Part shown: piece by piece, positions 1 to 64,000 of the stretch
Layout: each line of letters starts with the position of its first letter
Position numbering within the stretch: the stretch's first letter is position 1
Assembly: GCA_964623165.1 (NCBI GenBank)
Contig: CAZURN010000001.1
Span: 134-64,133, forward strand
DNA from: an uncultured Syntrophobacteraceae bacterium
GTDB lineage: Bacteria; Desulfobacterota; Syntrophobacteria; Syntrophobacterales; Syntrophobacteraceae
Direction: 5' to 3'
Length of the DNA: 64,000 nt
Program-made: the position numbers and the translations under genes
Notes under the pieces: model-generated
Told to the model about the DNA's origin: nothing
Databases searched by the model: none
What the model saw: the letters and a program-made list of their open reading frames with translations, nothing else

Positions 1-152
1 ATATTCCTTGACTTTCAAAGCCCTTGCTGTTACTGAGGGAGCCAGTCTGGGGGGGGTCTTTCACACCGCTTGGATCCTGTTCCAGGGACCATGACGAAAA
101 GACCGGCTAATGAATTTGCAGCTTTGAAGAAATGAGTTCCTTACTTCAAGGG

Positions 153-195
153 GAGCCTTCCTGACTGCAGTCTCGAAGGCTCTTTGGTATTTTTG
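153..195 (+). terminator. Putative Rho-independent terminator (or attenuator) upstream of panC
   Basis: GAGCCTTC (153-160) pairs with GAAGGCTC (174-181). An inner GACTG/CAGTC palindrome sits between them. A T-rich tract CTTTGGTATTTTT follows. Confidence 0.45.
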
Positions 196-221
196 AGTCT
201 TGATTCAATGAGGAGACTGAA

Positions 222-1073
222 ATGCGCATCATCGAAAGCGTGACCGAGATGCAGCAACAAGCAGACACATGGCGTCGCGAAGACAAGCGGATCGCCCTGG
301 TACCGACCATGGGCTACTTCCATGAAGGACACCTGACCCTGATGCGGGCAGTCCGAAACCATGGAGATGTTTTGGTCGTCAGCATCTTCGTGAACCCGGC
401 CCAGTTCGGCCCAACTGAAGACCTTGACAGCTACCCGAGAGATCTGCAAAGGGACTTGCAGTTCGCCCGTGAATTGGGAGTGGACGTGGCTTTCGTGCCC
501 CGAAAGGAGGCAATCTACCCGAACGGCTTCCAGACCTTTGTGGAGGTCAAGGAAATCACTCGGGTTCTGTGCGGAAAGAGCCGACCAGTGTTTTTTCGCG
601 GCGTGGCCACGGTGGTTGCCAAGCTTTTCCATATCGTGAAGCCGCATGTGGCCATTTTCGGCGAAAAGGACTTTCAGCAACTCATGACGATTCGCCGGAT
701 GGTTGCCGACCTCAACATGGACGTGGAGATCCTGGGCCACCCGACCGTCAGGGAAGCTGACGGCCTGGCCATGAGCAGTAGAAACGCGTATCTTTCCCCG
801 GACCAGCGTGTGCTTGCCCGCCGCCTCAGCCAATCCCTGCGGGAAGCGCAAGGGCTTGTGAATCAAGGCGAAAGAGGAAGCGATGCCATCTTGAAACGTG
901 TCAGGGAGGTGTTGGCGGAAGGTGGCGATGTGCGCATCGACTACGCCGAACTCCGCGACCCTCGTACTTTTGAGGAGGTGAACCGGGTCGATTCCCCCAC
1001 ATTGCTGGCTCTGGCGGTGTTTGTCGGCATGGCGCGACTCATCGACAACTGCGTACTGACAATTCCATCGTAG
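222..1073 (+). CDS. panC: Pantoate--beta-alanine ligase
   Basis: 283 aa with the N-terminal signature [16 protein letters not shown] (HxGH nucleotidyltransferase motif) and [18 protein letters not shown] lies 7 nt upstream of the ATG. Confidence 0.95.
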
Positions 1074-1129
1074 ATATCCCAATGCATTTGAAGCGGTTGA
1101 TCGAGTTTTTGCGAACACGGGAGGAAGCC

Positions 1130-1501
1130 ATGCAGAGGATCATGCTTAAGTCGAAAATCCATCGAGCCAGCGTAACCGACGCCAACTTGGAATACGAGGG
1201 AAGCTGCACCATCGACGAGGAACTTCTCAGAGCCGCCAACATACTGCCCTACGAACAGATCAAGATTTACAACGTGAACAACGGAGCCAGATTCGACACA
1301 TATGCCATGGCAGGTCCAGCGGGAAGCGGAGTGATCTGCCTGAACGGCGCTGCGGCGCGGATGGGGGCCAAGGGGGACCTCATCATCATCGCCACTTACG
1401 CCAACTATGACGATTCGGAGTGCTCGGATCACCACCCCCACATCGTCCTGGTGACTTCGGGCAACAAGCCGTCGAAGACAACCCCGGCGGACATTGCTTG
1501 A
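1130..1501 (+). CDS. panD: Aspartate 1-decarboxylase proenzyme
   Basis: [29 protein letters not shown] contains the GS self-cleavage site typical of PanD. Start moved to the internal ATG at 1130, since the ORF-track start at 1082 adds a non-homologous extension. Confidence 0.92.
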
Positions 1502-1557
1502 TGACAGACCATTCTGGGGGGACTGCACCCCCGCAATCAAAGGAGGTAACTCTCACC

Positions 1558-4205
<2,648 letters not shown>

Positions 4206-5414
4206 GTGAGGAAGGGACTCCTGTGCTTCCTTTGTGTCTTTCTGTGCCTGAGTTGCGTTGAGCCGCCCGATAGGAAACCCGCCGGGAAAGAGGAGAGGCA
4301 TCCACTTTTTGAGCGCGTGGAGCCCGGCGCAGCCCCCGATTTTGTAGACGACTCGGATCGGGAGTCCCTTCGAAAGGCCCTGGAAAAGAGCCTGGAATAC
4401 TATGGTCGAATTCCCGAAGACCGGACCTATCCGTTTGGCGACATGACGGTGACGGTTCGGCAACTGAAGGAAACGCTGGTGGAGTTTCTCCGGCTCTTGG
4501 ACGCAAAACGCCTTGACAGGCACTCCATCGCAGAGTCCTTCGTCATCTACCGTGCATCCAGCACGGCTGCAGAAGCGAAACCCCTGGTGACAGGCTATTA
4601 TGAGCCGGTGCTGGAGGGGCGCCTTGAAGCAAACAGGGAATTCTGTTACCCTTTGTATGAAATTCCGTCAGACCTTTTGACCATTGATCTCGGGTTGTTC
4701 GATCCGGCACGTTATATGGGACAGCGCCTTGTTGGGCGGATCAAAGACAGGCAGGTAGTGCCCTATTACACCCGGGAGGAAATCGACGGCCAGAAGAAGC
4801 TCGATCGGCGGGCTGCGGTGCTGGCTTGGCTCCGGGACCCTCTTGACGCATTCTTCCTTCATATACAGGGATCAGGCATCATCGAGCTTCCCGACGGGCG
4901 GTCTCTCCGCATTGGCTATGCCGGGGCCAATGGGCGTCCTTACAGGAGCATCGGGAAGATTCTCATAGACATGGGCCTTTTGACTCCGGAGGAAACAACC
5001 CTCCAGTCCATTCGGTCCACACTGCGATCGAATCCGCAGATCCGAGATGAAGTGCTGCGGCAAAACGAAAGTTACGTTTTTTTTCGCTGGGTCCAGGACG
5101 GCCCGCTGGGAAGCCTGAACGTCACTCTCACCGGTGGGCGCTCCATCGCATCCGACCCGCTTTACCACCCGAGAGGGGCCATTGCCTTTCTCGTTTCAAA
5201 AAAGCCTCGCCTGGGTACCAATGGGGAGGTCCTCAATTGGGAAAACCTGCATCGCTGGGTACTCAATCAGGACGCAGGAGGAGCCATCAAAGGCATCGGG
5301 CGGGTGGATCTTTTTTGCGGCAGTGGGGAGGCTGCCGGGTCGATGGCGGGGCGGATGAAGCATCCCGGTGAATTGTATTTCATTATGAAGAGGGAAGGGG
5401 CTCCGGAAACGTAG
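4206..5414 (+). CDS. mltA: Membrane-bound lytic murein transglycosylase A (lipoprotein)
   Basis: GTG start directly after the ahcY stop. Lipoprotein signal peptide with lipobox LSC. MltA-specific insert and 3D-domain-like C-terminus (IASDPLYHPRGAIAF, GGAIKGIGRVDLFCG). Confidence 0.85.
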   Translation: MRKGLLCFLCVFLCLSCVEPPDRKPAGKEERHPLFERVEPGAAPDFVDDSDRESLRKALEKSLEYYGRIPEDRTYPFGDMTVTVRQLKETLVEFLRLLDAKRLDRHSIAESFVIYRASSTAAEAKPLVTGYYEPVLEGRLEANREFCYPLYEIPSDLLTIDLGLFDPARYMGQRLVGRIKDRQVVPYYTREEIDGQKKLDRRAAVLAWLRDPLDAFFLHIQGSGIIELPDGRSLRIGYAGANGRPYRSIGKILIDMGLLTPEETTLQSIRSTLRSNPQIRDEVLRQNESYVFFRWVQDGPLGSLNVTLTGGRSIASDPLYHPRGAIAFLVSKKPRLGTNGEVLNWENLHRWVLNQDAGGAIKGIGRVDLFCGSGEAAGSMAGRMKHPGELYFIMKREGAPET

Positions 5415-5765
5415 TGCATGGCCGGCGGCGATTGCTCTGCACCGGATGCAATCTTTCCTGCATCTCCTCACGTAATCCTGCAGAAGCCGAGTTCGAGCAT
5501 TGATGAGACTCTGGAGCAGGGCTTCCAGCGGGGTGGCGCCGCGGAGATAATACCGGCAGTTGACGCCAGCTGGCGTCGCGTAAGGGATGGGGTGGGAAAG
5601 AAGCTGGGAAGCCACCGGGTGTTCAGAGGCTTGGTTCTCATACGCAGTTGCGTTCAAGATCCAATCGAGCGCCGTTCAAGATGTAGCGTTGCCCCTTGAG
5701 GGCACCCCGAAGCGGACGGCCACAAAGCCGTGGGCTGTAAAAGCTCGACAGCAACTTCGTATTGT

Positions 5766-6095
5766 TCATTCTTTGGAATGATTTAGCCGTTCCAAAAGAA
5801 CCTGACACAGGATTCGCATTTCATCAAAGCAACGACACAGGACAGTCAGGGCTTGGAGGCAGGTCTGCCCCTCCGTCTCACTGGACTCGGGCAATATTGA
5901 AAACATTGCGTGCTGCGCGCCTCTGAAACGGTCGGTCGTGCGTTCTCCGAGGGCGCCAAGTTGCTGAATGAACTCTTCATGGGGCAAGTTTCTGGTGAAT
6001 GCTTCCAGGTCGGCGAGTTTTGCCTGGTATTCGGCCGCCAGTTGACCCAGGATCTGCAGGGGCTGACTGAAGAGGGAACTTGATTCGTCTTTCAC
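5766..6095 (-). CDS. Hypothetical small helical protein (109 aa)
   Basis: GTG-start ORF, divergent from the helicase gene. Predicted all-helical with no motif I recognise. Confidence 0.35.
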   Translation of the reverse strand: MKDESSSLFSQPLQILGQLAAEYQAKLADLEAFTRNLPHEEFIQQLGALGERTTDRFRGAQHAMFSILPESSETEGQTCLQALTVLCRCFDEMRILCQVLLERLNHSKE

Positions 6096-6372
6096 GCTGG
6101 TTTGCTCCTCGGTTTTTTTGCCGTTTGATCTGACAATGGCCCTAAAGTGCTTACAATGCCGATACGATAAGGTTATTGACTAGTTCTTTCAGAGTCAGAC
6201 TATTCTTCGTCTCCACTTTGAGTCAAAGGGAATTTCAAAGGCGTTGTTGCCTGACTACTTGATGCACTGCCATTCAATGCTGCAGCAGGATTCGGCTGGA
6301 TGAATCGCTCTGGACTCTGTGCGGACGACAAACGTTTGGAGCGCTTTCTAGAATGCAGAAAGGCCATCACAA

Positions 6373-7809
6373 ATGCTCACCAAAACACTGAGTATTCTCA
6401 TCGCTGAATGGATCAAGATCCCTTCGGACGGTTTGCAGCCCCTCTTGGAGAGAAAGATCCACGACCGGCTTGTCTTCACGAACCCTGATTATGAGCTCCG
6501 TCACAATCGCGGTGAGTGGATTGGGAACATTCCGCCACAAATCAGCTGCATCAAGCAGAAGGGACGAAGCATCCTGCTCCCCAGGGGGTTTTTCGAACAA
6601 CTGCTGGAAATGTGCAAGCGTTTTAACCAGCCGTTTCGGGTGGTCGATCGAAGACGGATCTTTGCTCCAATCGACATGGAATTCCACGGGGAATTGAAGA
6701 ACTATCAGCAGGAAGCGGCCGAGGCCGTCCTGGAGAAGGATTTCGCAACCCTGATCGGCGGACACAAGAGTGGCAAGACGGTCATCGCCCTTAACATCAT
6801 CGCCCAGAGACGCCAGCCGACCCTGATTCTTATTCCCAAACTCGATCTGCTCCAGGGATGGCTGACGAAGATCGAGAATTTTCTCCAGATTCCCAAATCC
6901 GAGGTCGGTGTCTTCGCGGAAGGGTCCCAACAGATTGGAAAGAGCATTACCATCGCCCACACGGGAGAAGCATTGAGGCACTGGCGAAGGATCTATGAGC
7001 GGGTGGGGTTCGTTGTCATGGACGAGTGTCAGCGGTGTCCGTCCAAGGTCTTGACTCAACTCATGCCATGTTTCGACTCCCGTTACATGCTTGGACTCAC
7101 CAGCGTTGCCCAGCGAAAAGACCGCCTTTCCCGCCTCGTCTATTTCTATATCGGGGACGTGGTCTACACCATCGATGAGAAGGATGCGAGAGAGGGGCGA
7201 GGCATCATCCACGCCCACGTGGTGGCGAGGCCCACAGATTTTGAATATCCCTATCATTCCAGGGCCGACTACCCTCTCATGCTCGATGCCTTGATGCGGG
7301 ACGAGAAGAGAACCCGAATCATCGCCGATGACATCCATTCAGAAATGCAAGGCCGCGACCAGCCCCTATTGGTCCTTTCAGGAGGAGAGGTTCAGGACAG
7401 GATTCTTGGAGCCGAACTTGACCGGCGAGGAGTCAAAGTCATCTCCCTGAACGAGGAGAGATGCCATTCGGGAATGACGGATCCCGGGCAGGGCAATGGA
7501 ACCCCAGAGTACCGGAAGTTCGAGATTCCCGAAGGACCGGCCGCTGTCCTTGTTTCTCCCCAGATCATGCTCAAGTGCCTGCCAAAATTGAATTCGCGGA
7601 TTCTTTTCCTGGCCGTTCCGCTCTATTTCCGCCAGCATCTGGCCAATAGCATCCGGGAGCTCAACCAGAATGGAGGCTCCGGAGAATCACGTCTCAAGAT
7701 CTATGACTACGTCGATCAGCGGGTCGGCCTCTTTGAGAACTATTTTCGCATGAGGAGTTACAGCTACGGCGTGCACCCCGATCTGCTCCTTTCTTCAACC
7801 AGCAATTGA
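6373..7809 (+). CDS. Superfamily-2 DEAD/DEAH-box helicase family protein with an N-terminal extra domain
   Basis: Motif I GGHKSGKT, Ia LILIPKLDLLQGW, II VVMDECQR and III LGLTSV are present. C-terminal RecA2 motifs V and VI are degenerate (KCLPKLN instead of EG.D.P, and QHLANSIR instead of Q..GR..R). Confidence 0.75.
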   Translation: MLTKTLSILIAEWIKIPSDGLQPLLERKIHDRLVFTNPDYELRHNRGEWIGNIPPQISCIKQKGRSILLPRGFFEQLLEMCKRFNQPFRVVDRRRIFAPIDMEFHGELKNYQQEAAEAVLEKDFATLIGGHKSGKTVIALNIIAQRRQPTLILIPKLDLLQGWLTKIENFLQIPKSEVGVFAEGSQQIGKSITIAHTGEALRHWRRIYERVGFVVMDECQRCPSKVLTQLMPCFDSRYMLGLTSVAQRKDRLSRLVYFYIGDVVYTIDEKDAREGRGIIHAHVVARPTDFEYPYHSRADYPLMLDALMRDEKRTRIIADDIHSEMQGRDQPLLVLSGGEVQDRILGAELDRRGVKVISLNEERCHSGMTDPGQGNGTPEYRKFEIPEGPAAVLVSPQIMLKCLPKLNSRILFLAVPLYFRQHLANSIRELNQNGGSGESRLKIYDYVDQRVGLFENYFRMRSYSYGVHPDLLLSSTSN

Positions 7810-7900
7810 TTGCGAAGTTCTTCTGAACCGTAGAACGCTTCACTCCAGAACTGGAGCTGATCTATCTGCGACAAATGGTGCACTCCCGAAGCCCCACTAA

Positions 7901-8665
7901 ATGAGACCCGCCAACGTAGCCCTCGCACCCTTTCTTCGTTCATGCCCCAATGTCATCACCTTGGGGATCCGGGCTCTCATGGGTGATTACTCGGTTGAGG
8001 AACGGGCGCTCCTCGCACGGGCCCGTCGAATCTTCTACCCTACCATCCGCTTCGTGGATGTCTTTCATGCGGCTGGAAAGATGTGTTTTCCCAGTTATTT
8101 CAACTACAGGATCCAAAGATCCCGCATTCTGCAGGCGACACTGCTTGGATACTCCGGTTGTCCTCACCCACCAACGCGCATCTATTTCGGCCCCAAACAG
8201 AAGTCGCGAATCCCGATGGATTTTGCCTACCCGTTCGTCCTCATGGGACCCGTTGCCAGGACAGAGACCAGGCACTTGGTGAACGACGCGATCACGCTCC
8301 GGAGATTCGCCGCTGCCTATAATCCGATTATCGTCCAGGCTCACGAACCATGGCGGGAAACCATCCGTCTGACATGTGTGGCTTTCGACTGCCTCACCGC
8401 AGTCAGAACCCGCTTCACCGTCGCAGAGCCCGCACCCGCCGCGCCCATACCTGGGCAAGAGCTCCGTTCCATGGATCTGTGGGACAGGACTAGGAGGCTG
8501 CTGACCACGGCGCGGCTCGATGACATTGCTGTGGAATGGGGACTGGGAAAGGACGGTTGGCAACTCATCGATATGGGAAGACCATCCGTCCTGATGGAAT
8601 CTTCAGAGGGCGTTCTTCACAGGCACCATCATGTCTGTCGATTAATCACCGAAGGCCTTCTATGA
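7901..8665 (+). CDS. Hypothetical protein, possibly ATP-grasp-like fold
   Basis: 254-aa ORF 91 nt downstream of the helicase on the same strand. The pattern PFVLMGPVA...HLV...IIVQAHEPWRETIRLTCV loosely resembles RimK-type ATP-grasp cores. This is a weak call. Confidence 0.4.
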   Translation: MRPANVALAPFLRSCPNVITLGIRALMGDYSVEERALLARARRIFYPTIRFVDVFHAAGKMCFPSYFNYRIQRSRILQATLLGYSGCPHPPTRIYFGPKQKSRIPMDFAYPFVLMGPVARTETRHLVNDAITLRRFAAAYNPIIVQAHEPWRETIRLTCVAFDCLTAVRTRFTVAEPAPAAPIPGQELRSMDLWDRTRRLLTTARLDDIAVEWGLGKDGWQLIDMGRPSVLMESSEGVLHRHHHVCRLITEGLL

Positions 8666-8880
8666 ATTGGGCTTCCAGCGGTTAAATGACGGTTCCAAGT
8701 GTTTTCCTTCACCCGTCGGCACCCAACCGTCCTATTCCGGGGGTGTCTTGAAAACTCACGGTACGTTCTTACCATGAGGCGTGTGACGATGGCGGTCCTT
8801 GACACTCAGTGCCCATTGGAGGGCGATGGTTTTCGGCAACGCAGGCACCTTTCCATAACAGCAACGAGAGAGAATTGATC

Positions 8881-11625
8881 ATGACACACGCAATGCAAAG
8901 GTTGAGCAGCATATTGGTCTTTTTGTTGATTTCGGTTTCGGCTCAACACGGTCAAGGTGATCAGGTTCAGAGGGCCCTTCCCACACTGCCCCGGGATGCC
9001 CAGGTGGCCGTGAACAGGGCCCTCCCATCGAAACCTGGAGACACCTTTGTCATTCTCAGGAATGGCATGACATTACTCATCCGAGAGAATCCAGGCAGCG
9101 AGGTGGTGTCCGCCCGCGTGGTGGTCAAGGCCGGCTCCATCTATGAGGGAAAGACCATGGGGGCGGGCCTGTCGCATTACCTGGAGCACATCGTCTCTGG
9201 TGGAACCACCAGGTCCTTCACTGAGGATCAGGCCAAGGAACGACTGCAGCGGATGGGCGGATCCACCAACGCCATGACCACATATGACAGGACCACTTAC
9301 TACATCAACAGCTCCGCCGGCAATTGGAGGGACGCCCTCGATCTACTTCTCTCATACGTGAGCGAAAATGTGCTGGATCCCCAGGAGGTCACGCGGGAAA
9401 AGGCCGTGATTCAGCAGGAAATCAAAATGGGTGAGAACAGCCCGGACAGCGAACTCTGGAAACTCTACATGAAGACGGCCTACCGGGTTCATCCACTGAA
9501 GCATCCCATCATTGGCTATGAAGAAGTCTTCGTGCAACAGAACCGCGAGTCTCTGCTCGACTACTACCTTCAGCGGTATCAACCCGAGAACATGATCGTG
9601 GTGGTCGCAGGTGGGGTCAAAGCGTCGGAAGTCATCCCATTCACAGCAGAAAAGATCAGAGACTTCCCTCGCAGGTCTCCAGAGACTCTCGTGCTGCCGG
9701 AAGAGCCAACCCTTGTGAGCCCCCGCAGGGAAGAAAGGGAGATGCCTATTGCCCGTCTCACCCAGGCCATCATTGGATTTCCATCCTTGAGCCTCCATGA
9801 TCGAGACCTCTATGCGCTGGATGTCCTGGCCCTCCTCATGGGCGACGGAGAGACGAGCCGGCTCAATCAGCGGCTCAAGGACCGGGAGAAGAAAGTGCTG
9901 AGGGTGAGCGCCTCCAATTGGACTCCTTCGTTTGCAAAGGGGCAGTTCATGATTTCCCTCACCCTGCCTCCCCAAAACTGGCCTGGAGTCATGGATATCG
10001 TCCAGCAGGAGATCGAGCGTTTTAAGAAGGAACCCGTGAGCCGCGAAGAACTGGAAAAGGTGAAGAAGTCCATGATCGCCCAGCGGATCTTTGGCCTGGA
10101 GACAGTTTCTGCTCAAGCCTCGTCTCTTGCCTCATCCTATTTTGACACAGGAGATCCCTATTACGATGAGGCATACGTGGAGGGAATTCGCCGGGTGACG
10201 GCAGAGGAAGTACGGGATGTCGCACGGAGGTACCTCTTACCTGAACGCATGACAGTGGCGGCCGTGCACCCTCCAGGAACGGCTGAGAGGAATGCCGTTT
10301 CCCAGGCTGGCCAGACTCCAGCGGTGAACGAATCAATTGTTGAACGCCATCAGCTGAAAAACGGCCTCAAAGTTTTCCTCAAGCAAGACACGTCTCTCCC
10401 TTTAGTGACCATCAAGCTCTACGGCATCGGCGGACTCCTCATGGAGGATCCGGGATCCCCCGGCATATCCGCCTTCACGGCGTCTCTTCTCACGGCGGGG
10501 ACCAAGACGAGGAGCAAACTTGATATCGCCAATGCTATCGAGAGAGTAGGGGGGGCACTTGTGAGCAGCTCTGACAACAGCACCTACCATGTGGCGGTGA
10601 AGGTGCTGAGGGAGGACTTGGACCTCGCCCTCGATCTGCTGGCCGATGTGATCCAGAACCCGGTCTTTCCCAATGAGGAGATCGAAAAGAAGCGTCAAGA
10701 GACCCTTCTCGCCCTGCAGCGCATGGATGAAAACTGGCAGGCGGAAATCATGCGGATGATGAAACAGAATTACTTCACTGATTCTCCCTACCGGAACGAC
10801 CGCATTGGCACAGTGGAATCAGTGAAGGCATTCACCCGGGAAAAGGTCGCGGAATTCCACCGCCGGATGGTGAACCCAAACCACTCCGTAGTGGCCGTAT
10901 ACGGCGATGTGCACCCTGACCGAGTCCTGGCCGGCCTCGAAAAGAGGTTTCAGGGATGGAAGGGAAAGGCCTCACCTCTGCCCGATCCCAAGGTCGAGAC
11001 GAGGCCGCTGAAGACTGATCGCACCGTGGAGAAGAACAATGAAAAGAGTTCCTCGGCGCTGCTCGTCGCCACCAATGGCTTGAGTGTCAATGATTCGGAC
11101 CGCCCGATTCTGGAAGTGATCGATGCCATTCTCTCGGGTGCGGGCAATCCGAGCGGACGCCTCTTCGATGCACTGCGGGGAGGCAAGGAGGATCTGGTCT
11201 ACGTGGTGGGGGCTTTTCCGTTCTACGGCATCAGGGCCGGCTTCTTCGGGGTCATTACCCAGACAACCCTTGTGAACCTGGAGAAGGTCCAGGGAATCAT
11301 CGTCGAAAACCTGCGGCGCCTCAGGGAAGAACCGGTTTCTGCCGGTGAACTGGAAACGGCCAAGAACATGATCGCCACAGCCCACCGTATGGGACTCGAA
11401 AGCCTCGACGCCCAGGCACAGAGTGCCGTGGTCAATGAGGTGCTCGGTCTTGGGTGGGATTATGACCAGAAATACGTCGGGCTCATTCAGGCAGTGACGC
11501 CGGAAGACGTGCAACGGGTGGCCAAGGAACTCCTCGCCCACACTCTCATTGTGAGGACAATTCCCGAAAAGCCCGTGGAGATCCTCACTCCACCGCCCCA
11601 GGCGAGCGACATTCAGGCCAAGTGA
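8881..11625 (+). CDS. Secreted M16-family (pitrilysin/insulinase-like) zinc peptidase, tandem two-unit form
   Basis: Inverted zinc motif HYLEH (HxxEH) in the first half, followed by a second inactive M16 unit. Signal-peptide-like N-terminus MTHAMQRLSSILVFLLISVSAQ from the internal ATG at 8881. Confidence 0.88.
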   Translation: MTHAMQRLSSILVFLLISVSAQHGQGDQVQRALPTLPRDAQVAVNRALPSKPGDTFVILRNGMTLLIRENPGSEVVSARVVVKAGSIYEGKTMGAGLSHYLEHIVSGGTTRSFTEDQAKERLQRMGGSTNAMTTYDRTTYYINSSAGNWRDALDLLLSYVSENVLDPQEVTREKAVIQQEIKMGENSPDSELWKLYMKTAYRVHPLKHPIIGYEEVFVQQNRESLLDYYLQRYQPENMIVVVAGGVKASEVIPFTAEKIRDFPRRSPETLVLPEEPTLVSPRREEREMPIARLTQAIIGFPSLSLHDRDLYALDVLALLMGDGETSRLNQRLKDREKKVLRVSASNWTPSFAKGQFMISLTLPPQNWPGVMDIVQQEIERFKKEPVSREELEKVKKSMIAQRIFGLETVSAQASSLASSYFDTGDPYYDEAYVEGIRRVTAEEVRDVARRYLLPERMTVAAVHPPGTAERNAVSQAGQTPAVNESIVERHQLKNGLKVFLKQDTSLPLVTIKLYGIGGLLMEDPGSPGISAFTASLLTAGTKTRSKLDIANAIERVGGALVSSSDNSTYHVAVKVLREDLDLALDLLADVIQNPVFPNEEIEKKRQETLLALQRMDENWQAEIMRMMKQNYFTDSPYRNDRIGTVESVKAFTREKVAEFHRRMVNPNHSVVAVYGDVHPDRVLAGLEKRFQGWKGKASPLPDPKVETRPLKTDRTVEKNNEKSSSALLVATNGLSVNDSDRPILEVIDAILSGAGNPSGRLFDALRGGKEDLVYVVGAFPFYGIRAGFFGVITQTTLVNLEKVQGIIVENLRRLREEPVSAGELETAKNMIATAHRMGLESLDAQAQSAVVNEVLGLGWDYDQKYVGLIQAVTPEDVQRVAKELLAHTLIVRTIPEKPVEILTPPPQASDIQAK

Positions 11626-11845
11626 ACAGGGAGGCGATAGAGCAAGTCAAAAACCTGACACCAAGATGATCGATCCCATGGCAAACGGGGTGTAAAGAGC
11701 GGTGTGATTAACCTGTTCGCCCTCACCCAGGCTCTCCCGCCCATAAAGAGCCGGTTTGTGATCCCCTCCCGTGGCGCGAGGGGCCCACGGAGGGGAAACC
11801 GAATCGTTCATCTTGGTTGAACGGCATTGAGTTCAAACGGCACCC

Positions 11846-12784
11846 TCAATCCCTTTTCCGGTGGCAGATGAATTCCTGATCCTGAAGGGAGTAACGGACG
11901 ATGCGGTTGGATTGCTCAAGCTTGCGCAAGGTGAACCGGGCCTCTTCCTCGGTCACTCCCAGGGACGTCGCCATCTCAACCACCGTACACGGACGCCTCC
12001 GCACCATGTCCATGATTCTCCCGGCGAGAGAGGCATCCGATTTCCTGCCCCCAGTCCCGTGGAAGACCCCGATGATCCTGGTGATGTCCGGTGGAAAGAA
12101 CGACGAGGCTTTTCGCATGGCTTCAGAGGAAAGGCTTCCCGCACCGTAATCTGCCGGTGGGCGCACCACTGTGTTGAGTTCGACTTCATCGACACCCAAT
12201 CGATGGAGACATGCGCCGATCTCCTGGAGTTCGCCGGGATGGTCATTGACCCCGGCAACGATCATGACTTCCACGTGGAGTCGTCCTCGATACTCTCTTC
12301 TGAACGCTCTCAGACCTTCGAGGATCATGGTTGTCTCGATTCCGGGGTGCGGCCGGTTGATCGATCGAAAAACGTCGTCGCTCACGGCATCGAGGGAAGG
12401 AACGACCCGGTCAGCTTCCAGCAGGTCCCTCCTGACCTTGGGGTCAAAAAGGAGTGAGCCGTTGGTCAGGACAATGAGTGGGAGGTTCGTGAATCGCCTC
12501 TTGATCGCCCCGATGAGTTCTCCAAGAGGCTCGTAAAGGGTCGGTTCTCCCGCGCTCGAGAAGGTGAGCGCATCCACGCTGTCCGGGTACCTGGCGAAGT
12601 AGGTCTCCAGATCCTGCAAGACCGCCCCAGGTTCCACGAATGCCTTTCGGGTCACTGTGAGACAGGTGGTGCGGCCCGACTCACAGTAGATACAGTCATA
12701 CGTGCACGTCTTCGGTGGAATCACGTCGATCCCGAGAGAACGCCCCAATCGGCGCGACGGCACCGGACCAAAGATCGTCTTCAT
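11846..12784 (-). CDS. Radical SAM protein with a C-terminal winged-helix-like tail
   Basis: N-terminus FGPVPSRRLGRSLGID followed by CTYDCIYC (CX3CX2C). Start taken at the internal ATG (MKTIFGP), since the ORF-track start adds 58 non-homologous residues. Confidence 0.85.
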   Translation of the reverse strand: MKTIFGPVPSRRLGRSLGIDVIPPKTCTYDCIYCESGRTTCLTVTRKAFVEPGAVLQDLETYFARYPDSVDALTFSSAGEPTLYEPLGELIGAIKRRFTNLPLIVLTNGSLLFDPKVRRDLLEADRVVPSLDAVSDDVFRSINRPHPGIETTMILEGLRAFRREYRGRLHVEVMIVAGVNDHPGELQEIGACLHRLGVDEVELNTVVRPPADYGAGSLSSEAMRKASSFFPPDITRIIGVFHGTGGRKSDASLAGRIMDMVRRRPCTVVEMATSLGVTEEEARFTLRKLEQSNRIVRYSLQDQEFICHRKRD

Positions 12785-12954
12785 GGACTCTCTCAATTCT
12801 CTTGGCAATAAGACAGCACAACACCTTTCAGCGGTAACCGCTTGTTGGACGCGGAGTGCCTGGGAATTCACCGCAGTGCGCACGCTCAATTCTAAAGGTT
12901 TTGGGCCGCATCGTCGATACACCCGTCCCCCTGCACGGCGATCATTCATAAGGT

Positions 12955-13383
12955 TCACTTGACTGACTTGAGCAGATATTTGGGTGACTCAATGTAGCCA
13001 CGGCGGAAATAGAATCGGTGAGCCGCATTCCTTCGTTGATCGCAATGGAGCTCGATGCGATCACATTTCCTCTGTCGCGCGATTTCCACCGCTCTTGCCT
13101 CGAGCAGACTGCCAAGACCTCTCCCCTGGGCCGTTTCGGAGACGCAGAAATAACTGATCCGACAGAAGTCGCCGGCAAGCGCCAGTTGCGGAATGAAGTG
13201 GAGAGAGATGACACCGAGGATCTCGCCGCCCTCCACCATGACCAGGAGTTCAGCGTCGTCGTGAGCCAGCAGTTGCGATACTCTCGCTTCGATAAACGGT
13301 TCCGTGCCCGGATAGCCGAGCTCGGTCATCAGACTGGCAATGGCGGCACTGTCCCCCATCCTTGCTTTCCGAATCTCAATCAT
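12955..13383 (-). CDS. GNAT family N-acetyltransferase
   Basis: 142 aa with the acetyl-CoA motif QGRGLGSLLEARAVEIA and a C-terminal FYFRRGY. Its start overlaps the stop of the upstream flavoprotein gene by 8 nt. Confidence 0.85.
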   Translation of the reverse strand: MIEIRKARMGDSAAIASLMTELGYPGTEPFIEARVSQLLAHDDAELLVMVEGGEILGVISLHFIPQLALAGDFCRISYFCVSETAQGRGLGSLLEARAVEIARQRKCDRIELHCDQRRNAAHRFYFRRGYIESPKYLLKSVK

Positions 13384-15022
13384 TGGTGCCTCGCGAATCA
13401 CAAGTTTCATACCTGGGGAGAGGCTTAAATTGCCACTGGATCTCTCCTTGTGAATCGAGGTGGACTTGCAGGTGGCCCGTCCAGGCTGGGTCGTCCTGTT
13501 CGGGGAAGTCTTCGCGGAAATGTGCGCCGCGGCTCTCGCGCCGTTTCCGGGCAGCCTCGAGAACGAGGCGTGCCGCGCGCAGAGCCATGCGCAGCCGAAG
13601 ACTCTGCAGTAACCTCTCATCCGTGGCCGCCTCCCGGCAGCCCCGGTTGTCCTGTTCCAGTTCGCCCACCACAGACAGCGCCTGTGCCAGTCCATCTGCG
13701 CTTCTGAGTATTCCTCCATACTCCCACATGATTTGTCGAAGCCTCCGGTGGTGATCGACCTTGCTCGCACCTCGCAGCCTGCGGCCTGATCCCCCGGAAT
13801 TCCGGTGGAGATGTTCCCTTGCTGCCTTGCAGTCACTGAACTCACTCCCCTCAACCCAATCTGCCGCCCCTTCACCCGCCCTGGCACCAAACACCAATGT
13901 CTCTGACAAGGCATTGCCTCCCATGCGGTTTGCTCCGTGAAGACCTCCTGCGACCTCGCCGGCCGCAAAGAGCCCGGGCACTGAGGTTGCCCCCTGGGGG
14001 TCGATCATGACGCCCCCCATGATGTGGTGAGCCATGGGTGCAACACGCACGGGCCTCCGTGACGCGCCATAACGGTCTCCCAGCAGTCCGACAGTGGACG
14101 CGGAAAAGGGATCGATCCTCCACTCCCTTGGGGAAAGCCCCCGCAGATCCAGCAGCACCGTTTCCCCATTGCGATGGATCTCCGTGAACAGTGCTCTGGA
14201 GAGCCGGTCGCGCGCCCGCTCAGCCGCAGGCCTCTCCGTGATTCCGTACTTCTCCATGATGTCTTCTCCACGGCTGTTGACCAGCTTCCCGCGATCAGCC
14301 AGTCGAGGTGGAATAAGGAATGGCGGAAGACCGGACTCGGCAAGCCCCAGGGGATAGAACTGCACAAACTCCATGTCCTGAAGCACCGCCCCAGCATCAA
14401 GAGCCAGGACATACCCTTCACCAACTATTCCCCTAGGGTTGTCGCTCCTGAGGAAGAGCGCTCCTGCGCCGCCCATGGCAAGCACAGCCGCTCTCGAAGT
14501 GATCTCGACGAACCTCCCGCTCTTGCCCTCCCAAGCCACTACCGCAGTGCATCCGTCCGAGACTTTCATGTCACAGACCGCAAATTCCCCGAGGAACTGA
14601 GTTCCCAGCGCCATATTCATCCCCAGCAGGCAGCGGGTGATCTCCTCACCCCACACGGGCGGCCGCCCCTGTGCATAGAGGTACCCCTCCTGAAACTCCC
14701 CTTTCATTCCCCATTGTACAAGCTCCCGAAGTCTCATGGGGGCCTCTTCGACGAGGACCCTCACAAGTTCCACATCATTGAGCCCACGGCCAGCCATCAG
14801 GGTCCGCTCCAAGTGCGACTCCCGTGAAGCTGCTAGGGGAGTGCCCGCCATGACCCCACCACTGAAGACCGTGCAAGTGGCCTTTCCGGGTTTCCCCTTC
14901 GAAAGAGCACACACCCTGAGTCCCCGCCTCCTGGCTTCCAGTGCGGCCCTCAGTCCTGCCGCCCCTGTTCCGAGCACGAGCACATCAAAGGAGAGTCTTT
15001 CAACAGTCAATCCATTTCTCAT
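13376..15022 (-). CDS. FAD-binding flavoprotein of the L-aspartate oxidase / fumarate reductase family (NadB-like)
   Basis: Dinucleotide fold DVLVLGTGAAGLRAAL, HGANRMGGNALSETLVFG, and C-terminal ESRGAHFREDFP. I cannot separate NadB from other family members by eye. Confidence 0.8.
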   Translation of the reverse strand: MRNGLTVERLSFDVLVLGTGAAGLRAALEARRRGLRVCALSKGKPGKATCTVFSGGVMAGTPLAASRESHLERTLMAGRGLNDVELVRVLVEEAPMRLRELVQWGMKGEFQEGYLYAQGRPPVWGEEITRCLLGMNMALGTQFLGEFAVCDMKVSDGCTAVVAWEGKSGRFVEITSRAAVLAMGGAGALFLRSDNPRGIVGEGYVLALDAGAVLQDMEFVQFYPLGLAESGLPPFLIPPRLADRGKLVNSRGEDIMEKYGITERPAAERARDRLSRALFTEIHRNGETVLLDLRGLSPREWRIDPFSASTVGLLGDRYGASRRPVRVAPMAHHIMGGVMIDPQGATSVPGLFAAGEVAGGLHGANRMGGNALSETLVFGARAGEGAADWVEGSEFSDCKAAREHLHRNSGGSGRRLRGASKVDHHRRLRQIMWEYGGILRSADGLAQALSVVGELEQDNRGCREAATDERLLQSLRLRMALRAARLVLEAARKRRESRGAHFREDFPEQDDPAWTGHLQVHLDSQGEIQWQFKPLPRYETCDSRGTND

Positions 15023-15263
15023 TGACCCTCACCCAATTCCCGATGTCCAGCTCCAAACCGGGTTGTTCGATTTGCGCACAACCAGAATGTCCTTCCGTCT
15101 CGAGATCGCTCAGTTCCGCGGATGTAAATATTTCCTCAAAGCCGATCTTGAAGTATATGATTCTTGCGCATAACCTGCTGGCAAAAATGGAGATTCAGCA
15201 TATGGCACAGCCAATACGGCTTTTCCGATAAAGCAGGTCCACCTGATCAGTAAAGGAGATTCC

Positions 15264-16181
15264 ATGGCAAGTCTGCTGCTTTGGTTTATGGAAACCCGAC
15301 CTCAATTCCTTTCTCTCTCCGTTGTGCTTACATTTCTTGGAACCACCATTGCCTGGTACCATGGATCCTTCAATCTCGGATATGCTCTCACTGCAGGTTT
15401 GGGACTGTTGCTGACTCACGGCAGTGTCAACGCGATAAATGACTATTTTGATTACAAGAGCGGAATCGACCTAAACGTGCAGAGGACCCCCTTCTGCGGG
15501 GGAAGCGGGCTCGTCCCCGATGGGAAACTCCCCCTGAGACACGCTCTCTGGGTTGGCATCGTCACCTCGCTGGCAGCCGTGATGATTGGCGTTTTCTTTG
15601 TCATCGTGAAGGGTTGGCAGTTGATACCGCTCTTGATTGCAGCGGCTCTTTGCATGGTTCTTTACACGCCGGTCATATTACGAACGCTCTGGCCCGAGTG
15701 GTCACCGGGGTTGGGGCTGGGCATATTGCCCATATTGGGCTTCTATTTCGTTCAGACGGGCAAATACGATTGGGTGGTCCTGATCGCCTCCGTACCCAGT
15801 GGCATCCTGGTGCACAATCTTCTCCTGTTGAACGAGTTTCCCGATGTGGAAGCAGACAGGATAGGGGGAAGGAAGACGACCCCCGTTGTATTCGGCATGG
15901 AAGCTGCCGGGAAATTCTTCAGGATCGCCACGATCTCTGTTTACATATGGATTGTCGGGTGTGTCCTCGCCACTTTCATAACCGGCAGTATGGTCATGCC
16001 AGTCTACTGTCTGATCGCTCTATCGACTTTCCCTCTGGCCACAAGAGCCATGAAGGGATCGAAGGAATACAACGACAGGAGCAAACTGGTCCCTGCTCTG
16101 GGCAGCAATGTTATGTTCATCCTGGCGACTCAGGTTCTGCTGGCCGTCGGATACATACTGGACAAGGCAATTCCCATATGA
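15264..16181 (+). CDS. UbiA-family prenyltransferase, MenA-like (1,4-dihydroxy-2-naphthoate polyprenyltransferase type)
   Basis: Multi-TM protein with NAINDYFDYKSGID and the second Asp-rich motif NEFPDVEADRIGG. Confidence 0.8.
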   Translation: MASLLLWFMETRPQFLSLSVVLTFLGTTIAWYHGSFNLGYALTAGLGLLLTHGSVNAINDYFDYKSGIDLNVQRTPFCGGSGLVPDGKLPLRHALWVGIVTSLAAVMIGVFFVIVKGWQLIPLLIAAALCMVLYTPVILRTLWPEWSPGLGLGILPILGFYFVQTGKYDWVVLIASVPSGILVHNLLLLNEFPDVEADRIGGRKTTPVVFGMEAAGKFFRIATISVYIWIVGCVLATFITGSMVMPVYCLIALSTFPLATRAMKGSKEYNDRSKLVPALGSNVMFILATQVLLAVGYILDKAIPI

Positions 16182-16375
16182 TGCACGGCGCCTCGACATG
16201 ACACCCCACGTGATCGGGCGGGTCATTTCCGGGGACCGAGTTCTTCTCCGGACTGTCTTCTCGAGGACCATTGTTGATCGCGTCTGGCGTGGCGAATTGA
16301 GCGATTCCGTCTCCCTCTCCTCGACCATGGGCAGGTGAACTCGCGCTCGCCTCGACAAAGAGCACTTGGCCCCGG

Positions 16376-19300
16376 TCAGTCGAGAGCGCGGTAGATGGCG
16401 CTGCGCAGATTCGCCATGGTGTATGGCTTTTGAATGAATCCTGTGAGTCCCCTTCCTGCAAAACGCTGTGTCACGTCCTGTTCATTGTAGCCGCTGGACA
16501 GGATCACTGGTATGTCGCTCCGCAACTTGCGTAACTCCCGAAATGTCTCTTCTCCACCCATCTCGGGCATCATGAGGTCAAGGATCACGCAAGTGATTTC
16601 AGATCCATGTGTTCGGAAAACCTCAAGCCCCTCGAGCCCATTGTTCGCGGTCAGAACCCGACAGCCCAGCTTTACCAGCATTGCCGATGCCACTTTGCGG
16701 ACATCTGGGTCGTCCTCAACCAGGAGGATGATGCCTCCGCTCTTCAGCGGCTCATTCTCCCCGTCCGTCTTCCCCCTCTCGCCCGGCTCCCATTCCACGG
16801 CTGGCAGAAGGATCTTGAAGGTCGTCCCTCTGCCCACTTCACTATAGACCTTGATCGCCCCCTTATGACCTCGGACGATGCCAAGCACCGCTGCCAGGCC
16901 CAGTCCACGCCCAGTGAACTTCGTGGTGAAGAAGGGATCAAAGATCCTCCTCCTGGCGTCGGCGTCCATCCCGCATCCCGTATCCGATACTTCGAGGAAG
17001 ATGTATGCTCCTCCGGGCAGCCTGTCGTCCAAATAGCTTTCGGACAAATAGGTCTCATCGCACTCCATGAGTCCGGTTGCGACGGTGATGACGCCCCTTT
17101 CCTCGCCCAGAGCCTCGGAGGCGTTGGTGATCAGGTTCATGATCACCTGTCGAATCTGGGTCGCGTCCGCTTCCACAGCCGGAAGGCCTTCGGCGAGAGA
17201 ATAGCGCATCATCGCCTTCTTGGAGATCGACACATCCAGCATTTGCCCCATCTCACGGACGATCTCCGAGATGTCATACCGGCTGACAACGAAGCGACCC
17301 TTGCCCGAATAGGCAAGCATCTGCCGACACAGATCTGCAGCACGCTGCGAAGCTCGCACGATCTCCTCGATGTGATTTGCCGCGGGGGACACAGGGGAGA
17401 GCGCGAGTTGTGCCAGGTCCGCATTTCCGAGGATAGCCATGAGCAGGTTGTTGAAGTCGTGGGCGATCCCTCCCGCAAGCACGCCCAGGCTCTCGAGCTT
17501 CTGGACTTCACGCATCTGATTCTCGAGCTTGCGGTGTTCCTCCTCTGCACGCTTGCGGTCAGTGATGTCACGTATAATGCCAACGTCTGCAACCCTTCCA
17601 CGATACTGAATGACGCTCCCTGAAATCTCTGCCTCGAGAATGGTGCCATCCTTGCGAATCAATTTGGCTTCATAAAGCTGAGGGACATTCTTTCCCTCCA
17701 AACGCTCCTTGACACGTTCCGCGATCATTGCGCGGCTCTCAGGTGCCACATACTTCAGATATGGTGTGTTCTCCATTTCTCCAGGCGCATATCCCAAGAT
17801 GTCCCCCAATGACTGATTCGCAAACTGGAGCTCCTCATCCTGTATAATGAGGACTCCGTCTTTCGCTTGTCGTACCACGGCAGAATATCTTGCCTCAGAC
17901 TCGAGTAGCGCCTCTTCAGCCCTCTTCCGCTCGGTGATGTCTTGCAGATGCACAAGATAACCGGTGACAGAACTTTTCGTCATATCTCTCAAGGGGGTGA
18001 TCAGAGCGTCGAGGTAAATGGTCCCGCTTTTAGACGTTTCATACAACCTGAGTGCCTTTACCCTCTCAAAATCAAAAGGGGTCTCGTAGCGCACGTTCTC
18101 ACCCCTGCGTAGCTGAGCCTTGAGTTCCTCGCTCAGGTTGGGGTCTTCAAAGAGCTTGAACCCTTTGACTGCCGCCCTGTCGGAAACGCCGAATATGTCG
18201 AGGCAGGCTGCATTGGCATCCAATAACGTCCCTTCCCGGTCATAGAGCTCAATCCCGATGGGCGACTCCTCATAGATGCCTCTGAATTTCTCTTCACTCT
18301 CCCGGAGTGCCTCCTCCGCCCTCTTTCGCTCAGTGATGTCCTGAACTGTGCCCAGCATGGCAACGAGCTCCCCGTTCTCATCATATTTGCCCTGGAAGCT
18401 CGACATGTAGTATCCGACACTATTGTCCGGTCGAAGGAACCGCTGCTCATAGGTTCCCCTCTCATGGGATTCTATTGCCTTCCGGATCAGTTCCTTATCG
18501 CGGCGGTGGTCCTCGGGCCACGGTGACAACGCCATGATTGAGTCAATCTGGGGAGTGAATGAATTCGGATCAAGCTGGAATATTCTGTATACCTCCTCCG
18601 ACCACTTCACATGGCCTGTTCTCACGTCCCATGACCATTGGCCCATCTGGGCGATTCTCTGAGCTTCGCTCAGTCTTCTCTCGCTCTCGCGGAGTGCTTC
18701 CTCCGTCCGCTTGTTCTCGGCGATGAAACGTGCTTGCTGGATGTTCTGATACGCCAGAGTTGAAAGCTGATTGGCCAAGGCAAAAAGGGAGTGCGCGATT
18801 TGCTCAAACGTCTTCTGCTGCATGACGGGAACTCTGAGGAAGGCTTCCAGGAACGCGGCCTCGTCAGTGCCGATCACGCGGGCGTATTCTTTGATCCGCT
18901 CCTCGCTTTGCGCTTCGTTCCGAACCTGGCCGATCAACCAGCTGGCGATGTGGCGTCCTCCCACAGTGATGCTGGCTCCCGCACCCCACAAACCGGCACT
19001 CAAACACTGTTGAATGATCGGTCCGGACGGATTGTGCCGTCCAAGCGTCGCATCGGATCTCTTGCAGTTGCTGTATCCCTTTTCGTTCTTGCGAATGAAT
19101 TCACTGCAGAAATACGTAAAGTTGCTCGGCCTGGTGATGGGCGTGCCGTCCGGACCGGTGATGATAGCAGCAACGCCCCAAACATCCGCGAACAGGTCCT
19201 GGGTGCGCTGAAGGTCGTGCAGGTTGAACAGCTCCTCGAAGGCAATGCTTTCGACGGCGTCCAGGGGGTGAGTCAACGCCACGATGCGCCTTTCAAGCGC

Positions 19301-20752
19301 TTCTTCCGCCCGTTTGCGCTCGCTGATGTCGACTGCGATGCCTCCGAGCAGAGTGGGAACCCCCTCACCCTCAATGGGGAATTTGTAAGTATCGAAGAAG
19401 CGTTCTGCTCCATGAACGTCGGTAATGCGTTCCTGAGTGACCAACGGTCCCTCAGTCAAGGCTTTCAGGTCATCTGCAATCATCAGCTTGGCGACTTCCT
19501 GAGGCACCAGTTCCTCAGTGGTTTTCCCGACGCATTCCTGCCATCCCAACAAATCCTTGAGGTACGGGTTGGCAAACAAGAGTCGCCCTGCCTGGTCTTT
19601 AATGAATACAGCGGCCGGCAAATGCTCCATGAACACTGAGAAGCGTTTCTCGCTCTCCGCCAGCGCCGATTCCGCCTTCTTTCGTTCTGTGATGTCGCGA
19701 CAGGCGGCAAAGACCAACTGTTTCCCCGCTGTTTCAAACAAGCGGGCGGATATCTCCACTGGAACCAATGTTCCATCCCGCTTCCGATGAACCGTCTCAA
19801 ACAGATGATGCCCCTGCGTCTGCAAGATCCTGATTCGCTCGGGCAACAATGCGGCTTGATCTGCAGTGTCGACGTCCACGACGCCCATCTTCAGAAATTC
19901 TTCATGAGTATAGTTCAACCGTTCACAGGCTTCTCGGTTTACCATCAGGATACGGCCTTCAAGATCAAGGATGAAAACCGCATCGTTGGCAAACTCGAAA
20001 AAGGCTCGGAACTTCTCCTCCCTCTTGCGTAGCGATTGCTCCTTCTGATGTCGCTCCACAATCTCTCCAATGACTCGCGCCGCAGAGAGAATGTGTTTCT
20101 TTGCCGTTTCAATGATGAAAGGGGGACGCATGTTGCGGGCTTCCGCCTGCTGGCGAAGATCGCCCGCGCTGACGCCGTAGATGGTCGCCACTTCATTCAG
20201 TATTGCCGGATCGCGGGGCGGATCCCCGTAACCGACGCTGATGCCGCCAACCACTCCCTTGCTCGTGCAAATGGGGGCGGCAAACACCCGGATCCCTCCG
20301 CGACACGGCACATCCACAGGCGCCTTGGTCTCGATTGAACGGAGCGTCGCCTCTTTCCAGCACGATTCATGACAGTGCCATTCGCCGGATTCCAAGGCCT
20401 TTTGATTATCCGGCGTGTCGCATCGCCTCCTCGATGCTTCGTCCATGAACCGGCACCAATTGGAAGAGAAAATGCTGAACGCAAGGCTGCCGTCCTTCTC
20501 ATAGACCGAACAGGAGCCATCGAGCAGGTCCACAGCACCCTTGACAATCTCGGCTAGAAGGGGCATCCCCACTGAATCGAGAATCAACCGGGAGGTATTC
20601 AGAGAGGTCAGATCGCCATACGAGGGAGCCTGTCGTTCGATTCCGCCCTGCTGATCGGTATCCCCTGGCAGTTTGCCGGTCAGCATCCACTTGATGCACT
20701 CAAATGTCTCTTCGTTGCCCATGTGACCCCGACCGAGCCATTTGCCAACCAT
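16376..20752 (-). CDS. Hybrid sensor histidine kinase: PocR-like, PAS, PAS, PocR-like, PAS x3, HisKA, HATPase, REC
   Basis: The PAS linker DITERKRAEEAL recurs. H-box is GGIAHDFNNLL, with an HATPase N/G-box (NLITNASEAL, DTGCGMD). C-terminal receiver has LVEDDPDV ... ILDLMMPEMGG. Two Cys-rich PocR-like segments are present (FCSEFIRKNEKGYSNCKRSD...CLSAGLWGAGASITVGGRHIASWLIGQ, and a looser N-terminal one). The start could instead be Met11. Confidence 0.9.
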   Translation of the reverse strand: MVGKWLGRGHMGNEETFECIKWMLTGKLPGDTDQQGGIERQAPSYGDLTSLNTSRLILDSVGMPLLAEIVKGAVDLLDGSCSVYEKDGSLAFSIFSSNWCRFMDEASRRRCDTPDNQKALESGEWHCHESCWKEATLRSIETKAPVDVPCRGGIRVFAAPICTSKGVVGGISVGYGDPPRDPAILNEVATIYGVSAGDLRQQAEARNMRPPFIIETAKKHILSAARVIGEIVERHQKEQSLRKREEKFRAFFEFANDAVFILDLEGRILMVNREACERLNYTHEEFLKMGVVDVDTADQAALLPERIRILQTQGHHLFETVHRKRDGTLVPVEISARLFETAGKQLVFAACRDITERKKAESALAESEKRFSVFMEHLPAAVFIKDQAGRLLFANPYLKDLLGWQECVGKTTEELVPQEVAKLMIADDLKALTEGPLVTQERITDVHGAERFFDTYKFPIEGEGVPTLLGGIAVDISERKRAEEALERRIVALTHPLDAVESIAFEELFNLHDLQRTQDLFADVWGVAAIITGPDGTPITRPSNFTYFCSEFIRKNEKGYSNCKRSDATLGRHNPSGPIIQQCLSAGLWGAGASITVGGRHIASWLIGQVRNEAQSEERIKEYARVIGTDEAAFLEAFLRVPVMQQKTFEQIAHSLFALANQLSTLAYQNIQQARFIAENKRTEEALRESERRLSEAQRIAQMGQWSWDVRTGHVKWSEEVYRIFQLDPNSFTPQIDSIMALSPWPEDHRRDKELIRKAIESHERGTYEQRFLRPDNSVGYYMSSFQGKYDENGELVAMLGTVQDITERKRAEEALRESEEKFRGIYEESPIGIELYDREGTLLDANAACLDIFGVSDRAAVKGFKLFEDPNLSEELKAQLRRGENVRYETPFDFERVKALRLYETSKSGTIYLDALITPLRDMTKSSVTGYLVHLQDITERKRAEEALLESEARYSAVVRQAKDGVLIIQDEELQFANQSLGDILGYAPGEMENTPYLKYVAPESRAMIAERVKERLEGKNVPQLYEAKLIRKDGTILEAEISGSVIQYRGRVADVGIIRDITDRKRAEEEHRKLENQMREVQKLESLGVLAGGIAHDFNNLLMAILGNADLAQLALSPVSPAANHIEEIVRASQRAADLCRQMLAYSGKGRFVVSRYDISEIVREMGQMLDVSISKKAMMRYSLAEGLPAVEADATQIRQVIMNLITNASEALGEERGVITVATGLMECDETYLSESYLDDRLPGGAYIFLEVSDTGCGMDADARRRIFDPFFTTKFTGRGLGLAAVLGIVRGHKGAIKVYSEVGRGTTFKILLPAVEWEPGERGKTDGENEPLKSGGIILLVEDDPDVRKVASAMLVKLGCRVLTANNGLEGLEVFRTHGSEITCVILDLMMPEMGGEETFRELRKLRSDIPVILSSGYNEQDVTQRFAGRGLTGFIQKPYTMANLRSAIYRALD

Positions 20753-21175
20753 CCCGGCCTCCTATGCCATGCCGTCCACCTGCCTTCGCGGTAATGCACA
20801 CACTCGTGCTGCTTTGCCCCAAGACCGAGCCTGAAGCCTCCGGTGACTTCGAGCGTCCACCAATCCGGCGTTGACTCGAGTCCCCTGTGCCCTTCGTCGG
20901 CTCAACTGAAATCGGAAATTTCATGAATTTCTACCAGGAGGATCTCAAGTGGCTTGGTCTTGATCCGCCAGCCCTCCACGGGGCACATTCTCGTGCCCGC
21001 ATGACAACTCCTGGCCCCCAGGACCCTTTGACACTTATTCTGGAGGCGCACTCCAGCCGCTCAACCGGAGGACCGCGCTCCTCCCTTTCAACCTGTCTCA
21101 GGTCATGGCGCCTGTCATGGCAGACTCTTCCGGGACGTTGACTCCCCTCGCCACCCAGCCGACAGCGTCACGTCG

Positions 21176-21688
21176 TTAGCCCTTCGCGTTGAAACCTTCA
21201 TGAAATAGGACGGTGCCGGAGGAATTACTGGCGTCGAACGGCAATGCAAGAACATACTGTGGTGGAACACCGTTGACAGCCAAGTACGAGATGCTCCTGA
21301 AGCCGAACCGTTGATAGTATCCCGGATCTCCCACGAGCACGCAGCCTTTCGCACCAAGTGCTCTCAGGGCTGACAAGCCCGCAAATACCAGAGCTTCTCC
21401 AATCCCCTGCCTCTGCAACTCAGGCAGGACGGATAGAGGACCGAGACCGAACCAATCGGGGCTGCCATCGGAAATGGTCACAGGCGAAAAAGCTATGTGC
21501 CCAACCACTCTGCCGTCAACTTCTGCCACAAGCGAAAGCACAAGCGCGTTCGCTTCCCTCAATGCCTCGATGATGAACTGTTCTGTATGGTTACTGATTG
21601 CAAGGGTCTCAAACGCCGCTCTTGTGACATCAGATATCACTTGGGTGTCGGACTGGACCTCTTTGCGGATGATAATGCCCGTGCTCAA
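21176..21688 (-). CDS. GNAT family N-acetyltransferase (YhbS/COG3153-like)
   Basis: LSLVAEVDGRVVGHIAFSPV, LPELQRQGIGEALV and GDPGYYQRFGF are characteristic of the YhbS-type family. Confidence 0.85.
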   Translation of the reverse strand: MSTGIIIRKEVQSDTQVISDVTRAAFETLAISNHTEQFIIEALREANALVLSLVAEVDGRVVGHIAFSPVTISDGSPDWFGLGPLSVLPELQRQGIGEALVFAGLSALRALGAKGCVLVGDPGYYQRFGFRSISYLAVNGVPPQYVLALPFDASNSSGTVLFHEGFNAKG

Positions 21689-21981
21689 GGGTCACCTCGG
21701 GTCTTGTGCGCTTGTTTTGTCTTCTTGCGAGCCTTGGGCGTCCGATCTGCCGATGGAGCGACGGAACCCCATCTGAACAATCGGCTGGAGGAAGGGGGTT
21801 CAGGTGTCCACTTGCGGCCGCGCTTCTGTTCATGCTCAGGTTTAGAAAAGTACTGCGCCGACCTGGTGGAGTCCCATTCCTGGAATACCGCAAGAATCTG
21901 TTCCAAAGACACAACACGGGATGACCTGGAATCACGCCGTGAGCACTGTTTGCCCCCAACACCAGGAACCATTCTGGACAC
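21685..21981 (-). CDS. Hypothetical small protein with a basic C-terminal tail (98 aa)
   Basis: Its stop overlaps the GNAT start in an ATGA arrangement, which suggests translational coupling. No recognisable motif, so it could be spurious. Confidence 0.25.
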   Translation of the reverse strand: MSRMVPGVGGKQCSRRDSRSSRVVSLEQILAVFQEWDSTRSAQYFSKPEHEQKRGRKWTPEPPSSSRLFRWGSVAPSADRTPKARKKTKQAHKTRGDP

Positions 21982-22024
21982 GTATACTTGGCCACGATCA
22001 TACGTGCACAGGGAAACGCTGTCA

Positions 22025-22355
22025 ATGACTCGTACGCCCCGGCTCCTCGACGAAGTTCAGGATCTGATGTGACTCCAGCACTACCCGATCCACAAGGAAA
22101 AGGCATATTGCCACTGGATCAAACGCTGCGTGCTCTTCCATGGAATGGCGCCATGTGACGACCTTCTGAACGGCGAGCGGTGAGGCGCCATCACATCGAA
22201 CCACAAGTATTGTGAAAATGGCGATCAAGGCATCAGCGCCCAGGGCCGGGATCACCAAGAGAATCAGGGCGGACGCGTCTTGTCACAGCTTCGCGACCCA
22301 TCTTCTTCAGCACGGAACGGATATTTGCACCATCCAGGAATTGCTTGGCCACTAA
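22025..22355 (+). pseudogene. Relic of an integron-integrase-like tyrosine recombinase (in-frame stop, large internal deletion, truncated end)
   Basis: The N-terminal piece reads MTRTPRLLDEVQDLM*LQHYPIHKEKAYCHWIKRCVLFHG, which fits the PRLLDQVR..HYS..TE.AY..WI.RFI.FH pattern. After a frame change it reads [36 protein letters not shown] (box II region, missing the RH of RHSFATH, stop before the catalytic Tyr). Only about 330 nt remain of an expected 1 kb or so. Confidence 0.65.
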
Positions 22356-22605
22356 GCTCCGACTCATCCTCAATGGCAGAGCATGTTCCCTGTCATCCCG
22401 GCCTTGCAGGTCCGCTCTCAGGCAGGCACGGGTTTGCCCTTGCCAATGCCCCGGACGATCAAGTAATTTGATTGACGTTCCCAGGAAGACCCTGCAGACA
22501 CCGTGTGCTGCGCGGGTCCGGCTCCCTCCGGGGCCGTTCATTTCAACCATCGCAGTTGACCGGCATCTGGCCCGGGATGCATGCACTTCCACGGAGGTCT
22601 TGGCA

Positions 22606-24270
22606 ATGAGAAGCGATCTCATGAAGAAAGGACCTGAAAAGGCTCCGCACCGATCCCTTTTCAAAGCAATGGGGTATACGCAGGAAGAACTGGACCGTCC
22701 CATCATCGGGGTGGCCAACTCAGCCAACGAGATCATCCCGGGGCACATCCATCTGGACAAGATCGCGGCCGCCGTCAAGGCGGGCATCCGGCACGCCGGG
22801 GGCACCCCCGTGGAGTTCAGCACCATCGGGGTCTGCGACGGCATAGCCATGAACCACCAGGGAATGCGCTATTCCCTTGCCAGCAGGGAGCTCATCGCCG
22901 ACTCCGTCGAGATCATGGCGATGGCCCACCCCTTCGACGGCCTGGTTCTCGTGCCCAACTGCGACAAGATCATTCCGGGCATGATCATGGCCGCCCTCAG
23001 GCTCAATATCCCGGCCATTGTGGTGAGCGGCGGTCCCATGCTTGCCGGACGGGCAGGAAGCAAGCCCGTGGACCTCATTTCCGTTTTCGAGGGAGTGGGT
23101 TCCCTCAAGGCCGGGACAATCACCCCCCAGGAACTGACTGAACTGGAGGAGAGCGCCTGCCCGGGCTGCGGTTCCTGCGCGGGGATGTTCACCGCCAATT
23201 CCATGAACTGCCTCACGGAGGCGCTGGGCCTCGGCCTGCCCGGGAACGGCACCATCCCGGCCGTCACCGCGGCCAGGATCCGACTGGCCAAGACGGCAGG
23301 CATGAAAATCATGGACCTCGTCCAGAGAAACATCCGACCCAGGGACATCGCGACCCAGGCCGCCTTCGAGAATGCCATGGCCGTGGACATGGCCCTTGGA
23401 TGCTCCACCAACACGGTCCTCCATGTGCCCGCCATTGCCCATGAGGCTGGGATCCACCTGAATCTGGACCTCTTCAACACGGTGAGTGCCCGCACACCGC
23501 ACCTCTGCAGCCTGCGACCCGGCGGCGCCCACTTCCTGGAAGACCTGAACGGGGCTGGAGGTGTTCAGGCCGTCATGAAGGAGCTTTCCGCACGCAACCT
23601 CATCCACCTGACCCCTCTCACAGCCACCGGCAGGACGGTGGGCGAGAACCTCGAGTCGGCTTCCGTCACGGACCGTAGTGTCATTCGATCCCTGGACAAC
23701 CCGTACCACTCCGAGGGAGGCATCGCCATTCTCTATGGAAATCTGGCTCCTGAGGGAGCCGTCGTGAAACAGTCGGCCGTCGCCCCGGAAATGCTGCGCC
23801 GTACGGGGAAAGCCCGGATTTTCGAGACCGAATCCTCGGCTGCTGAAGCCATCCTGGATGGCCTTATCCGCCCCGGAGATGTGGTGGTCATCCGGCATGA
23901 GGGACCCAAGGGCGGACCGGGAATGCAGGAGATGTTGACCCCAACGGCGGCCATCATGGGCATGGGGCTGGGGAAGGACGTGGCGCTCATCACCGACGGC
24001 CGTTTCAGCGGCGGGACCCAGGGTGCTGCCATCGGCCATGTGTCCCCGGAAGCAGCGGTTGGGGGCCCCATCGCCCTTGTGGAGGAAGGGGACGAAATCC
24101 TCGTGGACATCCCAGCCAAGAAGCTTGAGTTGCTCGTGGACGAAACAACCCTCGCCGCCCGTCGTCAGCGCTGGACTGCACCCGCCCCTCGTATCACAGA
24201 GGGGGTCATGGCCAGGTACGCTCACCTGGTCACTTCGGGATCCAGGGGGGCCATTCTCCAGTTGGGTTGA
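22606..24270 (+). CDS. ilvD: Dihydroxy-acid dehydratase
   Basis: [52 protein letters not shown] and [20 protein letters not shown] before the ATG at 22606. Confidence 0.95.
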
Positions 24271-24386
24271 TGGGGAGCCGAACTTAGTGATTCCCATCTT
24301 TCAATCCTCGTCCGTGATTCCTGCGAAGGCAGGAGTCACGAAGATAGTAGTCACCCAAAGGATGCCGGCGCCTGCCCCGGACTTGA

Positions 24387-25412
24387 TTGGGGGTTCGCCT
24401 GCATGGCAAAGGGTTAGCGTGGGAATCGCTCAATCGAGGTGAGGGATTCAACCTGAGGGGCAGTCGCTTGGGCTACGTGTTCAACCGGGAAGATGCGAGA
24501 AGGTACAGCGAGTGGTTCCTCACCGATGCGGGCAGTTGCGCCTTGGCCCTTGAAACCGGACTCATCCGGCGGATCTGGGCTTCGGACGCCCCCCAGAAAG
24601 TCCTGGATGTGGGCTGCGGTACCGGCATCTTCACGGGTTGGTTCGCCGGACTCGGTCACCAGGTCACCGGCCTGGACCCCTCCCAGGACATGCTCAGCAT
24701 CGCCCGATTGCGCCTGCCATCCCGTATTCCTCTGGACCAGGGATACGCGGAGAACCTGCCTTTCGACGACAACTCCTTCGACACGGTTGCCCTCATCACG
24801 ACCCTGGAGTTCGTGCGGGACCCGGTCCAGGCGCTCGGAGAGGCCTTTCGGGTCGCCACGCGGCACGTGCTCCTGGGAGTCCTCAACAAGTTCTCCCTGA
24901 TCACTCTCCAAAGATTTGTCGCGCGGCTTTGGAGAACATCAGTCCTGGATCACGCACGGTTTTTCAGTGTGTTCGAACTGCAGTCCCTGGCAGCCAAAGC
25001 CATCTCTCCGTCGGTTAAGACCCGCTGGGGCACGTGCCTGGCGCTGCCCCTGGCCGTGTCCCGCCATCTTCACTTTCTGGAACGGTCTCCCTACTTCCAG
25101 TGGAACCCCTTCGGCCATTTCATCGCCATGTGCCTTGACGTGGAATTCACTCTTCGCTGCCTCCAGGATCCTCTTTTTTCGGACATGTCCTCCCATCTGG
25201 CCCAGGTCCGTCCCAACGCCTTCTGCATACGATCCTTAAATCGCTGTAATTCGGGTTTCCCGGAGTCGACAGGGGACCACACCGTTGGCTCTTCCCTGAG
25301 GCCGAGCCGTGCTTCCGATTTTGGGGAAACCTCTACCAGCGGGCAGCCGGTGGTCCCCACGGACCTCCTTCGCCCTGTACTCGTGGGAGACCCCGCGGCT
25401 GAGTCTGGCTGA
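24387..25412 (+). CDS. Class I SAM-dependent methyltransferase (Methyltransf_11-like) with an unusual C-terminal tail
   Basis: Motif I VLDVGCGTGIFTGW with post-I LGHQVTGLDPS. The start is uncertain (TTG at 24387 or GTG at 24477). The last 85 aa or so have no family resemblance and run into the leader of the next gene. Confidence 0.7.
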   Translation: MGVRLHGKGLAWESLNRGEGFNLRGSRLGYVFNREDARRYSEWFLTDAGSCALALETGLIRRIWASDAPQKVLDVGCGTGIFTGWFAGLGHQVTGLDPSQDMLSIARLRLPSRIPLDQGYAENLPFDDNSFDTVALITTLEFVRDPVQALGEAFRVATRHVLLGVLNKFSLITLQRFVARLWRTSVLDHARFFSVFELQSLAAKAISPSVKTRWGTCLALPLAVSRHLHFLERSPYFQWNPFGHFIAMCLDVEFTLRCLQDPLFSDMSSHLAQVRPNAFCIRSLNRCNSGFPESTGDHTVGSSLRPSRASDFGETSTSGQPVVPTDLLRPVLVGDPAAESG

Positions 25413-25452
25413 CCAATTCCAGGAGCCTGCGCCCCATGAAAGGTCTGCAGAC

Positions 25453-26463
25453 ATGAAGGAAGCCCAGTTTTACAAACGGCTCGATCATGGAGATGTGCAT
25501 TGTTTCCTCTGTGCCCAGCACTGCCGCATCAAGAACGGAGCGAGGGGGAAGTGCGGCGTCCGGGAGAACCGGGAGGGAACCCTCTATTCCTTGGTATATG
25601 GGAGACTCATCGCCAGAAACGTGGACCCCATCGAAAAAAAACCCCTCTTTCACTTCATGCCCGGCACCCGGAGCTATTCCATCGCGACGGCCGGGTGCAA
25701 CTTCCAGTGCATGTTCTGTCAGAATGCGGACATCTCCCAGGTTTCCCCTGGACAGAAAATCATCCACGGCATTGATGCGGCCCCGGAGACCCTTGTCCAG
25801 GAGGCGCTCCGATCCCAATCCGCTAGCATCTCCTACACCTACACGGAGCCCACCATATTTATGGAATACGCCCTGGACACGGCCAGGGAAGCACAAGCGG
25901 CGGGCCTGCGAAACGTCTTCGTGACCAACGGATTCATGACCCGTGAAGCCCTCGATGCCGTGACTCCCTACCTGGATGCTGCCAACGTCGACCTCAAAGC
26001 GTTCACCGAAAGGTTCTACGCCGACCATTGCGGCGCCCGCCTGAAGCCGGTCCTGGACACACTCCGGTCCATGAAGGAACGCAACGTCTGGGTCGAAATC
26101 ACGACCCTCCTCATCCCCGGACTGAATGATGATCCCGGAGAACTGAGGGGTCTTGCTGAATTCATCCTCTCGCTCGGCCCCGAGACCCCGTGGCATGTGA
26201 CCCGGTTCCATCCCACCCACCGCATGACGGACAGGCCGGTCACGCCCCTGAAGACGTTGGAGCGGGCGAGGGAGATCGGCCTGGAGGCGGGCCTCCGGTA
26301 CGTCTACACCGGCAATGTGCCCGGCAGTGAAGGGGAGCACACCTACTGTCATCAGTGTCATGCCCTGCTCATCGAGCGCTATGGATTTTCCATTCGGAGG
26401 CGGGAACTCGCAGGCGGGGTGTGCGCTCGGTGCGGAACAGCGCCGGCGGGTTTCGGAGTCTAG
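25453..26463 (+). CDS. AmmeMemoRadiSam-system-type radical SAM enzyme (PFL-activase-like)
   Basis: N-terminal Cys cluster HCFLCAQHCRIKNGARGKCGVR, radical SAM motif CNFQCMFCQN, and a C-terminal CHQC...CARCG zinc-ribbon-like end. Confidence 0.85.
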   Translation: MKEAQFYKRLDHGDVHCFLCAQHCRIKNGARGKCGVRENREGTLYSLVYGRLIARNVDPIEKKPLFHFMPGTRSYSIATAGCNFQCMFCQNADISQVSPGQKIIHGIDAAPETLVQEALRSQSASISYTYTEPTIFMEYALDTAREAQAAGLRNVFVTNGFMTREALDAVTPYLDAANVDLKAFTERFYADHCGARLKPVLDTLRSMKERNVWVEITTLLIPGLNDDPGELRGLAEFILSLGPETPWHVTRFHPTHRMTDRPVTPLKTLERAREIGLEAGLRYVYTGNVPGSEGEHTYCHQCHALLIERYGFSIRRRELAGGVCARCGTAPAGFGV

Positions 26464-26619
26464 GGGGGCAGCCGCAAGGAACGTGCTGCACAGTCGTGAA
26501 AGGCCACACTCTCATCCACCGGGCGTGAATGCCACGGTCGGCATAACCTTCCACGGCAACACGGCACACGGGGCGGTTCCAGCAGGATTTCCCGCCTTTC
26601 GATAGAACTGAAAGCCTGA

Positions 26620-26737
26620 TGCTATGGGTCAAGATCGTGTTGCGCAAAGTCACACGCGCAGCACGGCTTGTGGGCTTGGCGAAGCGGATGGACACAAGGC
26701 CCCAGGCTGTATCAGCTTGACCGTGACTACCTATGAG
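26620..26737 (-). repeat. Intergenic repeat family, copy R (reverse orientation)
   Basis: The reverse complement reads ...CACGGTCAAGCTGATACAGCCTGGGGCCTTGTGTCCATCCGCTTCGCCAAGCCCACAAGCCGTGCTG..., aligning with copies A-E. Confidence 0.7.
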
Positions 26738-26844
26738 AGGGCAGGTTTGCGGACGCGCAAAACGTAGCGGGCTGGTTGGACCGGGAAGAAGCATCGGCTT
26801 CGTTGCAAGGCTGTTGAACCATAGAGACTGCTTCTCTTGAGCTT

Positions 26845-27393
26845 TCAGCGCTGCTCCTTGACCGATCCGGTTCGCCGGCTCGCCATCCTGCCGCTACCCT
26901 TCTTCACCGGCGCTCCCGGGTCGGCCGCGCTTTTCTTTTCCCGCTGGTCCTGAAGGTACTGCTGAAGTTTCACAGGGAGTCCGCGCTTTTTCGCGGATCG
27001 GCTGCGGAGCTTTGTCAGGACCTTCGCCGCAAGGGCCTGTTTGAGGGGGAAGCCCCACTTGCGCTTGTACTCCCGTGGGGTCAACTGATGGGTGCGCAGA
27101 TGATTGGCGGTGATCTGTCTGAACTCGGCGCCACACTCCAGGCACTTGATTCTGTCCTCCTGGATCGAACCGTGGGGGTCAGCGCTCCCCGAGACATCCA
27201 AGTGAATGGCGGACCCTTCGGAGGTCACACCGGTCAATGGAATGGGCTTGCCGTCTTCCTCTGCCCGGCGCAACCTGTGCAGCGCATTGTAGACCCTGAT
27301 GAGGGCCGCCTCCAGCTCCTCCCCGGACATCCTGTTCACACTCGCCTGAGCCTTGACTAGGTCCACGGCGGCTTGCAACAAACTGGTCTCCAT
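26845..27393 (-). CDS. MucR/Ros family transcriptional regulator
   Basis: Zinc-finger core IKCLECGAEFRQITANHLRTHQLTPREYKRKWGFP. AGGAGG RBS before the ATG at 27393. Confidence 0.9.
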   Translation of the reverse strand: METSLLQAAVDLVKAQASVNRMSGEELEAALIRVYNALHRLRRAEEDGKPIPLTGVTSEGSAIHLDVSGSADPHGSIQEDRIKCLECGAEFRQITANHLRTHQLTPREYKRKWGFPLKQALAAKVLTKLRSRSAKKRGLPVKLQQYLQDQREKKSAADPGAPVKKGSGRMASRRTGSVKEQR

Positions 27394-27540
27394 GGGGTCC
27401 CTCCTGTTTGAGTCTCCAGCAACGCATGCCACCATCGGAATTGTGACATCCATTACTCAATGGTGAGGCAGTCTGTATGGCTATCGAGATCGTCTAACAA
27501 CTCATTGCAGTATGATTGTTTATCGTTTGATTGTAAAGGT

Positions 27541-27852
27541 ATGAATCAGGAATACACCGAGAAATTTCTGAAGCTGCTGTTAGAGTGGAGAACAAGAGAC
27601 TTGGTGGGTATGGGTATCAGGAACGTAGAGCTGACTCATCCGGAGCATCAACAACACCTGTCGATGCTCATTGCAGCAGGTTCACTCTACGTTCCAAGAG
27701 GCAATTGGCATGTGTCGAGGAATGAACTTTACATCGGGTCCTGTCGTTCCCGGCTGGCAAGAACTTTCCTAAGTCATCTTGAAGAGCTTTTCCGGGGGGC
27801 GCCGCTCCGGGATATAGACGTACGGCAACTTTCCTTCGTTCCATTCTTTTGA
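27541..27852 (+). CDS. Hypothetical orphan ORF in an AT-rich patch
   Basis: 103-aa ORF (MNQEYTEKFL...) in locally AT-rich DNA. Its 3' end overlaps the convergent FTR gene by 84 nt. No motif found. Confidence 0.2.
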   Translation: MNQEYTEKFLKLLLEWRTRDLVGMGIRNVELTHPEHQQHLSMLIAAGSLYVPRGNWHVSRNELYIGSCRSRLARTFLSHLEELFRGAPLRDIDVRQLSFVPFF

Positions 27853-28107
27853 GACATACAAATTGCAGTAGCAGCTCCCATACTCCTTCACGTCGGGTTC
27901 CCTATACACACATGGGCAGATGATGTCCCTGTCCCACTCCCGGTCGTGGGACGCAAGTCTGCAAGGACAACACATGTATCCGTAGCGGTCTTTGTTGATC
28001 AGGAGACCTTCCAGGAGTTCGAGAACCTTTTGCTTGTCCTTGTTGAAATAATAACCCTTGGGTTCTTGAATCCTTCTCAAATTCTCGTACAGCTGCTCGG
28101 CGTCCAT
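27769..28107 (-). CDS. Ferredoxin:thioredoxin reductase catalytic-subunit-like protein (FTR/FDR type)
   Basis: The CPC...CPC...CYC arrangement (MCCPCRLASHDREWDRDIICPCVYREPDVKEYGSCYCNLY) is typical of the FTR beta chain. The start ATG overlaps the glutaredoxin stop by 1 nt (TAATG). Confidence 0.85.
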   Translation of the reverse strand: MDAEQLYENLRRIQEPKGYYFNKDKQKVLELLEGLLINKDRYGYMCCPCRLASHDREWDRDIICPCVYREPDVKEYGSCYCNLYVSKEWNEGKLPYVYIPERRPPEKLFKMT

Positions 28108-28361
28108 TACAGGTTCAGCGCCTCCTTGATCTCGTCCTGCCGGAAACCCACGATGACCTTGTCGCCAATGATGAGGGTCGGGAAGGAGCAATTGGGATTG
28201 ACCTGTTTGACCTCCTCGATGATCTTCTTTCGCTCTTCTCCTTCCAGTTTATCCACGTCGATGCACTCATATTCCACGCCGCAACCTTTCAGGTATTCCT
28301 TGGTGCTCTTGCAGTGGGAACAGGTACTGAGCGCGTAGAGCTTTATCTCGCATTCCGCCAT
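28107..28361 (-). CDS. Glutaredoxin-like (NrdH/YruB-type) module, possibly translated on its own from an internal start
   Basis: 84 aa: MAECEIKLYALSTCSHCKSTKEYL...FPTLIIGDKVIVGF (CxxC plus cis-Pro region). GGAGGA RBS lies upstream of this ATG. There is no stop codon between it and the upstream DUF2400 frame. Confidence 0.6.
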   Translation of the reverse strand: MAECEIKLYALSTCSHCKSTKEYLKGCGVEYECIDVDKLEGEERKKIIEEVKQVNPNCSFPTLIIGDKVIVGFRQDEIKEALNL

Positions 28362-29285
28362 TTCAACATCCTCCGTTGTCTGGTGCTCCTCCATTGTGGC
28401 CCTGGCCATCGGTCCTCCAGCCCGGACGCAAAAAGGGACGACCCCTGTCTGACCGGTTGCAGACGTTACTCGCCCGCCATTCGTCCTCGGCACTTTACCA
28501 TGAATTCCCATGCGTGTCAGAGCGAAGTCGTACCGAACCGGATCTTTCGGTGCAACACGTCTGAAGCCTTCAGTTATTTCCTCGGCAGCCTGCAGATCCG
28601 CCTGCTTCCTTCGCGTGAAGCCCAGCAGCGACCCGATGCGGTGCATGTGTACGTCCACCGGCACGAGTAAAAGCCTGGGAGCGATCCCCGTCCACACTCC
28701 GGGGTCCACCTCGTCCCGGCGGATCATCCAGCGGAGAAAAAGATGGAGACGCTTGCATGCGCTGCCCCTGTTCGGAGAAGGGATAAACATGGTGTCGTGG
28801 CAGTCCATGTCCTCCCTGAGTTCTCCGGCAAATCGGTTCAAGGCATTCTGAACGGTCGCATCTTCCGGCTTGAGGCCATCCATGAAACAGGCCTCCAGGC
28901 TGCCATACTTCTCAAGCACCTTCCGCATCGATCCCAGGAGCGATGCCAATTGCAGGTCAGTCGTGAAACGGTGCTTGAACCCACGGAAACATACTCTGAA
29001 AGGACCTGCAGAATGCTCCAGAATAAACCGGCGCGGAGAGGGGCCCATGCGTGTCAGTACTTTCGACACGCTCTGATGGATCTGGGCCACTCTGCCGTAG
29101 GCGAGGGCAGACGCAATGAGCCCCACTACTTCCTGGTCCAGTGGGTCATCGTAACGGAGGACAAACTCCAGGGGATCCGGGGGAATGTACCTTCTGCGGT
29201 TGTACCGCTCGTAGAGCCCTTCCAGGAATTCCCTCGTGGGCGTTCCGGATACGGAGTTCTTGCTGAAGTGTTTCTCGTTATCCAT
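28107..29285 (-). CDS. TIGR02757/DUF2400 family protein reading in-frame into the glutaredoxin-like domain (392-aa fusion ORF)
   Basis: A DUF2400-like body (PDPLEFVLRYDDPLDQEVVGLIASALAYGRV ... ACKRLHLFLRWMIRRD ... DVHMHRIG ... YDFALTRMG) is followed by a 45-aa linker and then the Grx module. GGAGG RBS lies 8 nt before the ATG at 29285. The ORF-track start at 29903 is a non-homologous extension. Confidence 0.7.
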   Translation of the reverse strand: MDNEKHFSKNSVSGTPTREFLEGLYERYNRRRYIPPDPLEFVLRYDDPLDQEVVGLIASALAYGRVAQIHQSVSKVLTRMGPSPRRFILEHSAGPFRVCFRGFKHRFTTDLQLASLLGSMRKVLEKYGSLEACFMDGLKPEDATVQNALNRFAGELREDMDCHDTMFIPSPNRGSACKRLHLFLRWMIRRDEVDPGVWTGIAPRLLLVPVDVHMHRIGSLLGFTRRKQADLQAAEEITEGFRRVAPKDPVRYDFALTRMGIHGKVPRTNGGRVTSATGQTGVVPFCVRAGGPMARATMEEHQTTEDVEMAECEIKLYALSTCSHCKSTKEYLKGCGVEYECIDVDKLEGEERKKIIEEVKQVNPNCSFPTLIIGDKVIVGFRQDEIKEALNL

Positions 29286-29393
29286 CACATGGGCCTCCAA
29301 GCATCCGCCAAGAATCCGCCGCGCCGGGAAGACTAACCGGCAAACTTGACTCAGGTCAAGGTCGCCTCTGCCAAATATGGTCAAAAGGCACTT

Positions 29394-29516
29394 GTAACAC
29401 GAAGTCAAGGTCAAGCTGGTGGGCCTCACCGTGGTACCCGTGCGCTTGGCGGCGCCCTCAAAGGGGCAGGCTACACCTTGAACTCTGTGCGATTCCATCC
29501 TGAACACTACTGTGCG
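29394..29516 (+). repeat. Intergenic repeat family, copy A
   Basis: GTAACACGAAGTCAAGGTCAAGCTGGTG ... GCGCTTGGCGGCGCCCTCAAAGGGG ... CTACACCTTGAACTCTGTGCGATTCCATCCTGAAC. Lies 55 nt upstream of the Fe-S protein gene. Confidence 0.7.
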
Positions 29517-29570
29517 CCAGGGACCGTTCAGTTGTGGACGCATTTCCGTGCAGCTCATTGGAGGTAAACG

Positions 29571-30365
29571 ATGCAATGGTCCAGAGAGGCCGAGGAAGCC
29601 ATTTCCAAGGTTCCCTTTTTCGTTCGCAAACGAGTGAGAAAAGGGGTCGACGAGGAAGCCATCCGATCCGGGGTTAGTGAAGTGGGCATGGAACACGTGA
29701 ATGCGTGCCGCGGACGGTTCTTTGAAAACATGGAGGATGAGGTCAAGGGGCACCAGATCGAACGCTGCTTTGGGGCTAGCGAATGCCCCAATCGAGTCAC
29801 GCCTGAAAATGACCTTGAAGAAAAGATACGGCAACTCATGGAACAAAGGAATCTCAAGGAATTTTTGAAGAAAAGAGTGAAGGGGCCGCTCAAGGTTCAC
29901 CATGAATTCCGCATCTCTGTCTCCTACTGTCCCAACGCGTGCTCACGTCCACAAATCGTTGATGTGGGACTCATCGGTGCGTCCAAGCCACAGCCCACAT
30001 CAGTCCAGTGCACTGAATGCGCGGAGTGCATCCAGGTGTGCAGGGAAGGGGCACTCACCCTAATGGACAATTCTGGTGGGCCATCCCTCAATGAGAGCCG
30101 TTGCCTAGGCTGTGGGCAGTGCATTCGGGTGTGCCCGTCAGGAACTCTTGAGGAGGACCGCAAGGGCTATCGGGTTCTCCTGGGAGGAAAGCTGGGGAGG
30201 CATCCTCAGTTGGGTCTGGAACTGCCTGGAGTCTACTCCGAGAGACAGGTTCTAGAACTTCTGGAGAAGTGTCTTGATCACTATATGAGACACAACGAGA
30301 CTGGTGAAAGGTTCGGTGAAGTCATCAATCGAGCGGGCTTGCCGCAGACAATGCGGGATGGCTGA
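29571..30365 (+). CDS. Iron-sulfur protein: PCP_red-like N-domain, nitrite/sulfite-reductase-like 4Fe-4S segment, and 2x[4Fe-4S] ferredoxin insert
   Basis: N-terminus WSREAEEAISKVPFFVRKRVRKGVDEEA (protochlorophyllide reductase 57-kDa-subunit-type domain). Also SYCPNACSRPQI, then CTECAECIQVCREGAL and CLGCGQCIRVCPSG. GGAGG RBS. Confidence 0.75.
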   Translation: MQWSREAEEAISKVPFFVRKRVRKGVDEEAIRSGVSEVGMEHVNACRGRFFENMEDEVKGHQIERCFGASECPNRVTPENDLEEKIRQLMEQRNLKEFLKKRVKGPLKVHHEFRISVSYCPNACSRPQIVDVGLIGASKPQPTSVQCTECAECIQVCREGALTLMDNSGGPSLNESRCLGCGQCIRVCPSGTLEEDRKGYRVLLGGKLGRHPQLGLELPGVYSERQVLELLEKCLDHYMRHNETGERFGEVINRAGLPQTMRDG

Positions 30366-30600
30366 GCCTTGGCTTGCGGGAACCGGCTATCGTATGTCGG
30401 TAACACAGCAAGTACCGTTTGCCATTGCGGTGGAAGTCGGCATGCACACCCCCGCCATTTTCAACGCCGTGAACACTCAAGAACAAAAATTCCTTACTGC
30501 AGCTGGCAAGCCCGTTAACCGTGCCATTCGAAATATTCTTATGCGGCACAACTCTCAACCCCATTTTGATGTGGAAATATACAACCTCCTCACCGTAGTC

Positions 30601-30662
30601 TAGGGCCTTGTGTTCGTGGTGTCGCGTGGCTGTTCGCTCGCAACGACGGGCACAAGGCCCTG
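30601..30662. repeat. Stem-loop whose 11-bp stem carries the repeat-family core sequence
   Basis: AGGGCCTTGTG (30602-30612) is perfectly complementary to CACAAGGCCCT (30651-30661), with a 38-nt loop. Confidence 0.7.
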
Positions 30663-30689
30663 GACTAAAACGTCATTCCAGATCTCATG

Positions 30690-30795
30690 CCAGGTTGAGG
30701 TCAAACTGGTGTGGCGTAGGGTCTTGTGCCTGTCTGCTTCGTGGCGCCTACAAGGGGCTATTGAATGACTTCAATGCGGGGTGCCATCCGAATCT
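30690..30795 (+). repeat. Intergenic repeat family, copy B
   Basis: GAGGTCAAACTGGTGTGGCGTAGGGTCTTGTGCCTGTCTGCTTCGTGGCGCCTACAAGGGGCTATTGAATG.... Ends about 30 nt before the cysC start. Confidence 0.65.
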
Positions 30796-30826
30796 TCTCA
30801 TGGACCGTGGATGATGGGGGATCAAA

Positions 30827-31453
30827 ATGACCGATATCAAAGCGAAAAACATTGTCTGGCACAGTACTCACGTTGAACGATGGGAAAGGGAGCGCCTCCT
30901 GAGACAACAAGGCTGCACCATATGGTTCACGGGACTCCCGGCATCGGGCAAGAGCACCACTTCCTTTTCCCTGGAACACGAACTCATCAAGCGGGGTTAC
31001 TTGGCATACGTCCTGGATGGCGACAATGTTCGTCATGGGCTAAACAGGAACCTGGGCTTTTCCCACGAAGACCGAGAAGAGAACATCCGGCGCATCGGAG
31101 AAGTCGCCAAGTTGTTTGCGGATGCAGGAGTGGTTGTCATGACGAGCTTCATTTCGCCCTACCGCAAGGATCGCAAGATGGCGAGGAAGCTGCATATGGA
31201 TGCAGACCTGCCCTTCATCGAAGTTTTCGTCGATACTCCCGTAGAAATCTGTGAAATGCGCGATCCGAAAGGACTCTACAGAAAGGCAAGACAGGGGGTT
31301 CTCAAGGGATTCACTGGGGTGGATGATCCTTATGAACCCCCCAAGGATCCGGAAATAGTCGTAAACACGATGGACTGTGGTCCCGAGGAATGTGCGGAAC
31401 AGGTCCTGGCTTATCTCATGAAGAATGGAATCATCAAACCCAAGAGCCAGTAA
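30827..31453 (+). CDS. cysC: Adenylyl-sulfate (APS) kinase
   Basis: P-loop GCTIWFTGLPASGKSTTS, then LDGDNVRHGLN and SFISPYRKDR. Confidence 0.93.
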   Translation: MTDIKAKNIVWHSTHVERWERERLLRQQGCTIWFTGLPASGKSTTSFSLEHELIKRGYLAYVLDGDNVRHGLNRNLGFSHEDREENIRRIGEVAKLFADAGVVVMTSFISPYRKDRKMARKLHMDADLPFIEVFVDTPVEICEMRDPKGLYRKARQGVLKGFTGVDDPYEPPKDPEIVVNTMDCGPEECAEQVLAYLMKNGIIKPKSQ

Positions 31454-31565
31454 CACGAAGTTGCAGTCAAGCTGGTGTGGCATAGGCCCTTGTGCCCATG
31501 GCATTCGCCACGCCCTCGACGGGTTGTGCTACGCTTGTAGATCTGCTGGGTAACTCCGTTCAAGG
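31450..31565 (+). repeat. Intergenic repeat family, copy C
   Basis: GTAACACGAAGTTGCAGTCAAGCTGGTGTGGCATAGGCCCTTGTGCCC...GCTACGCTTGTAGATCTGCTGGGTAACTCCGTT. The TAA at its left edge is the cysC stop codon. Confidence 0.7.
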
Positions 31566-31747
31566 ATCTGTCGAAGGATTCGTCACCCTGCAAGATGCGG
31601 TCATCAAGGCAGCCGATAAGCAACCGGGTGATTCATGGCGTTATGGGATGATACCAAAGGATCGCACGGGGGGCATTGCGGTGAGGGACCCTCCGACGGA
31701 AGACATTCCCGATCAACCGCAAACCCAATCCTTCTCCGAAGAGACTG

Positions 31748-32596
31748 CTAAAAACCCACATCCTCCATCGATTCAATTTCCGGAAAGAACTGCTTCATTA
31801 AAGGGGTGCAATATTGTCGCGCTTTCGCCTCAATGTAATGCCGGTCCATTCGACGAAGTAACCCGTACTTTTTCGGATTCTTGAAAGTGTGGGATTTCTC
31901 GAGGACTATGGTGTCGTCGGGAAGGCCGGCGAATTCGGCAATTTCGGATGCGCTCTGTGAGATACGGTCGGTTCTGACGATGAGGAGTCGTTCTCCAGGC
32001 ACGGTTGAAAGGACCTTGCCATTGTGATGGGCCCAATAAGAAAGATAACCGTCAAGCGTGTACAGCCCCTTTTCCTTAAGAAGTTGCTCCTCTGGCGGAT
32101 GGTGGAAGAAATCCGCCCTGAAGCGCAAATTTCTGAGTGCCACCCAATCTCTGCTGGTATTGCGGCGAAGTGAGTCGTTCATGAAAGAATCCAGCCAGCT
32201 GTAGCAGTCTCGAATGGTCAACAGAAAGCGAGCGGTGGGGAACTCCTCCAGGAGCATATCCAGAATGAAGAAATTGAGTTGTGACGAGTCAACATCCAGA
32301 TTCAGTCGCTTGTCTCTATCTCTTATGTAAGACCTGAGTTCAGTCTCGCCAACCCGTCCTTCGGAAACGTCAAGAATAAGTCTGACTAGGGCCTTGCTGT
32401 CTGCTTCATGTTGAGAACGGATATCCTTGCCAAACATGGAGGCAATTGAGTGAGTGCCGCTCTTGGCTGTGCCCACACAATAAAGGTGAGCATTACGAGA
32501 TCTTCTCAGATAGTTGAAGCAGACCGCCGCCCCATTGACTATGCTGCCAAGTGTTCGCTTTAAACTCATTTGCTGGTGTCCCGACTCCTGGATCAT
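31748..32596 (-). CDS. Sulfotransferase family protein
   Basis: PAPS 5'-phosphosulfate-binding loop CVGTAKSGTHSIASMF, and a later LTIRDCYSWLDS segment (3'-phosphate-binding-like). Confidence 0.7.
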   Translation of the reverse strand: MIQESGHQQMSLKRTLGSIVNGAAVCFNYLRRSRNAHLYCVGTAKSGTHSIASMFGKDIRSQHEADSKALVRLILDVSEGRVGETELRSYIRDRDKRLNLDVDSSQLNFFILDMLLEEFPTARFLLTIRDCYSWLDSFMNDSLRRNTSRDWVALRNLRFRADFFHHPPEEQLLKEKGLYTLDGYLSYWAHHNGKVLSTVPGERLLIVRTDRISQSASEIAEFAGLPDDTIVLEKSHTFKNPKKYGLLRRMDRHYIEAKARQYCTPLMKQFFPEIESMEDVGF

Positions 32597-32781
32597 GCGA
32601 TAAGAATCAAAATAATTCGCAGTGTTGTTCCGACGCGATGAATCCTTCGACCCGAAAATGGAGGCTGCCCCATGATATCAAGAAAGGGCACATCATCATT
32701 ACCGAAAACTACTCTCCAACAACGACTGAGATCAGAAGTGGACTGTGTCGAATACACATCGGATCATGGCAGTGAGTACGG

Positions 32782-33861
32782 TCACAGGATCTCAGTGCTC
32801 ACATAATTCACGAACATTTGCATGGTATGATAATGGTGCAAGTTATTCGCACGATAGTGTTCAAAATCATAGGAGAGATATCGATCCAGGTTCCTGTGGT
32901 CGCAAACGGGAAATCCATACGCCTGTGCAAACCCTTTCATTCGGCCATCGACATATGTGAGGAAGGATCTCTTGGCCTGACTGAGGAAGTACAGGTGTGC
33001 ATGCAGTCTGCTCCCAATATGAAGATCAAAGCTTCGATAGAAATCCTGGCACTCATCAACATCTTCGGGAATGTAGATTTCAAAGCCCCTTTCCATGGCA
33101 TATCTGTGCAATTGCGATGGAGTTCTGAGCGACTTCCTCCCGGAAGCCATCCCGAACAATGCCTTGACTGAAGACTCCCGCACTTGTGAATCGAATGCCT
33201 GATGGAGCGAAAGGACTCTGGTGGATCGCTCGAACCGCTCCGCGACGTAATCAATGGTGTTGGTCTCCCTTTCCCAGAAATCATCCCGCTCAGTGACGGT
33301 AACCACAATCCTGGCCAAATTCGCGGAGAATGGAGTCCCGTTCAGGATGCTCTCATCGTAGGCCACAGCGCAGCCGGTCATGAGATACTTCGTAGAGAAT
33401 TCCGGAAGGTTGTCGCGGAGATATTCGATGGTCATCGGGCATCTCCAGGCGGAGAACTTGATCCGGCTGTGAAGCTCACTCAGGATGGTCTTGGTGCTTC
33501 TTGACATGCTTCTGTTCAGTTTCTCATGCCCGTCAATTCCGATAGCGAAGGGGATAATCGGGACCTTTATCTTCTGGACTCCACGTAGACCAAGCTTCGG
33601 GATCACCGAATAGGTGTCGGTCAGCTGATTGGCACCCGCAAGAATCAGTGCCTTTGTGGAATTGATCTGCTGGATCTGCTCTTCCGAGGGTTCATCGCGC
33701 GACGTAAGAACGACGCTGCATTCATGGGGATGTAGAAGCCTTTTGATAGACTTCAGTATGAATCCATCGCCGATATTCCTCTTCTTAGTGGACTGAAGGC
33801 GGAAAGGAACCAAGTACGGCGTCAACACAGAGTAGGACATCGACTCGGCCTCGGCGATCAT
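32782..33861 (-). CDS. Polysaccharide pyruvyl transferase family protein (CsaB/WcaK-like)
   Basis: N-terminal NIGDGFI and ALILAGANQL motifs are typical of PS_pyruv_trans. The start overlaps the upstream GT4 stop (ATGA). Confidence 0.6.
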   Translation of the reverse strand: MIAEAESMSYSVLTPYLVPFRLQSTKKRNIGDGFILKSIKRLLHPHECSVVLTSRDEPSEEQIQQINSTKALILAGANQLTDTYSVIPKLGLRGVQKIKVPIIPFAIGIDGHEKLNRSMSRSTKTILSELHSRIKFSAWRCPMTIEYLRDNLPEFSTKYLMTGCAVAYDESILNGTPFSANLARIVVTVTERDDFWERETNTIDYVAERFERSTRVLSLHQAFDSQVRESSVKALFGMASGRKSLRTPSQLHRYAMERGFEIYIPEDVDECQDFYRSFDLHIGSRLHAHLYFLSQAKRSFLTYVDGRMKGFAQAYGFPVCDHRNLDRYLSYDFEHYRANNLHHYHTMQMFVNYVSTEIL

Positions 33862-35015
33862 GAAGCGAAAGACCTGCTGGAATTCAGCATTGTCTCGTAG
33901 AGCGTCTCCATGTGATGCATCATGGAGGAAGCGCTGAATCGCTCTTGCACCACCGCCAGCCCCTTTTCACCCAACTCCTTGCGGAAGCCCGCGTTCTCAT
34001 GGAGATATAGGATCGAGTCGGCTAGTGCTCCTGCATCCGAAAAGGGGACGGTCAGTCCGTTCACGCCATCCGTGATGATTTCGACGACACCGCCGGCAGG
34101 GGTCGCAACCACGGGAATGGAACAGGACATGGCCTCCAAAAGACTCAGGGGCAGCCCCTCCCACAGGGACGGAAAGGCGAAGACATCGAAGGTTCTCAGA
34201 ATCTCAGGAATATCCCGTCTGGAACCGAGAAGGAGCACGCATTCTTCAAGACTTTCCTCTTCAATGGCTTTCTTGAGGTTTGGCAGCAGAGGTCCGGCGC
34301 CAACGATGATGACTCGGAGGTTAGCAATGGCATCCTTCAACCGTTTGGCCGCATTCACCAGGAAAATGTGGCCCTTCTGGTCTGTCAGTCTGCCAACAGT
34401 GCCGACTACGAAGGCATCCCTCGGGATGCGCAGTCTGTCCCTGGCCTCCTCCCTTGTCAGTAGGGAGGACTGTCCGTTCAAATCGATGCCGTTATGGATC
34501 AGTTCGATTTTCAGTGGGTCCAGCCAGTCCCTCTTGGTGATGTAGTCCCTGACCATTCCCGATACTGCAATGACTTTGTGTGTCTTCTTTGCCAGCAGCC
34601 AGTTGATGACACGCCTTTTGAACTTATAAGTCTGGTACACATTGTGTTCGGTTGCAACAACTGGGACACCGGTCATAATGGCAGCAAGACGTCCATATAG
34701 ATTGGAATGATATAGGTGGGTATGTATGATATCAATTTTATACTTGTGAATGATCTTGATAATTCTAAAACAAATGAATATATTGAATGACTTGCTGAAA
34801 TTCCCCAGCTCTATTAATTCAAAACCTAGAGATTCTATCTCTTCCCCGATCTTCCCTTTATCTCTTATGCAGCAAACAATAGGTCTGTATCGGTTTAGAT
34901 CCATATTCATCAAGGATGTCAAAAGAAGTTGTTCGGCACCTCCAATAGGTAAAGAAACGTAAATATAAAGTATATTTATATTTTTATCCTTGAATTTCAT
35001 GCGACATATATTCAT
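33858..35015 (-). CDS. Glycosyltransferase family 4 (GT-B, group 1)
   Basis: N-terminal LPIGGAEQ with a C-terminal EGLPLSLLEAMSCSIPVVATPAGG...E motif set. The 5' 300 nt or so are strikingly AT-rich. The start may be Met6. Confidence 0.88.
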   Translation of the reverse strand: MNICRMKFKDKNINILYIYVSLPIGGAEQLLLTSLMNMDLNRYRPIVCCIRDKGKIGEEIESLGFELIELGNFSKSFNIFICFRIIKIIHKYKIDIIHTHLYHSNLYGRLAAIMTGVPVVATEHNVYQTYKFKRRVINWLLAKKTHKVIAVSGMVRDYITKRDWLDPLKIELIHNGIDLNGQSSLLTREEARDRLRIPRDAFVVGTVGRLTDQKGHIFLVNAAKRLKDAIANLRVIIVGAGPLLPNLKKAIEEESLEECVLLLGSRRDIPEILRTFDVFAFPSLWEGLPLSLLEAMSCSIPVVATPAGGVVEIITDGVNGLTVPFSDAGALADSILYLHENAGFRKELGEKGLAVVQERFSASSMMHHMETLYETMLNSSRSFAS

Positions 35016-35281
35016 CTTAATATAGGTTCATTATTACATATTTTTCAAATAAGTACACAGCGGTAATGTGGTCAATTTGATGGAAATTTTATATGCAATC
35101 AGTTGAGCTTAAATAGTATATCTCCAATTGTCATGATGGAAGCAAATTACGAAAGAGAGAGCATAGGCACAAAATAAAAAAGTCTTTAGTATAGAAGGTA
35201 TATAAATGTCCTTCATATCTATATATAAACGAATCGCATGACTCAGGAAAAAAGCCATATGACCTATAAGTAACTAATACA

Positions 35282-35851
35282 TTAATCTTTGACAAATCTG
35301 TAAATATTGTGAGAGTTCCATTCATCAGTGTGGTCTATCCTGAAGCCGTTTGTCTCGAAAATCTTTTCCAGTTCAGCAGAGCTGTAATCATTTACCCAAC
35401 CATTGGCACGTCTATTCATTTTTTTAGGTCGATGGTCCGTAACGGCATAAGAGACAACAATCGCATTGACATATTTAGCCAAGTGAAGCACCAACCGTGG
35501 GACATCGTTGATATACTCCAGAACTCCAATCAATACGGCGACGTCATGCTTTGGAAAGTCTGGCAGGTTTCGCTGATTGAGATTGCAGACGATGGTCCCG
35601 TTTCCTCTGTCGATGAGATCGGATGGCGTGTAAGTGCAGCCTTCTCCAAGGCAATCCTTGAGCACCATTCGCCCCGCACCGAATTCCAAAACAGACTTTC
35701 CATGCGGTATCAGCGAAGCTATGTACCGGGTACGAGAATCCCATTTTGGGGACAAGTTTGAAAGCCCGTCCCATTTTTGAAAATCGGCTTTGCCCAAACA
35801 TTTACGAAGAGAGGTCTTATATGCGTCGATGACGGTTTTCAAGAAAGGCAC
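35282..35851 (-). CDS. Class I SAM-dependent methyltransferase
   Basis: Motif I VLEFGAGRMVL followed by TPSDL, and later VAVLIGVLEYI. Confidence 0.7.
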   Translation of the reverse strand: MPFLKTVIDAYKTSLRKCLGKADFQKWDGLSNLSPKWDSRTRYIASLIPHGKSVLEFGAGRMVLKDCLGEGCTYTPSDLIDRGNGTIVCNLNQRNLPDFPKHDVAVLIGVLEYINDVPRLVLHLAKYVNAIVVSYAVTDHRPKKMNRRANGWVNDYSSAELEKIFETNGFRIDHTDEWNSHNIYRFVKD

Positions 35852-36052
35852 ATCGTATCCTTGGTTGAATTCATGCGACGATTACAGTACGCTGCAGAAG
35901 TTCACCTTTCAGAATGATCTTGCAACGCGAGCATACAGACGGAAAACGGGCATGTCAACGTCGGGAAGCGCACGCGGCGGTCAGGATTGGTGATAGGCAG
36001 GACAGTCCTTGGGAAGTCTTGTCGATAGTGCGAGGCATGCGAGTGGGGGAAC

Positions 36053-36922
36053 ATGACCTATCGAATGCACGCTTCAATACATGCATTGGGCAGGGTAATC
36101 AAGCGAGGCCTGCGCTACTCGGTATTCCTTTACCGACAGGCTGCAAATCGATTTCGTGCCTTGCCCCACTTCATAATTCTTGGAGCACAGAAATCTGGAA
36201 CCACGAGCCTGTTTTCCTATTTGTCCCAGCATCCCCAAATCTTTCCAAGTCTTACAAAAGAAGTGCATTTCTTCGACGGGGGACTGAATCCCCATGTCGA
36301 CAACTATGTGAAAGGAATCCGTTGGTATCGAGCCCACTTTCCCTACAACAGCAGCTTGTGCAATGGTTGTATAACTGGAGAGGCATCTCCGCTGTATCTC
36401 TATAATCCACTTGCCCCAGGTCGCATTTTCAATCTGTTGCCGGACGTCAAACTGATCGCCATTTTAAGAAATCCAACTGAAAGAGCAATCTCTCATTACT
36501 ATCACGTGAAAAGGTTGAACATGGAGCCCTTACCCATCATGGAGGCGTTCCAGGAAGAGGATTCGCGATTAAGGCCAGCAATGAGAGAAATGAATTATAA
36601 AAGTATTGAGTATATGTATTACTCTTATAAGATGCGTGGACTTTACAGACAACAAATAGACAGATACTTACAGCATTTTGATATGAATCAATTGCTCATT
36701 CTTGACAGTGAGACTTTCTTTAGTGATCCTGCAACCACGTTGAAGAGAGTCTTTGACTTCCTCGGAGTCGATGGAAAATTTCAAGTGAGAGATCTTAAGC
36801 CGAAGAACGTTGGATCAAACAAGACGAAAGTCAGTTCACGAGTTTATGAATACCTTAACGCTTATTTTTCGCCTCATAACGAGGAATTGTATCAGTTGCT
36901 CGGCAAGGCACTGAGTTGGTAA
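36053..36922 (+). CDS. Sulfotransferase domain protein (heparan-sulfate-N-sulfotransferase-like fold)
   Basis: 5'-PSB loop HFIILGAQKSGTTSLFSYL and 3'-PB motif ILRNPTERAISHYYH. Confidence 0.85.
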   Translation: MTYRMHASIHALGRVIKRGLRYSVFLYRQAANRFRALPHFIILGAQKSGTTSLFSYLSQHPQIFPSLTKEVHFFDGGLNPHVDNYVKGIRWYRAHFPYNSSLCNGCITGEASPLYLYNPLAPGRIFNLLPDVKLIAILRNPTERAISHYYHVKRLNMEPLPIMEAFQEEDSRLRPAMREMNYKSIEYMYYSYKMRGLYRQQIDRYLQHFDMNQLLILDSETFFSDPATTLKRVFDFLGVDGKFQVRDLKPKNVGSNKTKVSSRVYEYLNAYFSPHNEELYQLLGKALSW

Positions 36923-37002
36923 CGGGGGCCAATGTGTTTGTCCTGCCCTGGAACGCGAATTCCTAACGGTCGATCTGCTCCATGGATATCCATCGAGACT
37001 TT

Positions 37003-38109
37003 TCAGTCTTCTCCGAGCCCCAGACGGGAGTACAGGGCCTCGATCGCATCGAGCATGATTTCTGTGGTGTGTTTTTCACACACGTATCGGGATCCGTTGT
37101 GCCCAATTCCCATCCTTCGGTCAGGCTTTTCCAGGAGGGAGGAGATGGCTTTGGCCATGGAATCCGGATCCCGAGGGGGGACAAGCAGCCCCGTGACTCC
37201 GTCCTTGACTGCTTCAGGAATGCCTCCGACGCACGTGGCAATGACGGGTTTTTCCGCTGCCATGGCCTGGAGGACAAACTGAGGAATTCCCTCTGAGGCG
37301 TACGATGAGAGGACGGCGATGTCAAACCCACGGATGACCCGGGATATGTCCTCCTGATGGCCGATCAGTCGCACGTGGCTCTCCAGGTTCAAGTCTCTGA
37401 CGGCAGTCTCAATGGCTCTGCGCAGCGGGCCATCGCCGGCGATCACAAGCAGAGCTTCTGGATGGGTGGAAACCACCGCCTGAATTGCCTTGAGCAAATC
37501 GAGGTGCCCTTTCCAGCTTCTGAGCACCGCGGCGATTCCTATGACCGGCGTTCTGGGCGATATGCCCAGTTCCCGACGGAAGGCTTCTCCGTCTCCTTGG
37601 CGGAAGCGCCCTGCATCAATTCCAGTGGGAATTGGGAAGATCTTCCCAGAATCGAGATTGAGCTCTCTTGCGAGCTGTGCTTTGATGAAGTGCCCCGTGG
37701 TGATGATTCCATGGCACAGGTGCCCGTAAACCAGCCGGGTGAGGGGGCTTGAATTGAGTTTGGAGGAGATGTGGCGGGTTCGCAGCACCTTGATGCCGGA
37801 AAGCCTGCCCGCGATGCCTCCGATCCAGCTGTCCCTGGAGCTGTGGGTGTTGACGAGGGAGACCCTGAATTGTCGCATCAGGTTCATGAGCTGGACAATG
37901 CCAGGAACGAAATGAACCACATCCATGGTCACGGGAAAGGTCTCGAAGCCTGCTGCCGATGCTCGGCCGAGGATTTTCGCGGATGGCGGCGCAGCGAGGA
38001 GCATCCGGTGCCCCCGGGCCTTCATCCCGAGCATTTCGTTCAACACCCGGATTTCCTGGCCTCCCCAGCCGTTGGAAGCCTCCGTGTGCAGGATGGTCAA
38101 CGGTTTCAT
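37003..38109 (-). CDS. Glycosyltransferase family 4
   Basis: N-terminus MKPLTILHTEASNGWGGQE with a C-terminal EGIPQFVLQAMAAEKPVIATCVGGIPE motif. Start taken at the internal ATG with an AGGAAAG RBS. Confidence 0.88.
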   Translation of the reverse strand: MKPLTILHTEASNGWGGQEIRVLNEMLGMKARGHRMLLAAPPSAKILGRASAAGFETFPVTMDVVHFVPGIVQLMNLMRQFRVSLVNTHSSRDSWIGGIAGRLSGIKVLRTRHISSKLNSSPLTRLVYGHLCHGIITTGHFIKAQLARELNLDSGKIFPIPTGIDAGRFRQGDGEAFRRELGISPRTPVIGIAAVLRSWKGHLDLLKAIQAVVSTHPEALLVIAGDGPLRRAIETAVRDLNLESHVRLIGHQEDISRVIRGFDIAVLSSYASEGIPQFVLQAMAAEKPVIATCVGGIPEAVKDGVTGLLVPPRDPDSMAKAISSLLEKPDRRMGIGHNGSRYVCEKHTTEIMLDAIEALYSRLGLGED

Positions 38110-38285
38110 GGTCTTGCTTTCCTGTGAAGATTTGCTGCCTTCCTCCAATCGGTCATGTCTTTCAAAGGGCCGTGAGCCTGTGCGCAGAGGGGATGCCTCT
38201 CGTTCGCCCCTCCTGAACGAATTGTCTCAAGAGAACGAACGACCAGTCGTTGCTGTGCTTGGCCTCTCCGAAGCGGGAGGGGCCA

Positions 38286-38410
38286 GATAAGAAGCTACAG
38301 CCAAGCTGGTGTAGCATAGGGCCTTGAGCCCGCCCGCTTCGCAGTGCCTACAGGGGTTTGTGCTGCTCTTGAACTCTGCTCGCTTCGATCGTGAACCCAA
38401 CTCCGTATGC
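38286..38410 (+). repeat. Intergenic repeat family, copy D
   Basis: ATAAGAAGCTACAGCCAAGCTGGTGTAGCATAGGGCCTTGAGCCCGCCCGCTTCGCAGTGCCTACAGGGG...CTCTTGAACTCTGCTCGCTTCGATCGTGAACCCAACTCCGTATG. Confidence 0.7.
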
Positions 38411-38739
38411 CTCGCCACGACAAGATCTTGAATGCAAGGCAGCCTGAGCACCATGCCATGACTGGTCTGACGGAAGGTCGGCTCGACCACTGGCTCAGTT
38501 TGGGAGTCTGCGGGGCCGGTCCCCCGTGAGTATCTCTCTTTCGAACCATGAGTATTCATGCCGTTTGCTGCGGAATGTGCCCAGCGAAGCCCCATGAGAG
38601 TTTTCAAGACACGGATATTGCCATACAATGACGCGCCTGCAAACGGCCCCATGATTTGAGGGGCTGAAGTCGGCGCGGTGTCATTCTCTGAGGTGTTGGT
38701 CCCCAGAGCGGGTGAGGAATTCAGGGTCAGGATGTCGTC

Positions 38740-39552
38740 ATGTTCAAAGGTGCAGATCCATCGCACAGCCGTGACGAAGAGCTCAAGGTGATTCGAGCCG
38801 GAGGATTGACGTGGACGGTGCGAACTTCCTTCCTCTCTCCGGAACTTCTGTGCCTGTTGGAGAACCCCGACCGCCACTTGCCCAACGTCGATTCAATGTC
38901 CTTTCATGAACGGCCTTCGACCAGCATCAAACGGGGGTCGACCTTCTTTCTTAAGCGTTTCAACCGCCCCAGCGGGCTCAAGATGTTCAAGAGCGTGTGG
39001 CGGAGGTCCGCAGCGGGACAATCCTTCTGGTCGGCCCTGCGACTCGAACGGGCCGCTATCCGCACGGCGCGGACAATTGCCGTGGCGGACCGCCGTTTTG
39101 CGCGTGTGCTGGTGCGAAGTTACCTGGTGACCGAGACCATTGAGCATGCCAGGAACCTTGACGAGTGGGCCGTACCTGAGCGAAAGCGAGCGCGCGAGAC
39201 GGCAGTGCTGGTCGCCCGGTTGCACCAAAACGGTTTCATGCATCGGGATCTCAACCTGAAAAATATCCTGGTCGACGCACACGGTGAGCTGTTCATAGTG
39301 GACCTGGATCGGATGCGTCGCCGACGGATCTTGACGAAGTCCGAAGCGATCGACGACTTGGCGCGGTTCGCACGCAATTCGTTGAGATTCAGCCGGCTGT
39401 CCCGGATTGAAATTGCCTTGTTTCTGAAGACCTACTGCTCCTTGAGAGGTTTCGGCGATTGGAGGCCGGTCTGGAAGGAGATCGTGGGTTTGAATGAGAT
39501 CGAATACGCCCGGCTGATGCGGAAATCTAATGTTTCCTCGAACCAGGGATAA
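38740..39552 (+). CDS. Lipopolysaccharide kinase (Kdo/WaaP/InaA) family protein
   Basis: Catalytic loop LHQNGFMHRDLNLKNILVD followed by FIVDLDRM. Confidence 0.82.
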   Translation: MFKGADPSHSRDEELKVIRAGGLTWTVRTSFLSPELLCLLENPDRHLPNVDSMSFHERPSTSIKRGSTFFLKRFNRPSGLKMFKSVWRRSAAGQSFWSALRLERAAIRTARTIAVADRRFARVLVRSYLVTETIEHARNLDEWAVPERKRARETAVLVARLHQNGFMHRDLNLKNILVDAHGELFIVDLDRMRRRRILTKSEAIDDLARFARNSLRFSRLSRIEIALFLKTYCSLRGFGDWRPVWKEIVGLNEIEYARLMRKSNVSSNQG

Positions 39553-39614
39553 TCGAGATCCCGGCCTCTTGACCCCTTTCTTCAGTTTTATCGGGCAACC
39601 AACTGTGATTCCGG

Positions 39615-40682
39615 CTATCTGGGGTTCATTGCGCAGGCAGTCATGACGGCCTCGAAGACTTCTTCCACAGAAATCGCCTGGAGGCATCGACTCTTCTTGC
39701 TCCCTTGGCACCCATCCTGCCTGCACGGGATGCATTCATACTCCCCCGTTTTCACGATGATTCGGCCACGCGGAGTCAGTGGACGCCACACCTGATGATC
39801 CGAGGGGCCAAAGAGGGCCACGACAGGAGTCCTCAGGGCTGCCGCCATGTGCATGGGGGCCGAATCCACTCCGAAGAAGACCGAGGCACCTTTGATGAGG
39901 GAGCCAAGCTGCTTCAGTGTAAGGTTTCCCGGGAACACCAGGGGATTGGATCGAATGGTGGAGAGAATGGTCGAGAGTCTCGCCCTTTCCTTTTCGTCCG
40001 GCCCGCAGGTGAGGATGATCCCCAACCCTTCTGCCTCGAGTCTGTCGACCAGTTGTGCTACTGCTTCATCCCGCCAGCACTTGAAAAGCCATCGGGAGGT
40101 GGGATGGATGACAACGTAGGGGCTTTCAGCCTTCAACCCCTGTTCCCTGAGGAGGGACGCCACGGTGGCATCGTCCTCGGGAGAAGTGAAGAGATCCACC
40201 TCCGGGTTGGACCCCTCGATGCCCAAAGGGCGGAGGATGTCCATGTCCATGACTGCCCTGTGGCGGCCGTCATAACGCGGTTCAACGAGATGAGTGAAAA
40301 GATGCCGTTTGCCGAGGAAACCTCGTCCCCTGGGATCAATGCCGATGCGCCACCGGGCCCCGCTCACGGCGGCAAGGAATGCTCCCCGGTCCCCTTCCGT
40401 CATGTTCGCTGCGAGCTCAGGGTGGATTCTGCGAATCTTGAGAACGAATTGGATTTGATTCCGGAGAGACTGGTGTTTCTTGAGGGGAAGGATCTCATCG
40501 ACCGAGGGGTTCAGGGTGAGCATCTCCTCTGTGCCTGCGGGTACAACAACGGAGATGCGGACCATGGGATTCACCTTCTTCAGGGCTTTGAAAACCCCGG
40601 CGGCCAGGAGGATGTCGCCAATGTGACGCAGCTTGATGAAAAGGACTCTATGGATTCTACTTGGATCGATCATGGTCGCCAT
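39615..40682 (-). CDS. Glycosyltransferase family 9 (LPS heptosyltransferase-like)
   Basis: RVLFIKLRHIGDILL N-terminus and a C-terminal FFGVDSAPMHMAAAL motif. Confidence 0.85.
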   Translation of the reverse strand: MATMIDPSRIHRVLFIKLRHIGDILLAAGVFKALKKVNPMVRISVVVPAGTEEMLTLNPSVDEILPLKKHQSLRNQIQFVLKIRRIHPELAANMTEGDRGAFLAAVSGARWRIGIDPRGRGFLGKRHLFTHLVEPRYDGRHRAVMDMDILRPLGIEGSNPEVDLFTSPEDDATVASLLREQGLKAESPYVVIHPTSRWLFKCWRDEAVAQLVDRLEAEGLGIILTCGPDEKERARLSTILSTIRSNPLVFPGNLTLKQLGSLIKGASVFFGVDSAPMHMAAALRTPVVALFGPSDHQVWRPLTPRGRIIVKTGEYECIPCRQDGCQGSKKSRCLQAISVEEVFEAVMTACAMNPR

Positions 40683-40703
40683 TGCCCAGACTTCCGGCCA
40701 GGG

Positions 40704-41471
40704 TTAGTGCCCTGCTGGGCCTCCGGTCCTTCCGTTCTCTTCCAGAACGCGCCAGTACTTCAAAAAAGTATAGTATGCATAGGACGTTGCCAGGAAAAAT
40801 CCTTCCCGACCGTCCAGAAAACCCCGCTTCAAAACATACATTTTGAGAAATGTAAAAAGAGGTCTCAGAGTGGACCTGGTCCATGAAAAGCCCATTCCTC
40901 GCTTCTTAAGTTCCCGGGCAGCCAACCCGCTGTATCTGTCCATCCTTTCAATGTAGTCGGAAACAGACCCGTACGTGTAATGATCGATAGAATGCTTCAG
41001 GTGCTCGGTCTTGCCGGTGACCATGACGCGTTCATGGACATCCCGCTCCTGGAATTTACCGAACCCCTTGCGAAAGAGCCTCAGGGTGTAATCCGGAAAC
41101 CAGCCTCCGTGACGTATCCACTTGCCGCGGAAAAAGTTCCGGCGCGAAATGAAATAGCCTTGGATGTCCCTATTCTGGGTGAGAGCGGTGGCGATTTCCT
41201 CCCGGAGTTGTGGGGATACCCGTTCGTCGGCGTCGAGGCTCAGGATCCAGGGTCCCAAGGCTTTCTCCACGGCCAGGTTCTTCTGGTGGGCAAATCCGTG
41301 CCAAGGCTCCGTGAAGACTCTCGCACCGAGATCCCTGGCCATGTCTGCCGTCCCGTCTTCGCTGAACTGGTCGACCACGACGACTTCATCGGCCCACCCG
41401 ACGCTCTTGACGCAATCGCGGATGTTCGATGCCTCGTTACGCGTGATGATGGTCACGGAAAGCTTTTCCAT
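40704..41471 (-). CDS. Glycosyltransferase family 2
   Basis: LSVTIITRNEASNI, VVVDQFSEDGT and LSLDADE (DxD) motifs. Confidence 0.85.
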   Translation of the reverse strand: MEKLSVTIITRNEASNIRDCVKSVGWADEVVVVDQFSEDGTADMARDLGARVFTEPWHGFAHQKNLAVEKALGPWILSLDADERVSPQLREEIATALTQNRDIQGYFISRRNFFRGKWIRHGGWFPDYTLRLFRKGFGKFQERDVHERVMVTGKTEHLKHSIDHYTYGSVSDYIERMDRYSGLAARELKKRGMGFSWTRSTLRPLFTFLKMYVLKRGFLDGREGFFLATSYAYYTFLKYWRVLEENGRTGGPAGH

Positions 41472-41574
41472 GGCATTTCCAACTGTGCGCTGGGTTCTCC
41501 AAACACGAAGAAGCAGACACTCGAGCTGGTTCGCCTCTTCCTTGATTCAAAATCCCCCTGAAGCGGCACGGGTG

Positions 41575-42597
41575 TCAGTTCCAACCCGAGTCTTGGATCA
41601 ATGCCAGCACCCTGTCCACTGTCACCGCGTCCATGCACCGCCAGTCTTTGCAGAGTTTTCTCCTGTAGCAGGGAGAACACTCCAGGTCACTCCTGACAAC
41701 AGTGTGGATGTCTCCATAAGGTCCTGTCTTCGCGGCACTGGTGGGACCAAATACGGCAAAGACCGGGACACCGACGGCGGCCGCGATGTGCATGGGGCCC
41801 GTGTCGTTGCATACCACGAACCGGGCTCCGGCAATGAGAGCGGCAAGGCCCTTGAGGCTCAAGCGGCCTGCAAGGGATATGGCCCTGTCCCCGGAGGCGG
41901 TCGCAACCCGTTCTGCACATTCGGAATCGACTTCGCCAGCCACGATAAACGCAGTCATGGAAAGCCTCAATGCCAGTTCCCCGAACCTTTCGGGTGCCCA
42001 TCGCTTCACAGGGGATCCAGCCGCTGGAGCGATGACAAAATAGTCCTCGGGCATGGCAGGGACCAGGGTTTGCGGATCCGGAAGAGGAGGGAAGGGGTGT
42101 CGCACCTCCGACACGTCACAGTCAAGCGTCGCCGCCATCCTGAGGTACCTCTCCACGGCATGGATATCCCTTCCTCCCTGCACGGTGTGGGTGTAGAAGA
42201 CACGGCTTCCTTCCCTGGCTTCCTTGAAGCCGATTCTATGTCTCGACCCCGCAAGAAAGGTGATGATGCCGCTCCTCAGGAGGCCCTGCAGATCCACGGT
42301 GACATCGAAGTCCTCGCGCCTCAATTTACCGGCCAGCCGGCAGATTTCACGGCAGGTCTCGGCCATGTTTCCAGGCCGTTTCCAACGGTTCTTGTCAATC
42401 ACCCAAAGTCTGTCGATCATGGGGTGGTCTTGGAGGATTTCATGGATACCTCTTGCGACCACCCAGTGGATCTCCGCTTTGGGGTAGCGGGTTTTGAGAG
42501 CATTCAGAAAAGGAAGGCTGTGAACGACATCTCCAAGAGCGCTCGGCTTGACCACGAGAATCTTGCTGGACATCTCCAGTGACATGGGGTTCTGCAA
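41575..42597 (-). CDS. Glycosyltransferase family 9 (heptosyltransferase I-like)
   Basis: KILVVKPSALGDVVHSLP N-terminus and VVCNDTGPMHIAAAVG. The start could be Met5 or Met9. Confidence 0.85.
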   Translation of the reverse strand: MQNPMSLEMSSKILVVKPSALGDVVHSLPFLNALKTRYPKAEIHWVVARGIHEILQDHPMIDRLWVIDKNRWKRPGNMAETCREICRLAGKLRREDFDVTVDLQGLLRSGIITFLAGSRHRIGFKEAREGSRVFYTHTVQGGRDIHAVERYLRMAATLDCDVSEVRHPFPPLPDPQTLVPAMPEDYFVIAPAAGSPVKRWAPERFGELALRLSMTAFIVAGEVDSECAERVATASGDRAISLAGRLSLKGLAALIAGARFVVCNDTGPMHIAAAVGVPVFAVFGPTSAAKTGPYGDIHTVVRSDLECSPCYRRKLCKDWRCMDAVTVDRVLALIQDSGWN

Positions 42598-42606
42598 GAG
42601 GACACC

Positions 42607-43566
42607 TCACCGTTCCATCATTGTGCCCGGGGATTTGAACACCAGCCAGCGCTGTTTCTTCAGGGACTGCCTGGGCCATAGCTGGTAAGGCCGCGTTTTC
42701 CAACGTTGATGGAGCCAGAGCCAATGATCAGGATGGCGCCGTATCTCGCTCTCGATGATTCGATTGAACTGGGCTGTGTTCTCTTCGATGTCCCTCGTTG
42801 TGTCCCCGGTTCGGATGATGGGTACCTCGGGACCGAAGGTTGCGGCGTACCGACCATCCTCCATGCGCACATTGTGCACCGGAACGACGGGTGCATGAGT
42901 ACGCAGGGCCAGAACGGCCAGAGCCTTGTTGGTGCAGGCAGTCTCATTGAAAAAGGGAACGAAGACACCATCATACCAGTCCACATTCTGATCGACGAGC
43001 AGGGCCACCATTTGCCCGTTCCGCAGGAGTCTCAGGATCTGCCTTACGGATCCCTTCTTCGGGATCATGGTGCTTCCGCCCCGGGAGCGGATCCTGTTCA
43101 CGATGCGGTCGAGAAGAGCGCTATCCAGTGGCCGAACCACAATATTCAAAGGGTTGTACTTGAGAGAGAAGGCGAGGGACATGAGTTCCCAATTCCCAAA
43201 GTGGGAAGTCATGACCAAAACGCCTTTTCCCTTTGCCATGGCGGTTTCCAAGTTCTCAACGCCAGAGAATTGGATGAGCCTGTCCTGGTTGTCCCCGGTC
43301 AAACCCGGCAGATAGGACAATTCCAGGGCAACCCGCGTGAGGTGCTCAAACACCCCCCTGCAGATCCTCCTCCGGTCCTCGGCGTTCAGTTCATCGCCAT
43401 AGGCCAGTTCCAGGTTGCGCAGGGCAATGATGCGATGCCTGGAATCCATCCTGTGCCACAACGCGCCAAAGACCCGTGCAAATGAACTCAAAGTCCTGGG
43501 AGGACACCGTCCAAGAACTAGCAGAAGATTTTCAGCAATCTGGAGCGCCTTGCCCTCCAACTCCAT
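42607..43566 (-). CDS. Lipid A late acyltransferase family protein (LpxL/HtrB-like)
   Basis: MTSHFGNWEL (H-x4-E/D acyltransferase motif) with family-typical length and position beside msbA. Confidence 0.82.
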   Translation of the reverse strand: MELEGKALQIAENLLLVLGRCPPRTLSSFARVFGALWHRMDSRHRIIALRNLELAYGDELNAEDRRRICRGVFEHLTRVALELSYLPGLTGDNQDRLIQFSGVENLETAMAKGKGVLVMTSHFGNWELMSLAFSLKYNPLNIVVRPLDSALLDRIVNRIRSRGGSTMIPKKGSVRQILRLLRNGQMVALLVDQNVDWYDGVFVPFFNETACTNKALAVLALRTHAPVVPVHNVRMEDGRYAATFGPEVPIIRTGDTTRDIEENTAQFNRIIESEIRRHPDHWLWLHQRWKTRPYQLWPRQSLKKQRWLVFKSPGTMMER

Positions 43567-43596
43567 CTTTCTTGACTCCCTCCGGACATGACTCCG

Positions 43597-45375
43597 CTAA
43601 TCGCGGGCGGCTTCCTCATTTGTGGAAGTGGTGCTCGAATCGAACTGGGACAACTGGAGTTCATAAAGCCGCCGATACTCGCTCGCCGTGCGCATGAGGA
43701 GTTCATGACTCCCTTCCTCGACGATTTGCCCATCGGCAAGGGCCACGATGCGATGAGCATTCTGAATCGTCGAGAGCCGGTGGGCGATGACGAGGGTGGT
43801 CCTGCCCACCATGAGATTCTCGAGTGCCTTCTGCACCTCGAGTTCCGATTCGCTGTCCAGGGAGGAAGTGGCTTCATCCAGGATGAGTATAGGCGCGTTC
43901 TTGAGGATCGCTCGGGCAATGCAGAGCCGCTGCCGCTCACCGCCTGAGAGCCTTACGCCCTGTTCGCCAATCATCGTTTCGAACCCCTGGGGCATCCTCA
44001 TGATGAAGTCATACGCATGTGCAGCCTTGGCTGCCGCCTGGATCTCCTCCTCTGATTTTCCACTGCTGCCATACGCGATGTTGTTGCGCACTGTGTCGTT
44101 GAAAAGAAAGGGTTGTTGGGTGACGAGGCCGATCTGGCCCCTCAGGGAAGCGAGGGTCGCCTCACGGATGTCCGTGCCATCAATGAGAATGGCCCCCTGG
44201 TCGACATCATGGAATCTTGGGATGAGGCTCACCAAGGTGGATTTGCCTGCACCGCTCACCCCGACAATGGCCACCACCTCTCCAGCCCTGACCTTCAGAT
44301 TGATGCCCGAGAGAACTGCCTTGTCTCCATAACAAAACGTGACGTTCCTGAATTCGATGTTTTCTCTCATGGGGGCGAGGGTGACGGCGTTGGGCTTCTC
44401 CTGGATCTCTGGCTGAGTGTCCAGGATTTCGAACACCCTGATCCCGGCAGCCAGACCCTGCTGTATGGCATTGTATACGTTGGTGAGGCGCTTCACCGGT
44501 TCATAGAGCATGATGACCGCAGCGAGAAAGGAAAAGAAGTTGCCCGGCGTGGACTTGCCTTGAATGACGCTGTAGCCGCCGTAAACGATGATGGCCACGA
44601 TGCCGATCCCCCCGAGGAACTCCATGAGGGGGGATGAAAGGGCCCGAATGGAAACGGACCTCATGCTGTGCTCGAAGAATTTCCTATTGTCCTCCGCGAA
44701 CCGCTTCTTTTCGTAGTCCTCCATGCAAAACGCTTTGACGATGCGATGCCCAGTGATGGTCTCGTGCAGGATCACGGAAAGGTTGCCATACGTCTGCAGG
44801 GTGCTTGAAATCGTGCGCCGCAGCATACGGCCGAACCTGACCAGGGGGAGAAAAGCCACTGGGAGCACCGCGATGGCGATCATGGCCAGTTGCCAGTCCC
44901 TGTAGAAGACCACCACAAGGAGCCCCACTATGCTGAAGCAATCTTTCAGGAGCCCGGTGATGGAATCAGACACGGCGGACTGCATCTGATTCACGTCATT
45001 GACGATACGGGCCATGATGGAGCCGGTTTGAGTCTTGTCGTAAAAAGAAACGGAAAGATCCTGGAGGTGATCGTAGAGATCCTGACGCAGCTGCGCCACG
45101 ATGCTTTGACCCACGTGGCTCATGAAGTACGTGTTCCCCCAAGTGCACAGGCCCTTGACGATAAAAACAACCAGCACAGCCAGGGAAAGCAGTTCAAGCA
45201 TGTCCATCTTCTTGTTCACGAAGATGTCGTCCAGGACGGGTTTCACCAGGTAGGCGGATGCTCCGCTGGTGCCCGCCACTCCCAGCATGCAGACCATCGC
45301 TAGCATGAGCCTTCGCCAATGGGGCTTGGCAAGCTTCAGCAGTCGGGTATAGACTCCCACCAGTTCCTTGTTCAT
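43597..45375 (-). CDS. msbA: Lipid A export ABC transporter, fused permease/ATPase
   Basis: Six-TM N-domain, Walker A GVSGAGKST, signature LSGGERQR, Walker B ILILDEATS. The start ATG at 45375 overlaps the upstream stop (ATGA). The ORF-track start adds 86 non-homologous residues. Confidence 0.88.
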   Translation of the reverse strand: MNKELVGVYTRLLKLAKPHWRRLMLAMVCMLGVAGTSGASAYLVKPVLDDIFVNKKMDMLELLSLAVLVVFIVKGLCTWGNTYFMSHVGQSIVAQLRQDLYDHLQDLSVSFYDKTQTGSIMARIVNDVNQMQSAVSDSITGLLKDCFSIVGLLVVVFYRDWQLAMIAIAVLPVAFLPLVRFGRMLRRTISSTLQTYGNLSVILHETITGHRIVKAFCMEDYEKKRFAEDNRKFFEHSMRSVSIRALSSPLMEFLGGIGIVAIIVYGGYSVIQGKSTPGNFFSFLAAVIMLYEPVKRLTNVYNAIQQGLAAGIRVFEILDTQPEIQEKPNAVTLAPMRENIEFRNVTFCYGDKAVLSGINLKVRAGEVVAIVGVSGAGKSTLVSLIPRFHDVDQGAILIDGTDIREATLASLRGQIGLVTQQPFLFNDTVRNNIAYGSSGKSEEEIQAAAKAAHAYDFIMRMPQGFETMIGEQGVRLSGGERQRLCIARAILKNAPILILDEATSSLDSESELEVQKALENLMVGRTTLVIAHRLSTIQNAHRIVALADGQIVEEGSHELLMRTASEYRRLYELQLSQFDSSTTSTNEEAARD

Positions 45376-46466
45376 TCGCGCGTTTCTTCCATGAGCTCTT
45401 TCGCTGCAGAAAGCACGTCCTCCACCGTGATGGCTTTCATGCACCGGTGATCGGTAGGACATACCCTTTTTAGGCAGGGAGAACAATCCGCTGCTTTGCG
45501 CACCATGCGCCACCTGTCCGTGAAGGGAGAGGTCGTGGTGTGGTCTGTGGGGCCGAAGAGGGCGACTACGGGCACCCTGAGGGCAGCCGCCACGTGCATG
45601 GGACCAGAGTCGTTGGTGATGAGAAGGCGGCATCGGGAGAGCAGCGCCACAAGCTGGCGCACCGTGGTCTTGCCGACCATGTTCAAGACTTCGGTCGGTC
45701 GGGCTTGGACAGCCGCCTCGATTGCCTGACCGATGGCAGCCTCTCCAGGACTGCCGACCAGCACAATGCGGGCTTCATCATCCTGAATGAGTGCTGCCGC
45801 AACCTTGGCGAACCCTGCCGGGACCCATCGTTTGGCAGACCCATAGGTGGCACCGGGATTGATCGCGATCCAGAATCCCTTTCCCAGCAACTGGCTTGCC
45901 CACAATTCCTCTTTGGGAGTGCAATGGAGACGAAGCCCTCCGTCGCCGCCACTCACCCCGAGTGCTTCCAACATCTTCACGTAATAGTCCGTGTGATGCA
46001 GTGCCTTTGCAGCTCGCCCCACGGGGACTCCGTGGGTGAGTAGGGCACCTCTGCAATCTGTCCGGTACCCGGCGCGGACAGGAATTCTCGCCAAATAGGC
46101 CAAGAGTGCCGCCTCCAGTGCGTTCTGAAAAAGGATCGCCAGGTCAAATCCCTGATGGCGAAGTCCCATTGCGAAACGAAAGAACCCGGGTATCCCCCGG
46201 TGAGTCCCTCCCTTGTCAAAAACCACAACTTCGTCGCAAAGAGGGTGGGGGTTGAACAGCTCAGCCACCAGCGGATTCGCCATCACCGAAATCCGGCTTT
46301 CAGGAAAGGTGGCTCTCACGGCCGCCATGGCCGGTGTCGTCATGACTGCGTCCCCGATCCAGTTGGTGGAGCGGATGAGGATCTTTCGAACAGGAGGGTC
46401 GCGTCCAAGTGTTTTCATAATCATATCAACAAATAAAGAAGACTGCGAAGTGCAGTCTTGGGTCAA
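45372..46466 (-). CDS. Glycosyltransferase family 9 (heptosyltransferase II/WaaF-like)
   Basis: KILIRSTNWIGDAVMTTP and ITNDSGPMHVAAAL. The true start is probably Met15 or Met17. Confidence 0.85.
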   Translation of the reverse strand: MTQDCTSQSSLFVDMIMKTLGRDPPVRKILIRSTNWIGDAVMTTPAMAAVRATFPESRISVMANPLVAELFNPHPLCDEVVVFDKGGTHRGIPGFFRFAMGLRHQGFDLAILFQNALEAALLAYLARIPVRAGYRTDCRGALLTHGVPVGRAAKALHHTDYYVKMLEALGVSGGDGGLRLHCTPKEELWASQLLGKGFWIAINPGATYGSAKRWVPAGFAKVAAALIQDDEARIVLVGSPGEAAIGQAIEAAVQARPTEVLNMVGKTTVRQLVALLSRCRLLITNDSGPMHVAAALRVPVVALFGPTDHTTTSPFTDRWRMVRKAADCSPCLKRVCPTDHRCMKAITVEDVLSAAKELMEETRE

Positions 46467-46581
46467 TCATGATTCATCGGCATTGATGAGTTGCTGCGCA
46501 TAGCGACGAGTCAGACTCGCGGAGCTGAACCGTCACATCGGTGATGGTCGGGAAACAGGCTAATGTTTCGAGCACTTGGGT

Positions 46582-46705
46582 GTGATACGAAGTTCCGGTC
46601 AAGCTGGTGCAACCCAGGGCCTTGCAACTGCCCGATTCGCGGCGCCCACAAGCTAGGCTATATCTTGAAGTCTGCTCGGTTCAATCTCTTGTGAAACTCC
46701 GTATG
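46582..46705 (+). repeat. Intergenic repeat family, copy E
   Basis: GTGATACGAAGTTCCGGTCAAGCTGGTGCAACCCAGGGCCTTGCAACTGCCCGATTCGCGGCGCCCACAAGC...ATCTTGAAGTCTGCTCGGTTCAATCTCTTGTGAAACTCCGTATG. Confidence 0.7.
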
Positions 46706-46960
46706 ACAGAATGCTCAAGCGTCCTCCCGGCCAATGCCGGGTCCAGAGAGCTTCAGGGCCGCTGAACTTCGGAGTGCGCCGTGACGAAGAATGAAGGGCT
46801 TTCATTCTCGCTCATACACCCTGGATCCATCAAGTCCCACCCATGTGACCCCAGTGGAGCCTGGCCGTCCATCGGCCAAGAGCCGTGCCTGGTCCAACTC
46901 GTCCTCAAGGAGGCCAAGGGACAAGCCAAGCAGGTATCCCATGTCCACCGGGATACTTCC

Positions 46961-48160
46961 TCAGCGATTGAGCAGAACCCACTTGCCCTTCTCAACCTTC
47001 ACCATCACCATTGAGTCTGTCCCCAGCCCGTTATGGTCCTCATGGGTCAAATTGTAGATTCCGCTGATCCCCACATACCCTTTGGTTTTCTCAATAGCAC
47101 TCCTCAGGGCTTCCGGGTCGGTTCCCACCTGTCGCATGGCGTTGGAAAGCAAATAGAGTGCGTCCCAGGCGTAACCGGAATGGGTGTTGATGGGATACTC
47201 CTTATCGTACTTGTATTCATCCCGATAAAGCTTAATGAAGTCGAGAATCACCGCCTTTTGGGGATCGTCTTCAGGGAGCTGGTCCGCGACCATGAGCTTG
47301 GTCGATGGCATGATGCTCCCATCGGCAGCGTCACCCGCCAGTTCGATGTACTTGGGATCAGGCTGGCCATGACACTGGATCAATGGAATTGTGAGACCCA
47401 ACTGTTTGACATTCTTGGCGACACGGGCACCGGCCGGGCCGATGGTCCAGCAGATAAGGGCCTGAGCGCCGCTTTCCCGAATCTTCACCAGCTGGGGAGT
47501 CATGTCCGTGTCCGTCACGGCAAAGGATTCCCTGGCGACGATTTCCATCCCGGATCCCGCTGCCAGCTGATCCAGTGCAGCCGCACCATCCTTTCCGAAG
47601 CCGTCCGTTGCCGTAAGGAGGGCGATCTTGGTTTGTTTCTGTGAGCAGAGGTACTCGTAAATCTTCTTGACGGCGATGGTGGTACGCTGCGGAGTCTTGA
47701 AAGTCCAGTTGAAGGGTCCAAACTTGCCCCCTGCAATGACCGGATCGCCGCCGATGGTCATCACGATGGGAATGTGGGCGGTTTCCTCGATGTACGGCTT
47801 GACGGCCATCCCCTCATCGGTTCGGGTGGGGCCGATGAGAGCCACCACCTTCTCCTTTTCCACGAGGCGTTTGGCTTCAATGAGGGCCTTGGTGGGATCG
47901 CTCTCCGTGTCTCCCCCTACGAGTTCCAGGGGCCTCTTGTTGATTCCTCCCTCCTTGTTGATCCTGTCCACCACCATCTGCGCCACCAGTTTCGTTGGAG
48001 TCCCGATGGTCGCAGCAGGGCCGGAAAGGGCGAAGAAGGCGCCGATCCTGATGGGTTCTTCGGCCAGCGAAGGTTGATTGCTCAGGAGAAGTCCCGCAGC
48101 GAGGGCCGCAATGGCCGCGAGACCAACAACAAGCCGGCAGTGCTTTCCAATGTTGCGCAT
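46961..48160 (-). CDS. ABC transporter substrate-binding protein (LivK/branched-chain-amino-acid type, family 4)
   Basis: Signal peptide MRNIGKHCRLVVGLAAIAALAAG, then IRIGAFFALSGPAA, typical of Peripla_BP_6 proteins. GGAG RBS. Confidence 0.85.
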   Translation of the reverse strand: MRNIGKHCRLVVGLAAIAALAAGLLLSNQPSLAEEPIRIGAFFALSGPAATIGTPTKLVAQMVVDRINKEGGINKRPLELVGGDTESDPTKALIEAKRLVEKEKVVALIGPTRTDEGMAVKPYIEETAHIPIVMTIGGDPVIAGGKFGPFNWTFKTPQRTTIAVKKIYEYLCSQKQTKIALLTATDGFGKDGAAALDQLAAGSGMEIVARESFAVTDTDMTPQLVKIRESGAQALICWTIGPAGARVAKNVKQLGLTIPLIQCHGQPDPKYIELAGDAADGSIMPSTKLMVADQLPEDDPQKAVILDFIKLYRDEYKYDKEYPINTHSGYAWDALYLLSNAMRQVGTDPEALRSAIEKTKGYVGISGIYNLTHEDHNGLGTDSMVMVKVEKGKWVLLNR

Positions 48161-48450
48161 GATCGCTCCTTCCCCCGAAAGTCGCCTGTTGGTTACAACC
48201 GTTGAAAGATTAGCAAACCTCAAGCCTTGTGAAACCTCCGAACGACAACGTGTCCATTTTGCAGCCGGCCATGCCTGCAGAGGTCCACATCCAGCGGTGC
48301 CTGAACCCCGGGCCAGACCCGGAGTGACGGGCATGTCTTGTTGACCATTTCATTCGACTGACCGGGGCTAAGTATTGTCCAAAACAACCTTTCGCTGTGT
48401 CGGTGAAAGTGGGTGCCCACGTGAATAGGACGCCACTGTCCCAGCGCCTC

Positions 48451-49749
48451 TTACACCCCGTTGACCCGATGGTCGAACACCCTCTTGCTCTTGCGATCGG
48501 TTCTAGGCAAGGTGCCGTAGGCCACCACCTCCACTTGGGCCCTCACCATGATCTGCTTCCTGATTTCATTGGCGATGATCTCAACGAGTTGCTTGTCGGT
48601 ATCCGGGCAGTCGTCCCCGAGGCGCTCCACCCGGACCACCATGAGATCCCGTCCGTCATCGCGCCGGTAGAGGTGAACCTGGTACTCGCTTCCCACGCAG
48701 GGTATCTGGGAAAGAAGGTGGTCGATCTGGCCCGGGTAGATATTCACGGCCCGATAGATGAACATGTCGTCGGATCGGCCAAGCAGGTGGTCGTGCCGAG
48801 GGAGCAGACAGCCGCAAGGACAAGGCTCGGGAATGAGCCTTGTCAGATCCCGGGTGCGGTAACGGATGAGCGGAGATGCCTCTTTTCTGAGGGAGGTCAC
48901 GACCATTTCTCCGATTTCCCCCGGCGGCACTGGTTCAAGGGTTTCCGGATCCAGAATCTCAAGGATGTAATAGTCGGCCCAATAGTGGACGCCTTGATGG
49001 AATCGGCACTCGAGGCCCGTTCCTGGTCCGTAGAGTTCGGTGAGGCCGGGGATGTCGTAGAGTTCCTCAACGCCCGTGATCTCCATGATGCGGCGGCGCA
49101 TACGCTGGCTGTGCCGTTCAGCGCCGAAAATGAACCGCTTCAGAGCAATCTGGTCCCGGAGTCCGCGTTCCTCGATTTCCTCGGCCATGAGGAGAGCCAT
49201 GGAAGCTGTGGCGCAAAAGACCGTGCTCTGCATGTCCACGAGCATCTGACAGTGAATTTCGGTGTTGGCTGGACCCACAGGGATGGCCATGGCTCCGAGC
49301 CTCTCACAGCCCAACTGAAAGCCCACCCCGGCAGTCCATAGCCCGTAGCCGACGGCGATTTGCACCCTGTCGTTGCGGGTCACCCCGGCCATTTCATAGC
49401 ACCGGGCAAACATGTCCGCCCAATCGTCGATGTCCTTCTGGGTGTAGCTGAGCACCTTCCGCTTGCCAGTGGTCCCTGAAGACGCGTGGATCCGCACGAT
49501 CCTCTCGAAGGGGACTGATCGGAGAGGGAACGGGTACTCCCCCTGCAGGTCCTGGGCTGTGGTGAACGGGAGGCGCCTCAGGTCGTCCATGGATCGTATA
49601 TGGTCAGGGGACACCCCAGCCTCGTCCAGCTTTTGCCTATAATAGGCGGAGTTCCCGTAACCGTGTGAAACAGTCCACTGCAGGCCCTGGAGCTGAACCG
49701 CCGCCAGTTCTCCCTGAGAAGACAGGGCCGGCATGAACGAAACACCCAT
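48451..49749 (-). CDS. Phenylacetate--CoA ligase (PaaK) family adenylate-forming enzyme
   Basis: The N-terminal pattern QLQGLQWTVSHGY..S.YYRQKLDEAGV, HASSGTTGKRKV (P-loop), and the C-terminal ACT-like end are typical of PaaK / F390 synthetase proteins. Confidence 0.85.
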   Translation of the reverse strand: MGVSFMPALSSQGELAAVQLQGLQWTVSHGYGNSAYYRQKLDEAGVSPDHIRSMDDLRRLPFTTAQDLQGEYPFPLRSVPFERIVRIHASSGTTGKRKVLSYTQKDIDDWADMFARCYEMAGVTRNDRVQIAVGYGLWTAGVGFQLGCERLGAMAIPVGPANTEIHCQMLVDMQSTVFCATASMALLMAEEIEERGLRDQIALKRFIFGAERHSQRMRRRIMEITGVEELYDIPGLTELYGPGTGLECRFHQGVHYWADYYILEILDPETLEPVPPGEIGEMVVTSLRKEASPLIRYRTRDLTRLIPEPCPCGCLLPRHDHLLGRSDDMFIYRAVNIYPGQIDHLLSQIPCVGSEYQVHLYRRDDGRDLMVVRVERLGDDCPDTDKQLVEIIANEIRKQIMVRAQVEVVAYGTLPRTDRKSKRVFDHRVNGV

Positions 49750-49890
49750 ACTGAGTCTCCTTGCAGTCTATTGGGTTGTTCAGGATGACCACGAACCTGT
49801 GGTGCCAGCGACACGAACCAGCATGCGAGTTGGGTCCGCTCCTCCATATCAAAAAGATGGGGAATTATCAAAAGACTATTCGCTTTGATA

Positions 49891-51009
49891 TCACCTTGCT
49901 CCCAGCAGAGCAAGGAGTACGCCCCCAGCCACGACGCTCGCGATCTGCCCCGCCGTGTTGGCCCCCATTGCGTGCATGAGGAGGAAATTCTCGAAGTCCT
50001 CCTCCTGTCCCATCTTCTGCACGACCCGGGCAGCCATGGGGAAAGCGCTGATGCCCGCAGCCCCGATCAGGGGATTGAAGCGACCCTTGCTCAACAGGTT
50101 GAGGAACTTGGCAAAAAGGAGTCCTGCCGCCGTGTCCAGTCCGAAGGCAAGAATACCCAAGGCGAGAATGGCGAGGGTCTGCAGCTGCAGGAAGGTGTCC
50201 GCCCGCATGGTTGAACCCACGGCCAGCCCGAGAAACAAGGTCACGATGTTTGCAATTTCATTGGAGGATGCTCCGGTCAGCCGTTCCACGACACCCGATT
50301 CCTTCAGCAGATTACCCAGCATGAGGGTCCCGATGAGGGGTATGGCCATGGGGACTAGGGTCCCCACCACGATGACCACGGCCAGGGGGAAGACAATCCG
50401 TGTCCGGCGGCTGATATGTCTTGACGTGTAAGGCATCCGGATGGAGCGCTCATTCCTCGACGTGAGGGCACGCATGATGGGTGGCTGTATGATGGGCACA
50501 AGGGACATGTAACTGTAGGCCGTCACGGCGATGGGACCCAGCATGTGGGGAGCCAGGAGATTGCTCACATAGATGGACGTGGGGCCGTCAATGGCGCCGA
50601 TGATCCCGATGGATGCCGCTTCGTTGATATCGAACCCCAGCAGTAGGGCCAGGATCAATGTCCCGAAAATTCCAAACTGACCGGCGGCTCCAAGGAGCAT
50701 CATGCGGGGGTTTTCGAGAAGGGGCCCAAAGTCCGTCATGGCCCCTATGCCGATGAAGATGAGCAGGGGAAACAATTCATTGTCCACCCCGGCCTTTTTC
50801 AACACCTCCAACATGCCGTCATCCGCAATCATGGGGGAAAGGGGAAGGTTGGCGAGGATGGCTCCAGCTCCGATGGGCAGGAGCAGCATGGGTTCGTATT
50901 CCTTGACGATGGCAAGGTATATGAGGATGCACCCCACGGCGATCATCAAGAGAGACCCAGGCGACGTGTTCAGGATGCCCTGCAGCAGTTGGTCGAAGGA
51001 AACGGTCAC
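49891..51009 (-). CDS. Sodium-ion-translocating decarboxylase, beta (membrane) subunit
   Basis: Polytopic OadB/GcdB/MmdB-like sequence (EYEPMLLLPIGAGAILANLP, IIGAIDGPTSIY). GTG start overlaps the upstream stop (GTGA). Confidence 0.9.
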   Translation of the reverse strand: MTVSFDQLLQGILNTSPGSLLMIAVGCILIYLAIVKEYEPMLLLPIGAGAILANLPLSPMIADDGMLEVLKKAGVDNELFPLLIFIGIGAMTDFGPLLENPRMMLLGAAGQFGIFGTLILALLLGFDINEAASIGIIGAIDGPTSIYVSNLLAPHMLGPIAVTAYSYMSLVPIIQPPIMRALTSRNERSIRMPYTSRHISRRTRIVFPLAVVIVVGTLVPMAIPLIGTLMLGNLLKESGVVERLTGASSNEIANIVTLFLGLAVGSTMRADTFLQLQTLAILALGILAFGLDTAAGLLFAKFLNLLSKGRFNPLIGAAGISAFPMAARVVQKMGQEEDFENFLLMHAMGANTAGQIASVVAGGVLLALLGAR

Positions 51010-51533
51010 GGTTGTCCCTCCTCGAATTTGGCGAGCACGTCGCCATAGCCCACCTGTTGCCCGGCCTGCACGCAGATCTCTGCCACGACTCCGTCCCTCG
51101 GGGATCGGATGGCATTCTTCATCTTCATGGCCTCGAGGATCACGATGGTCTGTCCATGTTTGACCGAGTCTCCCGCCTTGACTTCCACCGATTGGATCAC
51201 ACCAGGCATGGGAGCGGTCACGTCGGCCCGCAAGCCGTCGGTTGGCAGGTGCGGCTTGGAGGGTAGGGCTGGTGAAGGCGCCTTTCGCGGATGTCCCAGG
51301 ATTGCCGGGTCGGGTGGGCGATAGGTTGTGTCCGGTCGCTCCACGACGGTTTCGTCCCCTTCCCGCACCGGGATCACTGCCGGCGTGATGCGCGATGGGG
51401 CGAGATCCTCATCTGATGAGACTCGGACCTCGATGGCCTGGTCATCCAGGATCACTCGAAACCGGTCTGCTGCAAGCTCCTGCACATCGACCACGTATCC
51501 TTTGCCTTTGATTTCAAGCGTGTAACGTCTCAT
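51006..51533 (-). CDS. Biotin carboxyl carrier subunit of the decarboxylase
   Basis: C-terminal biotinyl domain with VILEAMKMKNAI (AMKM biotinylation site) and a Pro/Ala linker. ATGA overlap with the upstream gene. Confidence 0.88.
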   Translation of the reverse strand: MRRYTLEIKGKGYVVDVQELAADRFRVILDDQAIEVRVSSDEDLAPSRITPAVIPVREGDETVVERPDTTYRPPDPAILGHPRKAPSPALPSKPHLPTDGLRADVTAPMPGVIQSVEVKAGDSVKHGQTIVILEAMKMKNAIRSPRDGVVAEICVQAGQQVGYGDVLAKFEEGQP

Positions 51534-51868
51534 TTGGTCCTCCGGCTGCGATCCCAGGTGCTGTTCTGCAAAGTGCGCCCGACGCTCACCCAGCGGCTGG
51601 GCAAACTCCCCGGCTGATGCTGACGCATGGTTGGGGCGGCCTCCTTCCGAAGCACATCCCGGTGCATGGCCACGGCGACACTCACGGCGGCCAGTGCATC
51701 GGCATCAAGCCAGGAAGGGAGGGCTGGGGCGGGTTCCTGCTCCGGTTCCGGCTGAGCGCGGTCGAATCTAAGGAGCAGCGTGATGCAAAAGGCCATCACC
51801 GCCAGGAGCAGGAAAACCAGGCCCATTCCAAACACGGTGAGTTGGATTCCGATATTGAGCGATTCCAC
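51530..51868 (-). CDS. OadG-family small membrane subunit of the decarboxylase
   Basis: Single N-terminal TM helix (IQLTVFGMGLVFLLLAVMAFCITLLL). GTG start with a GGAGGA RBS. Confidence 0.7.
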   Translation of the reverse strand: MESLNIGIQLTVFGMGLVFLLLAVMAFCITLLLRFDRAQPEPEQEPAPALPSWLDADALAAVSVAVAMHRDVLRKEAAPTMRQHQPGSLPSRWVSVGRTLQNSTWDRSRRTK

Positions 51869-51908
51869 GGGATTCCTCCGATGATTTCCTAGGTTTTCAG
51901 CGTGCCTC

Positions 51909-53453
51909 TTACATGGGCATCAAGCCGTGCTTTTTGGGCGGGTTTTGCTTGACTTTCGTGCGAAGCACTTCAAGGGCGCGAATGAGACGCGGCCGTGTCT
52001 CCCTGGGTTCGATCACCTCATCGATTTGCCCCACGTTGGCCGCGATGTATGGATTGAAGAACTTGGCCCGGTATTCCTCGGCGAATTGGCGCTCCAGGGC
52101 TGCGGGGTCCTCGCTCGCTGCAAGTTCCCGCTTGCGCAGGATACGGACCGCCCCTTCGGCCCCCATGACCGCGATCTGGGCCGAAGGCCATGCGAAGGCC
52201 AGGTCGCAGCGCATCTGGCGAGAGCTCATGGCGATGTACGCACCCCCGACGGCCTTCCTTGTGACGATGGAAATCTTGGGCACCGTGGCCTCGCAGTAGG
52301 CGTAGATGACCTTGGCTCCGTGGCGGATGATGCCGTAATGCTCCTGATCGAGACCCGGCAGGTATCCGGGAGTGTCCACGAAGGTGATCAGGGGAATGTT
52401 GAACGCATCGCAAATGCGCACGAAGCGGGCGATCTTGTCACTCGAATCGATATCCAGGACTCCCGCCAGATGTGCTGGCTGGTTGGCCACTATCCCCACG
52501 CAGTACCCATCGAGCCGGGCAAAGCCCACGAGAGCGTTCCGGGCATAGTATGGGTGAACCTGAAAGAAACTGCCCCGGTCCACGATGGCTTCGATGACTT
52601 CGTGCATATCGTACGGATCGTTCTCGTCCTGGGGCACAATGGAGTTCAGGGATTCCTCCATTCGATCCGGTGAATCGTATCGCGCAACCTGGGGGGGATC
52701 TTCTGCATTGTTCTGAGGCAGGTAGCTCAAGAGCAGCTTCACCAGTTCAATGGCTTGGTGATCGCTCTCCGCGAGCAAATGGGCGACCCCACTCTTGCTG
52801 TTGTGCACCAGGGTGCCGCCGAGATCACTGAAATTCACCTCCTCGCCGGTAACCGCCTTGATGACGTCGGGGCCCGTGATGAACATGTAGCTGATGCCCC
52901 GGGCCATGATGACGAAGTCCGTGAGGGCAGGGGAGTACACCGATCCCCCGGCACACGGGCCCAGCATCACCGAGATCTGCGGGATGACCCCGGACGAGAG
53001 GACATTTCGAACGAACACCTCTCCATATGCAGCTAGGCTTCGAAATCCTTCCTGAATGCGGGCTCCACCCGAGTCATTGAGCCCGATGATGGGAATCCCG
53101 CTTTCCAGGGCCACGTCCTGGATGCGACAGATCTTGTTCGCCTGCACTTCGGAAAAGGATCCCCCCACCACGGTGAAATCCTGGGCGAACACGGCGACTC
53201 GCCTGCCATTGATCTTGCCGAATCCCGTCACCACCCCGTCGCCAGGAAATCGGTGCTGATCCATGCCGAAGTCGGTGATGTTGTGGGTGGCCAAGGCCCC
53301 GAGTTCCTGGAATGTGTTCTCATCGAGGAGCAGCCCGAGCCGTTCCCGGGCTGTCATCTTACCCCGCGCGTGCTGCTGTTCGATGCGTTCGGCACCACCG
53401 CCCTGCATTGCCCGTTCACGCATTTCACGTAGTGTCTGCAAATACTTGGTCAT
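51909..53453 (-). CDS. Acyl-CoA carboxyltransferase (methylmalonyl-/glutaconyl-CoA decarboxylase alpha subunit type)
   Basis: RIEQQHARGKMTARERL, FAQDFTVVGGSFSE and GLNDSGGARIQEG motifs of the PccB/MmdA family. Start at ATG 53453 with a GAGGAG RBS. Confidence 0.9.
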   Translation of the reverse strand: MTKYLQTLREMRERAMQGGGAERIEQQHARGKMTARERLGLLLDENTFQELGALATHNITDFGMDQHRFPGDGVVTGFGKINGRRVAVFAQDFTVVGGSFSEVQANKICRIQDVALESGIPIIGLNDSGGARIQEGFRSLAAYGEVFVRNVLSSGVIPQISVMLGPCAGGSVYSPALTDFVIMARGISYMFITGPDVIKAVTGEEVNFSDLGGTLVHNSKSGVAHLLAESDHQAIELVKLLLSYLPQNNAEDPPQVARYDSPDRMEESLNSIVPQDENDPYDMHEVIEAIVDRGSFFQVHPYYARNALVGFARLDGYCVGIVANQPAHLAGVLDIDSSDKIARFVRICDAFNIPLITFVDTPGYLPGLDQEHYGIIRHGAKVIYAYCEATVPKISIVTRKAVGGAYIAMSSRQMRCDLAFAWPSAQIAVMGAEGAVRILRKRELAASEDPAALERQFAEEYRAKFFNPYIAANVGQIDEVIEPRETRPRLIRALEVLRTKVKQNPPKKHGLMPM

Positions 53454-53538
53454 CTCTCTTCTCCTCGCCACCAGTTGGAAAGTGCCCCACAGCTTGGGCG
53501 CAATGCGACCATGAAGGCGGCACTGCCGAGTGCTCAAT

Positions 53539-53604
53539 GGTTCGAACTTCCATGTCCACCCGCCCCGAGTTCTGGGATGGCGGGCGGACATGGAAGTTCG
53601 AACC
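53539..53604. promoter_or_regulatory. 26-bp inverted repeat (25 of 26 pairs) with a 14-nt spacer, upstream of the decarboxylase operon
   Basis: GGTTCGAACTTCCATGTCCACCCGCC (53539-53564) pairs with GGCGGGCGGACATGGAAGTTCGAACC (53579-53604), with a single A/C mismatch. Lies 86-151 nt upstream of the alpha-subunit start on the minus strand. Confidence 0.6.
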
Positions 53605-54440
53605 AGGGCTGTTCTATGCAAAAGACCAAAGAGCCAGAGGGCCAATTTCGGATTGGTTCATGGAATCTGAAACCGGCTATTTCGTTAAAATGCCATCAAA
53701 CAGCATCCGTTGTGAATCAAATTCATGGGGTGCCCTGTGTCAAACTCAAGAACCCAGGTCCGAAGAATGGTCGGGCGGGGTCACGAATGCCATGGGGGAG
53801 GAAAAAGGTGAAGTGACAAGAGGTCTCTTCCGATACTATCTGTGGGTAGTCAAACATTCAAACCAACCCTATTCCTCTTCGCCGGAGCCCGGGACAGCCC
53901 CTCCCGGGCTCCTTCCGTTACGCCTCAAGGCAGTCATGCTCTCCAAAGATCAATACTGATGACATCGAGGAAATACTTGATTGCGGAGAGTCATGGGTTG
54001 ATAATGATATCAAATCACGGCGGAAATCACCCTGGCGAGATATCCGTGTACTGTCATGATCATGCAATCCCAATCCAATGGCACAGCCTGCCCGGGCCCT
54101 TGAGGGTGCGCGTTGGTTGTTCTGACCCGGCGAGACCCCCGCGGATGTATTGATCCCGGTTCTGTCAATGAGTCTGCCCTCTTCTTTACGGCCGCGCGAT
54201 GACAATTCACCTGAATTTTCCCCGGAACACGCTTCTGGTGGGGAGTGGGGCTCATCGTGCCACTACCAAGGTTCGCAAGATGGAGTGAGGGGGGAGTTCA
54301 GTCTTCATTTCGGGGTTGACCCCAGATTCAGGGAGCATCTGAAACGTCCGGATTTCGTCGGGGTGATGGTGTTCTGTGGGAATTTGCATGCAGTTTTCCG
54401 TGGAGTTGCCGCAGTCGGCGCACCATAAAGGAGAGCAACA

Positions 54441-56921
54441 ATGGGTGAGGTGACACTAGAAGACATCACTCTGGCGGAATATGGCATGGAGCGTCTGCCG
54501 CTACTCCAGAGACTGCGGAGAGAGCTCATGGCGACGAAACCGGAGGTCTGCATCGAACGGGCGAGATTTGTGACACGCTACCTTGCGGACATGTCCAAAA
54601 CCGGCGACCCCATCCAAACGCGATATGCACACGCAGTGAATTACTTCCTGGCCAACAAGGCTCCAAAGTTCTTTGGGGACAACCTGCTTGCGGGCACGAC
54701 CACCTCCAAGCCGTACGGGGCCCCCGTGTATCCGGAGTTCACGGGAATGACCATATGGCCCGAGCTGGACACGATCAGCACCAGGGAAAAGAACCCTCTC
54801 CTCCTATCCAAAAGCGATGCGGAAGAGCTCAACCTGAGAATCTACCCCTACTGGATGGACCGTAATATTCTCGAATATACCCGAAGCAAATTTGGTTATC
54901 CCGAATCCATGAAGCTCTTTGAACGGATCGTCTTCTTCCTTGCCGGCAAGGCCGGCGCATTGTCCCATACAGTCCCCGGCTACAGGCGGGTGTTGAGACA
55001 GGGGCTCGAGTCCATCATCGAGGAGGCGGCGGAGCGTGAGGCACAGTGTGTGGGAAGGGGTGTCACGGCCAAGGAGGAGAGGCGAAAGGCGGAATTCTAT
55101 CAGGCAGTGCAGATCGCCCTGCGTGGAGTCATTGCCTATGCCCAAAATCTTGCTGGGGAAGCAGAACGGCGGGCCTTGAAGGAGAAGGACCTGGCCAGAC
55201 AAGAGAATTTCACAAGGATGGCGGAGGTTTGCCGCCAAGTTCCCGCCAAGGGAGCCCGTACTTTCAGGGAGGCTGTCAATTCCATCTGGATCATGCAGGT
55301 CGCGGTCCACGCCGAAAACATCAACATGGCCATGAGCCCCGGGCGCCTGGACCAGGTCCTGTATGAATACTACCGTCGCGACATGGACGCAGGCAGACTG
55401 AGCCTGGAAGAAGCCATGGATTTGGTAGGGTGTCTTTGGATCAAATTCAACGACAACGCGAACCTAGTCCCCGAAACGGCCGAGGAACTCTTCGGCGGTG
55501 CTGGAACGGTCCCTGCGGTGACAGTTGGGGGAGTGGATGAGAAGGGTGAAGACGCAGTCAACGACCTGACATACATCATGCTCAGGGTCACGGAACTGCT
55601 CAAAACCCGTGACCCCAGCCTCAACGCCCGGTACCACTATGCGAAGAACCCTGAAGCCTACCGGGATCGGCTGGCCCGTGCGATCGAGGAGACGAAGTCT
55701 GTCCCGGCCGTCTACAACGATGTGGCGGCCATCAAGACCTTGGAGAACCAGGGAACAAGTCTGGAACATGCCAGGGACTATGCCATCATCGGATGCGTGG
55801 AACTGGCGTCGACAGGCAGGAGTTACGATGCCTCCAGTTCCATCATGCTGAACCTTGTCTCGGCCCTTGAACTGACCCTGCACAACGGGAAGCGCCCCGT
55901 GACGGGAGATGAGCAGATCGGTCCAAGGACAGGCGATCCGTCACAGTTCAAGAGCTTCGTGGAGTTCTGGGAGGCTTTCAAAGGGCAGCTTCGGTGGATC
56001 ATCGGGCAGGCTGTCGAGCTGAACGAATGTTTCGGACGAGCTTACCAGGAAATCATGCCGTCGCCCCTGCTTTCCTCGCTCTTTGAAGGACCCATGGAGA
56101 GCGGAGACGACCTGATTTTCGGCGGGGCCCTTTACAATGCTTCGGGGGCCACCCATATAGGATTTGCCGACACGGTTGATTCGCTGAATGCCATCGAGAC
56201 GGCGGTCTTTTTAGACAGGAAATGCACATTCCAAGAGTTGCTGCAGGCTCTCCAGAATAATTTCAAGGGCCACGAAAAACTCCACGCATATCTCGTCCAC
56301 AGGACTCCCAAGTATGGCACCGAAGAACCCATCGCCATCAGGAACTCACAGAACTTGATCCGTCTTCTGTACGAAACCTACCAGGCTCATGTCAATTACA
56401 GGGGAGGCAAATACCGCCCGGCGTTCTGGACCATGACCAATCATGCCGGCCAGGGGAAGCTCTGCGGAGCCCTTCCCAACGGAAGAAAGGCGGGCAAGGT
56501 GCTCGCCAGCGGAATCACCCCCGTTTCTCAGGCAGCCGGAGATTTGGCCGCCTGCTTCAAGGCGGTTGGCAGCCTGGATCCCCTTTGCATTCCGGGCGGC
56601 GAAGCACTCAACCTCAAGTATCCGACCATCGAGAATGGCGAGGACTTAAAACGTTTCGGGCAAGCCATCGAAGCGTATTTCAGGATCGGTGGGCTCCATG
56701 TACAGTTCAACATCATGTCTTACGAAGATCTCATCGACGCCAAGAAATGTCCTGAGAAACACAGGGAACTCCTCGTACGGGTCTCCGGCTATTCGGCCTA
56801 TTTCAAGGATCTCAACGAGGCCATGAAAGACGAGATCATCACCAGGACCGCCTACAACCTTCGCACAGGGAAGGCCGTACCGTTCCCCGAAAGGTACAGG
56901 TCCATGCTGGCTTGTGAATGA
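54441..56921 (+). CDS. Glycyl radical enzyme, PFL2/glycerol-dehydratase-like family, substrate unknown
   Basis: 826 aa. Glycyl radical fingerprint RVSGYSAYF about 45 residues from the C-terminus. Cys loop AIIGCVELASTG. AAGGAG RBS. Confidence 0.92.
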   Translation: MGEVTLEDITLAEYGMERLPLLQRLRRELMATKPEVCIERARFVTRYLADMSKTGDPIQTRYAHAVNYFLANKAPKFFGDNLLAGTTTSKPYGAPVYPEFTGMTIWPELDTISTREKNPLLLSKSDAEELNLRIYPYWMDRNILEYTRSKFGYPESMKLFERIVFFLAGKAGALSHTVPGYRRVLRQGLESIIEEAAEREAQCVGRGVTAKEERRKAEFYQAVQIALRGVIAYAQNLAGEAERRALKEKDLARQENFTRMAEVCRQVPAKGARTFREAVNSIWIMQVAVHAENINMAMSPGRLDQVLYEYYRRDMDAGRLSLEEAMDLVGCLWIKFNDNANLVPETAEELFGGAGTVPAVTVGGVDEKGEDAVNDLTYIMLRVTELLKTRDPSLNARYHYAKNPEAYRDRLARAIEETKSVPAVYNDVAAIKTLENQGTSLEHARDYAIIGCVELASTGRSYDASSSIMLNLVSALELTLHNGKRPVTGDEQIGPRTGDPSQFKSFVEFWEAFKGQLRWIIGQAVELNECFGRAYQEIMPSPLLSSLFEGPMESGDDLIFGGALYNASGATHIGFADTVDSLNAIETAVFLDRKCTFQELLQALQNNFKGHEKLHAYLVHRTPKYGTEEPIAIRNSQNLIRLLYETYQAHVNYRGGKYRPAFWTMTNHAGQGKLCGALPNGRKAGKVLASGITPVSQAAGDLAACFKAVGSLDPLCIPGGEALNLKYPTIENGEDLKRFGQAIEAYFRIGGLHVQFNIMSYEDLIDAKKCPEKHRELLVRVSGYSAYFKDLNEAMKDEIITRTAYNLRTGKAVPFPERYRSMLACE

Positions 56922-57441
56922 CGCGACAGAACTGCGATGCCCCGTGCCGGATGACGTGGACCGGGTGATGGAGGATGTTGTGCCGAAAACAATTCTGGAC
57001 CAGGTGTTGTCAAGGGATGCCGGGTTGAAGCTGGTGGCCGAGAGATTTCAGTACTGCCTGGGTTCCGATCTGGCTGAGGGATTTCTTCAGATCCTGCTCA
57101 GCCTCATGAGCGTGTTGTTCCTGATAAGCAGGAACTTCAGGCGGAACATCAGGGACTTCACCGGGCGCTACGTCTTCAGGGACAGGGGTAACCGTATTGA
57201 GACCGGTGTGATCTTCGAGGGTGGCCGAATGCACGTGAAGGACGGCAAGCTTGAACACCCGAATGTGACAGTCGTTTTCAGGGATTCAAGAGCCCTGATG
57301 AGCTACCTCCTCTCCCCCAAGCCGGATATCCTGGGCTCACTCCTGAGACAGGACGTGACGGTGGAAGGCAACTTCAATTACTTGTACAAATTCGCATACA
57401 TGGCGAATCGACTCAAACAAATGGTCACAGGAGGCCCGTGA
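56914..57441 (+). CDS. SCP2-like small accessory protein with an N-terminal hydrophobic helix
   Basis: 175 aa, overlapping the GRE stop by 8 nt. The hydrophobic segment FLQILLSLMSVLFLI is followed by an SCP2-type pattern (GVIFEGGRMHVKDGKLEHPNVTVVFRDSRALMSYLLSPKPDILGSLLRQDVTVEGNFNYLYKF). The fold call is by eye only. Confidence 0.55.
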   Translation: MNDATELRCPVPDDVDRVMEDVVPKTILDQVLSRDAGLKLVAERFQYCLGSDLAEGFLQILLSLMSVLFLISRNFRRNIRDFTGRYVFRDRGNRIETGVIFEGGRMHVKDGKLEHPNVTVVFRDSRALMSYLLSPKPDILGSLLRQDVTVEGNFNYLYKFAYMANRLKQMVTGGP

Positions 57442-58310
57442 TCCAGTCCGACGCGTTGCCGCTCATCTTCGACATCCGCAGGTTCGCTCTGGATGATGGC
57501 CCGGGGATTCGAACCACAGTGTTTCTGAAAGGCTGTCCCCTTGCCTGCCGCTGGTGCCACAATCCCGAATCCATCCGCATCGGCAGGGACATCTCGTTCC
57601 AGCCGGAGTTGTGCATTGAGTGCGGAGAGTGCGAATTGGCCTGTCCCGAGGGAGCCATACGGCGTGAGATGCCCATGCGCATTGCACGGGACAGGTGCTC
57701 CATGTGTGGGGTGTGCGCGGAGGCATGTCCTTCCACTGCGCTGAAAGTGATCGGAAGGTATGTGGAGGCCGGGGAGCTTGTGGAACTGCTTCTCAGGGAT
57801 CGGGTCCTTTTCGACACCTCCGGGGGAGGAGTGACCTTCTCGGGTGGAGAGCCGACCTTGCACTTGCCTTACCTGATCAGGGTGTGCAGGGAGCTCAAGA
57901 AAGAGGACGTCCATACCGCCGTTCAGACGTCGGGTATGTTTGACCTCGATGCCTTCGAGAGGGAACTGCTCCCGTCGCTGGACCTCATCTTTTATGATCT
58001 CAAACTCATGGATTCGTTGGCGCACGATCAATTCACCGGATTGGGCAATGAGCGTATCGTTTACAACTTCTCAGCCTTGAGCAGGCACAGCCGGCATAAG
58101 ATCATCCCCAGGACGCCGCTTGTGCCAGGCATCACCGACACGGGAGGAAACCTGGAAGCACTGTCACAATTCCTCCGTGCGCTTGGCCACGATCGTCATG
58201 TACTTTTGCCTTACAATTCCGGAGGGGCATCAAGACGGCATTTCGTCGGATCGGGTCCTCAGGGTGCCGGAGACCCCAGGGGAAGGAGAGCTGAATGGCG
58301 GGTGACGTGA
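57438..58310 (+). CDS. Glycyl-radical enzyme activating protein (radical SAM)
   Basis: CPLACRWCHNPE (CX3CX2C), two ferredoxin clusters (CIECGECELACPEG and CSMCGVCAEACPST), GGVTFSGGEP, and LLPYNSGG. GTG start overlaps the upstream stop by 4 nt. Confidence 0.9.
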   Translation: MIQSDALPLIFDIRRFALDDGPGIRTTVFLKGCPLACRWCHNPESIRIGRDISFQPELCIECGECELACPEGAIRREMPMRIARDRCSMCGVCAEACPSTALKVIGRYVEAGELVELLLRDRVLFDTSGGGVTFSGGEPTLHLPYLIRVCRELKKEDVHTAVQTSGMFDLDAFERELLPSLDLIFYDLKLMDSLAHDQFTGLGNERIVYNFSALSRHSRHKIIPRTPLVPGITDTGGNLEALSQFLRALGHDRHVLLPYNSGGASRRHFVGSGPQGAGDPRGRRAEWRVT

Positions 58311-59299
58311 ACCGTTCGATCAACCCATCCCAGGAGCGGCTGTACTCTAAGATCACCGACCTTGAGCATGCGCTCTCGATCCTAAGATCCGGCCACCTCG
58401 ATCCCACTCAGGTGAAGGTGGCTGAGTCCTGTGACAAGTACATCGCCATGTGCTGGAACTACATGAACCGCAGGCGAAAGCACTCGCATCTCGTGTGGGA
58501 GTTTCTACATCGGGTCGATGAAAATCTGATCCTTCTCATGCCAGAGGAAGAATTCACGAGCAAGGCGACTGAAGTGGCCGTGTTCTTCGACATGAACATA
58601 CAGGACGAAAAACTCCGCAAGGCGTGGCTCGGGGAGGAGGGAATACTGAGACACGCGGCGGAACGCATCAGCAAGGGATGGAGCAGCGCCCAGGACAGGC
58701 ACGTGGTGAAGGATGCGCTGCAGATCGTCAATGAGCAGATGGACCGCTCGTTCTGGCAGCTTTCCATGAACACGATCACAAGCGTTGTGAGTGGGTGCAT
58801 GCTGGGCATTCTTGTGCTCCTCTTCTGGTGGTGCTGCTTGAACGATTTCAACAGCTTCGGTGACGGATCTCTTCAGGCGAACTTGGCGGACCTTCTGGTC
58901 TTTGGCCTCATGGGTGCCTATCTTGGAAACCTCCTCACCTGGGAGGGGTTCCTCTACGTCAGGGGAGCCCCGTTCTGGAGATACTTCCTGCACAATACCC
59001 TTTCGAAGCCCATTCTGGGCTCTTTTGCGGCCGTTTTCATATTCATGATCGAGAAAACGAAAACCATATTCTCCATCTCGGTGGTACAGCAGGCAGGTCA
59101 GGCTGCCGAAAATGCTGCAGCGCAGATCGTGAACTTCAACGTCAGTTCCGCGGCATTACCCTACGCATATGGGCTCCTGGCCATCGTTTCCGGATTTGCA
59201 GCGGAAAAGGTCCTGCGGTCAATGATCGATGCGGTCTTGAAAAGGCTTGAAGAGCGAGCCGAAAAAAGAAAGACCAGCGGAGGGAAGAGCGAATCCTGA
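58295..59299 (+). CDS. Hypothetical membrane protein (soluble helical N-domain plus about 4 TM helices)
   Basis: 334 aa, overlapping the activase 3' end by 16 nt. TM candidates are ITSVVSGCMLGILVLLFWWCCL, LADLLVFGLMGAYLGNLL, ILGSFAAVFIFMI and YAYGLLAIVSGFAA. No family recognised. Confidence 0.6.
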   Translation: MAGDVNRSINPSQERLYSKITDLEHALSILRSGHLDPTQVKVAESCDKYIAMCWNYMNRRRKHSHLVWEFLHRVDENLILLMPEEEFTSKATEVAVFFDMNIQDEKLRKAWLGEEGILRHAAERISKGWSSAQDRHVVKDALQIVNEQMDRSFWQLSMNTITSVVSGCMLGILVLLFWWCCLNDFNSFGDGSLQANLADLLVFGLMGAYLGNLLTWEGFLYVRGAPFWRYFLHNTLSKPILGSFAAVFIFMIEKTKTIFSISVVQQAGQAAENAAAQIVNFNVSSAALPYAYGLLAIVSGFAAEKVLRSMIDAVLKRLEERAEKRKTSGGKSES

Positions 59300-59359
59300 A
59301 CGATTCTCACCACAACAGCTCGCAATGAATTACCCTGAAACGCGGATTCGTCATCTCCA

Positions 59360-60628
59360 TCAGCCGCGGAGGGCATGGTGGCCGCTTTCATGCACGGAGT
59401 CATCGGGACCGAAAACTGCGAATCCCGCAGTGCCGATGACCCCGAAGATGGTGGCCGCGATAAGATTCGTCTGCGGGCTCATCTCCCAAAGAAGTGCTCC
59501 CCCAAAGGCAGCAGCTGAGACGAAAACATCACGGACAAGGTAGTACAGGCCAAACATGCCTGCTTTGCAGTTCGCTGGGGCAAGATCCATGATGAGGGCT
59601 TTGCGGGTGGGTTCGCCGAACTCCTTGAGTCCCCGCACCATGAATGCCAGGACCAGCCACTCGAAGGAATGGCTGAACAGGAGCACTAGAGGAAAAATCG
59701 TGAAGAAACCGAAGGTTATGAGGACAAAAGGCTTTTTTGTGCTGCGATCTGCAAGATACGCGACGGGGATGTAGACCAGCACGGCCGTGGCCATTTCGAT
59801 GCTCGTGAGCAGACCAAACTGAAGGGCCGACACAGGTTGGGATATCGTCTTCATGCACCAGACCACCACAAATGCGTAAGGGATTTGCTCGCAGAACCGC
59901 ACAAGGATGTCGGTGACCAGCAATCCCTTCATGGCCGGCGTCATCAAGCCAAGCATTCTGATGGGGTTCTTTTCCGGCGTGAATCGGCATGTGTCATCAA
60001 GGGAACGGGATCCGGACGGATCGTCTTCGATCATGTGCTGCTGAAGTACCAGGGCCACCAAGGCCATGAGCAATGCGGCCGCGAAAGCCAGCCGCACCCC
60101 GTCCCGCTCCCCCCAGGTGCCGATGAATATACCTCCGACCACTGGGCCAAGGGCCATGGGAAACCGTCGCACCAGTGAGTGCATGCTCACCCCCATGGTG
60201 CGCTTGTTTTGCGGCAAGACCCTGTACATGAGGCTCATGGTCGCCGGAAGGGAGATGGCAGACCAGGAAATGAACAGCACTGCCCCTGCCAGGACGGCCT
60301 TCCAGTTTGGAATGAGGATCACCAAGGCGAAACCGACCATGGCCACGACATTGAAAGCTGCCAGGGCACGCTTTGTGCCGATGCGGTCCGAAAGGTAGCC
60401 TCCCGGAAAGGAGTAGAGGGCGGAGAGCAGATTATCCATGGCCTGCAGAAGGCCGATAACGAGAGTCCCACCTCCCAGGGCCATGATGTAGATGGGCAGG
60501 AACCGCTCGGCCATGCGCTCCCCAATGCCCACCAGCACTACCATGGCCAGCACTCCCACGGTGCTTCGTTGCAGAGCGAGAAAACCGGATATCCTGGATG
60601 TGCGAGTGGTGGCGGAACCTTGGGGCAT
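59360..60628 (-). CDS. MFS transporter
   Basis: 12-TM-like profile with the MFS loop GGYLSDRIGTKR. ATG at 60628 is preferred (AAGGGA RBS, no overlap). The ORF-track GTG at 60676 is the alternative. Confidence 0.85.
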   Translation of the reverse strand: MPQGSATTRTSRISGFLALQRSTVGVLAMVVLVGIGERMAERFLPIYIMALGGGTLVIGLLQAMDNLLSALYSFPGGYLSDRIGTKRALAAFNVVAMVGFALVILIPNWKAVLAGAVLFISWSAISLPATMSLMYRVLPQNKRTMGVSMHSLVRRFPMALGPVVGGIFIGTWGERDGVRLAFAAALLMALVALVLQQHMIEDDPSGSRSLDDTCRFTPEKNPIRMLGLMTPAMKGLLVTDILVRFCEQIPYAFVVVWCMKTISQPVSALQFGLLTSIEMATAVLVYIPVAYLADRSTKKPFVLITFGFFTIFPLVLLFSHSFEWLVLAFMVRGLKEFGEPTRKALIMDLAPANCKAGMFGLYYLVRDVFVSAAAFGGALLWEMSPQTNLIAATIFGVIGTAGFAVFGPDDSVHESGHHALRG

Positions 60629-60642
60629 GATGGCTGGTTCCC

Positions 60643-61080
60643 TTATGATTCGGTCCTGGCCATCTCGAGACGACACCAGGCGTAGAGGGCGTCATACACT
60701 TCGAATTGCCGTTCCAGGTTTTCCGAGTCATCCGGAAAGCGCAGGCTGTAGCCCACGGCGATGGCCTCAAGGCCGGCCGCCAGTGGATCGGCGTCCAGCC
60801 GATTGGTGTCCGCCGCGTTCACGATCCTGGCCATTCGCAACAGTGCCTTGTCTTTCAATTCGTATGCCCGGATGATCACCTCGAACGTGCACAGGTCGTC
60901 CCGGTGGTGCAGTTCCGCACCGGGCGTGTCGAAGGGAATCGCGCCCTCCCTTCTCGCAACTTTCATCACCTGGTTCCTGGGAACGAAGAGAAACTCAGCA
61001 TCTGAATCGACAAACCGGGTGATCAGCCAAGGGCAGGCCACCCGGTCGACATGCACGTGGGAACGGGTTATCCATTTCAT
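60643..61080 (-). CDS. Chromate-resistance (ChrB C-terminal / Chrome_Resist) domain protein
   Basis: MKWITRSHVHVDRVACPWLITRFVDSDAEFLFVP ... CTFEVII is typical of that domain. AAGGAG RBS before the ATG at 61080. Confidence 0.75.
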   Translation of the reverse strand: MKWITRSHVHVDRVACPWLITRFVDSDAEFLFVPRNQVMKVARREGAIPFDTPGAELHHRDDLCTFEVIIRAYELKDKALLRMARIVNAADTNRLDADPLAAGLEAIAVGYSLRFPDDSENLERQFEVYDALYAWCRLEMARTES

Positions 61081-61189
61081 GGGGCATCTCCTTCTTGATA
61101 TCGCGTGGCTCCTGGCACAATTTGAGTCTTTGTCCGCAGACAGGGACATGACCTGGACTGAGCTCCATGGAATTTCTCCTCAGTCCCAG

Positions 61190-64000
61190 TCAGAATGAAA
61201 CCACCCGTCGGGCATCGCCGGTTTCAACCCGCAGGTCATCGAAGAGTGTCACCGAGTCCGCCTTTGTCCAGAGCCCCACATGCCCCTGGGGAATCCTCTG
61301 GGCCTCATAGTCAATGACCCGCTGTCCATTGACGTACCCCTGAATGAGTCTGCCTTTCACCTCCACTCGGAGGTCCACCCACTCATTGGATGCAATCCTG
61401 AGTTCCGCCTCTTGCCGCAGGAGCCGCTTGCAGTCCTCGTATTCGAAAAGCGCTGCGTTGTCCTCCAGGGCATTGATGCGAAACGCGAAATAATGGCACA
61501 CATCCTTGAGGCCGAAAGCAATTCCACCCGCCCGGTCGATGTTCCCCCTGACCGGTTTCACACGAACACGAATGATCCCGTCTCCCATCTGCCAGTCCTT
61601 GACGATAACAAGGGGGAAATAGAAGTAGGCGTTAATGCTGTCCAGAAACTCCTGGTAAGACTTCCCAAAAGCCTTTCCCATGGCCCAGGCCACTCGCGAT
61701 GAGAGATGGGCGCCCCACTTGGAACCATCCTGCAGGCAGTGCACACGCTCCCCTTCTGCGATGCGGGTCCAATCACCGGTGTGGATGTACACTCCCCGGG
61801 GGGCATCCGCTCGCTTTCTTTCAAGGAAATTGTAGTCGCCCTGGAAGAAAGCTTCGGTGAAGTGCGCCACGTCGTGCTGACCCGTGATGGCCATGTCCAG
61901 GAGCCGCGTGCATGCCAGGAGCCGCCCCATCTGGTCCAGCTTATCCTCCATGGACACCCGGTCGTATCGGGTTAGAGAGGCATCGATGAGGTCTCCTTTC
62001 ATTTCCACGTCGAATCCAAGACGTTTGAGTACGTTTCCAAGGAAGCTGATTCGGAGGGATCTGCCCTGGAAGGAACCTGCCCCGCCGGAGAATTGAAGGG
62101 TGACGTAATTTTGGTTGGCGTCGTCCCCACACAGGGCGTCGACCGTGGCGAAGTGGTACCCGAACCGGGCACTGAGGTTCATGTAATCCTGGGAGATCAT
62201 GGCGTAGCTGGTTCCTCCCGGCGTTCCGCCTCCCACTTCAGCCATGGCCCCCGATGCCATAAGTGTCATGAAATTTTTCGCATCGAAGGCGACAGAACCG
62301 GACCAGGTGATCCCGGGATGACTGAACCCTTTCCAGATGGCCCGGAATGGAATCGATGTCACATGATCTGGGGTGAGGGTGTCGCACGTGGTGAGGCCAA
62401 ACTTGAGTCCACCTCCCAGGTCGATCACCTGGAGAAAGAGGGGAATCTTCGCCTTCAACCGAAAGGACGTGAAGCGGTCGGCGATGTCGCCGTAAGAGAA
62501 CATTTCCCGCATGGCCATCTCATGGGTGAACCGGATGATGTCGTGAAAGCTCTGACAGCCCTCGGGCTTGAAATTGTCGCCATCGGGATCAGTGAGATGG
62601 AGCGGCGAGACGTGGTCAAGGACTCGTCTCATCTTCCGAAAGAGGGGGCTTTCCACGTTGGGTCTCCTCGATGGACGGGCCTTCGCAGCCAGATGCTCCA
62701 CCTCGCCACGGTAGACAAGCATTCTCACGGCATCCAGGGTGATGCGTTCCTCTGGTTGCAGGACTGAGGACGCGACCTTGGTGTCCATCAAGGCAGCCAC
62801 CCCGAATTCCCGGGCTACCGAAGCGAGATGACTGGTGGTGCTCCCCATGTCCGTGATGATTCCACGAACCTTCCCCATGACCCTCGCGTAGGCCGGCGAT
62901 GCTGTCTTGGCCACCAGAATGGCATCCTCGGGGAGGTTATCAAGAGCACTCTCCTCGGCCGCCAGAAACACCTGCCCCAAGGCAATGCCTGGTGAGGCCG
63001 CCTTTCCTCCCGAGAGGATGACGGGATGCTCTGCCTCATCGACGAAGACCTCGTCCTCGGTTTCATTTGCTCCCACAGGGTGAACATGGAGGGGGCGCGA
63101 TTGCAGGATGAGAAGCGCTCCCTCCTGGTCCAGTGCCCATTCGACGTCCTGAGGACACCCAAAGTGTTCCTCGAGCCGTCGCCCGCAGTCCCAGAGCTCC
63201 TGGGCAACCTTCTCATCAATAGAAGGCAGCCATCCTTCTTCTTCGGACAAGCGTTCCTCGAGGATGCCTCCCTCGGGCCTTGTGACCATCCGATGTTCTT
63301 TGCGGCTAACGCTCTTCTCCAGGATGGTGCCGCTTTCACGATCAATGAGAAAGACGTCGGGAGACGCCTTGCCGCTGACGAGGGTCTCTCCGAGCCCCAT
63401 GACGGCGTTCAGTCTCATGGCATTCGGGACAGCCCGGGAGGGATCGACGGTGTAGAGGACGCCACCTGCCCTGGATTCCACCATGGCGACGCACGCGACG
63501 CACATGGGGGTTTCCCGCTCCTCGAGGCCGAACTGAATCCTGTAGGTGATGGCATGGGGAGAGTACTTGCTCGCAAGAACTGTCTTGTAAGCCTTCAGGA
63601 GATTCTCCATCGGGACATTGAGGACCGTCGTGTACTGACCTGCAAAGCTCGCCTCCGTGTCTTCCCCAAGTGCGCTGCTCCGGACGGCCACAGTGACTCC
63701 ACTGTGTGTCTTGGCCTCCAGATCGGCATACGCATCGAGGATAGACTGGGCGAGAACCTTGGGGACCTCAGCCTGAAGGATCAGTTCTCTTAGACGAGCA
63801 CTGGTTTCTTCCAGGCTTTCGAGCGAATCGGGCGAGAGTCTCGACAGTTCAGAGTCAATGGCCTCCTCGAGGTTGTTTTCCCTGACAAACCAACGAAATC
63901 CGTTGGCAGTGACCGCGAAACCCTGAGGTGTGGCAAATCCCAGAGTGTTCCCGGCAACAGCCAGGTTGCCCGCCTTGGCTCCGACCATTCTAGCAGACTC
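61190..64000 (-). CDS. PEP-utilizing enzyme family protein (PPDK_N ATP-grasp, phospho-His swivel domain, unknown middle domain, C-terminal DUF1080/lectin-like domain); 5' end probably outside the window
   Basis: VGAKAGNLAV (nucleotide-binding domain start), swivel-domain GIITDMGSTTSHLASVAREFGV, and a C-terminal GHVGLWTKADSVTLFDDLRV typical of DUF1080 beta-sandwich proteins. The frame stays open to the window edge. Confidence 0.8.
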   Translation of the reverse strand, partial: ESARMVGAKAGNLAVAGNTLGFATPQGFAVTANGFRWFVRENNLEEAIDSELSRLSPDSLESLEETSARLRELILQAEVPKVLAQSILDAYADLEAKTHSGVTVAVRSSALGEDTEASFAGQYTTVLNVPMENLLKAYKTVLASKYSPHAITYRIQFGLEERETPMCVACVAMVESRAGGVLYTVDPSRAVPNAMRLNAVMGLGETLVSGKASPDVFLIDRESGTILEKSVSRKEHRMVTRPEGGILEERLSEEEGWLPSIDEKVAQELWDCGRRLEEHFGCPQDVEWALDQEGALLILQSRPLHVHPVGANETEDEVFVDEAEHPVILSGGKAASPGIALGQVFLAAEESALDNLPEDAILVAKTASPAYARVMGKVRGIITDMGSTTSHLASVAREFGVAALMDTKVASSVLQPEERITLDAVRMLVYRGEVEHLAAKARPSRRPNVESPLFRKMRRVLDHVSPLHLTDPDGDNFKPEGCQSFHDIIRFTHEMAMREMFSYGDIADRFTSFRLKAKIPLFLQVIDLGGGLKFGLTTCDTLTPDHVTSIPFRAIWKGFSHPGITWSGSVAFDAKNFMTLMASGAMAEVGGGTPGGTSYAMISQDYMNLSARFGYHFATVDALCGDDANQNYVTLQFSGGAGSFQGRSLRISFLGNVLKRLGFDVEMKGDLIDASLTRYDRVSMEDKLDQMGRLLACTRLLDMAITGQHDVAHFTEAFFQGDYNFLERKRADAPRGVYIHTGDWTRIAEGERVHCLQDGSKWGAHLSSRVAWAMGKAFGKSYQEFLDSINAYFYFPLVIVKDWQMGDGIIRVRVKPVRGNIDRAGGIAFGLKDVCHYFAFRINALEDNAALFEYEDCKRLLRQEAELRIASNEWVDLRVEVKGRLIQGYVNGQRVIDYEAQRIPQGHVGLWTKADSVTLFDDLRVETGDARRVVSF

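What the first reader, a model, noticed from the sequence alone, without database searches (positions are those of the whole stretch)
26620..46705. Roughly 120-nt intergenic repeat family with at least six copies that I cannot assign to any known element
Six alignable copies lie only in intergenic DNA:
- A: 29394-29516 (+)
- B: 30690-30795 (+)
- C: 31450-31565 (+)
- D: 38286-38410 (+)
- E: 46582-46705 (+)
- R: 26620-26737 (-)

There is also a core-only hairpin at 30601-30662 and a probable tail fragment near 48200-48246 (CCTTGTGAAACCTCCG).

Shared blocks, in order, are (T)AACACGAAGT, GGTCAAGCTGGTG, TAGGGCCTTGTG, CCGCTTCGC, GCCCACAAGG, GCTA..CTTGAA.TCTGCTCG.TTC and GTGAA(C)..AACTCCGTATG.

The CCTTGTG and CACAAGG blocks are complementary. 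That hairpin is perfect in the 30601 copy and decayed in the others.

Five of the six copies carry a stop triplet (TAA, TGA or TAG) at the left edge. In copy C that triplet is the real cysC stop codon.

Copies flank the Fe-S/cysC pair and both ends of the glycan island. No transposase or RAYT gene is in the window. The family could be a REP/MITE-like element, a structured sRNA or 3'UTR family, or a recombination scar.
Basis: seen in the sequence. Interest (0 to 1): 0.62.

Follow-up and report, generated by a model that had tools for sequence, protein, structure and literature searches.

The report
Decayed mobile repeats with REP core
The repeats are worn-out copies of a small non-coding jumping element built around a pair of REP palindromes, so the kind is known, though this REP pair and its transposase gene also turn up in unrelated bacterial phyla.

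Summary
The repeat family is real. There are seven full-length copies, one more than reported, plus one solo hairpin, and all are intergenic. The proposed tail fragment at 48200 is not supported.

In relatives the element is intact: about 125 bp, with 18-20 bp terminal inverted repeats and a duplicated 3-bp TNA target. About 24 of 25 intact copies carry the same TNA on both sides. This explains both the "stop triplet at the left edge" and the terminal "ATG". Copy A is a clean insertion that is missing from the orthologous site in the closest genome.

The CCTTGTG/CACAAGG hairpin is a head-to-head pair of GTAG-type REP units (a REPIN). The same units flank all 8 RAYT (Y1 transposase) genes I examined, in Chloroflexota, in Syntrophobacteraceae and in the window's closest relative. 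The same core sits inside at least five different inverted-repeat frames and in tandem arrays across phyla.

None of the seven full-length window copies folds better than shuffled sequence, so they are relics rather than maintained RNAs. No Rfam family or published sequence matches.

Verdict: a MITE-like element with a REPIN core, a new variant of known kinds. The parent transposase was not found, and no RAYT gene lies in the window.

The parts
5638..5763 (-). It is the best-preserved copy in the window. The TIR is ATACGAAGTTGC / GCAACTGCGTAT and the flanking triplets are CAA/TGA (decayed duplication).
   Evidence: CM R1 110.5 bits; sequence; flanks; RNA fold z = -1.5.
26617..26735 (-). Copy R, lying between the radical-SAM gene and the 3' end of the Ros/MucR gene. 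The flanking duplication TCA/TCA is intact.
   Evidence: CM R1 78.2 bits; target-site duplication; fold z = +0.34.
29396..29519 (+). Copy A, in the divergent intergenic region between the DUF2400-glutaredoxin gene (-) and the NIR_SIR/4Fe-4S gene (+). It is a clean ~122-nt insertion relative to the orthologous site in the closest genome.
   Evidence: CM R1 90 bits; filled versus empty site alignment with L037; synteny.
30595..30668 (-). Solo REP dimer (REPIN-like hairpin) with a 17-bp stem and no outer frame. One arm carries the exact conserved AGGGCCTTGTGCCCGTC. It overlaps the TAG stop of a 69-aa ORF.
   Evidence: CM R2 36.9 bits on the minus strand against 26.3 on the plus strand; DNA fold z = -5.4; sequence.
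30686..30814 (+). Copy B, the most degraded copy, ending 12 nt before the cysC start codon. The left triplet is TCA and the right end is uncertain.
   Evidence: CM R1 41.7 bits; core matched by R2 at 30717-30760.
31452..31575 (+). Copy C. Its left TNA duplication (TAA, 31451-31453) is the cysC stop codon. The right end is decayed.
   Evidence: CM R1 83.6 bits; flanks; cysC Pfam hit; C-terminal alignment of cysC homologs.
38286..38410 (+). Copy D, between the GT4 glycosyltransferase gene (-) and the Kdo/WaaP-type kinase gene (+). Its left REP unit is the best preserved in the window (GTAGCATAGGGCCTTGAGCCCG, 1 mismatch to T1).
   Evidence: CM R1 96.5 bits; R2 35.5 bits; REP unit match.
46584..46706 (+). 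Copy E, between the GT9 heptosyltransferase gene and the periplasmic-binding-protein gene. The flanking duplication TGA/TGA is intact.
   Evidence: CM R1 101.8 bits; target-site duplication; fold z = -0.48.

Best explanation
The ~125-nt repeats are old, mutationally decayed copies of a non-autonomous mobile element that has two layers.

**Outer layer: a MITE-type frame**
- It has 18-20-bp terminal inverted repeats: TACCAAGTTGCGTTCAAG...CTTGAACGCAACTTGGTA in intact relatives, and TACGAAGTTGCAGTCAAG... in the subfamily nearest the window.
- It inserts at a TNA triplet and duplicates it.
- Every TNA is a stop codon on one strand or the other. Insertion exactly at a gene's stop codon therefore regenerates the stop, which makes such insertions harmless (copy C at cysC; L074 in the relative).

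**Inner layer: a REPIN**
- It is a head-to-head heterodimer of two GTAG-type REP units, T1 (GTAGCATAGGGCCTTGTGCCCG) and inverted T2 (GTAGCATAGCCCCTTGTGGGCG), separated by a variable spacer.
- These are the same units that flank a conserved single-gene RAYT (Y1/HUH transposase) in relatives.

**Shown**
- The repeat family is real.
- The TIRs and the target-site duplication exist.
- One filled-versus-empty orthologous site exists.
- The REP units are associated with RAYT genes.
- The window copies have lost their fold.

**Inferred**
- The whole unit was moved in trans by a DDE-type transposase that makes 3-bp staggered cuts. TNA duplication is typical of some IS5-family groups, a point that rests on my own knowledge.
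- The REPIN core was either captured by the frame or inserted into it, and owes its sequence conservation to recognition by the RAYT.
- In the window's genome the copies are now inert relics, whose only likely effect is added length in untranslated regions.
For: **The family is real and dispersed**
- establish the family in the window.
- Near-identical copies (93-98%) lie at unrelated loci of the closest genome, MAG CAVOPT01.
- More copies lie in Syntrophobacteraceae and Desulfarculales MAGs.

**Target-site duplication**
- Identical TNA on both sides in 8 of 9 copies in the closest MAG, in L093, and in window copies E and R.
- Identical TNA on both sides in 13 of 13 further intact copies.

**Terminal inverted repeats:** a perfect 18-bp TIR in intact copies.

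**Empty site:** copy A is missing as a whole unit at the orthologous site, and the flanks on both sides are conserved.

**The core is a REP dimer**
- T1/T2 units lie within about 150 nt on both sides of 8 of 8 RAYT genes examined.
- Sources annotate homologs as 'REP element-mobilizing transposase RayT'.
- The architecture matches the published definition of GTAG REPs, head-to-head dimers, heterodimers and REPtrons (PMC3733652).

**Decay in the window:** the intact consensus folds with z = -8.1, while the window copies range from z = +1.2 to -1.5.

**Presence in RNA:** contigs from two metatranscriptome runs contain the element with other flanks, which is consistent with transcription, though DNA carry-over in such runs cannot be excluded.
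Against: - **No parent element.** No autonomous IS with matching termini was found in three pattern scans or in the loci held. The DDE transposase is therefore inferred from the duplication alone.
- **Atypical termini.** The termini (TAC...GTA) do not look like the G-starting ends I recall for IS5-family elements (memory, not tested).
- **No core-less frame-1 copy seen.** However, the sample was selected for the core.
- **No RAYT or transposase tied to the window.** None is in the window, and none could be linked to the window's own genome.
- **Only one empty-site comparison succeeded.** The attempt for copy R did not align.
- **Some duplications are unreadable.** In four window copies (5638, A, C, D) the duplication is no longer readable on both sides, and copy B's right end is uncertain.
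Confidence: 0.78

Rival explanations
1. The unit is a pure REPIN moved only by the RAYT. On this reading the outer inverted repeats are either an extension of the REPIN hairpin or a palindromic target into which REP dimers insert, and no DDE transposase is involved.
For: - The REP units flank RAYT genes in 8 of 8 loci.
- The same core sits in at least five different palindromic frames and in tandem arrays.
- Frame-2 inverted repeats also occur with other cargo, including a different GTAG REP.
- Published cases report REP dimers 'inserted within long palindromic sequences' (PMC3733652).
- No DDE parent element was found.
Against: - A 3-bp duplication with a variable middle base that matches on both sides in about 24 of 25 intact copies is not what Y1/HUH transposition produces. 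From my own knowledge of IS200/IS605, these elements make no duplication.
- The empty site lacks the frame and the core together.
- Every frame-1 pair seen carries the core at a fixed position.
Confidence: 0.13
2. The repeats are a family of structured RNAs, such as 3'UTR stabilisers, terminators or sRNAs, kept by selection on RNA structure.
For: - The intact consensus is a very stable hairpin (z = -8.1).
- Copies lie mostly next to gene ends.
- Metatranscriptome contigs contain the element.
- The apical stem differs between subfamilies by paired changes.
Against: - No Rfam match, even at E <= 1.
- Orientation relative to neighbouring genes is neutral, 21 against 24.
- Covariation barely exceeds the controls, and the alignment was fitted to the structure.
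- All seven full window copies fold no better than shuffles.
- There is no U-tract after the hairpin.
- The sequence, not just the structure, is conserved across phyla.
Confidence: 0.05
3. The repeats are a local duplication artefact or a recombination scar confined to this region.
For: Seven copies lie within 41 kb, and several border the cysC and glycan gene blocks.
Against: - The same element occurs at unrelated loci in several other genomes and in metagenomes.
- Copies carry their own target-site duplications.
- A relative with a syntenic cysC-glycan island has no copies at all.
Confidence: 0.01

Closest known systems
GTAG-type REP head-to-head dimers / REPINs with their RAYT (REPtrons), as described for Pseudomonas, Stenotrophomonas, E. 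coli and others (PMC3733652, PMC3337134)
   Same: - Units of about 22 nt start with GTAG and are followed by a short GC-rich palindrome.
- Two units in inverted orientation, with GTAG on the outside, are separated by a variable spacer.
- The dimer is a heterodimer: the two stems are swapped, GGGC/GCCC against GCCC/GGGC.
- Copies are intergenic and include singletons and tandem arrays.
- The same units flank a roughly 160-aa Y1_Tnp gene on both sides.
   Different: - The REP pair is almost invariant across Chloroflexota and Desulfobacterota, and the RAYTs share 54-78% identity across those phyla. The REPIN papers whose abstracts were listed describe REPINs as inherited only vertically; that REP sequences differ from species to species is from my own knowledge.
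- In the window's lineage the dimer sits inside a larger unit that has its own TIRs and a target-site duplication.
[quoted passage not shown]
   Same: A REP dimer lies at the centre of a longer, family-specific palindromic sequence. As in those cases, no core-less copy of the frame-1 outer palindrome was seen.
   Different: That paper reports no target-site duplication and treats the palindrome as a target. Here the outer unit has a proven TNA duplication and an empty orthologous site, so frame and core move together.
Bacterial MITEs such as Correia/NEMIS, ERIC, RUP, Nezha and Chunjie of Geobacter uraniireducens (PMC10969869)
   Same: - Size is 100-250 bp with no coding capacity.
- They have TIRs and a target-site duplication.
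- They are intergenic, form a long hairpin, are co-transcribed with neighbouring genes, and show size variants and truncated copies.
   Different: - This family is not Chunjie, which is 178-235 bp.
- No parent IS is known.
- The interior is a RAYT-associated REP dimer rather than IS-derived sequence.
Elements that duplicate TNA: some IS5-family groups in bacteria, and PIF/Harbinger with Tourist MITEs in eukaryotes (from my own knowledge; PMC4482050 for the superfamily)
   Same: A 3-bp TNA target-site duplication and short TIRs.
   Different: No DDE transposase was found, and the termini start with TAC rather than G. Membership is therefore not established.

Membership tests
MITE (miniature inverted-repeat transposable element) | Short (under about 300 bp), non-coding and multi-copy | tested here: met
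   Units are 119-130 bp. There are 7 copies in the window, at least 13 in MAG CAVOPT01 and more in other MAGs.
MITE (miniature inverted-repeat transposable element) | Terminal inverted repeats | tested here: met
   Intact copies have a perfect 18-bp TIR. The best window copy has 10 of 12 positions. The other window copies are decayed.
MITE (miniature inverted-repeat transposable element) | Target-site duplication flanking each copy | tested here: met
   TNA with an identical middle base on both sides in about 24 of 25 intact copies. In the window this holds for E (TGA) and R (TCA).
MITE (miniature inverted-repeat transposable element) | Presence/absence at orthologous sites | tested here: met
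   Copy A against the empty site in L037. This is a single case; the attempt for copy R was uninformative.
MITE (miniature inverted-repeat transposable element) | A cognate autonomous IS with matching ends | tested here: inconclusive
   No IS was found in exact-pattern scans of genome and viral contigs or in the loci held. The scans need exact 18-mers and are capped.
GTAG-type REP / REPIN | A 20-40-nt unit with GTAG at one end followed by an imperfect GC-rich palindrome | tested here: met
   T1 is GTAG-CATA-GGGC-CTTGT-GCCC-G and T2 is GTAG-CATA-GCCC-CTTGT-GGGC-G. In the window the units carry 1-4 mismatches.
GTAG-type REP / REPIN | Two units in inverted orientation with a spacer, forming one long hairpin (head-to-head dimer) | tested here: met
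   An alignment of 35 dimers has spacers from nearly 0 to about 20 nt, and longer spacers occur elsewhere. The predicted fold has conserved GG/GG and CC/CC internal loops.
GTAG-type REP / REPIN | A RAYT (Y1_Tnp) gene flanked by the same REPs (REPtron) in the genome | tested here: inconclusive
   Met in relatives: 8 of 8 RAYT loci, including the window's closest genome. No RAYT lies in the window, and none could be traced to the window's own genome.
GTAG-type REP / REPIN | Mobilisation by the RAYT, with cleavage at GTAG on single-stranded DNA | not testable with these tools
   This needs biochemistry or an in vivo assay.
Rfam structured RNA families | A match to a curated covariance model | tested here: not met
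   0 hits at the gathering threshold in the window. No relevant hit at E <= 1 on six loci with intact elements.
IS5-family-derived element | A DDE transposase of the family with matching TIRs; TNA duplication in some groups | tested here: inconclusive
   The TNA duplication is met. No transposase was found. The termini were not compared with ISfinder, which is not available here.

The most novel reading that the evidence does not exclude
One RAYT-REP pair, kept almost letter for letter, has moved between Chloroflexota and Desulfobacterota that share anoxic habitats. Its REPIN has repeatedly become the centre of unrelated MITE frames that make target-site duplications.

This could happen in two ways. 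The REPIN could insert into the exposed apex of MITE hairpins, or MITEs could capture it. Either way, a REPIN normally regarded as vertically inherited would gain a second, DDE-driven route of spread and a way to cross lineages.
Probability: 0.3. Interest if true: 0.62.

Novelty: new variant of a known kind. Interest (0 to 1): 0.42.

Why it matters
For the window itself the result is housekeeping. The repeats are relics of a mobile element. They should not be annotated as RNA genes, and the small ORFs called across them are probably spurious.

The insertions sit at gene boundaries of the sulfate-activation and glycan clusters. They explain several odd features: a stop codon shared with a repeat, and apparent ATG triplets at repeat ends.

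The wider point is of interest to people who study mobile DNA. REPINs and RAYTs are described as long-term, vertically inherited residents (abstracts listed); that their REP sequences are species-specific is from my own knowledge. Here one REP pair and its RAYT are shared by distant phyla, and the REPIN sits inside elements that carry the hallmarks of cut-and-duplicate transposition.

If confirmed, this system could be used to test how REP dimers come to lie inside long palindromes, an association that was noted in 2013 and left unexplained.

Tried and rejected
- **Rfam.** The window at the gathering threshold and six loci with intact elements at E <= 1 gave nothing relevant.
- **tRNA/tmRNA scan.** Nothing found.
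- **5' leader ending in a start codon.** Rejected. The terminal ATG is the element's TA plus a TGA duplication, and no ORF starts there.
- **Parent IS.**
  - The exact left-end scan returned only MITE copies plus chance hits.
  - A 1.8-kb insertion next to a copy in L068 holds small ORFs with no obvious transposase among their translations; I did not run Pfam on them.
  - The truncated copy in L006 is not an IS end.
  - The plasmid BLAST was empty.
  - The viral-contig hit L273 is a chance 18-mer inside what looks like a phage portal gene.
- **Metagenome contig scan.** Only one true copy among 60 hits.
- **Phage origin of the hairpin.** 2 of 11 viral-contig hits look genuine and the rest look like chance.
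- **Recurrent neighbouring protein.** Clustering the ORFs of 107 loci gave only generic paralogs, namely an ABC ATPase and a histidine kinase. The RAYT was found only by a motif search.
- **RNA evidence for the window's own locus.** No RNA runs were found. The DNA contigs of the sludge runs are too fragmentary to show insertion polymorphism.
- **RAYT in the window's own population.** The three closest RAYT homologs come from other samples.
- **Literature search for the sequences.** Only unrelated primer matches.
- **Chunjie MITE of Geobacter.** A different size, 178-235 bp.
- **loxP resemblance.** The left end shares the 10-mer AACTTCGTAT with a loxP arm. I judged this a coincidence and did not pursue it.

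Full report
**1. The observation**

- The repeat finder recovers them and adds a copy at about 5695-5762 on the minus strand.
- A 19-base degenerate pattern taken from the alignment matches five sites with up to 3 mismatches, against 0.02 expected from shuffles.
- A covariance model (R1) built from window copies and copies in a related genome was run without filters. It finds seven full-length copies:
  - 5638-5763(-)
  - 26617-26735(-)
  - 29396-29519(+)
  - 30686-30814(+)
  - 31452-31575(+)
  - 38286-38410(+)
  - 46584-46706(+)
- R1 also gives a weak hit on the core-only hairpin at 30596-30668.
- The proposed tail fragment at 48200-48246 is not detected by either model. It lies inside the ORF of a periplasmic binding protein.
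- Gene calls supported by Pfam place every copy in intergenic DNA. The long ORF across copy A is an over-extension of a DUF2400-glutaredoxin gene, whose domains start well downstream.

**2. Where the window comes from**

- The window is 56% G+C.
- Its sequence is held by sludge and wastewater metagenome runs.
- The closest genome among the species representatives is the MAG 'uncultured delta proteobacterium MFD00032.bin.1.221' (CAVOPT01).
  - Its NIR_SIR protein is 73% identical to the window's.
  - Gene order is collinear over window 26904-30369.
- The cysC protein's nearest named relatives are a Deltaproteobacteria MAG (83%) and a Syntrophobacteraceae MAG (77%).

**3. The intact element**

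In CAVOPT01 the same element occurs at unrelated loci as copies that are 93-98% identical to each other. These copies show what the decayed window copies hide.

- The unit starts TACGAAGTTGCAGTCAAG and ends CTTGAACGCAACTCAGTA, which form imperfect terminal inverted repeats.
- In Syntrophobacteraceae and Desulfarculales MAGs the ends are a perfect 18-bp inverted repeat, TACCAAGTTGCGTTCAAG / CTTGAACGCAACTTGGTA.
- Each copy is flanked by the triplet TNA, and the middle base is the same on both sides:
  - 8 of 9 CAVOPT01 copies, one metagenome copy, and window copies E (TGA) and R (TCA);
  - 13 of 13 further intact copies in other genomes.
- By chance the middle base would match one time in four, so this is a true 3-bp target-site duplication.

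- The 'stop triplet at the left edge' is the duplicated TNA. Every TNA is a stop codon on one strand or the other.
  - In copy C the left TAA is the cysC stop codon.
  - In L074 the right TCA is the TGA stop of the convergent gene.
- The terminal '...CCGTATG' block is the element's last bases, GTA, followed by TGA.

**4. Evidence of insertion**

- The intergenic region between the DUF2400 gene and the NIR_SIR gene aligns well between the window and CAVOPT01.
- The exception is about 122 nt that are present only in the window and coincide with copy A.
- The frame and the hairpin are absent together, so the whole unit is what moved.
- A second comparison, downstream of the MucR gene for copy R, did not align well enough to use.
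- A more distant relative has a syntenic cysC-glycan island and no copies in 16 kb.

**5. The hairpin is a REP dimer**

The hits are in Anaerolineae and other Chloroflexota, Syntrophobacteraceae, Desulfarculales and a Zixibacteria MAG.

- *The conserved module.* It is GTAGCATAGGGCCTTGTGCCCGTC, a spacer that is short (under about 20 nt) in most copies but reaches tens of nt in some, and then CGCCCACAAGGGGCTATGCTAC. The right arm was not part of the search pattern, though the complete modules were picked with a loose pattern for it, and it is nearly as invariant as the left.
- *The predicted structure.* It is a 19-bp hairpin with two conserved 2x2 internal loops, GG/GG and CC/CC. The loops arise because the two arms are not exact inverted copies. 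The left arm reads GGGC-CTTGT-GCCC and the complement of the right arm reads GCCC-CTTGT-GGGC.
- *Its settings.* The module sits at the centre of at least five different inverted-repeat frames. It also occurs in tandem arrays with periods of 55 to 122 nt.
- *The link to a transposase.* A motif search for Y1 transposases in the loci held found a Y1_Tnp gene in a Chloroflexia MAG (Pfam E = 8e-8). It has two modules upstream and two downstream, and one of them overlaps its stop codon.
- *The homologs.* They are about 161 aa long, and some are named 'REP element-mobilizing transposase RayT' by their source.
  - One homolog, P0240, lies on the 1.16-Mb contig of CAVOPT01, the window's closest relative.
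  - In all eight RAYT loci I examined, single units T1 (GTAGCATAGGGCCTTGTGCCCG) or T2 (GTAGCATAGCCCCTTGTGGGCG) lie within about 150 nt on both sides of the gene.
  - These loci include two named Syntrophobacteraceae, with contigs of 2.9 and 1.2 Mb.
- *The match to published work.* This is the published definition of a REPtron. The module itself is a head-to-head heterodimer of GTAG-type REPs, that is, a REPIN (PMC3733652; PMC3337134, listed). The same paper notes, without explanation, that REP dimers in Anabaena variabilis and Halothiobacillus neapolitanus lie inside long family-specific palindromes.

**6. State of the window copies**

- The hairpin model R2 recognises the cores of copies D, B, C and R, and weakly that of the 5638 copy (E = 0.28). 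It also recognises the solo hairpin at 30595-30668, best on the minus strand.
- The REP units in the window carry 1-4 mismatches to T1 or T2.
- The intact consensus folds far better than shuffles (z = -8.1), as does the core alone (z = -5.5).
- None of the seven full window copies folds better than shuffles: z = +0.83, -0.09, +0.34, -1.54, +0.21, +1.18 and -0.48. The solo hairpin still does, at z = -5.4.
- The full copies are therefore relics and are not maintained for their structure.

**7. RNA or DNA element?**

- No Rfam family matches.
- On the model-fitted alignment of 21 copies, 86% of cells pair against 83.5% in shuffles. The clearest double changes are one difference between subfamilies in the apical stem, counted several times. 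This is weak evidence.
- Among 69 complete modules, the core lies somewhat more often beside gene 3' ends than beside 5' ends (45 against 29). It shows no preference for the sense strand (21 against 24). These counts rest on crude ORF calls.
- Metatranscriptome contigs do contain the element with various flanks, so copies are probably transcribed as parts of longer RNAs. These contigs carry no strand information, and DNA carry-over cannot be excluded.
- No RNA runs were found for the window's own locus.

**8. What moves it**

- The TNA duplication points to a transposase that makes 3-bp staggered cuts. From my own knowledge this fits some IS5-family groups and PIF/Harbinger, and does not fit Y1/HUH enzymes, which leave no duplication.
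- I could not find the enzyme.
  - Exact scans for the ends returned only non-coding copies and chance matches.
  - Nothing turned up next to copies.
- This step is therefore inferred.
- The rival view is that the RAYT moves everything, or that REP dimers insert into palindromic frames. It keeps some weight for two reasons:
  - the same core occurs in several unrelated frames;
  - the Anaerolineae frame (CTAGCAGCCTGTCGGAGA...) also occurs with other cargo, once with a different GTAG REP.

**9. Distribution and possible transfer**

- The RAYT of the deltaproteobacterial MAG is 65-78% identical to most of its listed homologs. These include proteins labelled Anaerolineae (69%) and Syntrophobacteraceae (69%). 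It is 54% identical to the Chloroflexia protein used as the first query.
- Together with the near-identity of the REP units across these phyla, this suggests transfer between phyla that share anoxic sludge, peat and sediment habitats.
- I did not build a tree, so this remains a suggestion.

**10. Verdict**

- The element is not an unknown class. It is a MITE-like unit with a REPIN core, related to described GTAG REP systems.
- It is a new variant in two respects: a proven target-site duplication around a REP dimer, and a REP-RAYT pair shared across phyla.
- In the window itself the copies are decayed and probably inert.

Noticed in passing
window 53538-53605: A long, nearly perfect palindrome with arms of about 26 bp (TTCGAACTTCCATGTCCACCCGCCC ... 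GGGCGGACATGGAAGTTCGAA). It lies near the 5' end of the 51909-53645(-) ORF. It is unrelated to the repeat family and appeared only as a weak model hit.
   Followed up: partly
window 31700-37000: The block of glycan genes (sulfotransferase, polysaccharide pyruvyl transferase, GT4 and others) has clearly lower third-position G+C (0.26-0.63) than the rest of the window (about 0.7). This suggests a horizontally acquired or fast-evolving surface-glycan island. Copies C and D lie at its two borders.
   Followed up: no
window 16376-20752 (-): A 1458-aa ORF holds an internal repeat with a period of about 390 nt (family D2 of the repeat finder; copies at 17532, 17904, 18303, 18690 and 19293).
   Followed up: no
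window 26845-27453 (-): A Ros/MucR-family regulator (Pfam E = 3e-30) in what looks like a Desulfobacterota genome. It is conserved in the closest MAG.
   Followed up: no
window 26217-26366: In all four sludge runs, a high-depth contig (58-107x, against 2-5x for the rest of the window) matches only the two sides of a 148-nt stretch of the radical-SAM gene. It probably comes from a much more abundant organism with a related gene.
   Followed up: no
L261 4800-4940: Upstream of the RAYT gene of MAG CAVOPT01 there are six tandem copies of a 25-nt unit (CAAATTAGGACCCGTAGCCTAGCTT). Each copy contains the GTAG start of a truncated REP unit.
   Followed up: no
L213 4661-4800; L177 1907-2050: The Anaerolineae inverted-repeat frame (CTAGCAGCCTGTCGGAGA...) also occurs without the conserved core. 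In one case it holds a different GTAG palindrome (GTAGCGGCTTTCCATAGCCGCC) and in the other it holds unrelated sequence.
   Followed up: partly
L030 5766-6136; L068 849-995 and 6885-7014; L194, L210, L220: MAG CAVOPT01 holds further short repeat families. One of them carries the same REP dimer in another frame (...hairpin-AGAATGCATCTCTCACGCAA).
   Followed up: partly
window 5752-5763 and the left end of intact copies: The reverse complement of the left end (GCAACTTCGTAT) shares the 10-mer AACTTCGTAT with the loxP arm ATAACTTCGTATA. I took this as coincidence. A joined right-end/left-end junction would form an inverted repeat around TATNATA.
   Followed up: no
L181 7681-7840; L235 5801-7446; L229 4688-5212; L218 810-1750: In several Chloroflexota MAGs the REP dimers form tandem arrays with periods of 55, 122, about 92 and about 60-120 nt. 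These are reminiscent of BIME clusters.
   Followed up: no

Follow-up and report, generated by a model that had tools for sequence, protein, structure and literature searches.

The window analysed, a 64,000-nucleotide stretch of DNA from an uncultured Syntrophobacteraceae bacterium, harbours a run of four forward-strand open reading frames that overlap by 8, 4 and 16 nt, as a preliminary description of the DNA had claimed. The first (54441..56921, ATG start) encodes a glycyl radical enzyme (GRE) of 826 aa, which was matched by the Pfam families PFL-like (PF02901; E 7e-168) and Gly_radical (PF01228; E 5e-16). It is followed by the gene of a 175-aa accessory protein (56914..57441, GTG start), to which an SCP2 fold was assigned using AlphaFold and Foldseek, and by that of a 290-aa radical SAM glycyl-radical activating enzyme (57438..58310, GTG start). 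The last (58295..59299, ATG start) encodes a 334-aa protein that was classed as a membrane protein on the basis of its hydropathy.

The junctions were read from the DNA. The activase GTG at 57438 overlaps the stop codon of the small gene as GTGA and has AGGAGG upstream, and the ATG of the membrane protein at 58295 is preceded by GGAAGGAGAG, a strong Shine-Dalgarno sequence; thus both starts are well supported. The GTG of the small gene at 56914 is without a clear ribosome-binding site, and most homologues of its product are ~153 aa long with a start near Met19 (56968); the 8-nt overlap with the GRE gene is therefore uncertain. Starting from Met19 instead, the small protein would be ~157 aa. 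Its N-terminal extension is retained in the closest relatives in the homologue alignment and is disordered in the AlphaFold prediction.

The activase, encoded two genes downstream of the GRE gene, scored 270.6 bits against the glycyl-radical-enzyme activase model TIGR02494 (cut-off 174.35) and was matched by the Pfam families Radical_SAM, Fer4 and Fer4_12. It carries the motif CPLACRWC (CX3CX2C) plus two ferredoxin-type 4Fe-4S cysteine motifs.

Both motifs that had been read in the GRE, RVSGYSAYF (with Gly783) and GCVEL (with Cys452 and Glu454), are present, and none of 64 orthologues deviates at Cys452, Glu454, His176 or Gly783. As its glutamate lies two residues past the catalytic cysteine, the GRE falls into the Cys-x-Glu eliminase/isomerase class, which is defined by this spacing (PMC13450708). 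Moreover, His176 aligns to His164 and Glu454 to Glu435 of glycerol dehydratase, so that the base/acid pair used for dehydration (Glu435 and His164; 2026 review, PMC13450708) is retained in the window GRE. In the alignments, histidine at the 176 position is common to glycerol dehydratase, PFL2 and 9rco; CutC has Asp and HpyG has Glu at this position.

The rest of the pocket was compared with glycerol dehydratase and found to differ: at the positions mapped to Ser282, Tyr339, Asp447 and Tyr640, which we take to be the glycerol-binding residues, the window GRE has Ala297, Val357, Ser466 and Trp663, respectively. Apart from His, Cys and Glu, the pocket positions (Met296, Ala297, Val357, Ser466 and Trp663) are largely non-polar; Met296, Ala297, Ser466 and Trp663 are invariant in the 64 orthologues as well, and Val357 is replaced by Ala in two. 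Since Ser466 stands where glycerol dehydratase has Asp447, the chemistry may differ from diol dehydration.

The GRE reached no NCBIfam equivalog or subfamily cut-off: it scored 580 bits against the glycerol dehydratase model TIGR01774 (cut-off 678) and from 230 to 464 bits against the equivalogs of HypD, CutC, HpsG, HpfG and the indoleacetate and HPA decarboxylases (cut-offs from 1000 to 1150). Its best solved relative is PFL2 of Archaeoglobus fulgidus (AF1449; PDB 2F3O), at 452 bits versus at most 407 for the others, an enzyme whose function has been debated for two decades and for which a role as methylalkylsuccinate synthase was proposed. PFL2 also has the CVE loop and agrees with the window GRE at the positions of His176, Ala297 and Ser466, yet it has Asn at the Val357 and Tyr at the Trp663 position, and the match is far weaker than those among the orthologues of the window GRE (56–87% identical across the loci described below). 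Thus, the GRE lies outside every characterised clade.

No Pfam or NCBIfam match was found for the 175-aa protein, PF02036 (SCP2) included at E ≤ 1. The SCP2-type pattern that had been noticed in its sequence was nevertheless borne out by the predicted fold: for the AlphaFold model (pLDDT 79, pTM 0.74), the best 44 Foldseek matches in the PDB are all SCP2 domains, with 36 matches at E ≤ 1e-3. They include UbiJ-SCP2 (E = 1.7e-5), AF1534, C-domains of alkylsulfatases and sterol carrier proteins, with target-normalised TM-scores of up to 0.69 and only 9–18% identity in the structural alignments. The family comprises at least 209 homologues, mostly of 153 aa, and forms 378 clusters at 50% identity. 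Weak matches to PF02036 were obtained in 14 of 39 homologues (best E 0.008) and to Alkyl_sulf_C in 4 of the 39, and two representatives fused to a GRE reach ~22 bits for PF02036 against a cut-off of 21.3. The ‘one hydrophobic helix’ of the preliminary description belongs to the folded domain in the model and is not an obvious membrane anchor; in most homologues its equivalent contains charged residues. The family is unusually conserved, its alignment having a mean column identity of 59% and 27 invariant positions, consistent with a fixed protein interface, and no conserved Cys or Cys cluster was found in it.

The arrangement is kept in other genomes. Among 80 species-level genomes in which the small protein is encoded, the order GRE, small protein, activase was found in 72 (from Desulfobacterota, Nitrospirota, Deferribacteres and Acidobacteriota), and four further loci are interrupted by contig ends; in all 80, the small protein adjoins the GRE and/or the activase. 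In most loci the stop of the small gene is located from −16 to +30 nt from the start of the activase match. This recurrence is far above chance. Furthermore, in five independent genomes (L010, L029, L058, L059 and L078) GRE, linker and SCP2 domain form a single reading frame, the small protein being placed directly after the C-terminal glycyl-radical domain of the GRE; fused proteins were also found among the representatives clustered at 50% identity (P0497 and P0487). The conserved core thus consists of three genes, not four, and the small protein is a dedicated partner of the GRE; the preliminary description, too, had seen a partner in it. Most likely it is a bound subunit, although physical binding is inferred here.

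The genes around the unit differ between genomes, and no pathway is evident from them. For DUF6765, a frequent neighbour, Foldseek returned no match below E = 1, and a phospholipase-C-like fold was thus not confirmed. Pfam families of microcompartment shell proteins were not detected among the called genes of two of the loci (L001 and L004), the scanned neighbours in the window or the scanned recurrent neighbour families.

A large GRE accompanied by a small protein of the same operon is also seen in benzylsuccinate synthase (BSS; alpha-beta-gamma), methylalkylsuccinate synthase (MASS) and 4-hydroxyphenylacetate (HPA) decarboxylase, and in BSS a small subunit is located at the hydrophobic substrate channel. 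These multi-subunit enzymes differ from the window GRE in catalytic class and have small subunits of the Fe-S (HiPIP-like) or rubredoxin-like kind, in contrast to the SCP2 fold without conserved cysteine found here. Only these two kinds are covered by the 2026 GRE review (PMC13450708), in agreement with the earlier remark that known GRE small subunits are not of SCP2 type. The Cys-x-Glu enzymes, namely glycerol and propanediol dehydratases, HypD, HpyG/HpzG, CutC, IslA, HpsG and YbiW/PflD, resemble the window GRE in fold, in the CXE loop and in having a two-ferredoxin-motif activase next to them, but none is known to have an SCP2-fold accessory subunit.

The top structural matches of the small protein are the SCP2 proteins UbiJ/UbiT and the SCP2 domains of the alkylsulfatases SdsA1 and Pisa1. 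The SCP2 module of UbiJ holds the hydrophobic substrate for partner enzymes of ubiquinone biosynthesis, and in the alkylsulfatases a C-terminal SCP2 domain, fused to the catalytic domain, recruits alkyl chains. The latter architecture parallels the GRE-SCP2 fusions, yet the partner enzymes in both systems are unrelated to GREs, and lipid binding by the small protein is a prediction from its modelled fold.

Judging from the largely non-polar pocket and the lipid-carrier fold of the partner, the most probable substrate is an alcohol or diol of amphipathic or hydrophobic nature; a vicinal diol that is long-chain or lipid-linked would be one example. We therefore propose, with a probability of about one half, that the window GRE works as a radical enzyme of the dehydratase type and that its substrate, hydroxylated and hydrophobic, would be presented by the SCP2-fold subunit. 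The activase would install a glycyl radical on Gly783, from which the radical would be passed to Cys452. The SCP2-fold subunit would take up the substrate and present it at the substrate channel of the enzyme, where the thiyl radical may take a hydrogen from the carbon bearing, or next to, the hydroxyl group; with Glu454 as the base and His176 as the acid, loss of the neighbouring leaving group would follow. This putative chemistry is that of the B12-independent glycerol and propanediol dehydratases. More tentatively, and at somewhat less than even odds, the unit may represent a widespread GRE subclass, not yet described, in anaerobic Desulfobacterota, Nitrospirota and allies, which would use radical chemistry for a C-O (or C-X) elimination, the substrate being a lipid or other hydrophobic molecule handed over by the SCP2-fold subunit.

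The SCP2 fold could here have a purely structural role. In that case the small protein would be a structural or regulatory subunit that carries no substrate, and the substrate an ordinary small soluble molecule; such a subunit could stabilise the enzyme, gate its channel or modulate the installation or protection of the glycyl radical, roles of the kind suggested for the BSS beta and gamma subunits. The attachment of the small protein right behind the glycyl-radical domain in the fusions and the overlap of its gene with that of the activase are in keeping with such roles, as is its high conservation, which suggests a protein–protein interface. In addition, the closest characterised enzymes all use small soluble molecules, and what the known GRE small subunits do is still unclear. 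However, these known subunits are of the Fe-S or rubredoxin-like kinds, all structural matches of the small protein are lipid- or alkyl-binding SCP2 domains, and the pocket positions are mostly non-polar. A structural subunit is thus the less likely explanation, albeit one with an appreciable chance of being right.

The preliminary description had seen a four-gene system; in such a system, the 334-aa protein might anchor the enzyme to the membrane or import or extract the substrate. The N-terminal ~150 aa of this protein form a helical domain with a W..LHRVDE motif, behind which lie four hydrophobic segments, one strongly and three moderately hydrophobic, a hydropathy profile that is compatible with four transmembrane helices but is not proof of them. 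It had been assigned to no recognised family, and indeed no Pfam or NCBIfam model scored above threshold; PF20303 (YLATT), a three-transmembrane module, gave weak matches in 23 of 34 homologues (best E 7e-4) and no match in the window protein. The 16-nt overlap and the strong ribosome-binding site within the activase gene speak for a functional link, as do the identical gene order in two close relatives (L009 and L093), distant homologues further downstream in the extended clusters of L022 and L078, and a homologue adjoining a decayed GRE locus (L006/L007).

Yet among the 80 GRE loci only that of the near-identical relative L009 has the membrane-protein gene behind the activase gene, and no homologue was found within 8 kb in 76 of the 80, profile search included. 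From the membrane-protein side, 46 metagenome loci plus five sampled genome or contig contexts (L006/L007, L008 and L090–L092) were checked, and an activase was found upstream only in L093 (79% identical, same lineage). Solitary homologues occur in Crenobacter, Gallionella and other genomes, the family occurs mostly without any GRE, and YLATT, the module weakly matched, is unrelated to GREs. The protein is thus not the ‘dedicated’ partner it was taken for: it is a lineage-specific addition whose translation is coupled here to that of the activase, and its membership in a four-gene system is improbable.

Less probable still is a fumarate-adding, alkylsuccinate-synthase-like enzyme for hydrocarbons, to which the SCP2 protein would deliver alkanes: the best PDB match of the window GRE, PFL2, was itself proposed as a methylalkylsuccinate synthase, and the family has hosts connected with hydrocarbon degradation (Smithella, Syntrophus, Desulfatiglans and the N47 and TRIP cultures), but the Cys-x-Glu motif and the acid His176 are features of eliminases/isomerases and not of X-succinate synthases (BSS/MASS), MasD (225 bits) and TutD (203 bits) are the lowest-scoring GRE structures apart from HPAD, and neither HiPIP-like small subunits nor succinate-pathway genes were found nearby.

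To our knowledge, GREs act on small soluble metabolites or hydrocarbons, and no description of a GRE paired with an SCP2-fold protein was found in the literature searched. A conserved and sometimes fused subunit of lipid-carrier fold would add a third architecture to those known for GREs and would suggest anaerobic radical reactions of amphipathic or lipid substrates, which are not yet described. If the more tentative reading of a GRE subclass that works on lipids or other hydrophobic molecules is true, the enzyme would be without precedent among GREs both in its lipid-like substrates and in having a lipid carrier as a subunit, and it would provide a lead to what the related PFL2 of Archaeoglobus does. 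Compact and with clear bounds, the three-gene unit is directly amenable to experiment. Sediments, vents and digesters are the sources of the many uncultured sulfate reducers, syntrophs and Nitrospirota in which the GRE family was found; given this wide occurrence in anaerobes, the reaction could be relevant to the anaerobic turnover of lipids or to the remodelling of membranes.

The four genes lie on the forward strand of the window in the order glycyl radical enzyme (GRE; 54441-56921, 826 aa), small protein (56914-57441, 175 aa, GTG start), activase (57438-58310, 290 aa, GTG start) and membrane protein (58295-59299, 334 aa), and their open reading frames (ORFs) overlap by 8, 4 and 16 nt, as the preliminary description had recorded. 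In the window DNA, AGGAGG stands just 5′ of the activase GTG and GGAAGGAGAG just 5′ of the fourth-gene ATG; the small protein/activase and activase/fourth-gene couplings are well supported. The 8-nt overlap between the GRE and the small protein is uncertain, as no clear ribosome-binding site precedes the small-protein GTG in the window DNA and the homologues (mostly ~153 aa) begin near Met19 of the window ORF; the N-terminal extension is kept in the closest relatives. An Rfam scan of the window returned no match, promoter and terminator scans of it performed no better than on shuffled sequence, and anti-phage defence models matched none of these proteins.

Conservation of the gene set was assessed by scanning one genome per species with a profile of the small protein, which yielded 115 loci; 80 of these were retained and compared with the window proteins by tblastn. 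The host genomes comprise Desulfobacterota (Syntrophus, Smithella, Syntrophorhabdaceae, Syntrophobacteraceae, Desulfobacteraceae including the N47 and TRIP cultures, Desulfobulbia and Geobacter), Nitrospirota (including Thermodesulfovibrio), one Deferribacteres MAG and one Holophagaceae MAG. The first three genes (the trio) were found in the order GRE, small protein and activase on the same strand in 72 of the 80 species-level loci, so that this part of the proposed operon is conserved across genomes; among the other eight, four are cut by contig ends and four are rearranged or have no intact match to the GRE or the activase. Across the loci, the GRE orthologues share 56-87% identity, and the stop of the small gene usually falls −16 to +30 nt from the start of the activase match. 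Furthermore, in five genomes (L010, L029, L058, L059 and L078) the GRE and the SCP2-like domain are encoded in a single reading frame, joined by a Pro/Ala-rich linker of ~30-50 residues. Fused proteins were likewise present among representatives of the small-protein family clustered at 50% identity: P0497 (1022 aa) carries PFL-like and Gly_radical domains, and P0487 carries Gly_radical and SCP2. Obligate adjacency together with repeated independent fusion is strong evidence, at the level of gene arrangement, that the GRE and the small protein work together, and the two probably bind each other. Two copies of the trio were present in the Nitrospirota MAG M_MetaBat.107 (contigs L011 and L012), representing either paralogues or a mixed bin.

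The SCP2-type pattern proposed for the small protein was borne out at the level of fold. A Pfam and NCBIfam scan of the window protein gave no match even at E ≤ 1, and single-sequence Pfam scans of its homologues gave weak matches to SCP2 in 14 of 39 and to Alkyl_sulf_C in 4 of 39. The AlphaFold model (39 sequences; pLDDT 79, pTM 0.74), in which residues 1-24 are disordered, had 36 Foldseek matches in the PDB at E ≤ 1e-3, and the best 44 matches were SCP2 domains throughout (UbiJ-SCP2, AF1534, the C-terminal domain of alkylsulfatase, and animal, insect and yeast sterol carrier proteins). The family comprises at least 209 homologues and 378 clusters at 50% identity, with a mean column identity of 59% and 27 invariant positions, including the motifs LLSPKPDIL and NLNYLYKF; no cysteine is conserved, therefore the protein is not an Fe-S small subunit. 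Of the hydrophobic helix also described, the strongly hydrophobic stretch (residues 52-72) stands, and it is confidently modelled as a helix within the folded domain; as Glu, Lys and Asp occur in this region in most homologues, the helix more likely lines a cavity than anchors in the membrane. Among the same 50%-identity representatives, the SCP2-like domain was also found at the N-terminus of larger proteins, namely P0367 (766 aa), where it is joined to pentapeptide repeats, and P0452 (461 aa) and P0470 (295 aa), whose partner regions are unannotated; thus a handful of members may no longer be tied to a GRE.

The GRE carries the Pfam domains PFL-like and Gly_radical and the previously noted motifs RVSGYSAYF and GCVEL, and its radical SAM activase scored 270.6 bits against the glycyl-radical activase model TIGR02494 (curated cut-off 174.35). 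Against the characterised clades, the GRE falls below every curated cut-off: the NCBIfam equivalogs HypD, HpsG and CutC gave 464, 454 and 430 bits (cut-offs of 1000-1100, none approached), and the general PFL2/glycerol-dehydratase subfamily gave 580 versus 678 bits. The PDB relatives are Archaeoglobus fulgidus PFL2 (2f3o; 452 bits), CutC, HpyG, 9rco and glycerol dehydratase (about 400 bits), MasD (225 bits) and TutD (203 bits). PFL2 itself is a GRE of unknown function, for which glycerol dehydratase versus alkylsuccinate synthase has been debated for two decades (2026 review, PMC13450708).

Active-site residues were derived from HMMER alignments to the PDB relatives and an alignment of 64 orthologues. 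Cys452, Glu454, Gly783 and His176 are invariant, the last being aligned with His164 of the B12-independent glycerol dehydratase, in which the base is assigned to Glu435 and the acid that expels the hydroxyl to His164 (PMC13450708). This position is His in glycerol dehydratase, 9rco and PFL2, yet Asp216 in CutC and Glu in HpyG. The residues that we take to contact glycerol in glycerol dehydratase (His281, Ser282, Tyr339, Asp447 and Tyr640) are replaced by Met296, Ala297, Val357, Ser466 and Trp663, respectively, all invariant among the 64 orthologues except Val357 (Ala in two). The catalytic residues of a dehydratase are therefore kept, whereas the pocket is distinct and less polar, which fits, but does not prove, C-O elimination from a substrate that is otherwise hydrophobic.

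The preliminary description had further included the fourth gene in a dedicated four-gene unit, and this did not hold. The family of the 334-aa protein numbers at least 125 clusters and has no Pfam model; its members share a conserved N-terminal helical domain (W..LHRVDE and VNEQMDRxFW), then four hydrophobic segments and, at the C-terminus, a charged helix. Weak matches to the YLATT three-TM module were obtained for 23 of 34 members. When the 80 GRE loci were searched with the family profile, a homologue followed the activase only in L009, a near relative that shares the window's upstream genes and whose GRE is 87% identical; distant homologues lay further downstream of the trio in L078 and L022. 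From its own side, the family profile recovered 46 metagenome loci, of which only L093 (79% identical) has an activase upstream, and the homologues of Crenobacter, Gallionella and other genomes sit among unrelated genes. Given this distribution from both sides (80 GRE loci, 46 own-profile loci and five genome or contig contexts), a role as dedicated GRE partner was rejected. The family is loosely, though recurrently, linked to a different gene set that often flanks the trio (L006/L007, L078, L022, L105, L110 and L127).

Clustering the ORFs of the 80 loci revealed four sets of recurrent neighbours, all missing from the window. The commonest, DUF6765 (PF20551), occupies the position right after the activase or ahead of the GRE in 42 of the 80 loci (for example, L078:9392-10465, L025:4319-5413 and L043:9371-10432) and has invariant, His/Asp-rich residues (H6, D35, H79, H141, D145, H149, H194 and D202). 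Weak matches to zinc phospholipase C (PF00882) were seen in 8 of 18 members; the AlphaFold model, which is confident (pLDDT 84), had no Foldseek match in the PDB below E = 1, nor did the family profile match PDB sequences. The family, whose homologues exceed 2,291 and extend to Gammaproteobacteria and Mariprofundus, is far broader than the trio, and it offers a lead towards lipid metabolism rather than evidence. An unnamed repeat protein (one to three units of ~300 aa; motifs LNYRW, GLYLG and FGYFxLMDDxW) with no Pfam or PDB relative also adjoins the trio in 42 of the 80 loci (for example, L042:1496-3457, which bears a lipoprotein-type signal, L070:2872-5289 and L024:9530-10567 on the reverse strand). 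A papain-like peptidase was found near the trio in nine of the 80. Nitrospirota loci and a few others carry, next upstream of the GRE and in the same orientation, a multi-TM protein of ~190 aa that has a conserved GWPAWE motif and often occurs as a tandem pair (L011:4155-4715, L013:1741-3016, L014:2347-3536, L017:4278-5483 and L045:3670-4236); its homology to the 334-aa protein was rejected (hhalign probability 0.2%). At L006/L007:4839-5159 (Thermodesulfobacteriota CP113000), an N-terminal GRE remnant (residues 1-107, 51% identity) neighbours a truncated DUF6765, a relative of the 334-aa protein, a papain-like peptidase and the repeat protein, and the whole appears to be an eroded version of the extended locus.

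In the window, the trio is flanked by two mutually overlapping, convergent reverse-strand genes encoding an MFS transporter (59360-60676) and a ChrB_C-domain protein (60643-61149). Both also flank the trio in two Nitrospirota loci, L011:1422-3063 (68 and 78% identity, respectively) and L013:1-1606 (67 and 74%), and may be a loosely associated transporter pair. Upstream, on the reverse strand (46961-53645), are genes for a periplasmic solute-binding protein, a phenylacetate-CoA-ligase-like AMP-forming ligase and a four-gene sodium-pumping biotin decarboxylase (carboxyltransferase, gamma-like subunit, biotin carrier and beta subunit); for three of these (ligase, carboxyltransferase and beta subunit), L009 has counterparts of 94-96% identity, whereas no match adjoins the trio in the rest of the 80 loci.

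The best-supported reading is a three-component system, in which the activase would install the radical on the GRE, the GRE would carry out a Cys/Glu/His-type elimination, and the SCP2-fold subunit, bound to or fused with the GRE, would supply a hydrophobic or amphipathic hydroxylated substrate. A rival is that the small protein serves a purely structural or regulatory role. The distribution data and the catalytic motifs disfavour both a single membrane-linked system of all four genes and a fumarate-adding GRE. Within the literature library searched, nothing relevant was found on a GRE with SCP2, sterol carrier, DUF6765 or lipids, and the limonene and benzene papers considered as candidates concern other enzymes. 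The GRE small subunits in the 2026 review (PMC13450708) are HiPIP-like and rubredoxin-like only, in line with the earlier claim that no SCP2 fold is found among the familiar ones. What we judge to be new is a clade of GREs whose accessory subunit is of a type not listed before; this should be of interest to specialists, and a gene set this compact is open to direct tests.
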